The notes: generated from the letters alone by a model not told the origin. DNA of 64,000 bases from Candidatus Bathyarchaeota archaeon (GCA_963827165.1 CAWGZR010000010.1:320001-384000); one strand, 5' to 3'. Numbered from the stretch's first letter, positions 1-64,000 are shown. Program-made: numbers and translations.

Positions 1-127
1 TTCTTTGCCTCATCAAACAATGTTTGAATGCGCTGCCGCGCTATTTGCTTAACGCCGGTTTGTCTCATTTAGCCTTCACAAACAAAAGATAATTTGAGAC
101 AGCTGGAACATAACATTTGTGCCTAAG

Positions 128-1015
128 TCAGCTGGTTCCCATGAGTTCAAGCTTCAAACGTTTCAGCGCTTCATTGATCTCAAGCGGTTTATTCTTCAAT
201 GCCGCCTTAGCTTTTGAGGTGTCAAGAGATGAATCCATGGGTCGTTTTGCAGGCCACTTGAATTGGGAAGCCGAAACAGGGTCTATGAGGGATTTGTCCA
301 AGTCGAAAGTTTCAGCGATTAGTTGGGCAAACTCGAATCTGCTTACCCGAGTGGCGCCGCATAGGTGAAATACTCCAGTTAAATGGCTCATGGCCGCCTC
401 CAGAGTCATCTCCGCAAGATTCGTGTTAAGCGTGGGGGTGTTCCATTGGTCGGTTACGATTTTTACGCGTTCGCCTCTTCTGAGTGCCTCGATCAGCCAG
501 AGAGCAAAGTTTACTTTCCCAGCAGCAGGAGTAGAACCGTAAATAACGCTGGGCCTACCGATAAAATGTTCGCCCTGAGCCTTAACCAGCTCTTCAGCCG
601 CAAGCTTAGTCACCCCATAATGATTAATCGGGTCAGGCTGATCCGACTCGGCATAGTTGCCTTTCTCGCCGTTAAAAACATAATCGGTTGAAATGTAAAT
701 CAAAAAAGAACTCACGTCTTTGGCTGCATACACGATGTTTCGGGTGCCTTCAACGTTGATTTTCCAAGCAAGCTCCTTGTTCAATTCGCATTTGTCAACA
801 TCTGTTAGAGTTGCTGCGTGAACTACGACATCGGGTTTAATTCGCCTAAAAGCTTCATGAACCAACTCTTTGTTTGAAACGTCAAGTTTGACAAAGGTGC
901 CGGAAACGGGCAACTCTTGAATGTCAGATGAGTAGACTTCAATGTTTCTTTCAACTGCCATCTTCGCCAGTTTGGAACCGTAGAGGCCTCTGGCTCCGGT
1001 GATGAGAAGTTTCAA
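128..1015 (-). CDS. rfbD: dTDP-4-dehydrorhamnose reductase
   Basis: LLITGARGLYG, HAATLTDVDKCE, YISTDYVF, YGVTK motifs. Probable TTG start at 1015 overlaps the rfbB stop. Confidence 0.93.
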   Translation of the reverse strand: MKLLITGARGLYGSKLAKMAVERNIEVYSSDIQELPVSGTFVKLDVSNKELVHEAFRRIKPDVVVHAATLTDVDKCELNKELAWKINVEGTRNIVYAAKDVSSFLIYISTDYVFNGEKGNYAESDQPDPINHYGVTKLAAEELVKAQGEHFIGRPSVIYGSTPAAGKVNFALWLIEALRRGERVKIVTDQWNTPTLNTNLAEMTLEAAMSHLTGVFHLCGATRVSRFEFAQLIAETFDLDKSLIDPVSASQFKWPAKRPMDSSLDTSKAKAALKNKPLEINEALKRLKLELMGTS

Positions 1016-2019
1016 TGAAAGCCACCTAGTTTCCAAGGTGTAGGATGCAGGATCACATCTGTTGCAAATGGCGTCCACCAATGCTCGTTCTCAAGGTACC
1101 AGCGAACTGTGGATTCTAGAGATTTTTCAAAGTCGCATTTTGGCTGCCAATTCAGTTTGTTTCTTATTTTTGAGGAATCCAGACTGTACCTTGTATCGTG
1201 TCCTGGACGGTCCTCGACGAAATTGATTAGGCTTTCAGGCTTGTTGAGCACTGAAAGGATTTTCTTCGCGATCTCTATGTTAGAAATTTCGTTTCCTGCT
1301 GAGACATTGTACACTTCGCCCGCCTCTCCTTTTTCGAGAACCACTTTGATTGCTTCACAATGATCTTGAACGTATATCCAGTCGCGGATGTTTTGGCCAG
1401 TTCCGTAAATTGGAATGGGAAGATCCCTCTGCGCGCGTATGATGGTTTTCGGAATAAGCTTCTCAGGCAGTTGATATGGACCGAAATTGTTGGTGCAGCG
1501 GGTAATGGATACGTTCATGTTGTAGGTTTTGCGGTAAGATAAGACAAACATGTCAGCAGCAGCTTTAGAGGCGGAGTAAGGATTCGATGGCTTAGGTGGA
1601 TCCTGCTCGGTGAACGAGCCTTCTAACGCTTCGCCGTATACCTCATCGGTTGAAACCTGCAGAAACCGAGCTTTATGGTTATGCCTGCGTATTGCTTCCA
1701 AAACCGTGAATGTGCCGACAGTGTTGTTCTGCAGAAACACGTTTGGGTCCGCGATGCTTCTGTCCACATGTGTCTCTGCTGCGATGTTGACAACCGCGTC
1801 TACTTGATGAATGAGCCTGCTGATAAGCAGGGGATTGCAGATGTCGCCTTTGATAAAAGTGTATCTTTTATCGTTTTCAACGTCATGCAGGTTAGCAGGG
1901 TTAGCGCCTATACCTATTTTGTCGACGTTTATCAATTCGTAATCAGGACATTTATCAAGGATGTATCGGCAAAAATTGCTGCCGATGAAACCTAAACCTC
2001 CAGTAACTAAGAGTTTCAT
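1012..2019 (-). CDS. rfbB: dTDP-glucose 4,6-dehydratase
   Basis: GGLGFIGSNF, AAETHVDRSI, STDEVYG, YSASK, DRPGHD motifs. Confidence 0.96.
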   Translation of the reverse strand: MKLLVTGGLGFIGSNFCRYILDKCPDYELINVDKIGIGANPANLHDVENDKRYTFIKGDICNPLLISRLIHQVDAVVNIAAETHVDRSIADPNVFLQNNTVGTFTVLEAIRRHNHKARFLQVSTDEVYGEALEGSFTEQDPPKPSNPYSASKAAADMFVLSYRKTYNMNVSITRCTNNFGPYQLPEKLIPKTIIRAQRDLPIPIYGTGQNIRDWIYVQDHCEAIKVVLEKGEAGEVYNVSAGNEISNIEIAKKILSVLNKPESLINFVEDRPGHDTRYSLDSSKIRNKLNWQPKCDFEKSLESTVRWYLENEHWWTPFATDVILHPTPWKLGGFH

Positions 2020-2028
2020 AGTTAATCC

Positions 2029-2532
2029 TCACTTGTTAGCTGGGAGATTCCAATCCCAAGCTTTACCTACACGCGCATCGGTTTTTTTGCTGTTGATAAT
2101 TTCAGGGATAAGCGAGGGGTCATTCCAAGGTCTGCGTTCCTCATCGGGATCAGTAGGGTCATACAAGTTAGTTGTGAAGTACAGCAACATCGCCGATTCA
2201 TCGCCAAGAGCCTTAAAACCATGCCAATAGTGACCTGGAATACGCACCAACTGCAGGTTCAAAGAACTTGAAATAACCTCGTTGAGTTCTTTGGTTTTGT
2301 CGTCGAAAGCGCAGATTTTTATCATTCCTTTAAGCGCTAGGAAATAGTCTATTTGTCCTCTTAGATGCCTATGCCATGCACGGATAACACCGGGATATGT
2401 CGATGAAAGATTCGCTTGAGCCACTGTATCTTCTCCGAACAAGTCTTTCCAGTCTTTGCGCATAACTTCGGTGAAAAAGCCGCGTTCATCTGGCAACCGA
2501 TTTATTGGCTTAACTCTTATCCCCGTTAACAT
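2029..2532 (-). CDS. rfbC: dTDP-4-dehydrorhamnose 3,5-epimerase family
   Basis: DERGFFTE, RAWHRH, HGF cupin motifs; operon context. Confidence 0.9.
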   Translation of the reverse strand: MLTGIRVKPINRLPDERGFFTEVMRKDWKDLFGEDTVAQANLSSTYPGVIRAWHRHLRGQIDYFLALKGMIKICAFDDKTKELNEVISSSLNLQLVRIPGHYWHGFKALGDESAMLLYFTTNLYDPTDPDEERRPWNDPSLIPEIINSKKTDARVGKAWDWNLPANK

Positions 2533-2594
2533 GACAGTGCTCCCTTGCAGTAATTCTTACGATAATATTTATAATAGTTGCTATCTCCTCAGGT

Positions 2595-3653
2595 TTAAAC
2601 TTCCAGTTCTGAGAAGTCGCCAACATGCAGTTTGATGGTTCTGCTCCTCTGGTTTTTCGTCACCTTCGCATTTTTACCAATTAAGCTGTCTTCCAGCCGC
2701 TCTATGCCTTTGACGGTAACGTTTTCTTGAATAACGCAGTATTCGATGTTAGAATCAATGACTTGCGAGCAGTTTCCAATGCTAGTGTATGGTCCGATGA
2801 AAGAGTTTTCAATCAACACTCCCCGCCCTATCACGCAGGGTCCCCGAATAGTGCTGTTTACAACTTTGGCTCCTGACTCAATCTTAACCCTGCCATCTAG
2901 TGAACTGTTCACCACTTCCCCCTGCACATCAAGCAAGATGTATTCATCCAAAATCTTCGCGTTTGCAGACAGAATGTCATCTTTTTTACCCGTATCTAGC
3001 CACCAAGAATTCAAGATTTCAGCCTTAACCTTGAAACCCATGTTTATCATTTCTTGGATTGCATCTGTGATTTCTAATTCGCCTCGCCAAGAAGGCTTTA
3101 TCCGCTCGGTTGCCAGATGGATGTTGCTTGAGAAGAGGTACGTACCGATTATGGCTAGGTTTCCCATCGGAGTTTTAGGCTTCTCCACCAACTTGAGGAT
3201 ATTTCCTTTTTCGTCAAGCTGGGCTATGCCGAAACTCGATGGATTATCAACCTCTTTGAGGATTATGAGTGCGTCAAGATGTTCGTTTTTGAATTTTTTG
3301 ACAAATGCATTTAGACCTTGACCTGTAACGTTATCGCCTAGGCACATGACAAAGGAATCATGCCCCAAAAACTGCTTAGCAGTCTTAACCGCATGAGCTA
3401 AACCCAGCGGTTCCTGAGGAATATAGGTTACATCAAGATCCCAAGCTGAACCCCCGTTCACATAATCCTTAACATATTGCCCAGTTTCAGGCGCCGTGAT
3501 TATGCCTACCTTCTTTATGGCGGTCGCAGCTACCTGGTCAAGAACGTAACCTAAGATGGGTTTGTTAGCCACCGGAATAAGCTGTTTAGCGCAAGTGAAA
3601 GTTAAAGGCCTAAGCCGGGTGCCTTTTCCTCCGCTTAGAACAAGTGCTTTCAT
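2595..3653 (-). CDS. rfbA: glucose-1-phosphate thymidylyltransferase (long form)
   Basis: LSGGKGTRLRPLT, KQLIPVANKP, RGELEITDAIQ, C-terminal hexapeptide repeats. Confidence 0.93.
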   Translation of the reverse strand: MKALVLSGGKGTRLRPLTFTCAKQLIPVANKPILGYVLDQVAATAIKKVGIITAPETGQYVKDYVNGGSAWDLDVTYIPQEPLGLAHAVKTAKQFLGHDSFVMCLGDNVTGQGLNAFVKKFKNEHLDALIILKEVDNPSSFGIAQLDEKGNILKLVEKPKTPMGNLAIIGTYLFSSNIHLATERIKPSWRGELEITDAIQEMINMGFKVKAEILNSWWLDTGKKDDILSANAKILDEYILLDVQGEVVNSSLDGRVKIESGAKVVNSTIRGPCVIGRGVLIENSFIGPYTSIGNCSQVIDSNIEYCVIQENVTVKGIERLEDSLIGKNAKVTKNQRSRTIKLHVGDFSELEV

Positions 3654-4062
3654 ATCAATCCCTGCATTGAGTTAGTTCAATTTATGACTTGGGTTTTCCA
3701 CTTAAAGGTTACGTAAAAGTTAGCTTGTGATTGTATCGTTGCAAACACATAATCGTATTAACATTGAAGAGAATAACAGTTTAGAGATCGCTAATTCTAA
3801 TCGGGTGAACAACCAAAATGCAAACCCAACTAAAAATTCAGGTAAACCATCATTTTGCGAAACTTGCAAGTAAATGTAAATTCGCTGACTCTTGCAGTCT
3901 ATTCTCCAATTCAAGCTCCACCTGCTCAGAAGGCGGGGGAACCTACTGCGGCAAATACAGAACGCTGACCAGAATGACGGGAGATAGAACTGCCAATTCA
4001 ACTCAACGGAAATTCATGGAAGATTACGCAATCCATCAAAGTTTGCCAACCGATGTGTTTGG

Positions 4063-5676
4063 CTAATTCTCGCTTGGTTTATTTGATTTAGATGCGCCTG
4101 TCATTTTTTCTACGACGTTGAGCACCAAACGTAAGGGTCTGCGAAGAGGACCTAGTGCGCCAGTAATTTGGCGGAGACTTGCTACATCATCTTTGTCAAT
4201 AGTTCGTGTTATTGTTGCGACCAAAATGAAAATTATGACAAAAGCAACAACACCGATGATTAGTTGTTGCAAAGTAACTGACACGAACAAAAACTTGGTA
4301 AGAGGTATTTTTGAAATTAGAATGTAGGTTGATACAGAAGTTATGGCTGAAGAAAGCACAATCTTGGCGGAAGACAGCCAATTCACTGAAACCCCAAATC
4401 GCTTTTTAATGATGACGAGTCCTACGAATAAACTTGGAAGACCTACAGTTAAGGAAGACGCGATTAAACCTATTACGCCGAATTGGGATATTAACAGAAA
4501 ATAAACTGGAAAACCAACTCCCACTTGGAGGACAGATAGGCCCATGTTGAGTCGTGTGAAGCCTTGCCCCAGCAGTAAATTGCTTATGCTTAAGCTTCCC
4601 AAAGCAGTATAAAGATAAGTAACTGAAATCAACGCCAAAAACAATGGGGCCGAAGCATAACTGTTGTGGTAAATAAATCCGATGCCGGGCTTTGCAAGCG
4701 CAATCACCAATGCTGTAACGGGCACGACAATAAGAGAAGCATACTTCACTGAATATTGAAATACGTTTTTCAGAGTCTCACGATCTTTCCGGTAATCCAA
4801 CTTGGAAAAAGCGGGGAACAGCATGGTTGTAACCGGGGTTGCAAAGAAAGTGATTAGAACCGAGAAAGCCACCGCTAAATTGTAGTTCCCGATGGCGGCA
4901 TTGTCTGTTATGTAAAATGCAAGTATGTAACTGGAAAATACCGTAAGTAACCCCGTGAGTATAGTAGCTATCGAAACAGGTATACCGTATCTCAACATGG
5001 TCTTGATTGTCGAAAAGACTTCAGTTTTTGAGTTTGCTGACTTAGGCAACAACCTGTAAATGGTCCACACCAGGATCACGCCGGTTGACCCGGCAATCAA
5101 GGCGGAAACGGTGTAACCCGTTATTGCTCCAAGAGTTCCAAAACCTAATAGTACAAGCCCGATTATCAAACCAGTTTTAATGGTTGACTGAATTATCAGC
5201 ATAAAGCTGTAATAATGCATTATTTCCAATCCAGTGAACGCGGCAGTTGCGGTGTTAACAAGTGCCCCCGCCAAGATGAAAAAGGATGCGATCTGAATTA
5301 ACGGAACTATTGTGGGGCGATGCAGGCTTGAGGCTATAAAAGGGGAAAGGGCGAATGACAGAATAGAAAGCGACAAGCCCAAGATGATCTCAAAAATCAA
5401 GCCCGAGACGATAATGCTTCGTATTTTCTCTTTGTTTTCAACGTTGTACTGTGCCGAGTACTTAACCATCGCTGAGTTAACTCCGCAGTCCCGGAACGTG
5501 GCGATCAACGAAGGTCCGACGATTGCGATTGAGTATAAACCATAGTTTTGTGCACCCAGAATGTAAGTAATGGCTAATATGCCTACAAAAGAGATGACTG
5601 TAGAGGCAACTAAACCCCACATAAGGTTGAAGCCGCCTTTCGCTGAAACCCGCGCCATCTCTGAAGCTTTGCTCAT
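4063..5676 (-). CDS. oligosaccharide flippase (Wzx/MOP family)
   Basis: 537 aa with many TM helices; LGAQNYGLY and MLFPAFS motifs; glycan cluster context. Confidence 0.85.
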   Translation of the reverse strand: MSKASEMARVSAKGGFNLMWGLVASTVISFVGILAITYILGAQNYGLYSIAIVGPSLIATFRDCGVNSAMVKYSAQYNVENKEKIRSIIVSGLIFEIILGLSLSILSFALSPFIASSLHRPTIVPLIQIASFFILAGALVNTATAAFTGLEIMHYYSFMLIIQSTIKTGLIIGLVLLGFGTLGAITGYTVSALIAGSTGVILVWTIYRLLPKSANSKTEVFSTIKTMLRYGIPVSIATILTGLLTVFSSYILAFYITDNAAIGNYNLAVAFSVLITFFATPVTTMLFPAFSKLDYRKDRETLKNVFQYSVKYASLIVVPVTALVIALAKPGIGFIYHNSYASAPLFLALISVTYLYTALGSLSISNLLLGQGFTRLNMGLSVLQVGVGFPVYFLLISQFGVIGLIASSLTVGLPSLFVGLVIIKKRFGVSVNWLSSAKIVLSSAITSVSTYILISKIPLTKFLFVSVTLQQLIIGVVAFVIIFILVATITRTIDKDDVASLRQITGALGPLRRPLRLVLNVVEKMTGASKSNKPSEN

Positions 5677-5874
5677 GAATTAATCCCAAGTCTGCGCTTA
5701 AACGTAAAGTTAAATTACCGATTGGGAGCACTTGCGTTTATCACTTTTGGTCCACCACTCCAAATGAAAAGCCCCAGACTTAAAGAACAAATGATTTAAC
5801 ACCGCGCCAGAAGTGTCTTTTCCATAAATTTTCAGCTGGTTCAACCGTGGATTATGGCATCGCTCGACCTTTCG

Positions 5875-7218
5875 TCAGGTGCCTAAGCCTAATGCGACGA
5901 ATTTGAGTTTCTTGCTGAATTTCTCGGCATCGTATATTCGTCTTCCATCCACGAGTATAGGCTGCTTCATGTTTTCAACGTAGTCTTCAGGAGTTAATTT
6001 TTGAAATTCACTCCATTCGGTAACTATTATAGCGCAATCTGCTTTTTTGATGCAGTCAAGCGCCGAAGCGGCATAACTTATTTTGTCGTCGAAAATTGAT
6101 TTTGCAGTTTGCGAGGCGACCGGGTCATAGGCTGTCACGTTTGCCCCTTCTTTCAACAATTGGTTTACTATGGGAACAACTCGGGCTTCTCTCATGTCGT
6201 CAGTGTCGGGCTTGAACGCTAAACCCAAAATTGCAATTTTCTTGCCTTTCAAGTTGCCTAGTTGTTGTTTGCAGAATTCTACGGCTTTGAGAGGCTGGGT
6301 GTGGTTTACGTTTTCGACCGATTCCAAAAGTTCAGGGGTATATCCCATGTTTTTTGAGCAAGCAACTAAGGCTTTTACGTCTTTAGGGAAGCATGAGCCG
6401 CCGTAGCCCAAGCCCGCATCCAAAAATAGAGGCCCTATGCGTTTGTCTAGACCCATCGCTGCCGCCACGACTTTAACGTCTGCACCGGGGATTTTTTCGC
6501 AAATGTTGGCGATGGTGTTGATGAAACTGATTTTGGTTGCTAGCATGGCGTTGCTGGCGTATTTGATGAGTTCAGCTGTCGAGAGGGTGGCTCTAATCAG
6601 GGGCGGCATCTTAGCGCTGTAAAAATCTTTGTACAGATCTTCCAAAGCGTCGCCTGACCGCTTATCAAACGAACCTATAACAACTCGATCAGCATTAACC
6701 GTATCTTGGAACGCTGAACCTTGACGCAGAAACTCTGGATTCATGCATAGGCCGAACTGTGCCCCGCAGGTTTTGAGCGATTCCGACTCAAGTATAGGTT
6801 TCACCGTGTTCTGAGTCGTTCCCGGGATAACGGTGCTTTTGACAATTGTGACGTGATAATTGTTTTTTTGCTTTAGTGCTTTGCCTATATCGTGTGCGGC
6901 TGACGCTATGTATTTGAGATCTATGCAGCCATCGTCCTTACTAGGGGTCCCGACAGTTACAAAAGTCAAGTCTGAATCTATAACGGCTTTTTCCGTTTGA
7001 TTAACAACACATTTCAAATTGCCCCCCTCAATACTGACCTTGAGTTTTTCCTGAAGGCCAGGCTCGTGAAAAGGTGGGATTCCCTGATTGATTTTTCTTG
7101 ATTTTTCCTCGTCCACTTCGCAGGCGGTGACGTTGTAACCTTTGCTTGAGAACCCAACAGCTGTGCACAAGCCCACGTAACCTGCGCCTATGATGGAGAT
7201 TTTCGGTTGATTTTTCAA
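5875..7218 (-). CDS. ugd: UDP-glucose 6-dehydrogenase
   Basis: GAGYVG, NPEFLRQG, GYGGSCFPKD, GLAFKPDTDDMRE motifs. Confidence 0.93.
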   Translation of the reverse strand: MKNQPKISIIGAGYVGLCTAVGFSSKGYNVTACEVDEEKSRKINQGIPPFHEPGLQEKLKVSIEGGNLKCVVNQTEKAVIDSDLTFVTVGTPSKDDGCIDLKYIASAAHDIGKALKQKNNYHVTIVKSTVIPGTTQNTVKPILESESLKTCGAQFGLCMNPEFLRQGSAFQDTVNADRVVIGSFDKRSGDALEDLYKDFYSAKMPPLIRATLSTAELIKYASNAMLATKISFINTIANICEKIPGADVKVVAAAMGLDKRIGPLFLDAGLGYGGSCFPKDVKALVACSKNMGYTPELLESVENVNHTQPLKAVEFCKQQLGNLKGKKIAILGLAFKPDTDDMREARVVPIVNQLLKEGANVTAYDPVASQTAKSIFDDKISYAASALDCIKKADCAIIVTEWSEFQKLTPEDYVENMKQPILVDGRRIYDAEKFSKKLKFVALGLGT

Positions 7219-7261
7219 AGGGCTAAACCTCGATGAAAGGTAGATTTGAATTTAATAATCG

Positions 7262-7276
7262 GGTTAAATATATATG
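7262..7276. promoter_or_regulatory. TATA-like box between divergent ugd and galU
   Basis: TTAAATATATA in a 95-bp divergent intergenic gap. Confidence 0.5.
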
Positions 7277-7313
7277 GGTTCATGCTAAAAGAGAAAAGGC
7301 AAGGTGAGGCTCA

Positions 7314-8187
7314 GTGATCCGTAAGGTTATTGTCCCAGCGGCAGGGTTGGGCACCCGGCTGTTTCCAGCCACGAAAGAGCAGCCTAAAGAGATGCTGCCG
7401 ATATTCACAAAGACACCTCAGGGCGACCTGGTGGTGAAACCTGTTGTGCAACTGGTTTTTGAGCAATTGTACGATGCTGGACTACGCGAGTTCTGTTACG
7501 TTGTAGGTAGAGGAAAACGAGGAATTGAGGACCATTTTACCCCTGATGAACACTGCATAAAAACATTGGAAAGCCAAGGAAAAAACGGGCAAGCCTTTGA
7601 TCTTGAAAACTTTTATGATAAGCTTAATTCATCCACGACAATGTGGGTCAATCAGCCTGAAGCCTAAAGGGTTCGGCAACGCAGTTTTGATGGCGCAACC
7701 ATTCGTTGAGAACGAAAGTTGCCTAGTTCATGCAGGTGACAGCTGCATAATTTCGAAAGACATGGATTATTTGAAAAAGTTGATTAACGCTTTTGAGAGA
7801 CTAAATGCTGACGCCGCCTTCCTGGTTTTGGACATTGAGAATCCCAAAGCAATACGGAATCGTTGAAGGCGACGAAGTAGAGCCTGGAATAATTCGCGTT
7901 AAGTCAGTGGTTGAGAAACCAGAGAAACCAAAGACACACTGGGCAATAATGGCCATGTACGCCTTCAAACCAGCAATCTTTAAAGCATTGGAAACAACAA
8001 AGCCCGGAAAGAACGGCGAAATCCAGCTTACCGACGCAATCCAGAAACTGATTGACTTGGGATTCAAAAGTTTACGCAGTAAAACTCGACAGAAGCTACT
8101 CACATATGGATATTGGCAGTCCAGAGAGATATTGGCAGGCTTTAGAATTGTCGCATCAACAGTTTTGTGAGGAGACCGAATTTATGA
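7314..8187 (+). CDS. galU: UTP--glucose-1-phosphate uridylyltransferase, split by about 3 frameshifts
   Basis: PAAGLGTRLFPATKEQPKEMLP; PKGFGNAV; VEKP; GEIQLTDAI; DIGSPERY spread over four overlapping ORFs. Confidence 0.85.
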
Positions 8188-9205
8188 TGGACAACATAAT
8201 CAAAGAAGACCTTGAAAAGATAAGTAACATTGTCAAAGGAGACGCTTTCGCAGGAAAAAAGAGTACTGGTCACAGGTGGGGCAGGGTTTATCGGCAGTTG
8301 GCTTTGCGATGTTCTGATTGGTTTTGGCTGCTTACGTGACTGCAGTCGATGATTTATCTACTGGAAGACTGAAAAACATCGACCATTTAAACGAAAAATC
8401 ATCTTTCCAGTTTGTAAAATCTGATATTTGCACGTTCAAGAGTAAAGAAAAGTTTGATTTCATTTTTCATATGGCTGGGCACGCGTCTCCCGATGAGTAT
8501 CAAACGCATCCGATTGAGACTTTGCAAACAAGCGCTTTAGGAAGCTTCGCCATGGCGGAGCTTGCAAGGAAAAATGATGCGACGTTGCTGTTTGCTTCCA
8601 CCTCGGAAGTTTATGGTGACGCAGAGGTTATTCCAACGCCTGAGAGTTACTGGGGAAAAGTCAACCCGATCGGACCACGGTCTTGCTATGATGAGGGAAA
8701 ACGTTTTGCCGAAGCTCTTCTCATCGCGTACAGTAAACAGCACGGACTCGATGTGAGGATCCCAAGAATCTTTAATTCTTATGGCCCCCGTTTGCGTGAG
8801 GACGGCTTGTACGGCAGGGCTATGTCACGGTTTATTTTGCAGGCGCAAACTAATCAGCCAATCACCGTTTATGGCGACGGAAAGCAGACTAGGTCTTTTT
8901 GTTACATAACGGATACAGTAACAGCATTAATGTTATTAATGACAAATATGAAGGCAAAGAGTGAAGTTGTAAACATCGGCAACACAAAAGAAATCACAAT
9001 ACTTGAGTTGGCAAAAAAAGTTCAAGAAATAACAAAATGCAAGTCAAACATAGAATTCCGACCTCTACCTAAGGATGACCCGAAAAGACGCTGCCCAGAC
9101 GTGAGCAAACTTGAGAAGACTTGCTGGGTGGAAACCAAACATGAGTTTTGCAAAGGGGCTGAAAAGAACGGTAGAGTGGTTTTCGGAAAAGAAGCAAGCT
9201 ACTAA
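8184..9205 (+). CDS. UDP-glucuronate decarboxylase (Uxs-like SDR), frameshifted
   Basis: gtcacaggtggggcagggtttatcggc = VTGGAGFIG; ASTSEVYGD, GPRSCYDEGKR, QTRSFCY, DDPKRRCPD. Confidence 0.85.
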
Positions 9206-9217
9206 TGTGGCTTAATT

Positions 9218-9757
9218 TCAGATCCTAAGATTTTTTAGGTAGTCGATTATTTTTAGGTAATCTTCAGCTGAAACGTACCAGCCGCTGGCACGCATTTCTT
9301 TAACTTTCTCTACTAGCTTTTCCTTGTTGATTCTTCCGGTTCCAAAGATTTTGCCCAAAATGTATCCCGTCCCGTGAAGTTCAATTCCTAGAATCCTTGC
9401 GACGGATCGGGCAACTTGGTCGTCGGCTATAGCTATCCCATTCAGCTCCTTAGTCAAGCAGAGAACCTCGGCTTCCGCCTCATGCAACGGGTGCATTTTA
9501 CTTTCTGCAGCCATTTCCGTCACGTAATTGAGGTATCCTTTGTCGCTTATGTTGTGGACCTTGATTATTTCCTCTTTGAATAATGTTTCTAAAACAGATG
9601 CTTCGGGCGCTTTTTTCTTTTTGCCTTCGCGAACTACCTCTTCAAACACGCTAGCTGTGGTGAATTTTTGTTCTGAGACGTCTTTGAGGAGCGCTGCTAA
9701 AGAAGATTTTGCCAGGTAAATTAGGGGGGTTGAGTCGAAGACCAACGGTTTAGGCAT
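9218..9757 (-). CDS. PIN-domain (DUF3368-like) VapC-type toxin
   Basis: VFDSTPLIYL, LHEAEAEVL, ADDQVAR, HGTGYIL motifs. Confidence 0.8.
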   Translation of the reverse strand: MPKPLVFDSTPLIYLAKSSLAALLKDVSEQKFTTASVFEEVVREGKKKKAPEASVLETLFKEEIIKVHNISDKGYLNYVTEMAAESKMHPLHEAEAEVLCLTKELNGIAIADDQVARSVARILGIELHGTGYILGKIFGTGRINKEKLVEKVKEMRASGWYVSAEDYLKIIDYLKNLRI

Positions 9758-10074
9758 TATTGTTCCTTCAAGGCTTTTTCGAAGTCTTCGCGGAAGTCCT
9801 CATATGAGTACTGGAAAGAAATTTTTCTTTGCCGTACTATCTCCATCATTTCCCAGAGGGATAAACCTGCGATCTTCGAAGCTTTCCAAAGGGTTACTTT
9901 TCCGCCGCTATAGAGCGTTAATGCCCTTTCGAGTTTCCTGTCTGCAATTGCCTTTGCTAAGAGTTTTCTGACGACAGTGGCACGGTCTGCTTTTTCTTCT
10001 TTTTCGATTTCTTCTATGTCTTCAGCCATGTCTTCAGGAACCCGTGTTGAGATTATTTCTGTCATTGTCTTCAC
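9757..10074 (-). CDS. UPF0175-family antitoxin (RHH + HTH)
   Basis: ISTRVPED...VTLWKASKIAGLSLWEMM; stop codon overlaps the PIN gene start. Confidence 0.8.
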   Translation of the reverse strand: MKTMTEIISTRVPEDMAEDIEEIEKEEKADRATVVRKLLAKAIADRKLERALTLYSGGKVTLWKASKIAGLSLWEMMEIVRQRKISFQYSYEDFREDFEKALKEQ

Positions 10075-10299
10075 TGTTTACAATAACATGTATACGATAC
10101 GTATAAATGTTTACGAGAAACAAAACGCAAATCAACCACATAATTTCGCTCAAGTAAATACGTCACTTTTTAGGTTCTGGATTGAAAAGTATGTTTTTTT
10201 GCCTCTTTACGTAGGGGGATTATTGGCGATTTTGAATTGACTATAATATCAACAATGTCAGTAACGGTTAATGTTGTTGATGATAAGCCCATGGACCAG

Positions 10300-10534
10300 A
10301 GAAGAAGATGTGAACGTTGGTAACAATCAAGAAGCCACCACCCTCGAGCTCACGAAGAAAGTTAAAGCAGCCAAATACAAATCAACCACAGAATTTAATC
10401 CGTTGCCGAAGGATGATCCGAAAAGACGTTGCCCAAACACAGACAAACTTGGCAAACTTGTTGGGTTGAAACGGACAATCAGCTTAGAGACAGGGCTAAA
10501 AAGAACTGTTGCTTGGTTCGCTCAAAATCTTTAG
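10300..10534 (+). pseudogene. orphan 3' fragment of a UDP-glucuronate decarboxylase gene
   Basis: VNVGNNQEATTLEL...PLPKDDPKRRCPN...LETGLKRTVAWF, paralogous to the C-terminus encoded at ~8965-9190. Confidence 0.8.
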
Positions 10535-11100
10535 CAATAATAGAGAGAAACGCCAAAAAGCTTGCTTTTTTGAATAAATCACAAAATACAAATCCTTAAA
10601 AGGTGGAAATAAAGCTGGGCTGAAAATCTTTTTTTAGTTGTTTGTTGCTGGTATGAGTCTAGTAATAAGGTATTGAAGTCCGAACGGTTTTGTTTTATTT
10701 ATCACGGTTAGTTTACTTCAGCTTAATTTTTGGGCTTCGGTGTTGTTTAAATGGGTAACAATGGAAAAGCACCTTTGGAATATGGGACAGCTTGCGACAA
10801 CTATTGTAATGTTTGAAATGGTTGGGTTCTCGATTTCAACAATTAGTTTGGCTCTCCAAATAGACAAAGAGAAACCTAAGAGTCCCATTTGTAACAAGAA
10901 GTTATTTCAAAATGTGCAAAGTAAAACTATGGCACTGGTAAAGCCCGAGAAATGTAAGACCATCGCAGAAATTTCGTCTTTCACCTCAAATACTTATCAA
11001 TTAATACATTAATGCAAAAACACTGTTTGCTTCTACTATTAGTGGTTCGTAATTATACCATTTTTGTTAAAATAACTATGAAAAAACTTTCAGAATTTTT

Positions 11101-11892
11101 TCAAATCCTTTTTTTCGTGACAAAAACGATTGAAGGAGTAATCAACATATTCTCGAATTTTGATTCTCTCGTTGGCAGGTTATTAGAGCGCCCCTTCGTG
11201 ATGTCAGCAGCGCCTTGTTCGTCCACCAATTCCTTCACGAAGCCAACCATCCCATAGCTGTGGTTATGGGAAGGGATCTTAGCAAAATGATAAAGTGAAG
11301 ATGGCGGTTTAAGATGATGTTTTACCGCAAATGCGCCGAGCCGTGACAGTAGCTGCTGCCTGAGTTTCATCGTATTTGATGTTTTCTGACTATAACTTTT
11401 CCCATCTGGCCAGTCATCCCAGTAACCCGTGAACCAATCTTCGATTACATATAAACCGCCTAGTTTGAGGTGGTTATCAAATAAATGCCAAAATGTTGTT
11501 CTGGTAAGTTCGCCGATATGTGAACCGTCATCGATAATAATGTCAAATCCTTTCGGAGCGACATTGCTTGCCACTTCAGACAAAAATTTAGTGTCCGCTT
11601 GATTTCCCTCAAAAACAGACACTCTCTCACTGGGCGAGAATCCCTTAGGCAGATTAATATCTATACCTACAATTGTTCCTATGGAAAAGTAGTCCTTCCA
11701 TAGCATGAGGGATCCACCTTCATGAATCCCGATTTCGAGAAGTTTTACCTCCTTGTCGACCCATGGCTTGAGAACTGGATCATAAAGTTCCAGATAACCA
11801 TTACGAATCTTATCTGTGTTATAGCGCTCCAATGATAATTGCCTACTACGCATCATCACAATCAAACTTTGCTTCACATTCTTGAAGGTCAT
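11101..11892 (-). CDS. class I SAM-dependent methyltransferase (sugar O-methyltransferase-like)
   Basis: LLEIGIHEGGSL, GIDI, FDIIIDDGSH, GGLYVIED motifs. Confidence 0.8.
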   Translation of the reverse strand: MTFKNVKQSLIVMMRSRQLSLERYNTDKIRNGYLELYDPVLKPWVDKEVKLLEIGIHEGGSLMLWKDYFSIGTIVGIDINLPKGFSPSERVSVFEGNQADTKFLSEVASNVAPKGFDIIIDDGSHIGELTRTTFWHLFDNHLKLGGLYVIEDWFTGYWDDWPDGKSYSQKTSNTMKLRQQLLSRLGAFAVKHHLKPPSSLYHFAKIPSHNHSYGMVGFVKELVDEQGAADITKGRSNNLPTRESKFENMLITPSIVFVTKKRI

Positions 11893-12269
11893 AAGGTATC
11901 GATTTACTTAAAAAATATTTTGATATGCGTTCTTTCAAGTATTAGTCGATGATTAATCACATCAAATCTCGGTTTGACATCCTTGCAATTCAAATATCGC
12001 TACTACTAAAATTTTGTTCAACCAACCCTAAAAAAAGTTAGCTCTTTTTGGAAAAAGGTTGAGGTTAGAATAATAGGTGTTCGCTCGATTCAAGTCACGC
12101 ATTTTTTGCAGGGTTAAGGTATACTTTATGAAATAACAATAACCTTCACCTACATCTCGATGCCAACGCTAGACTAAGAACCAAAAAAATACTCAACTTC
12201 AGGGAAAAAGTATGCAAACGATTTTTAAAGAATTTAAATCAGAGTGGAGTAAGTCTAAGTGACTCAAGG

Positions 12270-13025
12270 ATGCAGACGACCTTCAAGTCTCAAACAAAGC
12301 GGATTATCGTAGATTTGATTGGCATCTTGTTGCGAGCTAAACGACTCGACAGAGAAGCTTTAGCTTCAATTTACCTTTCGGGAGTTGGCATTGAAATTGG
12401 TGCTTTACATAATCCTTTAGGAGTGCCGCCTTCTGCGAAAGTGCGTTACGTTGACCGAATGCCCTTGTCAGACCTGCGTAAGCAATATCCAGAATTGAAA
12501 TCTTACAAACTTGTAAACGTAGATATTATCGATGATGGCGAGACATTAAGAACTGTTGGTGATGCAACCCAGGATTTTGTTATAGCAAATCACTTTTTGG
12601 AGCATTGCGAGAATCCGATTAATGCAGTCGTTAATTTTATCAGGATCCTTCGTGAAGGTGGTATACTTTATCTTAGCGTTCCTGACAAGCGATACACTTT
12701 CGATAAAAAACGCCAAGTAACTTCTCTTGATCACCTAATTCATGACTATGAAGAAGGACCAACTTCCTCACGCGAAGAGCATTTCCGAGATTGGGTGGTG
12801 AACGTTGAGCAGAAAAGAAACAAAGCAGAAATTCAGCATCGAATAAATGAATTGAATTCTATTAACTACAGTATTCATTATCACGTTTGGACTCAGAACG
12901 ATATGTTTAATTTTTTTGCAATGTTGAATGATCGCATGAATCTGCCTATTGAGACTCAGTTGTTCTTCAAGCATAACATGGAAGACATCTTCATCATTAA
13001 GAAACAATCTCAGAATTTGCTTTAG
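12270..13025 (+). CDS. SAM-dependent methyltransferase domain protein
   Basis: GIEIGALHNP, DFVIANHFLEH, GGILYLSVPD motifs. Confidence 0.8.
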   Translation: MQTTFKSQTKRIIVDLIGILLRAKRLDREALASIYLSGVGIEIGALHNPLGVPPSAKVRYVDRMPLSDLRKQYPELKSYKLVNVDIIDDGETLRTVGDATQDFVIANHFLEHCENPINAVVNFIRILREGGILYLSVPDKRYTFDKKRQVTSLDHLIHDYEEGPTSSREEHFRDWVVNVEQKRNKAEIQHRINELNSINYSIHYHVWTQNDMFNFFAMLNDRMNLPIETQLFFKHNMEDIFIIKKQSQNLL

Positions 13026-13441
13026 AGGTCCATTATCAGCAGACGCGACCTTTCTAAAGCTTGGAATACGATTATTCATAGTTTAATACTTGTTACCCTT
13101 TGATCCGATTCTCTGAATACAGTTTCTCTTTCGTTATCGAGTTTGGCAAACAGGCAGACTTATTGGTTGATTAGGGTCCAAAATTCTTTGTCTTTTGCAA
13201 ATACTATTTTGCTCTTTACAATTGTTTGACAATTTGAGTGAAACGCTAACGCCCTTAGCGCTTGAATGAGTGTTCATTTTTTTAACATGTGTACACATCA
13301 AATTTGCCATTCTTTGAATTCTATATCCGAATAATTGCTTTATTCCAAAAAATGGCCAAACGCCAGTGATATTTTGGCACTATTAAGCATCGGCCCGCTA
13401 CTTCTACGATCCAAAAAGCGCACACATTTCAATTAATGATC

Positions 13442-14463
13442 TATGGGTGTGCAGAATTTAAGTTGCTTCCCAATTATGTTTTAGTATGGAAGCCTGTGAT
13501 GTTGTCAGGCTTTTCGTCAACAAAGCAATAGTTTCTGCAGAACCAAAACGACGGGGAAATCCAGGATACGGACGCCTAAGAGCACTCAGAGTTCTCGTAT
13601 ACGCTAGACTTAAAGGATTAGAGAACGACACCCGCATAGTTGAACATCTAAAGAAGCATTCATACGCTGCTATAACCCTTGGGTTGTGCAAAGTGCCTGA
13701 TAGAACCACTGTTGGAAGATGGTGGAGACGCTATCTCAGCCTACTTGAAGAGACTTTTGGAAAAATATCAAGCATGCTTCAGCTCATGTCGCCAACCACT
13801 TTTCTAATTGTTGATTCAACACCGCTAGTGGATCTCTACGATATGGAAGCCGGCTGGGGTCACACAAGCAGAGGAAAATTCAGAGGCTTCAAACTTCATG
13901 CAGCCGTAAACCAGTTAGGATTGCCGCTAAGAGCAGTCGTCACGCCGGGGAACCGTTATGATTCGCCGTTTCTTCCCAAGCTGATTGCAGATTTGGAGGC
14001 AGATTACGTTTTAGCTGACGCGGGCTACGACTCGAAGACAAACTACCGAGCCGTCAAGGACATTGATGTTGAGCCGGTTATTGCTTCTAACCCTAGACGA
14101 GGGAAACGCAAGAAGATCAAGCATGCCCAGCTGTTGAAGACTAGGCGTTATGTGGTTGAGCAGTTTAACGGGCACATTAAAGCTAACGTTTTGAAGCAAT
14201 GCTGGATAAGGCCAAGGGGTTTGGTGAAGAAAGCGGCGATGGTTATGGCTGCCTTGATAAGTTTTGATGCAGAAGCAATGAAATCTTTGGTTCTTGGCGA
14301 AGAAAGTCTAAAGCACGTGAGCAAGTACTGGGCTTGATCCAATACTCTAAAGGTTATGGAGCCTGTGAGACACCAACCGATGGCATTTCAGGATTCCAGC
14401 CCAGACCTGCTCATTAGATTAGTAGTTAACAAAACTATAAAAAACGAATTGTGCACAGGTCTA
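13442..14463 (+). mobile_element. insertion sequence, 1022 bp, DDE type (IS5/IS982-like)
   Basis: Imperfect terminal IRs TATGGGTGTGCAGAATT / rc TAGACCTGTGCACAATT; 7-bp direct repeat AATGATC at 13435-13441 and 14464-14470. Confidence 0.85.
13486..14337 (+). CDS. DDE transposase (DDE_Tnp_1-like)
   Basis: VDSTPL, GFKLH, ADAGYD, RYVVEQFNG catalytic motifs; intact ORF. Confidence 0.9.
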   Translation: MEACDVVRLFVNKAIVSAEPKRRGNPGYGRLRALRVLVYARLKGLENDTRIVEHLKKHSYAAITLGLCKVPDRTTVGRWWRRYLSLLEETFGKISSMLQLMSPTTFLIVDSTPLVDLYDMEAGWGHTSRGKFRGFKLHAAVNQLGLPLRAVVTPGNRYDSPFLPKLIADLEADYVLADAGYDSKTNYRAVKDIDVEPVIASNPRRGKRKKIKHAQLLKTRRYVVEQFNGHIKANVLKQCWIRPRGLVKKAAMVMAALISFDAEAMKSLVLGEESLKHVSKYWA

Positions 14464-14605
14464 AATGATCATTAATTGGATAAATTTAAATTAGTTATAC
14501 AATACAATTTATTAATTGATAAAATACTTCTCAGATATAACAAATCGAGCATTATGCAACCGATTTATAAATTCGAAAACATAGGCGCCAGTAATATATG
14601 ATTCA

Positions 14606-15452
14606 CTAAATCTTGGTTGCGACAATAATATCTTGATAACTTAGAAAGTCTATTCTTCCAGGCCATGATCCATAATGAAGGGGTTTGTTAACATTTAGGT
14701 TGTTATTTGCAAAAAGATCTATGATAAACGATTCATCGTAGCATACAGCTGCCTCTGGTGAATTGCAATCTGCCAACAAGTATTTTCCACTTTTATACTC
14801 GAAGATTATCGAACTTTTTTTTGCTTCGATAAGTTTCAGCACTTCATTATTTAAGATGAAGAAAGTAATTAAGCATCGTCCGCCTTTTTTAAGTACTCTC
14901 GCGATTTCAGAAAAATAATTTTTCATGTCATTCGGCATCATATGAGTAAATACTGATCCTAGGAACAGAAAATTCGAAACATTCGTTTTCAAATGGAAAT
15001 TTGAAACGTGAAGGATGATGTTTCCCTTTGGGATTATAGCTTCTATTAAAAACATCAACAAATTGGAAATGAAAATTCGGATATTTTGAGGATATGTTTT
15101 TTTCGCACCATCGAACGCCTTTTTTTGTAATATCAAACCCTTCGTATCGCCCTGTAGAATCCAAGTATTTTGTTAAGGGTATAGCTTTACGACCTATACC
15201 ACTCCCAACATCTAGAACAACCTCGTTTGGCTTAAGATGACCAATCGTTATAAAATACCTAAGAAATTCTTCGCCATTCTGCTTAAAAAGTTCAGCATCT
15301 TGTGGACCGTCGAACATAAGCCTTGTTGGGGGAATTGTCGGATCTTTTTTACCTAATAAGAAATCAAATGTGTCCTCAACATAAAATATGGCGTTTCCTT
15401 TTGTTAACATTGAACTCAAGATTATCTTCTTTATTTGAAGGGATGTTTTCAT
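14606..15452 (-). CDS. class I SAM-dependent methyltransferase, one frameshift
   Basis: VLDVGSGIGR and FPFEN in one frame; SVFTHM and RVLKKGG in the next frame. Confidence 0.8.
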
Positions 15453-15785
15453 TGTTGAGCCTTAGCAATTTTTACTCGAATATACAATTAATAAAATTTA
15501 AGGTTTGCCTATTTCTTTGCTGCATTTCTCTTTATGAAGGTTGAAACGATTTTTTCACTCGAAGCTCTAGAAAATCTTGCGCTTTGAATTACGTTTGAAG
15601 TATTGGAGTTCTTCAACAAGTTGAAAAAACTTCCTATCAATAGAGAGATTTCACATCATGAAAATAGTTATTTAAAAGAACTGTTGTTTCAGGTATATTA
15701 TAGCTCTCATTATAGGGAGACGAAGAATTAATGATTGCCGAAGATTTATTGACTGGAAACGTATAATTGAAAAATAATTTGATCT

Positions 15786-16829
15786 TCACTTGAGTACGTT
15801 CATGTTATCCATGACCCATTTTTGCAATTTTGTTATTCCTTTCTCTGGAGTAATTTTTGGAGTCCAGTTTAGAAGCTTATCAGCTTTCGAGATATTTGAA
15901 ATATATACTTTTTGATCAGATTTTCGCCAATCAGCATATGATATATTAGGGGTTACGGAAGTAAGTTCTTTCAACAAATCAATTAATTCTAACAAGGATA
16001 TTGATTTTTCTGGCCCCCCGCCCATGTTGAATACTCCATGTTTTAATTTACTTTCGATGAAAGCATTGTAAGCTTCCACTAAATCTATCACATTCAAGAT
16101 ATCTCTAACTTGTTTCCCGTCACCATAAATTGTTATGGGCTTATGGGTTAATGTCGCTATTACAAACCATGCAACCCACCCTTGATCTTCAACACCTAAT
16201 TGTCTTTCGCCATAAATACAGCTCATTCTAAATACGCCGGTTTTCAATCCATAAGTGTGAGCGTAATCTTGCACATACAGGTCTGCAGCAAGCTTTGAAC
16301 AACCATATGGACTGTGACCGCAGAGATCTATGGAAAATGTCTCAGGTATACCATTAACGTATTTTTCGTCAGCAAAGCAGTAACGTTTTTCCATTTCGTG
16401 CACTGGTATACCATTGACATTTTCTCCATAAACCTTGTTTGTGCTACAATAAACGAGGGCTGCATCGTTCACCCGCGCAGCTTCAAGAACATTAAAAGTC
16501 CCGATAGTATTAGTTTCAAAATCTGTTCTGGGATCGTTTAGCGACGTGGTAACAGCGGTTTGAGCGGCGGTATGAATAATAACTTTTACACCTTTTGAGA
16601 CAAGTTTTACCGAATTGTAATTTCTTGTGTCACCCTTAATTAATTCCATTTGGGGATAACGTTTCTTTAAATAGTCCCAATTGTAATGTTCGTCACCCGA
16701 ACTTTTGCCCAAGAGTTTGGCTCTGGAAAGGTTATCAAATATTATAACATCAGTGCCTTTTTTTGCATAATATTCTGCCACATGGGAACCAATAAATCCG
16801 GCTCCACCTGTCACCAGTATTTTTATGAT
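15786..16829 (-). CDS. NAD-dependent epimerase (CDP-paratose 2-epimerase/RfbE-like)
   Basis: TGGAGFIGSH, AAQTAVTTS, STNKVYG, SPYGCSK, EDQGWVAWF motifs; start codon uncertain. Confidence 0.85.
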   Translation of the reverse strand: MIKILVTGGAGFIGSHVAEYYAKKGTDVIIFDNLSRAKLLGKSSGDEHYNWDYLKKRYPQMELIKGDTRNYNSVKLVSKGVKVIIHTAAQTAVTTSLNDPRTDFETNTIGTFNVLEAARVNDAALVYCSTNKVYGENVNGIPVHEMEKRYCFADEKYVNGIPETFSIDLCGHSPYGCSKLAADLYVQDYAHTYGLKTGVFRMSCIYGERQLGVEDQGWVAWFVIATLTHKPITIYGDGKQVRDILNVIDLVEAYNAFIESKLKHGVFNMGGGPEKSISLLELIDLLKELTSVTPNISYADWRKSDQKVYISNISKADKLLNWTPKITPEKGITKLQKWVMDNMNVLK

Positions 16830-16881
16830 TAACCGCCTCTTTTCTTGGTTATGCTCGCATCTGCCATTTAAGCATTTTCCG

Positions 16882-18130
16882 TTAAGATTTTTGGCATAAT
16901 TTCGCGGATGTGATTATTTCGTCATATATTCTTTCGACCTTAGCAATAATAGTCGACCAAGTGTAGTTAGTAATAACTTTATTTCGCCCATTATTACCCA
17001 TCTTCTCTGCCAAAACGGGGTTATCCATCAGAATTTGTATTTTACTCACGATATCGGCGACATCGCCAAATTGGACTAAGAATCCGTCTACACCATCGCT
17101 TATGACAGCTGGCACACCACCGCTTCTTGCGCCAATAACTGGTTTACGTTGATACCATGCTTCCAAATAGACTATTCCAAAAGCATCAGATCGAGAGGGC
17201 ATAACTAAAACGTCACATGCATCAAAAACGTCTTTTTTCTCCGTTCCTGAAGTAAAAGGTAAATTTAAGAGAAACGATTTTTTGCGCATTTTACTAACTG
17301 CTTGGATCCATCCAGCGGTCGCTAAACCCATGGCTACAAGTACAACATCATTTCTTTTCTTTGCCAATTCTTCTACTGCGTTAAGCAAATGCATGGCCCC
17401 CTTATTGTAATCTTTCGATCCGGCAAAAAGAACCAGATATTTACCTTCTAGACCAAATTTTCGTCTAAACCGTTCACCCGAACAACCGACCGATTCCTTT
17501 TCATCCATGCCCATTGGCACAATTCGAATTCTTTCTCGAGAGATACCTAAATTGACTAGTATGTCTCGTTCAATGTAGGTGCACGCGAAAACAGCGTTAG
17601 CGTTTCTAAGCATGTTTATGAGTTCAGGGTTATAATACCCCTGTAAGCTAGGAGGAAAAAAAGGAGTTACTATGAAAGGAGTTCTTGACTTGCGGCAAGA
17701 TTTGGCTGCCAACCATGTGTGAACCAGCGGGAGAGCAGTTGCATGGACAAGCTCATAGTTATTGTCATTTTGTGCCAAATGAAAATATAGGCCCAATATG
17801 AAGGGGTCCGTCGCGAAAAGTTCGATGACGCTATGCTTTAAACTCGGAACTGTTTTAGCGATAAAAGTATTCAAAGCATACAGGGGAATCTCAATGTGAT
17901 AATCAATAGGGAACCGCGATACATCCACCCCATTTATTCTTTCAAAAGACCGCTTTGATAATTGACCTGACCAAGGCTTATACAAGGCAACTAGATCTTA
18001 ACGCGTTAGAAGTCAACACCGTTACTTTATGTTCCTTTTCGCTCAATCCCTCAGATAAATGTTGCATATATACTTCTGAGCCTGTGAGCAGACCCGGCAG
18101 GTACCTTTGAACCACGTGAGCTACACGCAT
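16882..18130 (-). CDS. GT4 glycosyltransferase, frameshift near 17990
   Basis: N-terminal MRVAHVVQRYLPG (ATG at 18130); C-terminal SRSDAFGIVYLEAW, DGVDGFLV. Confidence 0.85.
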
Positions 18131-18363
18131 CAGATCATACGTCCGACTTATTAATGATTTTTAAGCTGCAACAAAGCAGATATTCATCCCACCGTTTAAT
18201 ATAGATTTACGGTTGAGTAAGATTTGATGACGTTTTACCCATGGACGTAAAAAAAAGTTTTGGTTTTTTTAGTCTGCATTCTGTAAATTTGGTGAATCAC
18301 TTAAGATTCTCATACAGTTTTGAATTAATTATTAATATAAAAAATGTACACAAATAGCGTAAA

Positions 18364-20359
18364 CTATTTTCTTGTTTTACAGCTTTTGCATAATAATGGG
18401 AAACTAAGTACGGCAACAATAAAAGGTATAATGACAGCGAAGAACACTGGCACAAAATAGTAGCCTGAAGTCTTCTCCGCAAGCACCATATGATTAAGTC
18501 TAATTGTTAAACCGTAGTTCCCATCGTTGAATTTTCCGAAGGAAATAGAATTTGGAGTAGCTGAAGTGAATGAATAATTTCTAAACTGCAAAATACTGTT
18601 TTCAGAGGTAGTCAATAGGGTTAAGTCAAGTTCACTTGAATTTAAAGGCAGTTCTATCGTAGTTCCTGATTGGTTAGTTAAGAAAAAAGATTTGTTCACT
18701 TGTGTTTGAGCCAATGAAGTATTTGAATAATCGCCTATTGTCACATTTATTCCAAGTGCTATATTATTTGTTTTCAACAATTCATATTGGCCAGGATGGT
18801 TTGCTTGAAGATTAAAAGTAAGACTAATGTTCAGATTCTGCGAATTTAAAGAGCGCTGAAACATTATTGGTTCAGACTGGTTGTAGAATACAACCGAGCT
18901 AGCAGCTATCAGGTAAGTAAGTTTCATTGGTGCGGCATCGAAAGCTGTATAAGTTGGGAAAAGGTCCAAAGGAAAATTCTGCTTGTCGGAAACAACAATC
19001 GGTTGAGAATACAATTCGTTAAAGGCAAAACCTCCAAGCATCGTTAACACAATTGCCATTGCCAAGATCACATTCTTCCTCCGGGTAACACCAAGATTCA
19101 AGCGATGCAAAGTCACAAGTGCGCTTTCATTTAGAGACTTTGCCGTCATTTGCACTCTATTAAATCTAGCAAGACAAAAGATTGCCGTAAATATTATGGA
19201 TCCAAGCAGGGCCAAATTAAAGATAACTAACCATGATGATAAGCCTGCAAAGTCGGTATAAATACGATGTTTTCATGAAATATCGGATATGCAAAGTAAA
19301 ATGGTCCTGCCTGCACACCATTTCCTATGATCAGATTTATGAAAAATAAGGCAACGTAAGTCGGTAAACTGGATAATAGTAATTTCTTGGTGACCGAAAG
19401 TTTGGATTTTGACGTTATGGCGAGAAAAACGCCAATCGGATAAAGCCACAAGAAGTAATCGGGCAAGGGCACTACAGATGTGTAAATGAGACAGTAGTAA
19501 GATGAAGAACATTGCTGCGGATTCTGCATATTTTCAGCATTCGGAACAAAACCGGTATGGCTATTCCAAGTAGACCCAGAAAAACGATATAATAGATTTG
19601 CGGAATTGTAAACCAGTACTGTAAGCCTTCCACGCCTGAATTATTGATAACCGACCCAGATAGAGCGCCGACATAATTGAACAGCCCACCCCTGAAAAAT
19701 ATTAACTCGACCACGAATAAAGCCGCACTTTCAGCTACAGCTACTAAAAGAGCAGAAAACTTTTGCTTTAATGTAGTCGACTCGTAAATGATAAGAACGG
19801 GTATTAATATTAGCGAATACCGATAAATGAAGGCACTAATCATAATCGGGAAGAACCCAATCAAGTACCGCTTTATTGAGCTTGTTCCAAAATCGACATA
19901 CCTTAGCAGAAAATAGCCCATTGTAAAGAAAAAGACCGGCAAAATATCGACCTGCGCCCAAATGTAATTAATATAGAGGATCCCGGGGTTTAGAAGAGAA
20001 AATATTAACACAGCATCAGCGTAAGATGGCTTTACCTTTTGAGTAATACGATAGAGCAGAAATGCCGTAAGAAGAGTAAAGAAGAAAAGAATTAGCTTCA
20101 ACACAACAACTGAAGCATATAGGTTGTAAGAGGAAAAAATATACGAAAAAAACATTGGGACAAAGAACATAAACGAAAAAAAGCCGCCAGGCCAAGGATT
20201 ATTAGCCATTGGGGGAACTGAACTTGTTATACTTCCACCCAGCGAAATCCAGCTCCTCATATTTGAGGAGTCATAAGCCGGAAGAAATACTAGTGCGATG
20301 TTGACTGCAATGGCCACGAACAATAGGGCAATAGTTCTGTTTTTCGTGGAGACATTCAC
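18364..20359 (-). CDS. large polytopic membrane protein, possible GT-C-fold glycosyltransferase; split into 3 ORFs
   Basis: Many TM helices; LLNP...WAQVD motif as in GT-C/GT87-like proteins; consecutive ORFs on one strand. Confidence 0.55.
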
Positions 20360-21264
20360 CCTTTATAAAAAGTCGATATTTCCTTTCTTAAGATTCTGGG
20401 CAGGACTAGATGGTGAACCAAAATCAGAAACAATCGGAATCCCAAATTCTTTATTCCTGAATGCTTCATTGACCATAATGCATTTGTCTTTTGATTGCTG
20501 TAACGTGAAAGCGAATACACAGAATAAGAAGTAGACAAAGTATTTGATTTATTCAGTCTAAGACTCAATAGAGAAGATGATTTGATATAGGTATTTATCA
20601 ATTTGTTTCGAAGATTGTGATTATCTAAAGAGCGCCCGAATGCTTGAAAAACCAGTACTATGTTTAATCTAATTACTAAATTGCCACTCTGTTTGACCCT
20701 ACGAGTAAACTTGTAATCAGCCCAATCAACAAAGAAATCAGGATTATATCCACCAGAATGATTAAAAACGTCCACATTTGTAAAAATGCCAGATGTGATG
20801 ACTGAGGCAATAGTGGAATAATCGCCTTTCAAGCCAATTCTTGAGTCAAGGTACGCAGAATCGTTAGTCACAATTGGAGCTAGTATTCCGACTGGCGTCT
20901 TATGCGCCTTTAGTTCTTGCCATGATTCTTTTGCTATGCTTATCCAACGAGGATCAAATTGAGCGTCATCATCAAAAAAATAAAGCCAAAATACACCAAG
21001 ATTTTGTGCCAATGCTACCGCTTTATTGTAAGCTTTCGAAATTCCCAAGTTAGTGTCATTTTTCAAAAAAAAGAATTTAGGATGCTTGCTACAGAAATCA
21101 GACAAATAAAGAATAGTATCAGAATCCGAACTATTATCACAAATAATCACGTGATCAACAAGTTCTGCTGCCTGCTCGAAAATTTTCAAATTGGGAATCT
21201 TATTATAGGTTATGGTTATGATAGCACTTTTGGTTGAAATAGCAGGTTTTATATTTGCGGGCAA
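20356..21264 (-). CDS. GT2 glycosyltransferase (rhamnosyltransferase-like)
   Basis: ICDNSS, NLGISKAYN, FFDDD, ITSG, FFVDWAD motifs. Confidence 0.8.
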   Translation of the reverse strand: MPANIKPAISTKSAIITITYNKIPNLKIFEQAAELVDHVIICDNSSDSDTILYLSDFCSKHPKFFFLKNDTNLGISKAYNKAVALAQNLGVFWLYFFDDDAQFDPRWISIAKESWQELKAHKTPVGILAPIVTNDSAYLDSRIGLKGDYSTIASVITSGIFTNVDVFNHSGGYNPDFFVDWADYKFTRRVKQSGNLVIRLNIVLVFQAFGRSLDNHNLRNKLINTYIKSSSLLSLRLNKSNTLSTSYSVYSLSRYSNQKTNALWSMKHSGIKNLGFRLFLILVHHLVLPRILRKEISTFYKG

Positions 21265-21267
21265 GTA

Positions 21268-22401
21268 TCACTCCTCCTTTTATGACAATAGTCTTCTCAA
21301 TATTCCTAACCGTATGAGAAATCAAGAAATACAATATATAAAGTCGACTTGATTATTTCTGTAAGCCGCCGCTGAGTTCTTCGCCGAAAAGCCCAAAAAC
21401 CAATGCGGGCTAGAACTACCTGAGTATAGAGTATACCTGAGTACCGAATATAGTGGCAAGAAGGGGTAGCGCTAAGGAGCCGCGAATTAAGAGTTCAAAA
21501 GAACATAAGATTGCGATAATGGTCTCTGCTAATACGAATAAGATCCTAAAGATTTTTTCTTTAAAATAGCTCGTAGATAATAATGCACCTTTGTCGGAAT
21601 ACCTCCAAGCATCAACAGTAGACTTTCCATACAAGAATTCTTTCTTGAAGAAAAAATCGAAATCATTGGGGTCGCTACGTCCAATCTCACAAGCTGTGGC
21701 ATTGCTTGTAATTAGTCTTCGGCTCCTTCTTACGATAGATGATAGTATAATGTCTTGTGCTGTGTTAGTGTCAACGGAACCTGTAGCAAACAATTCTTCC
21801 AGAACTTGTTTATTCAGAAGATCAGCTTTTGTAAATGTGACTTCTGCATCCATAATATCATTGGAAAAACAATTATCGATCATTTCATCGTGATCAATGA
21901 TTTCAAGGTTAGAAATTCTTCTCTTGTAAAAAATATATTTCTTGTAACTGGTTCCAACATCAATAAACAACCTGGAAGTGATGACGCTGGCGGGGCAAGA
22001 TTGGAGGAGTTCCGCCAAGCTTTTAACGTAATCTCGACTAAGAGGGATAATATCCTGTTCTAAAATGAGTATGTTTTCAAAATGACAATATTGGATATTC
22101 TCTTTGATCGAAAAATAAAGGCCAAGACGTTTTTCATTTTGCTTATACTGAAAAGGAAATTTAATTGTTGCAACATAATCCTTTATGCTTGTAAAGAAAT
22201 CGTCACCATCGTTAGCTACTATAATTTCAAAATTGTCACAGGTTTGGCGTAGATAGCGCTGTGAGAATTTGCTTGATATCGTCCATATCAGGATGATACG
22301 CAAGAATAAGAATGGAGATTCCATTTTGCGTTTTACATGCTTCGCTCATTACTGAATCGTCTACCGTTGTTACTCAAATTCAAAGTCATGGGTAATGTCA
22401 T
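21268..22401 (-). CDS. GT2 glycosyltransferase with C-terminal TM helices, frameshifted at both ends
   Basis: RQTCDNFEIIVANDG, LEQD; core ORF 21416-22324. Confidence 0.6.
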
Positions 22402-22682
22402 CCTTTCATCTTTCTAATAAATTCTTGTATAAAAAACTAAGAATAGCTACCTTTTTAAGACCAACAGGCAATGATCAAATCAAGAAAAAATTCATCAATA
22501 GATAATTAAAAAGTTGGAATAAAAAGGATTTTATTAAATTCCTTAAGACCTAATAGATTCTACGAATTACGGAGTTTTCTACCGATTGAGTCGGGTTGGT
22601 TTTACTCGCAAATATTTTTAGGACTTCTTAAATATATGATGGCAGAGAAATTGTTCAAACGAATTAGCAAGAAACGACTTTG

Positions 22683-23546
22683 TTAAGTTTTCGAACAAGA
22701 GTAGAAAAATTTGGCGAATTCTTGATATAATCTTGATTCAAGCAGGTGTTTCATTGGACTATAATAAAGTCTTAGCCTGAAAAGCGAAAAAGACATAATA
22801 AAAGTCTGTTTTATGAGATTTCTTGATAACTTTCCACCGTCTTTATCAATCCAAGCTATGCCGACCTCTTTTGTTTTGAAACCATGGCGAGCCGCTGAAT
22901 AGATAAGATTTACGTCGAATACGAAGTCGGTGATAAGTAAGTCGCCATTTACTGCATTTACAAGATCTTTTGAAAAGACTTTCAATCCACATTGTGAATC
23001 TTTTATATCGTGAAGTCGCCAAAATAGCAGTTTCGTCAAAACGTTAAATGATCTACCGAATAGGAAACGTTTGAAAGGTCGTCTGTAAGGCAAGACAGAA
23101 CTTTTCTTATATCTAGAACCAATTACCAAATCGTATTGATCGGCAAACTTCATTAATCTATTCAATTCGCTCAATGGGACAGACCCATCAGCATCAATAA
23201 ATGCAATCAAATCTCCTTGGGCATACTTCAAAGCTTCAATAATTGCGCCGCCCTTTCCCAATCTGTTTGGAAGAACTATTGCTATAATTCCAAGGCGGTT
23301 TTTAATCAAGGCTTTAACAGCCTCAGGCGTCCCATCTTGACAGCCATCCATTATTATCAATAATTCAAAGTTTTTAGCAAAACTGAATTGATAATCGAGT
23401 GCGAACATCAGATTCTTCAATGTTGACTCGATTCTTCCCACTTCATTGTATGCAGGAATCACCAAGGAAAACTCAGGTTTGTCTTCCAACATAATAGTTT
23501 CCAACATATTAGACAACTTCTCCAGGGTGGTTCCCATAATGGGCAA
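22683..23546 (-). CDS. dolichyl-phosphate glycosyltransferase (GT2, Alg5/AglD-like)
   Basis: VIPAYNE, GKGGA, FIDADG, GSRY, DSQCGLKVF motifs. Confidence 0.85.
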   Translation of the reverse strand: MPIMGTTLEKLSNMLETIMLEDKPEFSLVIPAYNEVGRIESTLKNLMFALDYQFSFAKNFELLIIMDGCQDGTPEAVKALIKNRLGIIAIVLPNRLGKGGAIIEALKYAQGDLIAFIDADGSVPLSELNRLMKFADQYDLVIGSRYKKSSVLPYRRPFKRFLFGRSFNVLTKLLFWRLHDIKDSQCGLKVFSKDLVNAVNGDLLITDFVFDVNLIYSAARHGFKTKEVGIAWIDKDGGKLSRNLIKQTFIMSFSLFRLRLYYSPMKHLLESRLYQEFAKFFYSCSKT

Positions 23547-23786
23547 TTAAACATGCTCTTGTAAGTTGAGTACGCTTTGACGATCCATACGAACAAAGCA
23601 TAGACATAACATTTTGCTGAACCTTATTCCTAAAGACAGCAATTTCAAACTGATGTGACTTCTCGGACATTACTGCTTCTAAACCCATTGAACTATCATA
23701 ACATCCGATTTTGGTATTTAATACTTGTGCACAAAGGCAGATACACACAGGTTGAACGTCAATGTTATACTAGTGCTGACAAGTCA

Positions 23787-25293
23787 TCAAGTTGGATTAT
23801 AGCGATAAATTGCGATGTCTCCGCTTCGGTACAATTGATGAAACGCTGGAGACACTGTTGATTGTCCATACCATCCGTGGCCATTTACCCACCAAATTAG
23901 ATATATTTGTGAGTAACCTTCATTGGCAAAAGTACTTGCAATAGTATTGGGATTATCGAATCCGTAGTCTTTGACCCGAATGTCATTGAGTGCCAACAAT
24001 GCCCAACCGTAAAAAGCTGTATGAGTAAGCAAAAGTGCGCTGCTGTTCACATTGTCTTTAAACCATTGAATCGCGTTGACTGTGCTTGGACAGTCCGTAA
24101 GCGGAACGGTATTCTGCATCATGGAAGACGGAATTTGGTTGACGAATGCGTTGATTTGTGCTGGATTAAAGTATGCGAAGGGCTGTTCGGATGCATTGAA
24201 TACAAAACCGAAACTCAATATCGCCGTTGATAAGACAAGGTACACAACTGCGATTCTTTGTAAATTTAGCCTCCAATGCGTCCAATTTAATTTCTTGAGC
24301 CAGCTCAATGCTTCCGTAGTAAAGAAAGCAAACGGATAAACAAGCATTAACTCCCAGCGGAAAGGACTTACCGATGTCGTTGGAATCAACATTAGAATGA
24401 GACTAAAGACAAACCAAGATCTAAGCTGTAGATTTCTTAGTTTCTTGAGACCTATCATTGCCAAGGGTAACAAGAGCACGAAACAAAAGAAGAAAAAACC
24501 TGCTTCATTGATCAACATTGACGGATAAGATGCAAAACCGGTCCACGTTGCAAAGGATGCCACAGAATTCGAGTAAAGCGGGGAGTTGCCAAGCGAAATA
24601 TAGCCTGTGTAAAAGACAAGAAAATAAACCGCAGCAGGCAACAAAGTCACAATTAGACTAACCGCTTGACGGTATCTCTTATGGAAAAGTTCAGGAATGA
24701 GGGTGAATATTACAATGCCTAACATTATTACAGCCCCAACCTGATCCGACAAAACCACGGCGAGCATAGCTAATGAGAGTAACACATAATTTCTCCATGA
24801 ACCGCGTTTTCGTCTTACAATTAAAATGAACACGATAAAAAGGAAAACCAAGCTAAGCTCTTCTCGAAGTTGATCCCAAGAGGTTCTTAAAGCAACAAAA
24901 TAAATTGTTCCTAAAAAGGCGACAAACGTGCTCTTGAGATACGACCAACGCAAACTTGTCTTGGCAAAAGCAAAAATCGATATTGACAAGAAAGCGAGAA
25001 GTATTGGAGAAATTATCTTAATTAAAAGAACCGGTGAGCCGCTTGCACTGACTAATGGCACATAGATGGCGTAGAAGAGCGGTGCTGTTGCAAAGAAGCT
25101 CCAGAGATTAACGCCGTGATGTAGCCATAGAAGAGCTATTCGGAACATAATACCCGATCGTGTCGAATCCGACTGAGTAAGGGCCCATTAAAATCTCGGG
25201 AATAATTCTGACAATCAAGGGAGCAGCAAATGCAAGCAAAGGGAATATAACATGCTCGATGATTATTTATCCAATCTTTTGTTGAATTAGCAA
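23787..25293 (-). CDS. polytopic membrane protein, N-terminus frameshifted
   Basis: 453-aa hydrophobic ORF 23787-25148 plus upstream in-register coding (MGPYSVGFDT). Confidence 0.6.
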
Positions 25294-25426
25294 CCCTAGT
25301 CACTTTTTATTCTCCAAGTGCCCAAAGTACAGATATATACATATTAAACTTTGATTGCGAACCTAAATGTTTTGCGCAATCAAATTAAGAGATAATTTTT
25401 TCAAGAGATCTTAAGACAATTTAGGA

Positions 25427-26923
25427 TCAATTGTTCGGATTGTTCAATATGTAGTAAAGGGCGGCATCAAGAATCAAGCTATTCGTGTCGCTGCCAGGGT
25501 TCCCAGCGTCTAAATTCCGCCTGTATCCATGCCGTCATAGTAGCCGTTTGTTGGTGTAGGGAGGGCTTGCTCGAGAGCGATAACCATGTTTAGGGCGTAT
25601 GTTGTGTTGTAGAGGGCTAGAAAGCCAAAGGCTGCTTTGTAGAATATAACTGGGTTCATTCCGTCGAAATAGAATTGGGTTGCGTTCGTTATTTGCCATG
25701 TGCTCCCATTTGGTGCAACTATCCACTCGTACACGTAGCCGTTACCTGGGCTGCTTCCTTCGCTCCAAGCCGCATAATGACCCTGTAGCATCGTAATAAT
25801 GCTTCTTGGGCCTGGATACACATTCTTTCATTAGACCCGTTAATCTAGTGTCGTTATTATTAGTTCAAAAACTGATAAGAGAAGCGGTTCACAAGTCAAT
25901 GGCGCGTACGGGCAATGTGACATCGTAGGTTGAAACTGTTGCGAGATTTAACTAGGTTAGCCATTATCTGGCTTGGAATATTGCCAAGTTGCTTGGGCCA
26001 AAAGCTTGCAAAACCGCTGGCGGTATAAAATGCGTAAGGATCATTTGAGCTTGCCATGTTTTCGATTATTGGCAACAAAGAAGCATAGTTTGATCGTTCC
26101 GTGATCAGAACAATGTTGTCTACACGCTGGGTCAAACTAGAATTATAAACTCTAAGATTGTTGAGTGCTACAAGCAGCTTTCCCGTGTCAACAACATCAA
26201 CGCTGTTTGAGGCGTAAGTTGAATTTTCCTGGTAGCCTTGCCCATTGGTTGCGTCGTAGAACCAGAAAGGCCAATTAGTGGTGGCGTTAAGAGGTCGATT
26301 TTCCAAGAATGTTAAGACCATGTTCATCCTGTTAGAAAAATCCCAAGTTCCGTTGCAATTATACCTATTTCCTGCGCGTCAATGACAGCTTGGATGTAGG
26401 CGCCTAAATCCCAGTCAGTAAAAGCTGGAAAACCCGTTCCTCCAGCATAAGGCAGCCCAGTTTTGCTATCGACACCTACGCCCGGCTGGAAGAAAGCCCA
26501 AGCTCTTTGAGCGACTTCTTTCCAAACGGTGCTGTTCATTGAACCTGCGCTTTCCACTATTCCCGGGGGCCTAACTGGAATTTTTATTTGTGTTGGGGAT
26601 GGGCTTATTCCAGGTATTAATCCCCCTATGTTGGGCAACGGAGAGCCTTCGATTTTCGGATGAGGGGTTGGCGATGGCGTGGGTGAGTTGGTACTTTTTG
26701 GAAGAACGACGTTTGCTTTGTCGTTGTCTGCCCATGATAGGAACGCAAAAGATGAAATCAAAATTATAGCTATTATCGCCAGCGCAAGGACAATTCGTCT
26801 TTTATGATTGATGTGCCAATTAACCGTTCTTGCGAAACCTTTTTTCGGCTCTGCCTCAAGAGATGCCTCTAAAGAAACATGTATACGCTGAAGAATAGAG
26901 TTAAATTTTGTTTTGTTTGCCAA
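25427..26923 (-). CDS. membrane-anchored DUF3131-like glycoside hydrolase-family protein, several frameshifts
   Basis: TM helix and P/T/S linker, then AQRAWAFF...TGLP...TDWDLGAYI...DTGKLLVAL...GYYDG...DTNSLILDAALY. Confidence 0.65.
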
Positions 26924-27219
26924 TTTTTAATTCATCACGACAAGATTCTGCTGTTTTTGGTAAGTTATAACTCCCTTCATGAGCAAACCACATTGCATGG
27001 GCAGCCAATGGCATTGTAGGGTTCACGTTTAATTTAAGATTATAGGTGGAAAATGGTTTTTGTTCTACATTATTTTCAATTGAATTCGCTTATTTTGATG
27101 TATCTTAAGCGTGCGGTTTGGTCAGACTTGGGGTTATGAAGCTACTGTGCGATTAAGGGTTTTTCAATCATCAGCCGAGTCTTTTTAGATTAAACTTAAT
27201 ATTACAAATAAAATATTTC

Positions 27220-27344
27220 ACCGACAACTTTTCAGATTTCCTTTACTGGTGTTGACTTTTTCCGGACTTGATTAGACTCAACCTGCAATGAGTCCAAGCC
27301 CCGAACCAAGAAAGCAACTCAAAACACAAACAAAAACTTTCTGC
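27220..27344 (+). repeat. dispersed element copy 1: degenerate GAC array + core
   Basis: Core ACTCAACCTGCAA..CCAAGCCCC..AAAGCAACTCAAAACACAAACAAAAA at 27276-27344; GAC at 27254/27265/27275. Confidence 0.75.
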
Positions 27345-27470
27345 ACCAAAAAATCTTGAAGCGCAGCAAAAAAGGACTTTTGTCGGTTTTCTTTGATTTC
27401 CATTTAGCAATTGGAATGCTTTCACTTTTTAGGTTATTGTAGATTTTTAGGTTTCTGTCAGTTTTGATGG

Positions 27471-27640
27471 GGGACTTTAGTGGACTTTAATGGACGGTAA
27501 AGGACGGCTATGGACTTTAAAGGACGGTAAAGCACGGTAAAGGACGGTAAACGACTTTAGTAGACTTTAAAGGACGGATGTTGAAGACAATTCAAGCTTA
27601 TCCACAAAAAAGCAACCCAAAACACAAAGAAAAAATTTGC
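27471..27640 (+). repeat. dispersed element copy 2: 11 x 10-bp units (nnGAC(TT/GG)TAA) + core
   Basis: gggactttag tggactttaa tggacggtaa aggacggcta ... aggacggatg, then TTCAAG..AAAAAAGCAACCCAAAACACAAAGAAAAAA. Confidence 0.9.
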
Positions 27641-27660
27641 CACACCTCTGCAAACTGCGA

Positions 27661-28287
27661 CTAGGGCTCAGCCATGAACTCGATGAAGTCTTTTAGGCTT
27701 CTGGGCTGCAGGGTGTAGTTAGTTTTTCTTTCCTGCCCGATTGTTGAGGAAGCTGTTGCGCCGTAATCGTGTCCAGGGTAAACTTCGACAGCGTCGTCTA
27801 GTTTTAGGAGCTTGCCAAAGAGGCTGTTGTACATGCTTTTTGAGCTGCCGCCGGGGAAGTCTGTTCTTCCGCATTCGCCGACAAACAGGGTGTCGCCGGT
27901 CAGAAGTTTTGTGCTATCCACCAGCAGGCAGATGCTGTCGGCGGTATGTCCAGGAGTATAAATCACACTGATAGGGATCTCGCCAACCCTCAAAATGTCT
28001 CCATCTTCAACGCCGACATCAAAGTTGACTTTCGACAGCTTGTAGGCAACGATTTTAGGGTGAAACATCGAGGTTAACTCTGCGTTTCCAGCGGTGTGGT
28101 CGGAGTGCCCGTGCGTGTTTATGACGTATTTTAAGTTGAATTCTTTTGTCTCCAGAACCTTGATGATTTCGCCGGCGTTAAAACTTGAATCAACAACCGC
28201 CGCTTCCTTCGTTGCCTCGTCTGCCACTATGTAGGAGAAGTTGTCGCTGTGCTGCTGGATTTGTTTGAAAAACATTTTTGCAACCAA
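27661..28287 (-). CDS. MBL-fold metallohydrolase (glyoxalase II-like)
   Basis: THGHSDH, TPGHT, TGDTLF, YPGH motifs. Confidence 0.9.
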   Translation of the reverse strand: MVAKMFFKQIQQHSDNFSYIVADEATKEAAVVDSSFNAGEIIKVLETKEFNLKYVINTHGHSDHTAGNAELTSMFHPKIVAYKLSKVNFDVGVEDGDILRVGEIPISVIYTPGHTADSICLLVDSTKLLTGDTLFVGECGRTDFPGGSSKSMYNSLFGKLLKLDDAVEVYPGHDYGATASSTIGQERKTNYTLQPRSLKDFIEFMAEP

Positions 28288-28330
28288 AAAAAGAATCAGA
28301 CAAGAGGCTTTTGTTCTTTTCGTTCAAGTT

Positions 28331-29083
28331 CTAAGAAGTCTGCGATAGCAAACTCGAAAGAGAGATCACATCCGAAGGAGGATAACCCGAATAGTATTTC
28401 CCGAAATAGCCAAAAACCTCCGTTTCCCGGCTCAGAAATGGCTTCAACCTGTCCGCCAAAACCGTTAGATTCGGCAACGTGTCGGTTTCGATTTTTCCCA
28501 GCAGCCCGTTAACTTTTTTTCGGTCCCCTTCCAACCGCACGTACAAAAAATCCGAGGTCACCTCTGCGGCCAGAGGCATATTGGGGCTATCAACCCATGC
28601 TAAAGCCGCTTTGTTAGCTCGCAGTAGAGCGTACAAATCCATGGTTAGCCAAGCTTTGTTTCTCACTTCGACGACGTAACGGTTTCTTTGGGGAAGTCTC
28701 TGTAGGTACGTAGCTAAGTCATTTATGCGGTCGACGCTGAAGTTTGGTGGAAACTGCATAAGCAGGCATCCGAGTTTTTCGCCGAGGAGTTTTGCCCTTT
28801 CGAGAAAAAAGTCGGTTTCTCTTATGCAGTCCCTGAGCATTTTGATGTGGGTGATGACGTTTGGGAATTTGAGTGAGAACTTGAAGTTTTCGGGGGTTTG
28901 ATTTTTCCAGTTGATGATCGCCTGCGCGGTTGGGACTCGGTAAAATGTGTTGTCAACTTCCACGGTGTCAAATCGGGTCGAGTAGTAAGTTAAGAAGTCT
29001 TTTGACGCGGTTTTTTCTGGGTAGAAATTGCCTTTCCAAAAGTTGTAGCTCCAGCCGATTGTGCCTAAATGGAGGTTTTGCAT
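28331..29083 (-). CDS. DUF72 (YecE-like) protein
   Basis: GTIGWSY, TVEVDNTFY, LMQFPP, VEVRN, YVRL motifs. Confidence 0.9.
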   Translation of the reverse strand: MQNLHLGTIGWSYNFWKGNFYPEKTASKDFLTYYSTRFDTVEVDNTFYRVPTAQAIINWKNQTPENFKFSLKFPNVITHIKMLRDCIRETDFFLERAKLLGEKLGCLLMQFPPNFSVDRINDLATYLQRLPQRNRYVVEVRNKAWLTMDLYALLRANKAALAWVDSPNMPLAAEVTSDFLYVRLEGDRKKVNGLLGKIETDTLPNLTVLADRLKPFLSRETEVFGYFGKYYSGYPPSDVISLSSLLSQTS

Positions 29084-29084
29084 G

Positions 29085-30515
29085 TTAGACTTTTCCTTTT
29101 AGGAGCAGCCAAGCGTTGTCTTCTTTAGCGTTTTTAAGCCGCACCAAAATGTAGCGACCCTTCATCTTTTGCCCGTTGAGGGTGACTTCGATTTTTTCTT
29201 TTTCCCAAAGTTTAGGTTCAAAATAGCCTTTGTCCCATATTTGGACTGTTCCAGCGCCATATTGCCCTTTGGGAATTGTGCCTTCGAAGCGCGCGTAATC
29301 GTAAGGGTGGTCTTCAGTCTGCACCGCCAGACGACGTTCACCGCTGATCATTGGGATGCCTTTGGGTACAGCCCAGCTCTTCAGAACTCCGCCGCTTTCC
29401 AGCCTTAGGTCATAATGGAGTGCTCTTGCATGATGTTCCTGGACAACGAAAATTAGTTTCCCTTCTTCTTTTTTCTCGTCACCTGTCGGCTCAGGTGTCT
29501 CTTCAAAATGACGTTTTGCCGAATACTCAGAAAGTTTTTCGTCGGATGCTGCGCATTTTGTGTTTTCCGTTATTTGGTCAAGCGAGCATTGTTTGGGGTC
29601 TTTATCCTCTCTTAAACTTTTGAAACGTGGCATTCTTAACCTCATCTCTCTTGTCACACATTGATAGATGACTTCGCACACAAAATGAGGCTCAAGCCAA
29701 GTCACCCTATCCGCCATTTCAACTGCAAACGGAGCAGCGGAAACGGTTTTGAGTTTTTCAAACTTATCTATCAACTCTTTAAGCATATCATCGCTGAACC
29801 CAGTTCCGACGTTACCTACATAAACTGGTTTACCATCTGCGCCATAGAGACCGAGTACCAAAGAGCCGAAGGTTTTTTCTCTGGATTTTTCTCCTCGTCG
29901 GTAACCAAAAACAACGCAGTCACAGGTTTTCAGCTCCTTGATTTTTAGCCAACTTCCGGTTCGCAAGCCTTCCTCGTATTGGCTATCTTTTCTCTTCGCC
30001 ATTACACCTTCCAAACCTTTGTCCACAACCAGTCGGAAGTAGGCTTCCCCTTTTTCCTCGATGAAGTCAGACAACAAAACGTTTCTTCCTTCGACGAGAG
30101 ATTCCTGCAAGATTTTTTTGCGTTCCAAAAGCGGCAACTTCGTGAGAGGTTTCCCGTCTTTCTCAATCACGTCAAAAACGATGTAAGTTGCTGGTTCCTG
30201 TTCCTGTCGCCGCTCGATTTCTTTCTGTGAAACTGCTTTGCCGCGCTCCAGCAACGCTTGGAAGTCGGGTTTTCCCTCATGCATCACCACGATTTCGCCG
30301 TCAACCACTAGGTTCCTACCTAAATGTGTGAGTTCTTCGAGTTCAGGAAAGTTGTATTTTAGTTCCTTTTCGTTACGACTCTTCACACTTAAGCTTTGGT
30401 TGATGTAGCTGATGGCTCGAAACCCGTCCCATTTTATTTCGAAAACCCAATCTTTATCTGAGAAGGCGCCCGGGGCGTCTTTTGCAAGCATTGGCCGGTA
30501 GACGTGGCCGCTCAT
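29085..30515 (-). CDS. ligD: NHEJ ATP-dependent DNA ligase fused to a C-terminal 3'-phosphoesterase (LigD LIG-PE)
   Basis: EIKWDGFR, EGVMAKR, LRMPRF (ligase); FVVQEHHARALHYDLRLE, SWAVPKG, EDHP, GQYGAG (phosphoesterase). Confidence 0.92.
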   Translation of the reverse strand: MSGHVYRPMLAKDAPGAFSDKDWVFEIKWDGFRAISYINQSLSVKSRNEKELKYNFPELEELTHLGRNLVVDGEIVVMHEGKPDFQALLERGKAVSQKEIERRQEQEPATYIVFDVIEKDGKPLTKLPLLERKKILQESLVEGRNVLLSDFIEEKGEAYFRLVVDKGLEGVMAKRKDSQYEEGLRTGSWLKIKELKTCDCVVFGYRRGEKSREKTFGSLVLGLYGADGKPVYVGNVGTGFSDDMLKELIDKFEKLKTVSAAPFAVEMADRVTWLEPHFVCEVIYQCVTREMRLRMPRFKSLREDKDPKQCSLDQITENTKCAASDEKLSEYSAKRHFEETPEPTGDEKKEEGKLIFVVQEHHARALHYDLRLESGGVLKSWAVPKGIPMISGERRLAVQTEDHPYDYARFEGTIPKGQYGAGTVQIWDKGYFEPKLWEKEKIEVTLNGQKMKGRYILVRLKNAKEDNAWLLLKGKV

Positions 30516-31373
30516 TTCTTTTCCAGCTGCTTAACCGTCTCACGCAATGCAACCATCAAGCTTTTAGCTTCGACTTCCTGAGGCTTTTCGATATGGATTT
30601 TTTCGCCTTTCACTTTCTGGGCGATTAATTCTTCAATCCGTTTCATGTATGAGTCCTGGAACTCTGCGATGTTGAATTCGCCTGAGAGTTCACTTACGAT
30701 TTTTATCGCCATGTCTAATTCTGCTTTTTCGGGTTCCTTAAGCTTATGAAGGTCCTCGAAGTCCTTGGGATCAACAACATCGTAGGCATAACGGAGTGTT
30801 GTGATTACGAGCGCGCCCTGGTAGGCGTGGAGCAGAGCAGGGGTATTCTTTTGTCCGCAGAGTTATTCGTCCCGCGCCAGCCTTGTTTTTCTTTTCGAGC
30901 GCCCGCAAAAGAAGCGTGTAGGCTTCTTTGCTTTTCTTTGGCAGAAGAGCATAGCTTTTGTCGAAGTAGATTGGGTCAACTGAGAAGTAGTCTACGAATT
31001 TGCTGATTCGGATTCGGTTGTCTGATTCGGGTTTAGCTGCGTCTAATTCGGCTTTGTCAAGGGTTATCCACTCATCTTTAGAGACCTCGTAGCCTCGGAT
31101 AACCTCGTTCCAGGGGACAATTTTGTCGTCTTTCGTGCACATTTTAACGTATTTGAGGGGTTGACCATCGGTTTTATGGAGAAAATGAAACGCTATGCCT
31201 TTGTCGTATATCATCGAGTATAACTGAACAGGAACGTTAACCAAACCAATTGTTATGCTGCCCGACCAGATGGATCTTCTCGGAGCCGCAGCGCTGACTT
31301 TCCCAATTGATTTCTCATCCATTTCAGAAGTGGCTTCATCAACATCATCTTTTTCTTGATTTTCCTGTGCCAT
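30512..31373 (-). CDS. ku: Ku protein, frameshift near 30840
   Basis: RSIWSGSITIGLVNVPV, RGYEV, YFDKSY; C-terminal FQDSY..SLMVALRET in ORF 30512-30712. Confidence 0.9.
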
Positions 31374-31375
31374 AC

Positions 31376-32251
31376 CTAAATCTCCAGATTACACTTTTTC
31401 TCAAAAATATTTTTCCACGGATCTTCTTTCCGTTTGACTACATTAAAAATATTGTAGTCGGAGGGGTTTATGCCTTTCTTAACTTCGCTCCATTCCAAAG
31501 GCGTCGAAACCGTGGCTTCAGGTGTCGGTCGCAGACTGTAAGGAACAACCATCGTACGCATAGGTGAATTCTGTAGGTAATCAGCGAAAACTTTGCCTGG
31601 TTTTTTTGTGTCTTTGAATTCGGAAACTACTATCTCGTTTTCCCTGGCCAATTCGATTCCGATTTCGTGGACGAAAGCCCTTGCTTCCTTGAAGTCATGT
31701 TCGGGAACAATCGGGATGACGACATGGAGCCCTTTTTTGCCTGAGGTTTTTACGAATGGCGTTAGCCCTAAGTCAATAAGTTTGTCTTTGAGCTGCAGCG
31801 AAACCTCCGCTGCGTCGCTAAGAGTTGCCGGGGGCTCGGGGTCAACGTCGAAAAACAGCATATCAGGCTTATCTAAATCATCGATCATCGAGAAAGGCAT
31901 ATGAATTTCCAGTGTCGCTAAGTTTGCGAGCCAGATTAACGTGTCTAAATCGTTGCATACAATGTAGTGAACATCTCGTTTCGACGCTGAAGAGTAAATG
32001 GTTTTTGTTTTGACCCATTGAGGCGTTCCCATGGGCGCGTTTTTTTCGAAAAAACCGTATTTTTCCCCTTTTATACCATCAGGGTACCTCGTTAAAACGA
32101 GAGGTCTATCCTTCATGAGTGGAAGCATTTTGGGCGCCATTCTAATGTAGTATTCAATAAACTGCCCCTTGGAAACCTGAGCTTCTGGAAAGAGGATTTT
32201 GTCCAGATTCGTAAGATTAACTTTGGTTAACTGTTTGAGGTCTTCCATCAT
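31376..32251 (-). CDS. NHEJ primase-polymerase (stand-alone LigD POL domain)
   Basis: TNLDKILFP, RYPDG, FFEKNAP, FDVDP, KTSGKKGLH, DYLQN, PYSLR motifs. Confidence 0.92.
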   Translation of the reverse strand: MMEDLKQLTKVNLTNLDKILFPEAQVSKGQFIEYYIRMAPKMLPLMKDRPLVLTRYPDGIKGEKYGFFEKNAPMGTPQWVKTKTIYSSASKRDVHYIVCNDLDTLIWLANLATLEIHMPFSMIDDLDKPDMLFFDVDPEPPATLSDAAEVSLQLKDKLIDLGLTPFVKTSGKKGLHVVIPIVPEHDFKEARAFVHEIGIELARENEIVVSEFKDTKKPGKVFADYLQNSPMRTMVVPYSLRPTPEATVSTPLEWSEVKKGINPSDYNIFNVVKRKEDPWKNIFEKKCNLEI

Positions 32252-32528
32252 AAATTTGCTCCAAAAGCAATAAAGCTGAAAGCACCGCGCTTCCAAATAA
32301 AGTAATGCGGATCTAGTCTTTTTCCTTTTTGGATATCTTGGAGCAAACTATTGTTTCATTTCGCGCGAGTTGTCCCTGAGAAAATAGTTTTTTTTATAGT
32401 TATGCCTATATACCCAGCCATATACTAAATATGAATGTCTGAATTAATAGAGAAAAAGTAAATTTTACCACTAAACTTTGCTTTTTTCGAGTTAATTCGC
32501 TAAACAAAAAAGGAAGGAAAATAAAAGT

Positions 32529-33158
32529 TTGAAATCAAGAAAGCCCACGCTGGAAGATCAGCTTGCCTTCATCTCTGCGCAGCATGGCGTTTACCCGACT
32601 GAACTGTTCCAATCTTTAGTTCAAGCGAAAGAACAGGGGAAATCGACGGCTGAAGATTTAACAATTGAGTATCGGGGAAGCGTAGGCGACCAAGCCATCT
32701 TCCTCATCAAGAAAGAGGGCAATGTTGTTGCTCAATTCCGAGTTCCAGAGGAGACACTTTCGAAAGCGGATGTCTCATTCGACAGTTCGATGGATACAAG
32801 CAGGGTTCGAAAAGAGATTGCGAGGCAAACGCCGACGCCGGCCCACGTTAAGATTGAGGATTTGCGGGTAGGCATGAAAAAGGTGAATGTGGTTGCTGAG
32901 GTTTTGGAGACTGCTAAACCGTCGAAAGTTCACACTCAATTTAGGGATAACGCACTTGTCTCAAACGCCACAATCGGGGATGAAACTGGAAAAATCCTGC
33001 TTTGCCTTTGGGATCAACAGGTCAACGCGGTTTCAACAGGGGAATACATTGAAGTAGCTAATGCGCACGTCGCCAGTTTTAAGGGTGAAAGGCAACTGCG
33101 TCTTGGAAAAAACGGAAAAATCACAAAGTTGGAAAACATCGCAAGCAAAACGGCTTAG
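32529..33158 (+). CDS. OB-fold single-stranded nucleic acid-binding protein (SSB/RPA-like) with N-terminal extension
   Basis: KIEDLRVGMKKVNV, IGDETGKI..LWD, FKGERQLRLGK motifs. Confidence 0.8.
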   Translation: MKSRKPTLEDQLAFISAQHGVYPTELFQSLVQAKEQGKSTAEDLTIEYRGSVGDQAIFLIKKEGNVVAQFRVPEETLSKADVSFDSSMDTSRVRKEIARQTPTPAHVKIEDLRVGMKKVNVVAEVLETAKPSKVHTQFRDNALVSNATIGDETGKILLCLWDQQVNAVSTGEYIEVANAHVASFKGERQLRLGKNGKITKLENIASKTA

Positions 33159-33340
33159 AAAACTTAAGCCGCCCAAACAAACCATTTTTTTAGAGGGTAC
33201 TGGTTTTTAGAATGGAAAACGTTCAGAAAGTTGTTTTAGCGCTCATTTCCAAGTTATTTGCATCGTCATTTTTTCGCCGTTCTAGAAGCAGTCTATTAAA
33301 TGCTAGCTTGCGTTGATGATTTGGTGAAAATCTTCTCATT

Positions 33341-33480
33341 TTGTAAAGAAATGTCAATTTATGTCAAATCAAGTCATTTCGTGTCAATTAACGTCAAATT
33401 GTGTCAAAAAAAGTATCAACCTGCAACTAATTCAAGCTTCTCCACTAAAAAGCAACCTAAAACGCAAAAGAAAAAAATCT
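33341..33480 (+). repeat. dispersed element copy 3: 6-8 x 10-bp units (nnGTCAnnnn) + core
   Basis: atgtcaattt atgtcaaatc aagtcatttc gtgtcaatta acgtcaaatt gtgtcaaaaa, then TCAACCTGCAA..TTCAAG..AAAAAGCAACCTAAAACGC. Confidence 0.85.
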
Positions 33481-33539
33481 CGTTTCAGAAACCATCGACT
33501 TGCACTTCCTACAGGCTTCTCTGCCGATATTTTCCGGCG

Positions 33540-33636
33540 ACTATTATAGCATAAAATAGCATATTATACCATCCAGTTGCAACCAAGACGCTCCAGTCAA
33601 AGAAAGCAACCCAAAAAACACCCAAAAAATTCTGCA
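33540..33636 (+). repeat. dispersed element copy 4: 3 x 10-bp units + core
   Basis: ctattatagc ataaaatagc atattatacc, then GTTGCAACC..AAAGCAACCCAAAAAACAC..TTCTGCAG. Confidence 0.7.
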
Positions 33637-33700
33637 GAAAAAACACAAAACCCCAACTAACTCGCACTTTCTTTGCCAACTGTTAACGAGCATTGGATTT

Positions 33701-33811
33701 CAGATATTTATAGAGATTTATGGAAATTCTGGGAGATTTAGGGATATTTTAACTCAACCTGCAACCAGTCCAAGGCCCAAACCAAAAAAGTAACCCAAAA
33801 ACAACTTTTTC
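33701..33811 (+). repeat. dispersed element copy 5: 5 x 10-bp units (nnGAnATTTA) + core
   Basis: cagatattta tagagattta tggaaattct gggagattta gggatatttt, then ACTCAACCTGCAACCAGTCCAAG..AAAAAAGTAACCCAAAA. Confidence 0.85.
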
Positions 33812-33992
33812 AAAACGCGAAGCAACAACTATTGCTCGATCAAAGACGTCAGCAAAATATCAAGGGCAAACAGGCACTTTAAAGATAGATAAGTCTATTT
33901 AATAAAAAATCATTCATTTGGACTATTTGAAAAAAGAAAATAAAGGCCAAAATGGCCTAAAGATGGGTCGCGATTTTAGTTGTTGATGCTTT

Positions 33993-35165
33993 TTAGAAGA
34001 AGCTTTGGATCGGCGAGTCGTTGTGTGCAGGTTCTGCTGAACCGATTTTCTCGATTCTTGTTTTTGTTAATGCTTTGATGTTGTTGAAGTCTGACATTTC
34101 GCCGTAACTTACGAGCGTTATGGCTGTGCCGTCTTCGCCTTTTCGGGCGGTTCTGCCTATGCGGTGGAAGTATACGGGTGCGTCCATTGGGACATCATAG
34201 TTGATTATGTGTGTTATGCCTTGGATGTCTAAGCCTCTTGCGGCCACGTCTGTTGCTACTAGCAAGTTTAGCCTTCCCGCCTTGAAGTCGCATATTGCTC
34301 GGTCCCTTTGCGCTTGTGTGAAGCCGGCGTGTAGCGCTTGTGTGCGGTAACCTTTCCGGTAAAGTTGATCTGCTACTCTGCTTGTGTCCCTGCGTGTTCG
34401 ACAGAAAATTATGGCTTTGTCCACGTGGTCTTCGTGTATTATCTTTAAGAGGGCATCGAACTTGTCATGTTGTGCTACTACTGTGTAGTATTGTTTCATC
34501 TGGGTTAGGGCGATTTCGTCTTTGCTGACAAGGATTTTCTGCGGGTTCTTCATGTATCGGTCGCAGACGCGCATAACTGAGTCGTCTATTGTTGCGGAGA
34601 AAAGACTTGTTTGCCTGTTGGGTGGTGTTTTTGAAAGTATGTATTTGATGTCTTCTATGAAGCCCATGTCCAGCATTCGGTCCGCTTCATCAAGAACCAC
34701 CATACGGATGGATGCAAGGTTTAGCACGCGCCTTTCCATAAGATCGATTAGTCTGCCAGGCGTGCCAACAACAATGTGAACACCGTTTGACAAAGCATGA
34801 ATTTGCTTGTTAATCGATTCTCCACCGTAAACAGCCAAAACCTTGACTCTCGCATATTTACCGAAAGATGCTAGGCTTTGAGCTACTTGGACAGCTAACT
34901 CGCGGGTTGGCGTTAAAACTAAACCTTGAACGCCGCGAACATCGCGGTCCAGACGTTGGATCATTGGAAGACCGAAAGCTGCGGTTTTTCCTGTCCCAGT
35001 TTGTGCTTGCCCGATGACGTCTTTGCCTTCGAGCAAGGGGATTATTGCTTGGGCTTGAATTGGAAAAAGACTCTCAAACCCGAGTTCTTTTACACTACTA
35101 AGGAGTTCCTCTGACAAAGGTAAGTCCTTAAACGATTGAATTTGCATATATTTATTTCCTATCAC
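33993..35165 (-). CDS. DEAD-box RNA helicase
   Basis: AQTGTGKT, PTRELA, DEAD, SAT, HRIGRTAR motifs. Confidence 0.95.
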   Translation of the reverse strand: MIGNKYMQIQSFKDLPLSEELLSSVKELGFESLFPIQAQAIIPLLEGKDVIGQAQTGTGKTAAFGLPMIQRLDRDVRGVQGLVLTPTRELAVQVAQSLASFGKYARVKVLAVYGGESINKQIHALSNGVHIVVGTPGRLIDLMERRVLNLASIRMVVLDEADRMLDMGFIEDIKYILSKTPPNRQTSLFSATIDDSVMRVCDRYMKNPQKILVSKDEIALTQMKQYYTVVAQHDKFDALLKIIHEDHVDKAIIFCRTRRDTSRVADQLYRKGYRTQALHAGFTQAQRDRAICDFKAGRLNLLVATDVAARGLDIQGITHIINYDVPMDAPVYFHRIGRTARKGEDGTAITLVSYGEMSDFNNIKALTKTRIEKIGSAEPAHNDSPIQSFF

Positions 35166-35409
35166 AAATGTTTCATGATTTCCTAAAAGCCTAAGAGCTC
35201 TTTGCGATCCATGAGTTAATGTGATACCTCAAAAGGCAATTTCCGCGTATAAAAACGTTTAGCAAAATAAAACGCAAAGCGTAACATTCCCAGCCCCGTT
35301 TTTTAAACAGGGGATGCATGTGACTGTCAAGGTTCAATCACATACACAAAAGTAGTATAAACCTCCTGATTTAATCAACCAATTCCTAAGTAAATTTAGA
35401 GGCGAAAAA

Positions 35410-35682
35410 ATGAGTAAACAAAAAGCGAAAAAACCGCCACCATACTTTTACGATGGCCCCCCTGAAAGTGCGGCAGAGAAGGAAGGGGAAACCGAAGACG
35501 TCTACGATACGGGAGAAAGAGAAACCATGCTGGAAGAAGACAACATTACCGCTGCCGAAGAAGGCTTCATGAAGGGGCACGAACAAGAGCCGCCTGCAAA
35601 AAAGGAAACACGCAAAAAAGCAGTCAGCCATGACGATAGTATTTCGGTTGAATTAGCGAAAGAAGATTCTGAAGAAGACTAG
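35410..35682 (+). CDS. small acidic hypothetical protein
   Basis: GAGGCG RBS; 90-aa E/D-rich ORF. Confidence 0.6.
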   Translation: MSKQKAKKPPPYFYDGPPESAAEKEGETEDVYDTGERETMLEEDNITAAEEGFMKGHEQEPPAKKETRKKAVSHDDSISVELAKEDSEED

Positions 35683-35868
35683 CAAACCAAACACTTGCTG
35701 CATTCACAAGTATTTTTTTTTATGTTTAGGCAACTTGCAGCTTGTGATAATGTTTACAAAATCCAGGCGTTGGAAGTCTTGAAATCCTCCATAGTTCTTT
35801 TGGCTGAACAACACCACTAACCATAAAAGGTAGAAAGTAGAATCATGATTGAGGCTTAAAACGAAGCA

Positions 35869-36012
35869 ATGATGAGAGACCCCGTTTGTGGTATGATTCT
35901 GGACGATTCCACAGCAAAATTCAAGATCACGTATGAAGGCGAAACCTTCTATTTCTGCAGCTTGACATGCAAGAAAAAATTTAAAAGACATACCACAAAA
36001 TTCGTAAAATAA
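35869..36012 (+). CDS. YHS-domain protein (47 aa, not in the ORF track)
   Basis: MMRDPVCGMILDDSTAKFKITYEGETFYFCSLTCKKKF: DPVCGM and YFCS..C signature. Confidence 0.85.
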   Translation: MMRDPVCGMILDDSTAKFKITYEGETFYFCSLTCKKKFKRHTTKFVK

Positions 36013-36063
36013 TTTTTGTGTTTTTTCGAAACAAAAAAGAAAGGGATTAAATTAGTTTTTAGG

Positions 36064-36816
36064 TCACTTATAGAGTTTCCAGACTATGGCAGCTATGATT
36101 CCGCCGATTATTGGTGCAACCCAAAAGACCCATACTTGACTGAGCGCTGTACCGCCGACGAAAAGCGCTGGACCTAAGCTTCTTGCTGGGTTAACTGAAG
36201 TTCCATCAATAACAATGCCTACAATGTGGACGAGCGTCAACGATAAGCCTATGGATAATCCTGCGAATCCCTTTGGAACTCTTTCATGCGTTGAGCCATG
36301 AACAACAAGCACGAATATGAAAGTCAAAACTATTTCAGCAACAAACACAGCGGCCAATGAAAAGTGCAGTAACGAGGCAGTTCCGTATCCGTTCGCTCCT
36401 AAACCGTTAGCTTTTAAACTGTAGTCCGGACTTCCTGTGAATATCGCGTAGAGAATGCCAGCACCTATTATGGCGCCGATACATTGGAAAATCACGTAGA
36501 AAACTGTGTCTTTGATACTAAGTTTTCCTGCGACCAGCATTGAAATTGAAATGGCGGGGTTTATGTGGCAGCCTGAAATGCCGCCGATAGTGTAAACCAT
36601 CACCAACACGGCAAGACCGAACGCTAAAGGTATGCAAACATAACTGTACTGCACTCCCAAATAATTCGACACGATAACTGCGGAGCCGCAGCCCATCAAC
36701 ACAAGCACCATGGTTCCAATAAGTTCAGCCACGTATTTTTTCATCGGAGTAATTTCAGATACAATAGCAGGCGGTGACGGTACCTCTAACAAATTCTTCT
36801 CCATTTCTTCACTCAA
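36064..36816 (-). CDS. aqpZ: aquaporin (MIP family, AqpZ-like)
   Basis: ISGCHINPA and TSVNPARS NPA motifs. Confidence 0.85.
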   Translation of the reverse strand: MSEEMEKNLLEVPSPPAIVSEITPMKKYVAELIGTMVLVLMGCGSAVIVSNYLGVQYSYVCIPLAFGLAVLVMVYTIGGISGCHINPAISISMLVAGKLSIKDTVFYVIFQCIGAIIGAGILYAIFTGSPDYSLKANGLGANGYGTASLLHFSLAAVFVAEIVLTFIFVLVVHGSTHERVPKGFAGLSIGLSLTLVHIVGIVIDGTSVNPARSLGPALFVGGTALSQVWVFWVAPIIGGIIAAIVWKLYK

Positions 36817-36895
36817 AGCGTTCTTTCCCCTTTTTACAATTTAGCACTTGTTTTCTAAGTTAGCGCTTATAACAGTTTCCATAAACAAAAGTCAC

Positions 36896-38191
36896 TTAAA
36901 GTGACTGCAGTTTTTCGTTTGCTGAAACATCCATCATAGTCAGCCCCGAAACCATCTTAGGATAAAAATCCGTGCTTTTTTCAGGCAAGAGCTCATGCTG
37001 CTGAGCTATCTCAGCAACGGTTTGAGCGCTTATAGGGTTAACCAAAAATGCGATGCTGGCTTCGCCGCGGTCAACTTTGTCCAATGCTTCCTTTGTCCAC
37101 CGCACGTAGAGTATGTTTTCATCCATATTCAGTTTACCCGTTTTCAAAATGTGCTTAAAGATGATGTCGCGGAGGATGACGACATCGAAGATTTTTGTTT
37201 CTTTTGAAACGTGGGCGGCTACAAAGTCGTAAACGCTTTTGTCGTGCCTCAACGTCAAGCCGTAAGCTTTCGCCCCGGCATAAACGCATAAGGCATGCTC
37301 ATTGATGTGGTTTCTTAGAAAACCGTCCAAGCCTTCAACCGTCGGCTCAACCTCAGAAACTTGAAAGATGTCTCCGAAATCCCGCAATAATTGAGGAGTC
37401 AGCTTGAATTCTTTAAGAAGGCGATGCGTCGGCAGAACTGTGAGTCCTTCTTCTTGAATTGGAACCATGTAACACATGTGGAAGTTGAACGCTGAATCCA
37501 CTGTCCAATTGACCCCGCCGCGCATTCCATCTCTATAAGCCAAAGCGCTCTCGTATCTGTGATGTCCGTCAGTAATAACCACGGTTTTGCTGGACAGTTC
37601 AGCTTGAAGTTGCCTTATTTTTTCCGGGTCAGTTACCCGCCAAACCGTATGCTTAACCTGCAACGCATCTGTGACTTGAATGATTGGTTTAGTGTTCGCT
37701 GTTTCTTCGAGAAAAGCCACCGTTTTCTTGTTCTGGTCTGAATAAATAAGGAAGACTGACTCAAGATCTTTCTGAACAACCCGCAGCATGTTTAGTCGGT
37801 CGGCTTTGGGCGATCCATATGTTCCTTCGTGAGGGAAAACCACGTTTTCAGAGTAATCGTAAAGTCTCATGGCCGCAATGAAACCTGTGCGTACAAATTT
37901 TTTCCCCTCCAAAACGAATTCTTGCCGCGAAACAAAAACCGCCGGCTCATCATCTTTAGCCATTATTCCTTCTCTTAGCCACTTCACAACTCGCTGCCGA
38001 GCAGCCTCATACTTGTTTTCTTCCATTGGCAAAATAAGCCGACAGTAGTTGAAAGAGGATTTGCGATAGTATTCTTTTTGCATGGCGACATCGATTTTGT
38101 CGTATGGCTGTGTAATTAGGTCGGCTAGGTCTCCTGCTTTTTGTGTGTATTGTATGGCTTTGAAGGGTTTAATATCAACCAAAGGTTTCAA
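36896..38191 (-). CDS. DUF1015 family protein
   Basis: PYD, PHE.T, ITDGHHRYE, LPEKSTDFYPK motifs. Confidence 0.85.
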   Translation of the reverse strand: MKPLVDIKPFKAIQYTQKAGDLADLITQPYDKIDVAMQKEYYRKSSFNYCRLILPMEENKYEAARQRVVKWLREGIMAKDDEPAVFVSRQEFVLEGKKFVRTGFIAAMRLYDYSENVVFPHEGTYGSPKADRLNMLRVVQKDLESVFLIYSDQNKKTVAFLEETANTKPIIQVTDALQVKHTVWRVTDPEKIRQLQAELSSKTVVITDGHHRYESALAYRDGMRGGVNWTVDSAFNFHMCYMVPIQEEGLTVLPTHRLLKEFKLTPQLLRDFGDIFQVSEVEPTVEGLDGFLRNHINEHALCVYAGAKAYGLTLRHDKSVYDFVAAHVSKETKIFDVVILRDIIFKHILKTGKLNMDENILYVRWTKEALDKVDRGEASIAFLVNPISAQTVAEIAQQHELLPEKSTDFYPKMVSGLTMMDVSANEKLQSL

Positions 38192-38289
38192 CTCGCAAGT
38201 CAGTTGTCAAGCGCAAATTATGCTGCTTTTCCCTTCTGACACCCAATGCCTTTGCGTGTTGCTCTGCTGCTGCACGATTGTGGTTTTCA

Positions 38290-39363
38290 CTATAGCCCCC
38301 AGATAGAATCAATTAAGCCCGTGACTTCTTTTATGCCCTGCAGGTTCCATTCGCCCATGTGCCCAATTCGGAAGGTTTTATCAGCTAGTTTCCCGTAACC
38401 GTTCGAAATAACATATCCTTTCTCGCTGAGTTTATGATTAAGTTCTTTGAAGTTTTTGCCAAGGGTGTTTTTTATGCAGCTAACCGTTATTGACTCATAG
38501 CCGGTTTCTGGGAACATTTCAAAGTTTTTCTTCGCCCACTGCCGTGTGTACATCGCCATCCCTTGGTGTCGCAGGTAGACTTTATCGTATGTTTCTGCAA
38601 GTAGCAAATCCATGCGTTTATTCAACGCGTAAAGCAGCGGTATGCAGGGGGTAAATGGGGTCTGATGTTTCTTTTCGAACTCAAAAAGTTCAACCAAATC
38701 AGTGTATGTGCCCCTGTTCTGAATTCCTCTTGCGCGCTCAATCGCCCTATCGTTGACCAAGGCAACCGTCAATCCAGGAGGAAGAGCGAAGCATTTCTGG
38801 GTTGATGCAAAAATTATGTCGCAGCCAATTTCGCTGGGCAAGGTTTTGTCGCCAGCCATCGAAGAAACCGCATCGACCGCATAGATTACTTCGGGGTATT
38901 TTCTGCGTACCAACTCGCCGATTTCAGCGATGGGATTTCTAACGCCTGTTGAAGACTCGTTGTGGCAGACCGTTAAGGTGTCGTATTCGCCGCTGTCAAG
39001 TTTTTCCGCAACCATTTCGGGCTTAACTGCTTTGCCCCAGTCCACCTCCAAAAAGTCAGTTTCTTTGCCGCATGCACGCAGGGTCTCAGCGGCCCGCTGC
39101 GCGAAGGCTCCATTTACGCATGCTAAGGCTTTCTTTTTAACTATGCTTCTTCCTACAATGTCGAACCAAAGTGTTCCAGATGAAGTGGTCACAGTCGGCT
39201 TGACGTCTGCTGGGAGCTCAAAGTACTCGGTTAGCTTGGCGGTTATTCCACCGTAAAACTCTGCGAATTCCAAGCTTCGGTGACCTATAAGAAAATGCGC
39301 CTGCTCGTTAAGTATTTCCTGGCTGACCTCTGTGGGTCCAGGAATCAAGAGTTTCTTATGCAT
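38290..39363 (-). CDS. class V PLP aminotransferase (serine-pyruvate/phosphoserine type)
   Basis: LIPGPT, HNESSTG, VDAVSS, STQKCFALPPG, FRIGHMG motifs. Confidence 0.9.
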   Translation of the reverse strand: MHKKLLIPGPTEVSQEILNEQAHFLIGHRSLEFAEFYGGITAKLTEYFELPADVKPTVTTSSGTLWFDIVGRSIVKKKALACVNGAFAQRAAETLRACGKETDFLEVDWGKAVKPEMVAEKLDSGEYDTLTVCHNESSTGVRNPIAEIGELVRRKYPEVIYAVDAVSSMAGDKTLPSEIGCDIIFASTQKCFALPPGLTVALVNDRAIERARGIQNRGTYTDLVELFEFEKKHQTPFTPCIPLLYALNKRMDLLLAETYDKVYLRHQGMAMYTRQWAKKNFEMFPETGYESITVSCIKNTLGKNFKELNHKLSEKGYVISNGYGKLADKTFRIGHMGEWNLQGIKEVTGLIDSIWGL

Positions 39364-39639
39364 GCCCTAAACCTTCCACAACAACGTAAAATATAAGAAA
39401 TATAAGGGTTATGTGCCTCAAAAAGGAGTCTTCGCTTTCGACGTTGCCTAACCCTTCCCGCTTAGACGACCCCCAAAACAGGCGGAACGTGGGCCTCCAT
39501 GAAGGCAAATTCGCATTCGCTCAGTTTTTTGGAGTTTTTGGCACGACGATTGATTTAGAAATATATCGAAAACAGAAATCAGGTTATTAAGGGAAAACGC
39601 TGAAACAGTGTAGTAGAAGGAGAAAGGAGAAGGCGTTTC

Positions 39640-39987
39640 ATGTTTAGGAGAAGAGAGTTAATTCCGAGTCTGCTCATTATTTTGATGGGCGCGTTGGACT
39701 GTTTAACCACCGTGATCGGGGTCACTTATGAGGGCGCAAAAGAATTGAACCCCGCCATGGCAGTTATAGTTGACAGCAACGTCGGCGCCTTCTTAATTGT
39801 CAAAATCTTCGCAACAGTATTCATAGCAATCACCTACATCTTCGCAAGGAAAATCCTCCAACAAATGCCCAACAAAAACGGCAAAACCTTCCTCTACTCT
39901 ATCAAAGCCCTAACGTTAGCTTACGCAGGTGTCGCAGCGTTCATCGCCTTAGCAGTCGTAAACAACCTCATAATCCTCATAAAATAA
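39640..39987 (+). CDS. small membrane protein (DUF5658-like)
   Basis: LDCLTT..G..ELNP motif with 3 TM helices. Confidence 0.65.
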   Translation: MFRRRELIPSLLIILMGALDCLTTVIGVTYEGAKELNPAMAVIVDSNVGAFLIVKIFATVFIAITYIFARKILQQMPNKNGKTFLYSIKALTLAYAGVAAFIALAVVNNLIILIK

Positions 39988-41023
39988 GCCCTCGAAGGGC
40001 CTGGTTTTTTCACAGACCATAATTTACTAGCTTTGCCAAGTCTTAACCCTCAAAAAAGCCTACAGGCAATCCGTCAGAAGAACTATCCGCCCTCTGCTTT
40101 GAAACAAAAAAACCTTCATCATTTACCTGCTAAGAGCTAAAGAATGCACTATTTCTTCTAAGCCCTATGCGTGTTATGGATTTGCCGAAAAACCCCTTAG
40201 AAGGCAAAACCAACATGCAGCCAAAAAGAAACTGTTGCTAGTTCGGTTTTTGGTATGTCCAGCTGCAGCCTCAGCTGATGATGAAGACCACCAAAGACTA
40301 CGGAGGGCAGAGACAGCGTGTTTTCAAGCTGAGTTAAAGCTGTGCCTACACGCCCATCAATCCTAAGGAACATCTCTTTAAAAAGACCCGCACCCTCCCC
40401 CTCCGTGTCTCTGTGTCTTTCGGAGGCGAGGGAACCAATTAAGTCAAAAAAGGGTTATGGAATTATGTTTTTTTTAGCACTTCGCTCTAATCTTGCGAGG
40501 GCCAAATCGAAGTTTGCTTCGGAGCGACCAAATCTTTTAAGACAGCCCTCAGTCCATCACTAACAACCACTTGCTTTTTCACGCTTAACTGAAAGGCAAC
40601 TGGCTGCTTCTGGAGACCCTCTCACCTCACTATAACCCCGTTATACCCCATGTTGCCTCAAAGTAGGCGTGGAAAAATGAGTAATTCAAAAACTAAAAGG
40701 CAAAACCAATATTCCCAAATTCGCCAGATTCCACGATTTAAACCCCAAATCTCAACCCTTTCACAAACAAGAAGCAAGGGGGCTCCCCCTAAAATTACTC
40801 AAAAATGAATAATTGAATAGCAAGAGGCAAGAATCCGCCAAGCTCAGGCACACAAAGCGAAGTTGATTATGAACGCAAGGCTTTTGGATTACTAACTATG
40901 TGTAAAATATTGATTAGAAAAACATAAATAAAATATCTAAGAACAATACATCTGGACGCGTTGGCAGCGAGTTAAGAAACGCTTAACTGTAGCTACCATC
41001 AATATAGCCTACAGAGAGAGAAA

Positions 41024-41542
41024 ATGAAATTCAGCCTATTCCACAAGCAGAAACAACCGCCTGCTCCTGAAGAAGAAGCAGCCGTGCCTCCTCCGGAAGA
41101 ACCCAAAGAAGCCGAAGCTGTCACAGAGGAACCCAAACAGGAAGCAAATGCTCCAATCGAAACAGTTCCGATGGATTCCGCCCCTGCACAACAAACTATT
41201 TCACCTGAACTCGAAAAGAAGCCAGAAGCCGCTGAATCCCCAAGTAAAACTTTCCTCAAAGCTATGCCACTTAAAACTCTCGCCGACGTAGAAAACGTCA
41301 AAAACGAAGTCAAAAACGGCAATATCATAATTCTGCGCGTAACCCCATTGGCGACCAAAAGCATTGACGATGTGAAGAACGCCGTCAACGAGCTTACCCA
41401 ATTCGCCGAATCAATAGGCGGCGACATCGCGCGATTAGGCGAGGAACGCGTAGTTATCTGCCCAAAAAACATCAGGATCTGGCGGGAAAAAACACCTGCT
41501 CCAAGCGACGCACTACGCACAGCTGCGCCAACAGCAGCCTAA
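41024..41542 (+). CDS. sepF: cell division protein SepF
   Basis: Low-complexity N-terminus; EVKNGNIIIL..L..GGDIARLGEERVVICP core. Confidence 0.8.
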   Translation: MKFSLFHKQKQPPAPEEEAAVPPPEEPKEAEAVTEEPKQEANAPIETVPMDSAPAQQTISPELEKKPEAAESPSKTFLKAMPLKTLADVENVKNEVKNGNIIILRVTPLATKSIDDVKNAVNELTQFAESIGGDIARLGEERVVICPKNIRIWREKTPAPSDALRTAAPTAA

Positions 41543-41849
41543 AAGTTTTCAACCGTAAGCAAATCTTATTTTCTTGTTTATCCCTCAAACACGAAGCCAC
41601 AAAAATTTTTCATGGAAAATATGAAAAATGAGTGACAAGAGAATCTTCTCACGAGCTTTCGCGACTTAGTTGGAACTGATCGGCCGCCGTAACATTATTC
41701 ATATTTTGGTGTGGCTGTGAAATCATTGTTCATAAGGTGCTGATGTGTACCTAATAGAAACTGTTACCAAGTAACCGATCTGCGTTGTTCGTCCGAACAG
41801 GTTAAAAGGAGCCACGAGATAGAAATTCTGATAATTACCAAGGAAATGA

Positions 41850-43115
41850 ATGACGTTGCAGGTTCAATTTTTAGGCGGAGCACGAGAAGTTGGAAGGATG
41901 GGAATCGGGGTAAACTCGGCAAAAACCCAGGTTATAGTCGACTACGGTGTTATACTTACGGAACCGCCCGGGTTCCCAATTCATATTCCTCCAAAGGACG
42001 TCAATGCCATTATTTTGACGCACAGCCATCTGGATCATTCAGGCGCAATTCCAATATATTACATTCATGGAGAAAAACCGCTCTACACAAACAGACTGAA
42101 TTTAGAGTTGACCCAACTCTTAATACAAGACTTCATTCACCACTCCGGCTACTTTTTGCCCTTTGAATATTTAGAACTAAAAGCCATGGTGGAATCCAAC
42201 AATCATTCGGACTATTTGGAAAAAAGAGAAGTGGGTGATATGACACTCCAACTGTTGAACGCCGGGCACACACCGGGAAGTTCACAGGTTCTCCTTGAGG
42301 CAGAGGGAAAACGTTTCCTCTACACAGGCGACTTCAGCACGTTAAACTCTAAACTCCTAGCAGGCGCCAACGTCGAAGAATGGGGAGAGTTAGACGCTAT
42401 AGCCATAGAAAGCACGTATGCAAACCAAGATCACCCAGAGCGCAATCAACTGGAGCAAGAGTTTCTCCAAGCAGCAACCGACATAGTTGAAATGGGAGGA
42501 ATTGTACTTGTTCCGGCCTTCGGCGTCGGAAGAGCGCAAGAAATAGCATGTGTGCTCGCTGACCACCATTTTGAATACCCAGTATTCATGGACGGGATGG
42601 CTCGGGAAGCAAGCAGAATAATAATGAATCACCAAGAGTATTTGCGAGATCCTAAACTGTTCGTGAAAGCGATGCGTTCAGTGCAGTGGATTGAAGGGTG
42701 GAGGGACAGAAGAGAAGCAGCAAAGACACCCTCAGTGATACTCTCCCCATCTGGAATGCTAAAAGGGGGCCCATCGCAATACTACGTTTCCAAAATTGGT
42801 AAAAAAGCAAACAACGCCATTTTTCTAGTGAGCTTCCAAGTTCCAGGCACGCCAGGAAGAACACTTTTAGATAAAGGCTTGTGCATAATCGACAGAAAAG
42901 TACGTAAAATAAAAGCAGATGTAAAGCATTTCGACTTTTCACCCCATTGTGGTGCAACTCAGCTTAAGGAATCGCTGGGAAAACTGAAAGGGCACCCAAA
43001 GGTCTTTGTTGTACATGGAGAAGAAGAAAACTGTAAATTGTTGGCAAACTGGGTCGAATCTGAGCTCCATCTCGAAGCAACTGCACCGAAAACCGGAGAC
43101 AAATTTGAAATATAG
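41850..43115 (+). CDS. beta-CASP MBL ribonuclease lacking KH domains (aCPSF2-like)
   Basis: GGAREVG, THSHLDH, AGHTPGS, ESTY, PAFGVGRAQE, VHGE motifs. Confidence 0.85.
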   Translation: MTLQVQFLGGAREVGRMGIGVNSAKTQVIVDYGVILTEPPGFPIHIPPKDVNAIILTHSHLDHSGAIPIYYIHGEKPLYTNRLNLELTQLLIQDFIHHSGYFLPFEYLELKAMVESNNHSDYLEKREVGDMTLQLLNAGHTPGSSQVLLEAEGKRFLYTGDFSTLNSKLLAGANVEEWGELDAIAIESTYANQDHPERNQLEQEFLQAATDIVEMGGIVLVPAFGVGRAQEIACVLADHHFEYPVFMDGMAREASRIIMNHQEYLRDPKLFVKAMRSVQWIEGWRDRREAAKTPSVILSPSGMLKGGPSQYYVSKIGKKANNAIFLVSFQVPGTPGRTLLDKGLCIIDRKVRKIKADVKHFDFSPHCGATQLKESLGKLKGHPKVFVVHGEEENCKLLANWVESELHLEATAPKTGDKFEI

Positions 43116-43198
43116 AGAAGAACTAACGCCGGCTCAACCAACTAACAGGGACCCATTTTTTAACTTAGATAGACTGGCTGCAGCAACTTTTCCACGGT

Positions 43199-45124
43199 TT
43201 AGACTAGCCGGTAGGTTTCTAGGAGGCTTGGAACGACGGTGTCGATTCCGCCTTTGTCACGAATGAAGTTGGCCATGTCGTATGTTCGGGATTTTTCGCC
43301 GTGGCATATAAAGATTCTTTCGGGTTTAGGGGCAAGATGGGTTAAATAGTTTACCAGCTGCCTTCGGTCAGAGTGCCCGGAAAAGCCCTCGACTGTTTCG
43401 GAGCCCATTTTAATCGGTATCACAACCAGTTTTCCTTCGTTGTCCATAACGGTGATGTCGTTTACGCCTTTCTGTATCCTTTTTCCCATTGTTCCCTCAG
43501 CTTGGTAGGTGACGAAAATCATCATGTTGTTCGGGTCTCCTGCCCAGCTCTTAAAGTATTCAATCACGGGTCCGCCTTCAAGCATTCCTGAAGTGGCAAG
43601 CACAATACAAGGTTGGCCGTCAATTATACTCTGCCTCTGACTCGGATGATCCACGATCGTAAAGTAATCAGATTGAAACGGGTTTATACCTTCATGAAGA
43701 ATACGGTGACGAAGCTCTCTACCCAAATACTCTGGGTAAGCCGTATGAATCGCAGTAGCCTCAGAAATCATCCCTTCAATGAAAACCGGAGCCTCTTTCA
43801 ACAACCCGCGCCTCATATACCCGTCAATAATAAGCAGCAGTTCCTGAGCTCTTCCAACCGCCGCCACTGGAATGAGGACTTTGCCTTTCCGCTCCAAAGT
43901 CGCATTGATAATCCTAACCAAGTGCTCCTCAGCTTCAACTCGAGAAGGCAATACGTTGGATGAGCCACCATAAGTGCTTTCGGTAACTACTGTTTCAATC
44001 CGCGGAAACTCTGTTGCTGCCGCTTCAAGAAGCATTGTGCGGGCAAACTTGTAGTCGCCTGTGTAAAGCAGATTGTGCAAGCCTTCGCCGACATGAATGT
44101 GAGCCATGGCTGATCCCAAAACGTGTCCAGCGTTATGCAGAGTCAAACGTATATCCGGAGCTATGTCGGTTACAACGCCGAAGCGCAAAGGTATTGTATG
44201 AAGAACACATTCGCGAACATCCTTCTGATCATACTGGGGCGGGACACCTTGCATCCTTGCAACATCAAGATAGTCCAATTGAAGCATCGTCATAAGGTTG
44301 GAAGTTGGAGCTGTACAGTAAACGGGTCCGTCATAGCCATACTTAAATAGAAAAGGAATGTAGCCGCAATGATCCAAGTGAGCGTGGCTAACAACCACGG
44401 CATCTAGGGAATCTATTTCAAATAGTGCGTCATCAAGACGCGGAAAAGATTCGAAGGGACCTTGCGAACCCGGTTTCGTTCCGCAGTCAAGCAGAACACT
44501 GCTTTCTCTGGTTTTGAGAAGCCAGGATGACCGCCCTACCTCGAGGGCGCCTCCAAGCGCTGTCAAAGTGACGTCTCCGATTTCCCAAACGCGAGGCCTA
44601 AAAATCTTCTCTCCTACGGTGCGCAGAACTCTTTCCCGTTCTTTGCTTTCCGAATGCATGTAATGGCGCATGTGAGTGACAATCTTAGATTTGATTGGCG
44701 GACTCCGCAATACATGAGGGCGCCACTTTGTCCTTTTGATTATGTCCTGCAAAACCGCGCCGTTTCGGCCGATAACCAAACCGGGCTTCTTAGTTTCAAT
44801 TATTATTTCGCCAAGGCTTGGGTCGAAGTTTATGTCGGTTACTTCGGCTTCTTCGGGAATTAGTTCCCGCGCGATTTTTTCTGCCTCAACCTCTTGCATT
44901 CTTACCGAGGGGTCAGGTCTAATGACGATTCTTTTGCGGATTACGCCAACGATTTCAGCCACTATGCTGCTTTGTTCGACCAAAATCTCGGGTTTTTTGG
45001 TGTAAACAGCCAACATGGGCCCTTCATATTCTATTCTGGTTACTTCTACTTCTCTTGGAACTTTCTGCAAAATATATTGACTAATTTCTATTTTATCTCG
45101 ATCTTTTTCTTGAGTTCTCGCCAA
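43199..45124 (-). CDS. fttA: beta-CASP ribonuclease aCPSF1 / transcription termination factor FttA
   Basis: N-terminal KH domains (KPGLVIGRNG), SHAHLDH, GFSGHSD; directly downstream of psmB. Confidence 0.92.
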   Translation of the reverse strand: MARTQEKDRDKIEISQYILQKVPREVEVTRIEYEGPMLAVYTKKPEILVEQSSIVAEIVGVIRKRIVIRPDPSVRMQEVEAEKIARELIPEEAEVTDINFDPSLGEIIIETKKPGLVIGRNGAVLQDIIKRTKWRPHVLRSPPIKSKIVTHMRHYMHSESKERERVLRTVGEKIFRPRVWEIGDVTLTALGGALEVGRSSWLLKTRESSVLLDCGTKPGSQGPFESFPRLDDALFEIDSLDAVVVSHAHLDHCGYIPFLFKYGYDGPVYCTAPTSNLMTMLQLDYLDVARMQGVPPQYDQKDVRECVLHTIPLRFGVVTDIAPDIRLTLHNAGHVLGSAMAHIHVGEGLHNLLYTGDYKFARTMLLEAAATEFPRIETVVTESTYGGSSNVLPSRVEAEEHLVRIINATLERKGKVLIPVAAVGRAQELLLIIDGYMRRGLLKEAPVFIEGMISEATAIHTAYPEYLGRELRHRILHEGINPFQSDYFTIVDHPSQRQSIIDGQPCIVLATSGMLEGGPVIEYFKSWAGDPNNMMIFVTYQAEGTMGKRIQKGVNDITVMDNEGKLVVIPIKMGSETVEGFSGHSDRRQLVNYLTHLAPKPERIFICHGEKSRTYDMANFIRDKGGIDTVVPSLLETYRLV

Positions 45125-45128
45125 AAAT

Positions 45129-45773
45129 TTAACTTCCTGCTTTGAGAAGAGCGGATTTTTCGTCGTCAGATAATTCGCGGTATCCGTTCTTGTCGATTAC
45201 AGTGATATTGTAGTTGTTGCCGCTTGCAACATCCCGTTTCATAGCCGCGTTAACCGCCTTAACTATAATGGGTGCCAACTCAGCGATCGTCATGCCTTCA
45301 TGGTACTGGTCCTCAAGTATACCGTAAGCGATGGGGGAACCTGAACCTGTGGAAACTGATTTTTCCTCCGTTAAGCTGCCGTATGGATCTAGATTGAAAA
45401 CGTGTGGTCCGGTGTCGTCTACGCCGCCGACTAGAACTTGTGTTGCCAATGGAACGTAACGCGCTGAAAAAAGCAGGTTTGCCACGAGCCTTGCAGCCGT
45501 CGCAACGGGCATGGGCCTGTTTAGGTTTATTTTGTAGAGCTGCGCGTTCGCGGTGAGTATGTCAACGACTTTTTGGGCGTCTGCCACGGTCCCGGCAATT
45601 GTCATTCCAAGGTGGTCGTCTATTTTGTAGACTTTCTTGCCGAATTTATGTGCCACGTAGAAACCCATGGTTACGCGGGTGTCAGATGCTAAAATCACGC
45701 CGTCCTTGCAGACGACGCCAATCGTAGTTGTTCCTTTGAGAACTAACTGGCTAGCATTATTATTTTGTGACAT
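45129..45773 (-). CDS. psmB: proteasome beta subunit
   Basis: Propeptide then KG|TTTIG; GSGS and RDVASG motifs. Confidence 0.95.
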   Translation of the reverse strand: MSQNNNASQLVLKGTTTIGVVCKDGVILASDTRVTMGFYVAHKFGKKVYKIDDHLGMTIAGTVADAQKVVDILTANAQLYKINLNRPMPVATAARLVANLLFSARYVPLATQVLVGGVDDTGPHVFNLDPYGSLTEEKSVSTGSGSPIAYGILEDQYHEGMTIAELAPIIVKAVNAAMKRDVASGNNYNITVIDKNGYRELSDDEKSALLKAGS

Positions 45774-46185
45774 AGTTTTGTGCTCCCCTAAAACTCCGTT
45801 TAAGCGGATTGCCATCCACTAGGAAGTAGCATGATGTAATCTTTCCGTGAACTTAATTAATATTTCGCATCCCAGTCCGGGTACCTTGTCAAGATTTTCT
45901 AAAGAATGACCTTTCTCCGTTAACTGCCGGGACAGAACATTCTTTCTTGATATGGCAAACCGTCACCTACGCCACCAAGTCGTGCATAATCTAATTGTCT
46001 CGCGATATTTCGGTTTCATTGAACCTTCATTATTTGGCGCAATACTTCATCTATTGTTTGCTTTTGCTGGTTAAACGTTTGGTTGGTTGTTGTAGTGGCG
46101 TGACTACAGCACGGTTTTATATCTTTAATCGTCACTCTTAAGATACAGAGAAGTTGGGGTTCTGAAACCCCCGGAGAGATAAGTT

Positions 46186-46515
46186 TTGACAATTTTGAAC
46201 AGAAAAATATGTCGCGGTCCCATTCTCGAAAGCATTTTTCTCGACCTAATAAACAATGCATCAGACCACGGGATACACGGCTACGCCATCTTCAAAACAG
46301 TGCAAAAAAAATTCGGCATACGGTTAGCTCCTTCAACCTTGTACCCTGAACTCCAACATTTAGAGAAAAGAGGACTCATAGAGTCAAGATGGGACTTCAA
46401 AGAAGGGAAAGCCCGCAGAGAGTACAGCATTACGCGGAAAGGGCAAGCCGAACTAAGGGAATATTCTTTGGGGCTACGAGCAATCATCCCAGCAGGAATC
46501 ACCTGCAAAATGTAA
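46186..46515 (+). CDS. PadR-family transcriptional regulator
   Basis: HGYAI, STLYPEL..LEKRGLIES, RREYSITRKG motifs. Confidence 0.85.
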   Translation: MTILNRKICRGPILESIFLDLINNASDHGIHGYAIFKTVQKKFGIRLAPSTLYPELQHLEKRGLIESRWDFKEGKARREYSITRKGQAELREYSLGLRAIIPAGITCKM

Positions 46516-46632
46516 GTGCGCCTTGCTGGTTGCAGGCACCGTCCTCCATCTGGCACATCATAGAAAAGTCTAAGCGAAGTCGTAAGCCGAGACGAATTCG
46601 GCAAAAAGTATGAGGCATTAGAAAGCGGAAGG

Positions 46633-47706
46633 CTAAATCAGCGTTTTCTGCTTTCCGCTTGAGACTAAACTTGAAACCCGAACGCCGATTAGCCTGATTT
46701 TTCTGTCTCTTCTCAGGTAGCCGGCGACAAGTTCCCGCTCTGTTTTTTGCAGGTCGCGGATCCGGTTGGTCAAGAAGGGGAGGGTGTGACTTTTGGTATG
46801 GGTTTCGAAGTTTTGGTAGCGGATTTTTAGCGTGACGGTTTTGAAGAGGAGATGTTGGTTTTCAATTTCCTTGATGACATTGATACATAGGCCATCCAAC
46901 GCTTTTAGGATGACCACGGAATCGGCTGTGTCTTCTTCGAAGGTCGTTTCGTGGCTTGTGCTTTTGATGCCTTCGCGTTCTTCAACCGGGCTTTCATCTA
47001 AACCTCTCGCCATAAGGTGAAGCTGCCAACCCATCACTCCGAACATAGACTTTAAAGCTTCAGCATCGAAGTTGGCTAAGTCACCGATCGTGTTCACTCC
47101 AAGTGCTTTGAGTTTCGCCTCGGTTTTTCGGCCCACCCAAAGTAGCTTGCGAACGGGCAGCGGCGCTAGAAAGAACTCTGCTTCCTCTTCTCGCACCACA
47201 GTTAATCCGTCGGGTTTCTGGTAGTCGCTTGCTACCTTAGCGATAAGTTTGTTGGGTCCGACGCCGAGGGTTCCGGTTAAACCTGTTTTCTGCTTGATTT
47301 CTTGCTTAATACGCCTAGCCAAAGCTTCAGCCTCAACGAAATCCATGACCCTTCCCGAAACCTCCAAAAAAGCTTCGTCGATGCCCCACTGCTCAAACTT
47401 ATCAGCATAGCTACGGGCGATCTGCATTATTTCGTCTGAAACCCTAACATAGAGCGGGAAATTCGGTGGAAGATATACACCTTCTGGGCACAAACGCCAA
47501 GCTTGAGATATGGGCATACCTGAGCGGACGCCGACTTTTCGTGCTTCGTAGTTGCTTGTGCTAACGACGCCCCTGCCTTTGCCAGCTTTAGGATCGGCGC
47601 CGACTATGACGGGTTTGCCTTGGATTTCAGGTCGCTCGCGTTCTTCAACCGCCGTATAAAAGTGATCCATGTCAAGGTGGAAGATAATGCGTCCTTTATC
47701 AGCCAA
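46633..47706 (-). CDS. dinB: DNA polymerase IV (Y family)
   Basis: HLDMDHFY, SNYEAR..GVRSGMP, GIDEAF, KPDG motifs; probable TTG start at 47706. Confidence 0.93.
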   Translation of the reverse strand: MADKGRIIFHLDMDHFYTAVEERERPEIQGKPVIVGADPKAGKGRGVVSTSNYEARKVGVRSGMPISQAWRLCPEGVYLPPNFPLYVRVSDEIMQIARSYADKFEQWGIDEAFLEVSGRVMDFVEAEALARRIKQEIKQKTGLTGTLGVGPNKLIAKVASDYQKPDGLTVVREEEAEFFLAPLPVRKLLWVGRKTEAKLKALGVNTIGDLANFDAEALKSMFGVMGWQLHLMARGLDESPVEEREGIKSTSHETTFEEDTADSVVILKALDGLCINVIKEIENQHLLFKTVTLKIRYQNFETHTKSHTLPFLTNRIRDLQKTERELVAGYLRRDRKIRLIGVRVSSLVSSGKQKTLI

Positions 47707-48014
47707 GGTTACCAAGCGAAAAGGGGTATCTCCAAATTTGAACTTATCGAAAACCATAGGAGCCCTGCGGCCATTTGGGCCGCCTATCCTTAGGGTCCAC
47801 AGGGCGCCATCGCTGACAAGAGCGGTTTAATGCGTAATAAATTAGCTAAATCTCTTTTTAGCTCGCTGCAAGGCTTTTGGCTTGGCGTGAGTTACGCTTT
47901 AAACCAAAAAATATCAGAAAGCAACAGAGTTCGCCATGCACAGACCAAACAAGAAGAACGCGCATTCCACGCCGACAAGTGCCTCACTCAAATATCGCTC
48001 AAACACCACTTAGA

Positions 48015-51030
<3,016 letters not shown>

Positions 51031-51267
51031 GGCCATAGGTGGTGTTTGTTTGGCGTTTGGTGAAATCACTTATCGTATATTATTCGTGTTGTTGCGTCGT
51101 TGCTTCTTCTTGTTTGGCCTATGCATGGTGTCATTTTGATCTTCGCGCGTGTCTTGGCGAAGCCAATCACCCTTCACTCCTCATCGATGACGGTGGGGAG
51201 TTGCATCTTGCTAATGGTATAACCCATGTTGCTAAGTTCAGTTAAAAGCGGCTATCGCAAATATAAG

Positions 51268-51285
51268 GATTGTGTTGGCGGCAGA
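51268..51285 (-). promoter_or_regulatory. probable TATA box of the 23S transcript
   Basis: CTTATAT on the minus strand ~240 bp upstream of the 23S 5' end, upstream of the processing-stem arm. Confidence 0.5.
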
Positions 51286-51543
51286 TTAAGGTTTATTGAA
51301 GCTTGGTTTGGCGCTTCAAGGGGGTTTTGTTGTTTGCTTGCATGTTTTTTCACGTTCGTCTTAGTTTGGGTTAATGTGCCCGGCTTATGACGTCGGGAAG
51401 ATAAGTTTAGGCGCAGTTTGCAAATATAAGGGTGACGGCATGGCTGAAACAGAAACATGGGTTTTTGTCCCAAATAAAACATTCTTTATTTTTGGTTCGT
51501 TCTTAGCAGTGAATGCATCTCATTCCCATTTTAGGCAGAGCGA

Positions 51544-51690
51544 GCAATTTTTTTTCTTTGTGTTTTGGGTTGCTTTTCTGCAAAGAGACTTAGATCATCT
51601 GCAGCATCCGTCCTCAATAGTCTACGATGGTCTACCAAAGTCAACTAATGGCCCTTACCGTCTTAAGTCCAAGACGTCCACCAAAGTCAA
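51544..51690 (-). repeat. dispersed element copy 6: GAC array + core
   Basis: GTC on + at 51610/20/30/40/60; rc core GACGGATGCTGCAGA..AAAAGCAACCCAAAACACAAAGAAAAAA, close to copy 2. Confidence 0.85.
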
Positions 51691-51797
51691 TTAACAGATT
51701 TAAAACTCTCAAAAATTGGAACGATTCAAGAAAAAGTAGACACAAAATGTTTGGTATGAACAGAGAAGCAAGGTGTAAAAACGTGGTATTTTTTAAC

Positions 51798-51900
51798 TGC
51801 AGATTTTTTTCTTTGAAATGGGTTTCTTTTTTGGTTTGGGGCTTGATTGCGTTGCAACTATTCTCCAAAAACATCTTAAAACATCTCAAAAGATCGCTTG
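51798..51900 (-). repeat. dispersed element copy 7: GAT array + core
   Basis: ctc/atc at 51863/73/83/93; rc core GTTGCAACGCAATCAAGCCCCAAACCAAAAAAGAAACCC. Confidence 0.75.
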
Positions 51901-51935
51901 AAGAAAATGTGGAGCAGGAGCGGATGAAGTTTTCG

Positions 51936-52090
51936 GCAGGAAATTTTTTGCTTTGTGTTTTAGATTGCTTTTTTTAGGACTTAATTGGTTAGGTTGCGTA
52001 CAAAAAGTCATAAACGTATACAACGTCATAGAAAGTCATGAAACATCGCCAAACTCATAAAGTCATAAGACGTCACTAAACGTCTACAAA
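51936..52090 (-). repeat. dispersed element copy 8: about 10 units of 8-10 bp (TGAC) + core
   Basis: aaagtcata/aacgtcata-type units; rc core GCAACCT..AAAAAAAGCAATCTAAAACACAAAGCAAAAAATTT. Confidence 0.75.
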
Positions 52091-52416
52091 AAACAATTGG
52101 TGGCCACCTCTCCCTTAACGTAGAAGTCAAAGATCGTGACGAAAAACAAACCCCAGAAGATTTTCCTGAAAAGGGGTCTGCAGCTTTTAGACCCAAGCAG
52201 TCCTCGAGAGTCGATAAAAACGTCTAAGGTTCAACTCAGGCATCTCGTCAGAAGGGGAGCGTCAAAATTGGTCAATATAATGCAAACGTCGAGTGGTTAC
52301 ATTCCGAATCGACGCTACAATGGAGATTAATCTGAACCGAGTAGCTACTTGGCAAAAGCTAATTACTTGCCTGCCCAATTAATCTCTCAACTTAGTTCAG
52401 CAGCCGATGTGTTAGT

Positions 52417-53373
52417 TTGGGCAAACTCAAATTCGGCGTGTTCCTTCCGTTCTATGCGTTCCCGAAAGACCAAGCCGAAACTTTCAGCCTAATCCGAGAG
52501 CGTTGTTTTGGAGTGTGAGCGTTTAGGTTATGATTCGGTTTGGCTTGATGATCATTTGATGTATAGTGACTGGCCGATTCTTGAGTCTTGGACAACACTG
52601 TCCGCGCTGTCCGCCCTAGACCAGCAGGGTGCGGCTTGGAACCATGGTTTCCTGCGTGGCACATCGCAACCCTGCGTTGTTGGCGAAGGCGGCGGCGACC
52701 CTTGACGTGGTTTCAGGCGGCAGGTTGGAGTTTGGGGTGGGCGCTGGAATCGGGATGGCTGAGCATGCCGCTTATGGGTTTGATTTTCCCAAGCCAGCGG
52801 TACGGATTGAGCACTTATGCGAGTCTTTAGAAGTGATTAAGCGGCTGTGGACTCCGGATAGGGCAAACTTTGAGGGAAAATATTTCCCTCTTAAAGATGC
52901 GGTTTGCCTTCCTAAGCCCGTACAGAAACCTCACCCGCCAATAACCGTGGGAGGCAGCGGCGATTTATTGCTGCGGAAAGCGACTGCTCGCTTTGCTGAC
53001 AGGTTCGACTTTGGATTTTTACCGTCCATTGAGCTTTTCAGGCGAAAGCTTGGGGTTTTAGAGAAAGCATGCAAACGATTGGCAGGGATTTCGGCGAGAT
53101 TGAGAAGTCCTGCTGGCCTGGCGGACAAGTAATCCTAGCCAAGAACGAGAAAGAGTTGCAGGAAAAGATTGACCAAGAAAAATGTTTTGGGTTTAAGCCT
53201 TGGAAGAGTTTAAGCAGGTTAATTTGACGGGTACACCAGCGCAGATTGTTGAGCAACTGCAGGTTTACGTGGATTTGGGCGTGACGTATTTTATGCTTTA
53301 CTTTTCCGATTTGCCGCGGGTTGACGGGTTGAAGCTTTTCGCGGAATCCGTCGTCAAGTCAGATGAGCGATAG
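52417..53373 (+). CDS. LLM-class (probably F420-dependent) oxidoreductase, several frameshifts
   Basis: LKFGVFLP; GYDSVWLDDH; RNPALLAKAAATLDVVSGGRLEFGVGAG; PKPVQKPHPPI motifs. Confidence 0.85.
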
Positions 53374-53707
53374 TTAAAGGTCGCCTCTTGCGATGTGAGT
53401 GAAGTTCGTGTAGGATGATTTCATCGATTTGATGGAAGGGTTTTTCTCGTACAAGGATAATGTATTGGGCTTCTTCGTTTTCGCGGGCGTTAAAGACGCA
53501 GGCGTCGGTGCCCTTGGTTGAGAGGATTCTGCCCCACTCCTCAATTTCGCGCATGTCATCTTCAAAGCAATGACGCTGCTTGATAACGCTGTTGAAGTCT
53601 TTGTCGCTAAGCCTAAGAGCCTTGATTTTAGGCAGCGGCTTGCTGGACAGAGTTTTCCATGCTTTAACTATTTTGTTCCCATGAATCCGCTTAGCTTTCA
53701 CGTCCAT
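53374..53707 (-). CDS. hypothetical protein with possible HExxH motif, frameshift near the end
   Basis: IILHEL joined to THIARGDL in the adjacent frame. Confidence 0.5.
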
Positions 53708-53999
53708 GCCTTCAACCATAACCATAAGAAACACGCAACCAGCCCCGCCCCGCAAAATAAACATAACGCATACGGCGAAGACTCAAAAAACTAAGTGCTT
53801 TTGGCGTAAAAAATATTTGCAGTAGTGAGGTTACAACCACAACACGCCTATCTAGATGGACTTCAGTCTGAGCCCAGCCTGTAAGAACCAATTTTCCATG
53901 AAATAAGCCTTGAAAAACCGTTTCAAACCCTGTGTCAGTTTCGTTTCAGGCAACTATCTTACCATTCGGAAGCGTATAGGTATGTTGAGGTGAAAGTGA

Positions 54000-54243
54000 A
54001 TGGTAAACACAAAAGCCATTGTTCTGCTAATAGTTGCGGCGGTCTTAGTTGTTGCAATTGCGGGCATAGTGGTCTTTGCCCAAGTTGCTGTTACACAAGC
54101 AAACTTAGACGGGTAACCCGACCGCGCAGCCATCGGGAAGCTACAGCCACGGGATGATGAATAAAGGAAGCTACCCGAACAGTCAAGGGCAGAACGGTTA
54201 CAACTACGAACCCAGAATGGGCATGTGCGCCCGTCTCTGGTAA
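54000..54243 (+). CDS. small secreted/membrane-anchored protein, frameshifted
   Basis: GAGGTGA RBS; MVNTKAIVLLIVAAVLVVAIAGIVVFAQ; G/Y/M-rich tail ending MGMCARLW* in another frame. Confidence 0.5.
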
Positions 54244-54296
54244 ACCGCAGCGTTTAACGCTTCCCAGTTTTTCTTTTTCTCAATTTCCATTTTGGT

Positions 54297-55925
54297 TTAT
54301 TCCGAAGGGGTAGGAGTGTACCGACTAAGGTACCCTTTTGAGATTTTTGGTTTGCGTGGTTTCCATGCGTCTAAGCGTTCTTTAAGCTCTTTATCCGACA
54401 GCTCAACACGTAGAATCCTGCCAGGGATGTCGATGGTTATGGTGTCGCCGTTTTTAAGTGCCGCTATGGGTCCGCCGTCGAAGGCTTCAGGTGCGACGTG
54501 TCCAATGCATGGTCCACGCGTGGCTCCGCTGAATCTGCCGTCCGTGATGAGTGCTACGCTTTCGCTAAGACCCATTCCCGCGATGGTTGCGGTGGGGATG
54601 AGCATTTCAGGCATTCCAGGTCCGCCTCGGGGGCCTTCGTAACGGATGACGACGACGTCGCCTGCCACAACCTCGTGGCGTTTCATAGCTTCCTCTGACT
54701 GTCGCTCGGAGTCGTAGACTTTTGCTGGACCTTGGTGCTTCATCATCTTAGGCGAGACAGCAGCCATTTTGACGACTGCGCCCTTTGGCGCCAAGTTGCC
54801 CCGCAAGATCGCTATGCCGCCTTCCTTGTGAACGGGGTTGCTAAGCGGGCGAATGACTTCAGCATTGATTACTCTTGCGTTTGAAACGTTTTCACCGACG
54901 GTTTTGCCTGTAACAGTTAGTGCGTCAAAGTGGATAAACGGTTTTAGCTCAGCCATCAGGGCGGGTAAGCCGCCTGCGTTTCCCAAATCAGCCATGTCAT
55001 AGATGCCGCTTGGGACCATACTGCATAGGTGTGGGACTTTGCGTCCGATTTCATCGTAAGTAGAAAGGTTAAGTTGTGCTCCTGCTTCGTTGGCGATAGC
55101 GGTGAGATGCAGAACTGTGTTTGTTGAGCCGCCCAACGCCATGTCGACTGCTGCGGCGTTGTCGAAGGCTTTCTGCGTCATAATTTGAGAAGGCAAAATA
55201 TTCCGTTTTACCAGCTGCATGATTTTCACGCCAGACTCTTTGGCGATTCTCTGTTTGAACGCGCCGTTTGCGAGGGCTGTTGCGCAGTAGGGCAGAGACA
55301 TACCCATAGCTTCGGTCATACACGCCATGGTGTTGGCTGTGAACATGCCGTTGCAGCTGCCGCATCCTGGACACGCTACGTTTTCCAGCGCAGCCGATTC
55401 CGCAGGAGTCATTTTGCCTGCGAAGACTTTGCCGACTGCTTCGAAGACGTTGTTGACGCCGACTTTTTGCCCTTCAAGGATGCCTGACTCCATGGGTCCT
55501 CCTGTCACAGCGATTGCGGGAACGTTAATCCTTGCAGCAGCCATCAGCATGCCCGGGGTGATTTTGTCGCAGTTAGAAATCGTCACCAACCCATCTAGGC
55601 GGTGCGCCTGCATCATAATTTCGACTGAGTCAGCGATGAGTTCGCGGCTTGGGAGACTGTAGCGCATGCCTTCATGGCCCATGGCTATACCATCGCATAC
55701 AGCTATGGTGTTAAATTCAAAAGGAGTTCCGCCGGCTTCCAAAATGCCTTCTTTCACTGCTTCACCTAAAATGCGCAGGTGAACATGTCCTGGAACGATG
55801 GAGGTGTAACTGTTGGCTATCCCTATGAATGGTTTAGCAATATCCTCATCGGTTAAACCCAAGCTTTTAAGCAAGGCGCGGTGGGCTGCCCGTTCGGGTC
55901 CAAGTTTGATTTCGTCGCTTCTCAT
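54297..55925 (-). CDS. ilvD: dihydroxy-acid dehydratase
   Basis: [47 protein letters not shown] motifs. Confidence 0.96.
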
Positions 55926-55988
55926 AAATTTCACTTCTTGCAAGATACTGTCACCAATAATTTTATATTTAAGGTTGACGCTCAAAAA

Positions 55989-57530
55989 ATGGAATGTGAC
56001 TTAGAATGGGGTATTGCTTTATTTAACCGCTTCCCAAAACATGTAAAGTTTTTAGACACCACCCTAAGAGATGGGGAACAAACACCCGGAGTATCACTTG
56101 TACCTGAAAACAAACTGCGAATAGCCCAGCGGCTGGACGAGCTCGGCGTGGACATTATTGAAGCTGGGTTTGCGGCTGTTTCTGAAGGTGAAATGGAAGC
56201 TGTCAGCCTTATCGCAAAGCAGAAGTTAAGGGCTCAAATCTCAAGTGCGGCAAGAGGAACAATAAACGATATCGATGCAGTTCTCAAGAGCGGCGCTTCA
56301 ACTATTAGCATGATCATTCCAACGTCTGACTTGCATATCCAATGCAAACTTCACAAGACACGGGAACAGATGCTAAAAGTTGCAGACGAATGCATAACCT
56401 ACGCAAAAGATCATGGCTTAGTCGTTGAGCTTTTGGCTGAAGACGCAACCCGAACAGACCCTAATTACTTAAACCAGTTCTTCAATGCCGCAGTTGAAGC
56501 TAAAGCGGACAGACTGATTGTATGCGACACAGTAGGCATCTTAACTCCTGAACGATCAGCCGAACTCTTCTCAAAACTCAAAGAAAACTTCAAGATCCCA
56601 ATAGGCGTGCACTGTCACAACGATTTCGGAATGGCCGTTGCTAACAGCATTGCAGCCTTAGGCTCTGGAGCTGAAGAAGTTCACGCAACCATAAACGGAC
56701 TAGGCGAACGCGCTGGAAACGCTTCACTTGAAGAAATAGTCCTCACATTAAATTCACTCTACAGAATAGACGTAAAAATCAAGACCGAACTGATCTACGG
56801 AACATCCCAACTAGTGTCCAGATTAACCGGGGTTTATGTACAGCCAAACAAGGCAATCGTCGGCGAAAACGCCTTCACCCACGAATCAGGAATTCACACG
56901 CAAGGAATGCTTGCAAACCCACTGACTTATGAACCGATAGCGCCTGAGCTGGTAGGGGCAACCCGCCGCATATCCGCAGGAAAGCATTCAGGTTCACATG
57001 CGATAAAGGCAGCCTTAGAGGACATGGGATTGAGACCGTCTGAGGTGCAGTTTAAAGAAATTTTCCAACGCATCAAAACCTTGGGTGATAAAGGCAAGAT
57101 GGTGATGGATGCAGATGTTTTGGCGATTGCAGAAAACGTTATGGGTTTAGGCAAAGAGAAGCCGATTCAGCTTGAGGAGATGACGTTTGTTGGCGGCGAT
57201 AAGGTTACGGCTACCGCGTCGGTTAGGCTGCGGCTGAATGGCAAGGATGTTTGGGGTACCGCCGTAGGCGTTGGACCTGTTGATGCAGCGATAAATGCTG
57301 TTAAAGATGCGATCGAAGAGGTTGAACCCATAACATTGGAGCAGTACATGGTTAAAGCGATTACCGGAGGCACGGACGCGATGGTTGAAGTTGAGGTCCG
57401 GATGCGTAAAGGCGACAGGACAGTAAGGGCAACCGGCGTTAGGGAAGACATTGTTAAAGCCAGCATTGAAGCAGTGCTAAGCGCCATGAACGTTTTAGCA
57501 ACGGATTACAACAACAAAAAACAAGCTTAG
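55989..57530 (+). CDS. 2-isopropylmalate synthase / (R)-citramalate synthase family (LeuA/CimA)
   Basis: [30 protein letters not shown]-terminal regulatory GVGPVDA; LeuA and CimA not distinguishable by eye. Confidence 0.9.
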
Positions 57531-57815
57531 AACCGAGATTTCTCAATTTTTTTGTTTTCTTGGTTTGAAATTGAACTTGGAGGTTCAAAATCTGATGTTT
57601 TTTAGTGGTAAATGTGGTTGGTTTGGACTTAAATTTGGAAATGAGGCGTGAAATGGGGTTTTGGTGTTGAGTTTGTTGAACCTTTTGCATGGTCTTTTGT
57701 GAGTGGTTTGAACTTCCTGTATGTTGAGAATGTTGTTAGTGGTTGTATTTTGCACGTGTGTTTTGGAAGTGGCCGTTGAAGTTGATAGAAAGTTTTTGTT
57801 GCTTGTTGATTTGTT

Positions 57816-58589
57816 TTATGCGGTTATTTGTGGGGGCGGACGTACACGCCTTCTGCCAAGTTTAACCCGCAGGGCTATGCGGTAGAGTTTTCGCAATGAT
57901 TTTACCAGAGCCTCCACTGTGGGGGCGGATGAGTAGATGAGTGGGATTTGCTCGTACTCGGCGATGCGTATGGATTCGGCGTCAGGCGGGTTTTTGTGGA
58001 AAACTACCAATCGCGGTTTGAGGCTGCTAACCCGCACAATCATCATAGGCAAAGATCCCTCTTCCACATTGGTGAAAACCAGCGCCCGATCAGTAGTTGA
58101 TCCAAAAAGCTGCGAGTACTCCAACCCAGAGTAGGCTTCAACTGCTTTTCGGCTATCCACAACCGTGTACCCATTAATCTCTTTAACGAACTTATCTTTG
58201 CAAGCAACGACTTCGCCGCCGATAGCCTTACATAAATATTCAACCCGAACGGGAATTGGAAACTCACGCAGGTCCACCACAGCCATGCTTGGGGAACTGG
58301 TAAGTTTGGCGAATTCCCGTATGAATCGGCTGCCTTTTTGCTCGTCGATGTGGAGAAGTGAGAGGACGAAGCGGCGGATGAATTTGGCACCTGGGCTTTT
58401 TCGTCGCCCGCTTTCGTAGTCGCTTATCACAGCTGAAGAAGAGAGCCCCATTGTTTCGGAAAGAGTAAGTTGAGAAACAGCGAACAGTTCCCGCCATTTG
58501 CGCATGGTGGCGCCTGGTTTGCTTGAAAGAATTATTTCTCCAGCGATCCGTCTTCCCAAAACTTCCCGAAGACTAGGCGACACAGACAC
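57816..58589 (-). CDS. conserved archaeal XRE-HTH regulator with DRTGG-like C-terminus
   Basis: IAGEIILS..MRKWRELF..ISDYESGRRKSPG; STTDRALVFT. Confidence 0.8.
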   Translation of the reverse strand: MSVSPSLREVLGRRIAGEIILSSKPGATMRKWRELFAVSQLTLSETMGLSSSAVISDYESGRRKSPGAKFIRRFVLSLLHIDEQKGSRFIREFAKLTSSPSMAVVDLREFPIPVRVEYLCKAIGGEVVACKDKFVKEINGYTVVDSRKAVEAYSGLEYSQLFGSTTDRALVFTNVEEGSLPMMIVRVSSLKPRLVVFHKNPPDAESIRIAEYEQIPLIYSSAPTVEALVKSLRKLYRIALRVKLGRRRVRPPPQITA

Positions 58590-58617
58590 TGAAAGGCTCT
58601 CCAGCTTGCACTCTCCC

Positions 58618-61533
58618 TTAAGGTTGGATATATAAAACTTTATCTGAAACCCTTGGAACCGCCTGCTTTCTTGCCGACACCATGATCATAGTGCAGAGTG
58701 ATACAACAAACAACAACATTAGAATCACTGATAAGTCTGGAAATTCAGGGGCTGGTTTTGGAGAATCTGTTGAGGCGGGAGAAACGTTTGAGGTAGCCGT
58801 CGAGGTTCGAATGGGTGAAGGCGAGGATGGACGGACGGGGCTCGCACCAGTTATTGGGGTCGGTTGAGATGTTGCAATAGATGCCTGCACCAAAGATGCC
58901 GTAATTACGCCGGGTCCATTCACATTTGCCACAGTGGAAATAGCATTTGAGTTATCGAAAGTTATGGAGGCAGTGTTAGATGTCCACGAAGAAAAGGTGT
59001 AACCCGAATCAGGCAATGCATGAATTGAAAGTGAACCCGAATCTACCCATAAATCAACACCAATTGGGGTGGTTAATCCGCCATATGAAGGGGTTATGAT
59101 GAATGTTACTTGATACTGTGTTGTCCAAGTGGCTATAGCAGTTTCAGGCGAGTTGATAGCTATGTTGCTGGAGGTTGAGCCTGAGCCCGAAGCATCCCCT
59201 ATCCAGCCGGAGAAAACAAATTGAGAACCCGCCGCGCCAGACACAACATTTGCCGATACGGCTGCTTGAGTTGAGCTCCCACTGTCATACCACCCTGATC
59301 CGGCAGTCGCTCCAATTCCGTTGTCATTAACTGAAAGATAATACTGAGTTGTCCAATTTGCTGATTCCACAATTGGGTTATTTATGGTCACAGAATTGGA
59401 TACAACAGAACCGTTGCAGGATCCATCACCTAACCCGCTCCAAGAATTAAACAAATATTGAACCCCGACGCCGCCAGAAAAGGGAGTAGTAACACCAAAA
59501 TTAGCTGAAGAACCAGCATTATACCAGCCACCCCCAATTGGAGAGCCAAAAGCTGAAGATACATTAAGATAATATTGGAGGTCCCAAACGGCTGCCGAGG
59601 CAACTGCGGAATTCATAGTTATCGCATTACTTTGTTGGTAGCTGTTTCCGCCCGTCGTCCAACCAGCGAACTCCCACTGAGCGCCCGTTCCATAAGAAAC
59701 AGTTCCTGAACCTAAGCCGGCATAAGCGGTTGACCCAGCGTTGTACCATCCTGAACCCGAAGTTACCACGTTGGCTGGCGAAGGCGAAATTACCGTCAAA
59801 TAATATTGATGCTCATAAGTCGGGTTAATTGAGGTCGCTTGTGTGATCGTTCCAGAATTTCCTGTAGAACAGACCCATTGTTCCGTTCCGGACGGCGCGG
59901 TGGCAATGGTAGAGGTGGTCCACGATGTATTTTGGTCCAACCATGTTGCTTGACTTGTATTAGTGAGGGGCAATTGGCATGGTGATCCCAGTTGCGTTCC
60001 CAAGAGGTAAGGTGCTGATGTGGAACCTGAATTGTCTGAGGTAGTGTAGTTGGCGGTCACTTGGTATTGATGATAATAGGTTATCGTGGCGAAAATTTGG
60101 TCGGCTTGTGATATTGTCCACGATGAGGTTGGAGTTGCCCATTGGTCTTGAACTGCGCCCAACATATCATTGGTAACGGAAACAGTTGCTCCTTTTAAAG
60201 CCCAAATTATCTGCTGCCCCGAATCGGGTATTGACATCGAACTCGAAGTTGGATTAGGTTGAGAAGAAGCAGTTGAGGGGGCGGTATTGTAAAATATCTG
60301 GGGGCTGATGCTTCCGCTACCGTCCACCGAGTACGACACAATCTGACTGAGCAAATCGTAGTAATACCATGTCGAGGTTGACCCAGCCAGCACATCTAAA
60401 GAGCCGCCTTGGGATTTTAATGCCAACTCTTCAGTTGAGGACGAGTCGGCTGAGACCACGGATATAACAACATTACTTCCGACGTCAGCATTTACTATCA
60501 GCGTCCCACTTTGAGCAGACGTAACCACTTGCTGACCGTAAAGAAGGTAGGTCACTTCAAAAGAATCGCCTGCAGGAAGCGGATTTGATGCGTCCGCAGG
60601 AAGCAATGTTATTGAAGTTGCTTCTGGAGCTAATCCCGTTGTGAATTGGTAGGCATCACTAGATTCGGTTGCCCCATTGTTAGAAAAATCCTGAAGCGAA
60701 TTGGGGTTTGAAGAGTACGTCAGCAACGATGTTAGGTAGGTCCATTGTCCAGTCCACGTTTGACCGGGTTCCCACTCATCCATACCCATCCAACCAGATG
60801 AAATCCCAGAGCTAAAATCAGTATAGTTGACCGCGGATTCACCGCCGCTATATGGGTTAACGTGATACCACTCAGTCATAAGTCCAGTGAAGAATCCACC
60901 CATAGTTCCGGCTATAAAGGTGGTTGGGTGGACGCTTCCGTAAGAGACAGAGCAAGTTGCAGTAGTATTCCAATCGTAAGCTGTCATGTGAACAACACCG
61001 CCATTGATGTGGAGGCTGAGCTGGACTAAATCTCCTGAATTAACGGGGCCTGAGAAAGATTGCAAGCCCCCACCGCCATCAGTCGGATAAACTGATTCTT
61101 CTGCTGAATTCCAAACTTCGTAGATAAAATAGAACCCTGAATTGTATCCTCCGCCTTCGTATGGCCAATTATATGCTAGACCCACTTGATACCAATAGTT
61201 ACCATTTGATAATCCGTTGAGGAGATACGCTGGTCCGTAACCATATGCGTCGGTTTGTGCAATCGCGGTAACATTATATGAAAAGCTCGCAGAACCTTGA
61301 TCAAACGTCGACCAGAGCTGCTCATCATAGGGCGCAGACGGAAGAGAAGCCAATGGATTATTCAGCGAAGAATTAACCGAAAAAGAAGGCAACAAAGTAT
61401 TTTGCGCATGCCACTGATCGGTTGATGCCCTCGCAGTTTGCACATGCACAGCACAGAAGCAAACAATGACGAAAAGACAACAAAGCAAGAGCGCTTCCAC
61501 CGATCGAGAAAGAGGCGTATTCTTGCTTTTCAC
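58618..61533 (-). CDS. large secreted surface protein: thermopsin-like N-domain, repeated beta domains, S/T/P linker, PEF-CTERM-like anchor
   Basis: Signal peptide; repeated QYYL.V....GSGWY..G units; APEFP + TM helix + basic tail. Confidence 0.7.
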   Translation of the reverse strand: MKSKNTPLSRSVEALLLCCLFVIVCFCAVHVQTARASTDQWHAQNTLLPSFSVNSSLNNPLASLPSAPYDEQLWSTFDQGSASFSYNVTAIAQTDAYGYGPAYLLNGLSNGNYWYQVGLAYNWPYEGGGYNSGFYFIYEVWNSAEESVYPTDGGGGLQSFSGPVNSGDLVQLSLHINGGVVHMTAYDWNTTATCSVSYGSVHPTTFIAGTMGGFFTGLMTEWYHVNPYSGGESAVNYTDFSSGISSGWMGMDEWEPGQTWTGQWTYLTSLLTYSSNPNSLQDFSNNGATESSDAYQFTTGLAPEATSITLLPADASNPLPAGDSFEVTYLLYGQQVVTSAQSGTLIVNADVGSNVVISVVSADSSSTEELALKSQGGSLDVLAGSTSTWYYYDLLSQIVSYSVDGSGSISPQIFYNTAPSTASSQPNPTSSSMSIPDSGQQIIWALKGATVSVTNDMLGAVQDQWATPTSSWTISQADQIFATITYYHQYQVTANYTTSDNSGSTSAPYLLGTQLGSPCQLPLTNTSQATWLDQNTSWTTSTIATAPSGTEQWVCSTGNSGTITQATSINPTYEHQYYLTVISPSPANVVTSGSGWYNAGSTAYAGLGSGTVSYGTGAQWEFAGWTTGGNSYQQSNAITMNSAVASAAVWDLQYYLNVSSAFGSPIGGGWYNAGSSANFGVTTPFSGGVGVQYLFNSWSGLGDGSCNGSVVSNSVTINNPIVESANWTTQYYLSVNDNGIGATAGSGWYDSGSSTQAAVSANVVSGAAGSQFVFSGWIGDASGSGSTSSNIAINSPETAIATWTTQYQVTFIITPSYGGLTTPIGVDLWVDSGSLSIHALPDSGYTFSSWTSNTASITFDNSNAISTVANVNGPGVITASLVQASIATSQPTPITGASPVRPSSPSPIRTSTATSNVSPASTDSPKPAPEFPDLSVILMLLFVVSLCTMIMVSARKQAVPRVSDKVLYIQP

Positions 61534-61710
61534 CGCGACAAACTCCTCAACAATATCGTCAGTTCTTTGATACCCACACGCTATATGATTTGTTACTTAG
61601 CAATTCGAACAATCAGTCTTGATTTGGAATAAACGCAAACATTGAAAGACCAATTCTTTGAAGAGCCTGGGCGCAATGTATTTTCCTGATTGAGTACTAT
61701 AATGGTTAAT

Positions 61711-62604
61711 CTAGAGTATGAAGATTATGCAGATTCCTGCAACAATCGCTGTTGCCCCCAGCATTGCTTTGGTTGTCATTTTTTCGTGGAAAAGCATGAA
61801 GCCTGCGACTGCTGCGAAAAGAGGCGAGGTTGAAGAGATAGGCACTGCCCGCGTAAGCGATGTGTATTGGAAGCTATAGTTAAGAAGCAGCCATCCGACA
61901 CCGTTCGCCACTAAACCCCCAACGCATAACGCAGCTATGGTGCTCCTCTTCATCTTGATGAAACCGTGCTCTTTGTCAATGAAAGGTGCCAGAAGCATGA
62001 AGAATAAGGCGATTGAAGCGATCCTAAGCGTTATGATCGCGTAGTTTGCGCCCAATGTGGTTACGCCGGAGACGGCTACGTTCATCATGCTAATGCTAAC
62101 TGACCAGATGACCGCCGTCACCAAACTAACGGTGAGACCAATGAAAACCAACCTGCCCTTAACACCCGCCTCTTCACGGCTTTTTTCTCTGCTCAGCAGC
62201 AAGATACCGAACAGGATTATGAGGGCACCTGCGACTTCAACGATTGATAAGGGTTGACCAAGCAGAGTTGTCGCCCAAATCAGGCTAAATAAGGGATACG
62301 TTGCCGCTAAGGGGACGGCACGTGACACCCCCACATACTTGAGACCAATCATGTACAAAGTGTCCCCGACGCCCAACCCGATGACGCCGCTAACAATCAC
62401 CAAAACCATCGTTTTCATAGGCAACGCGGCTAACGTTCCAGCTAAACCGAAAATCAGCAAGAAGGCAACGAGCACGCCAGCGTTTGTTGCGCAGCGAACT
62501 ATGTTTGCGGAAAGTGGTTTAGTGCTTAATAGGGCTTTTCTGTAGAGTATCGGCGCTATTGCCCAGCTTATGGAGGCGCCTAGTGCAGCGATTTCTCCAA
62601 TCAT
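61711..62604 (-). CDS. EamA/DMT family transporter
   Basis: 10 TM helices in two repeats; GVSRAVPL..YPLF, HEK motifs. Confidence 0.85.
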   Translation of the reverse strand: MIGEIAALGASISWAIAPILYRKALLSTKPLSANIVRCATNAGVLVAFLLIFGLAGTLAALPMKTMVLVIVSGVIGLGVGDTLYMIGLKYVGVSRAVPLAATYPLFSLIWATTLLGQPLSIVEVAGALIILFGILLLSREKSREEAGVKGRLVFIGLTVSLVTAVIWSVSISMMNVAVSGVTTLGANYAIITLRIASIALFFMLLAPFIDKEHGFIKMKRSTIAALCVGGLVANGVGWLLLNYSFQYTSLTRAVPISSTSPLFAAVAGFMLFHEKMTTKAMLGATAIVAGICIIFIL

Positions 62605-62818
62605 GGTTTAGGTGACCGCGAAAAACTACAATTGCAAGTTGGCTGTTAAGAACTTTCGTTTGACTCGGGACGATTTGAATTGTGATTAACGAGTTTTTGA
62701 TGGAAACAGGGTTCATCTAGCCGCCGTTTTAGCGCTAGCGTATGTTTTGAGTCTGAATTGCATTTATTAGGAAGTTTAGCTTATTGTTGGGTACTTCCGC
62801 AATGAACAGAAAAAAGGA

Positions 62819-63118
62819 GTGAATGTAAAAATGCAGGAAAAATCAAGTGATGTCGTCTTCGTTGGAAACAAACCACCAATGAGCTATGTGCTCGCTCTCA
62901 TAACAGCTTTTAGCAGCGGGCAAAAAGAAATAACTTTGAAAGCCAGAGGCCAAGCAATAACCACCGCCGTTGACGTAGCAGAAATTACAAGAAGCCGCTT
63001 CATCAAAGACATCCATGTCAGCAAAATCGCAATCGGAACAGCCGAAATGCCACCACGAGAAGGCGAAAACAGGTCCAGGATGGTTTCAACGATCGAAATC
63101 AGCATGGCAAAAGAATAA
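62819..63118 (+). CDS. albA: DNA/RNA-binding protein Alba
   Basis: VGNKPPMSYV, KARGQAITTAVDVAE, VSTIEI motifs. Confidence 0.95.
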   Translation: MNVKMQEKSSDVVFVGNKPPMSYVLALITAFSSGQKEITLKARGQAITTAVDVAEITRSRFIKDIHVSKIAIGTAEMPPREGENRSRMVSTIEISMAKE

Positions 63119-63266
63119 ACCACGCGACCAACAAAACACACAAATGGGAGTTTTTTAAGCTCTCAATCTTTTTACATTGTTCAAGATTTTTTGTGAGTAA
63201 TTTTTTGGGATTTTTGTTTCGGCTTTTTGTTTGGCAAGAGCGAGCGCCGCAGATTTGCAGTTTTTT

Positions 63267-63426
63267 GCAAAAAATTTTTGTTTGTGTTTTGGGTTGCTTT
63301 TTTTGTTTGGGGCTTGGTTTGGTTGCAGGTTGAGTCTTTAATAGTCTGCAATAGTCGTTAATAGTCAATAGTAGTCTGCAGTAGTCAATAATAGTCAATA
63401 AAAGTCAACTGGGTGTTACCACGGTC
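63267..63426 (-). repeat. dispersed element copy 9: 8 x 10-bp units + core
   Basis: GTC on + at exact 10-bp steps 63334-63404, and again at 63424; rc core aligns ungapped to copy 1 (about 59/69 by manual count). Confidence 0.9.
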
Positions 63427-63900
63427 GCTTAAATAGAAGCCAAAAATCGTAACCAAAAGAAGCCTCCAAAAATATGGGCTGACGAGGGCTTGAGGTTTCT
63501 ACCAGCCATTTCTTTTCGGTTCAGATTGGTTTGGTTTGGGGATCTAAAATTTCTGTGCTTTCTGTGGTTGTGGAACAGCAATCAGCGTTGCTCATAAGCT
63601 TGGAAGACAATCGACAGAAATTGATGTTTCTCCCACTGCATGCAACTTGAAAGAAAGTCGAATGAGAAGTTACATGCAACGCCCTCCATCAGGGGAATGT
63701 CATTGACCGAGGAAGACCTTAGCTTATTTGGGATTTAGTGGAGAACGTGCAGTTGTTTCCAATGTGCGATAGCTGCCTGAAGGGAAAAAAAATGGTGGGC
63801 AAACCAAAGAAGTACGAGTTCAAAGAAGGAAAGACAAAATTGCCTATTTTTAAGCGCAATATTTTTGTATGCATACGATATCTATTGTATACGGTGATCT

Positions 63901-64000
63901 GTGTTGACGCTTAAACCGCTAGCCGTGCGCGTTCCCGTTGAATTGGATAGAGAAATTTCTGAAATCATAAAAAAAGAAAAACTAGACAAAGCAACGGTTG
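63901..64000 (+). CDS. second UPF0175-like antitoxin, truncated by the window end
   Basis: LAVRVPVELDREISEIIKKEKLDKATV resembles ISTRVPEDMAEDIEEIEKEEKADRATV of 9757-10074. Confidence 0.65.
   Translation, partial: MLTLKPLAVRVPVELDREISEIIKKEKLDKATV

Follow-up and report, generated by a model that had tools for sequence, protein, structure and literature searches.

Dispersed intergenic repeats of soil Bathyarchaeia that join a decamer array to a conserved core

Soil and peat Bathyarchaeia carry a lineage-specific family of small non-coding repeats, each about 110–190 bp long, with a two-part anatomy: read 5′ to 3′, an array of decamers is followed by a core of about 65 bp. Our preferred but tentative explanation (probability roughly 0.35) is that these are duplicative elements that act at the level of DNA architecture, in which a helically phased wrapping track lies beside a sequence-specific core. 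The combination of decamer array and core seems to be undescribed: as the original prediction had it, the family is not recognizable as a known one, and neither Rfam, phage and plasmid records (searched for sequence similarity) nor the literature (searched for a matching description) yielded a match.

A two-part repeat between genes

The window (the whole 64-kb stretch of DNA that we analysed) contains exactly nine A/C-rich cores of about 65 bp, distributed across four intergenic regions. An nhmmer profile trained on seven cores from the window found nine matches there and no others at E ≤ 10; seven are the training copies, and the two cores new to the profile match less strongly (E 1.7e-6 and 8.5e-6). 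With a degenerate 25-nt pattern of the core, 6 matches were obtained in the window, against 0.00 expected from 100 shuffles. The nine bipartite copies that had been predicted are thus confirmed, with coordinates and strands correct to within a few bases, and all four host regions are indeed intergenic. The further claim that decamers precede every core holds for eight of the nine copies, in which an array is recognizable; the array at 27252–27278 is weak. Tandem Repeats Finder (TRF) reported six window arrays of period 10 (with super-periods of 20 and 30 bp), each touching the 5′ side of a core; the 30-bp super-period reaches 92% matches in element 2 and 89% in element 9.

Table 1. Arrays and cores of the nine elements in the window. 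The three arrays marked as read by eye are short or degenerate and are known by reading alone.
Feature	Position	Strand	Description
Element 1 array	27252..27278	+	Weak, ~3 GAC-phased units, spacing 11 and 10 bp; read by eye, absent from TRF
Element 1 core	27279..27347	+	Starts CAACCTGCAA, right half A/C-rich; anchor 27279; nhmmer 27264-27347, E 1.3e-16
Element 2 array	27472..27577	+	~10 units GGACTTTAAA / GGACGGTAAA; TRF 27472-27575, period 10, 10.4 copies
Element 2 core	27578..27643	+	GGACGGATG...TTCAAGC subfamily variant; nhmmer 27562-27643, E 3.2e-17
Element 3 array	33342..33416	+	~7 units (T/A)GTCAA(A/T)TnN; TRF 33351-33414
Element 3 core	33417..33484	+	nhmmer 33403-33484, E 7.3e-15
Element 4 array	33538..33572	+	Short, ~3 units with ATAGCAT; read by eye
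Element 4 core	33573..33641	+	Left end divergent, CCAGTTGCAA; nhmmer 33558-33639, E 7.3e-12
Element 5 array	33700..33754	+	~5 units GAGATTTAnG; TRF 33702-33749
Element 5 core	33755..33800	+	Right half decayed; nhmmer 33748-33800, model positions 10-62 only, E 1.7e-6
Element 6 array	52003..52084	-	~8 units (T)GAC(G/T)TTnnn, indels; TRF 52003-52084, period 10, 8.8 copies, 18% indels
Element 6 core	51931..52002	-	nhmmer 51931-52016, E 3.1e-14
Element 7 array	51866..51897	-	~3 units GATGTTTTnn; TRF 51868-51895
Element 7 core	51796..51865	-	Divergent, CCCATTTC replaces CCCAAAAC; nhmmer 51796-51871, E 8.5e-6
Element 8 array	51609..51690	-	Degenerate, ~8 units (T/G)GAC...; read by eye, under TRF threshold
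Element 8 core	51543..51608	-	Subfamily as element 2; nhmmer 51543-51623, E 5.9e-18
Element 9 array	63333..63408	-	7 units (T/A)GACTAnTnn; TRF 63333-63408
Element 9 core	63261..63332	-	nhmmer 63266-63347, E 1e-14

The core runs from CAACCTGCAA to AAAGCAACCCAAAACACAAAGAAAAAA and is A/C-rich on one strand. Its right half is near-invariant, including 27 bp that are nearly identical between copies; the reverse strand reads T6–7, T4 and T6, and the forward strand has no T-run.

Beyond the window, the profile matched 97 of 101 fetched stretches, one of them (L046) by a chance partial match, which leaves the element present in 96 stretches from 16 assemblies. With 151 matches in the fetched stretches and 9 in the window, the profile found 160 copies, at least 18–20 of them in each of three assemblies. 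Fifteen of the 16 assemblies are labelled Bathyarchaeota or Bathyarchaeia. Because the architecture recurs in 16 independent assemblies, we infer that the element is not an assembly artefact.

Placement is strictly intergenic. Clusters are often head to tail, with copies 140–220 bp apart, and include different subfamilies; none of the 33 multi-copy clusters mixes strands. The downstream gene shares the strand of the element in 51 clusters and lies opposite it in 53, and divergent gene starts flank 14 of the 84 fully flanked clusters. Neighbouring genes, as well as the 23S rRNA, tRNA-Val and SRP RNA, have their own TATA boxes between element and gene, and neighbouring genes also retain their own T-run terminators. 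No enrichment beside any one gene class was found, and transposase and integrase families do not recur around the 112 clusters. In the window, the first canonical 23S promoter (promoter-like CCTTATATTTGC) lies about 110 bp downstream of the core of element 8, and the core of element 9 converges on the 3′ end of an alba gene (62819–63118, + strand; Alba Pfam match).

Period, register and turnover of the decamer array

Autocorrelation over the 80 nt upstream of the core peaks at 10, as expected from the original prediction: lag 10 was best in 140 of 160 copies versus 14 of 142 control windows, and mean lag-10 identity was 0.53 upstream of cores versus 0.27 in controls. Among TRF rows, 238 have period 10 and 70 have period 20, with at most 68 for any other period; 127 of the 142 arrays of period 10, 20 or 30 touch the 5′ side of a core. 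Unit sequence had been described as differing from copy to copy within this constant period. The period is kept in all of the approximately 22 unit families, which differ pairwise at a mean of 7 of 10 positions, but the units are not free, as one register and a weak consensus are common to them. Across 139 anchored copies the register of array to core is fixed, with a weak shared unit nGAC-W-T-T-T-nn: C stands at −2, −12 and so on to −72 relative to CAACCTGCAA, in 78% of copies declining to 50%, and W-T-T-T comes next. The positions after the phased C are A or T in 76–94% of cases with both bases common, which suggests readout of the array by shape rather than by base. Across unit families, strong (G/C) and weak (A/T) bases keep a conserved phase along the decamer, and A/T runs alternate with G/C positions at about 10 bp over at least 60 bp.

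Array length is bounded. The number of units ranges from 1 to 12 with a unimodal distribution, a mode of 6–7, a maximum of about 11–12 and no broad tail. The modal array has 6–7 units plus a junction unit, and the span is at most about 110 bp. Runs of five or more T (T5+), a termination signal in archaea, occur in 61 of 137 arrays and are missing from 76.

Within one assembly, unlinked loci can hold copies that are 91–99% identical and have sharp common ends. One pair of fetched stretches (L036 and L079) is 98% identical from −74 to +93; another (L009 and L078) is 99% identical, with arrays that differ by 30 bp, or three units. Because such near-identical copies occur at unlinked loci, array and core evidently multiply jointly as one unit. 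Subfamilies with their own array unit and left-core variant are common to several loci and genomes. Elements also persist across species at orthologous sites, and comparison of these loci found the core retained and the arrays replaced: the arrays cannot be aligned, yet still have period 10. The site upstream of the Rpp21 gene has a conserved core and three unrelated arrays in three genomes. Over 10 orthologous pairs, mean identity was 0.40–0.52 in the array, 0.70 in the left core and 0.81 in the right core, followed by 0.59 in the next 40 nt and 0.79–0.88 further downstream; in closely related pairs the core (0.89) changes at a rate similar to that of the flanks (0.85–0.92). A 2.7-kb inversion distinguishes L060 from L064, with both breakpoints within two inverted cores.

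Possible roles of the element

The phased track that had been proposed, along which a protein would line one DNA face, is plausible given that the strong/weak phase is conserved, that array length is unimodal and that orthologous arrays are replaced with the period kept. In nature the element may serve to wrap or position chromatin proteins, and it would act as DNA, as neither RNA nor protein. In each turn, an exact 10-bp period would put the two G/C positions on one face of the helix and a 4–6-bp A/T run on the other, and their phased alternation would make a 60–80-bp stretch that bends one way, fit for wrapping on an abundant architectural protein. Our guess at the partner is histone first and Alba second. 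Bathyarchaeota genomes encode both, according to the part of one genome study that was available (PMC6136690); an alba gene is present in the window, and no histone gene was found there. The near-invariant right core would be the putative sequence-specific part, serving a dedicated factor as nucleation or boundary site or else forming a stiff A-tract edge. Selection would act on the track's period, phase and length and not on its letters, and unit sequences would therefore turn over by slippage and by exchange among copies. The element and its proteins would form a nucleoprotein knot that marks or insulates intergenic boundaries and may also serve as a substrate for copying and recombination of the element. 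Against this architectural role, predicted intrinsic curvature differs among units (T-tracts, AAATTT, TTTAAA), so no single structural rule applies; the similar rates of change in core and flanks of closely related pairs and the lack of enrichment beside any gene class also count against it. Gain or loss of whole units leaves the register intact by itself, and a fixed register alone is therefore no proof of selection; the common GAC-WTTT could stem from ancestry, and conservation of the right core could reflect gene conversion among copies instead of function.

The element could instead be a selfish, non-autonomous mobile repeat without host function, its core read by a putative transposase, recombinase or replication–repair route and its array a satellite tail lengthened and shortened by slippage. 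We hold this to be somewhat unlikely. Near-identical unlinked copies with sharp common ends in one assembly, subfamilies spread over several loci and genomes, intergenic placement without orientation preference, head-to-tail clusters of different subfamilies, arrays that differ by whole units and the inversion broken inside two cores all fit. Terminal inverted repeats, target duplications and a hairpin are missing, however, as are a transposase or integrase family recurring near the clusters and a second repeat that could form the other end; orthologous copies persist between genomes of only about 75% identity, their right core as conserved as coding DNA; and the approximately 22 unit families changed most of their letters and none its length, which counts against neutral slippage because slippage would be expected to alter unit length too. 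Of the alternatives that the original prediction had listed, a mobile unit is favoured by the 91–99% identical unlinked copies, a structured non-coding RNA is disfavoured by the folds described below, and no evidence was found for an enzyme that extends the array. Site-specific recombination, with the core as crossover point and the array as an accessory arm wrapping DNA for synapse, is improbable. Lambda attP arms, Xer cer/psi accessory sequences and the end arrays of Tn7 and Mu are analogues, and head-to-tail clustering without exception, the inversion within inverted cores, exchange of arrays at orthologous sites with the junction at the array–core border and the lack of target duplications are consistent with it. 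But no pair of inverted repeats flanks a central spacer in the core, the element has no linked recombinase gene, one arm-binding domain could not read some 22 array types, and ordinary homologous exchange between the 27-bp right cores could yield all these patterns.

Two further explanations centre on transcription. As a portable promoter or small-RNA unit, which we consider doubtful, the element would use its last array unit (TTTAA, −10 to −6) as a TATA box and start near +17 (TTCAAGC), giving an unstructured A/C-rich RNA of about 70–160 nt; T-runs in the next array or terminators in the flanks would end it. The core-proximal unit is indeed A/T-richer (84%, against 61% at the equivalent position upstream), T-runs occur in arrays and on the core reverse strand and not on its forward strand, all head-to-tail clusters keep one orientation (0 of 33 mixed), and the promoter-carrying intergenic repeats of halovirus HF2, in the available part of their description (PMC8707807), offer an archaeal precedent. 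Yet the A/T-rich box at −11 to −5 does not resemble the canonical TATA boxes of this genome and lacks the TA steps of its promoters, such as CCTTATATTTGC and TTTTATATA. At orthologous sites, conservation is lowest in the 40 nt that follow the core, and any RNA would therefore be without a conserved 3′ part. Eight folds (four copies, both strands) gave z-scores of −2.0 to +1.4 relative to shuffles, and Rfam gave no match to the element at the gathering score, nor at E ≤ 1 over 26900–34000, which does not support a structured RNA. Downstream genes retain their own TATA boxes, half of the copies aim at the 3′ end of a convergent gene, and the strict 10-bp array of 6–7 units is left without a reason. 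It is very improbable that the element is a two-way transcription stop or insulator, with array T-runs halting polymerase from upstream and the T6–T7 of the core reverse strand halting the opposite one. The T-runs of the core (T6–7, T4, T6) and of 61 of 137 arrays, together with a layout suited to either orientation between genes, agree with such a role. Against it, a T5+ run already precedes the element in 47 of 83 genes whose 3′ end faces it (26 of 43 genes facing the core and 21 of 40 facing the array; expectation from control genes at the same distances, 0.38 and 0.33), so the element does not fit an intrinsic terminator; the 14 clusters between divergent starts need no stop, 76 of 137 arrays have no T5+ run, and a terminator has no need of 10-bp phasing.

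Relation to known repeat systems

Several bacterial repeats resemble the element in part. BOX of Streptococcus pneumoniae is dispersed, intergenic and modular, with about 100 or more copies per genome, a boxB unit of about 45 bp and stable RNA or DNA stem-loops. Compared by this description only, both are non-coding and set one module in variable tandem number beside conserved modules, but the archaeal units are 10 bp, at helical pitch and without a fold. REP/BIME elements are GC-rich palindromes in extragenic composite clusters of alternating orientation, and are reported to be nucleoid-protein binding sites and rearrangement hot spots. The archaeal element shares their abundance and clustering between genes; it was rejected as a member, having no stem-loop palindrome, no alternating orientation and no recurring transposase family nearby. 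REP/BIME are paired with RAYT transposases, according to the available part of one study (PMC2817692), whereas no Y1 transposase gene was found near the clusters. The HF2 repeats, as far as the available part of the source describes them (PMC8707807), are likewise archaeal, intergenic, tens of base pairs long and conserved in sequence and position among relatives, but they are 29- and 58-bp viral promoter modules, all aimed at genes, without a decamer array.

The element is neither CRISPR nor IS or MITE, as originally judged, because it has no spacers, open reading frame, terminal inverted repeats or target duplications. It recalls a CRISPR leader and array in that a conserved A/T-rich segment sits at one array end and the adjoining repeats are best conserved. 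A CRISPR array was nevertheless ruled out: the units are 10 bp and contiguous, where CRISPR repeats of about 23–50 bp alternate with unique spacers of similar length; there are at most about 12 units per array, the copies in the sequence analysed number 160 where CRISPR has few arrays per genome, and no cas families were found among the 29 + 47 window open reading frames scanned against Pfam. Like MITEs, the elements are small, non-coding and intergenic, with subfamilies of recent near-identical copies. Unlike them, they have no terminal inverted repeats (three of the four regions have no inverted repeat at all, and the fourth has one 12-nt A/T pair away from the element ends) and no target-site duplication shared in the flanks of five near-identical pairs, and a MITE or IS derivation was rejected on both counts. 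The only IS in the window (13486–14334) has no similarity to the element.

The centromere-like segregation site that had been suggested is unlikely. Plasmid centromeres and iteron origins such as parC/ParR have direct repeats of 10–11 or 20 bp at one or two places in a replicon; there, a single repeat sequence serves a single protein, and the repeats line a protein polymer along one DNA face. Short direct repeats in helical phase are shared (period 10 in 140 of 160 copies), but 160 copies in the sequence analysed, about 22 unit types and scatter over contigs do not fit a site with a single repeat sequence and at most a few loci in each replicon, and no ParA, ParR or Rep families were found among recurrent neighbours. 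In pattern, the element also resembles nucleosome-positioning repeats of the TATAAACGCC type, with which it shares an exact alternation of A/T runs and G/C positions at about 10 bp; those are laboratory or satellite sequences, whereas the archaeal element is dispersed, genomic and fused to a conserved core. Positioning sequences also include those reportedly selected in vitro by the archaeal histone HMfB (Bailey et al. 2000), and the unit TTTAAAGGAC is close in pattern. The footprint of an archaeal histone tetramer to hexamer is near 60–80 bp, the length of the array track.

Copies in the window and in other assemblies

A profile built on seven cores returned nine matches and nothing else across the 64-kb window, and a degenerate 25-nt core pattern matched six times in the window versus none in 100 shuffles. 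Tandem Repeats Finder placed a period-10 array immediately 5' of six cores and also gave super-periods of 20 and 30 bp; the remaining three arrays, seen by eye in the sequence, are short or degenerate. The coordinates, strands, copy number and consensus of the original prediction were correct. The window is archaeal. Its 23S rRNA gene is complete and stands without a 16S gene alongside or within 13 kb upstream, and the window has no tRNA gene. All nine copies fall in four intergenic regions (A–D), within the higher-GC portion. The DUF3131-family gene, whose relative in another assembly's stretch (L031) is one ORF of 509 amino acids, is probably a pseudogene, and the luciferase-like monooxygenase ORF is a gene fragment.

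Element regions and other features of the window
Feature	Position	Strand	Remarks
Region A	26923–27661		Start of fragmented DUF3131 gene to stop of metallo-beta-lactamase-fold gene
Region B	33158–33993		Between convergent stops of SSB-like OB gene and DEAD-box helicase gene
Region C	51035–52629		Upstream of 23S gene
Region D	from 63118		Past stop of alba gene
23S rRNA gene	48015–51035	−	Complete
CCTTATATTTGC boxes	51262–51273; 51425–51436	−	Two, canonical-looking, before 23S; ~160 bp apart; downstream of three elements
Period-18 stretch	27422–27465	+	2.4 copies; in the gap after element 1, shortly ahead of element 2 array
DUF3131-family gene	25510–26923	−	Three ORFs (103, 143, 199 aa); directly adjoins region A
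Luciferase-like monooxygenase ORF	52629–53132	+	Borders region C; starts at profile position 68 of 314, stops at ~186
Nucleotidyl-transferase gene	7314–8167	+	Appears split: two ORFs, profile positions 2–53 and 143–222
Glycosylation/polysaccharide island	10000–24000		Low GC (33–42%); no element copy
Insertion sequence (IS)	13486–14334	+	Inside low-GC island; DDE_Tnp_1 transposase gene
NHEJ set	29085–32296	−	Complete-looking: LigD ligase + phosphoesterase, Ku, LigD primase-polymerase
1-kb bin	57001–58000		GC skew +0.35, window maximum by far; overlapping ORFs without family match

Scanning a genome collection with the core pattern gave at least 101 stretches, so that per-genome copy numbers and host range are lower bounds. 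The profile matched 97 of these, with 151 matches that bring the total to 160 copies with the nine in the window; L006, L022, L024 and L101 had no profile match. The match in L046, from a Succinivibrionaceae bin, is partial and due to chance, and was left out of the family. The remaining 96 stretches span at least 16 assemblies, 15 of which are labelled Candidatus Bathyarchaeota or Bathyarchaeia and come from metagenome-assembled genome sets from soil, bog and peat; three assemblies have at least 18–20 profile matches each. The sixteenth, DATIXS, is labelled Candidatus Acidoferrum and carries the element on six short contigs (L038, L048, L052, L060, L072 and L093). These are probably mis-binned or contaminating, because one of them matches a Bathyarchaeota contig at 90% identity over 892 nt. 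The nearest syntenic stretches among the matches listed are just 67–77% identical to the window, which therefore represents a related yet different species, and with distant synteny alone at that identity we rejected orthology of its four sites with the fetched stretches. No elements follow the SSB-like gene in five related stretches, and plasmid and phage collections held no similar sequence.

Period, register and core

Autocorrelation over lags 5–15, computed on the 80 nt that precede each core match, gave 10 as the best lag in 140 of 160 copies versus 14 of 142 control windows taken 420–500 nt upstream, the lag-10 peak that had been anticipated. Tandem Repeats Finder reported 238 rows of period 10, 70 of period 20 and 41 of period 30, with at most 68 for any other period; 127 of the 142 merged arrays abut the 5' side of a core match, and most of the others are low-complexity repeats in coding sequence or adjoin a core below threshold. 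The units had been described as differing from copy to copy with the 10-bp period kept. The period stands, but the units are not arbitrary, because the arrays share a register and a weak unit consensus, nGAC-W-T-T-T-nn. In 139 copies anchored on CAACCTGCAA, C recurs at positions −2, −12, −22 and onwards to −72 at a frequency that falls from 78% to 50%; this C is preceded by G-A, and the four positions after it are 76–94% A or T, with both letters common, an interchange that suggests shape readout. The core-proximal unit is more A/T-rich (TTTAA). About 22 families of in-register consensus units differ from one another at a mean of 7 of 10 positions, all with period 10. Array length is unimodal, peaking at 6–7 units within a range of 1–12 (longest Tandem Repeats Finder array, 108 bp). 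Quantization of length in 3-unit (30-bp) steps was not seen, and polar growth from the core was rejected, the gradient being weak and partly a product of the end-of-array rule used.

The core consensus of the 160 copies is CAACCTGCAA-acAAtTCAAgCtctAAAtC-AAAAAAGCAACCcAAAACACAAAGAAAAAA-atTt, with a near-invariant right half. Subfamilies set by the array unit each have their own left-core variant and recur over loci and genomes. Complementarity of the core to 23S rRNA, assessed without a control comparison, was limited to short chance words and was set aside.

Copying, persistence and placement

At unlinked loci of one assembly, array and core are 91–99% identical and the sequence outside is unrelated. 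Two such copies (L036 and L079) share 98% identity from −74 to +93 relative to the core anchor, two others (L009 and L078) reach 99%, with a difference of exactly three units, and the pairs L008/L044, L004/L074 and L048/L093 likewise combine a near-identical unit with unrelated flanks. The copied unit begins at the array start and ends at most about 15 nt past the A-run. A second repeat as the other end of the element was rejected, as array extensions alone were found.

We compared orthologous sites in ten pairs from genomes that are approximately 75–95% identical. Mean identity is 0.40–0.52 in the array, which is unalignable in seven of the ten pairs, 0.70 in the left core, 0.81 in the right core, 0.59 in the next 40 nt and 0.79–0.88 further downstream. 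Upstream of Rpp21, one conserved core is joined to three unrelated arrays in three genomes. In closely related pairs the element changes at the rate of its flanks, apart from array indels of about 1–2 unit lengths (12 and 21 gapped columns). We conclude firmly that the element is a non-coding intergenic repeat with two parts, specific to its lineage and multiplied by duplication.

Grouped by position, the 160 copies give 112 clusters, of which 79 hold one copy, 21 two, 9 three and 3 four; none is of mixed strand, and core-to-core spacing is about 140–220 bp in most. Overlap with a predicted ORF of 100 or more amino acids exceeds 40 nt in 12 clusters; the others are intergenic. The 84 clusters flanked on both sides lie between 50 tandem, 20 convergent and 14 divergent gene pairs. 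A link to gene orientation was rejected, the downstream gene sharing the strand of the element in 51 clusters and lying on the opposite one in 53, and same-orientation downstream genes are varied, including rpoB, nop5, Rpp21, eIF-6, aIF-2B, AlaRS, Lsm, transporters and radical-SAM enzymes. There is no link to local skew (GC, 48 versus 46; AT, 40 versus 54). An SRP RNA gene lies about 70 nt after the core in the same orientation in at least two assemblies, in stretches L064 (4221–4678) and L028 (3879–4344); the SRP RNA region is 99–100% identical between assemblies, and the adjoining element just 66–79%.

An architectural reading and its rivals

Bacteria carry interspersed non-coding repeats such as REP/BIME, BOX and MITEs. 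These are the nearest kinds to the element, BOX by virtue of a variable tandem module, and the nearest parallels in physical terms are nucleosome-positioning repeats with 10-bp phasing and centromeres of the ParR type. We looked for the features that define CRISPR, MITE, REP and centromere arrays and did not find them. The arrays have no spacers, the element regions of the window no terminal inverted repeats and the near-identical copies no target duplication; no ORF fits the elements, and ORFs over them are artefacts of the repeat. The original prediction that the element is neither CRISPR nor IS/MITE is upheld on these grounds, and its centromere-like option is unlikely. Its failure to recognize a described family is also borne out: the window elements have no Rfam match at gathering score, nor at E ≤ 1 over 26900–34000, and we found no decamer track joined to a core in full-text literature searches, Rfam, or plasmid or phage collections. 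The element is an interspersed non-coding repeat with an architecture that we have not found described.

DNA wrapped on histones has a 10-bp periodicity, a little less than the 10.5 bp per turn of free DNA. We favour, with a probability of roughly 35%, a DNA-level architectural role, because the period, the A/T-versus-G/C phase and the length are conserved and the letters are not, because A/T interchange at unit positions suggests that shape is read, because the exact 10-bp period matches histone-wrapped DNA, and because the phylum encodes histones and Alba, as a statement in PMC6136690 has it for Bathyarchaeota. The near-invariant right core would be a sequence-specific site that nucleates or bounds the assembly of a candidate protein, histone or else Alba, along a track of 60–80 bp in helical phase; selection would act on the DNA shape of the track, and its letters could therefore turn over freely. 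Spread by copying as a unit, such modules might serve between genes as nucleoprotein landmarks at fixed positions or as insulators, among other places beside 23S rRNA, SRP RNA, tRNA-Val, rpoB and nop5, possibly with chromosome-wide polarity. That an archaeon has in them natural chromatin-positioning modules dispersed through its genome, and that these form a new class, is rather doubtful.

The architectural reading has weak points: whole-unit slippage keeps the register automatically, and gene conversion could leave the core looking as if purifying selection had acted on it. A purely selfish repeat with the array as its satellite tail is a possible, if unlikely, account. Near-identical copies at unlinked loci would suit it; an autonomous partner gene was rejected after clustering 806 ORFs from all stretches, among which no transposase or integrase recurs near elements and the recurrent neighbours are only transporters, an SSB-like OB protein, peptidases and similar, one further neighbour ‘ORF’ being spurious, read from the element's own sequence. 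A recombination site with a wrapping arm is improbable, given the same lack of a recurring integrase, although a 2.7-kb segment is inverted between L060 (603–3607) and L064 (4221–6929) with both breakpoints inside two inverted cores.

It is doubtful that the element is a portable promoter, with the A/T-rich last unit as its TATA box, or a small-RNA unit. A tRNA- or rRNA-linked promoter was rejected, as 23S, tRNA-Val (a TATA-like box between element and gene) and SRP RNA (a box read in L060, whose flank aligns to the same region) have boxes of their own; Rpp21 likewise has its own promoter, AAGTATTATGT, between the element and the gene start. A structured RNA or single-strand fold was rejected because eight folds, on both strands, were no better than shuffles and no Rfam family matched. 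A two-way terminator is highly improbable, as most genes whose 3' end faces the element reach a T5+ run of their own before it (26 of 43 on the core side, 21 of 40 on the array side). Because genes keep their own promoters, where read, and mostly their own T5+ runs, the element is probably neither promoter nor terminator of its neighbours.

Two kinds of conservation are separable here, period, phase and length being kept and unit letters not, a pattern seldom seen in nature that points to selection on DNA shape. Should the track position histones or Alba, archaeal chromatin research would gain a native positioning sequence and a testable case of chromatin landmarks written in sequence, in a soil lineage that is uncultured and globally abundant; if nothing but selfish, the element would be a new type of prokaryotic mobile repeat, without inverted ends, target duplication or known enzyme. 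Either way, it lies at breakpoints of rearrangement and offers a simple lineage tag by which metagenome bins can be sorted, already flagging archaeal contigs in the Acidoferrum-labelled bin.

Among the matches listed, 20 of 26 pairs of neighbouring clusters on one contig agree in strand (for example, on CAWCSI010000002.1 and CAWCSI010000003.1), as do seven of the eight cluster pairs more than 50 kb apart, a small sample; this agreement along contigs hints at chromosome-scale polarity.
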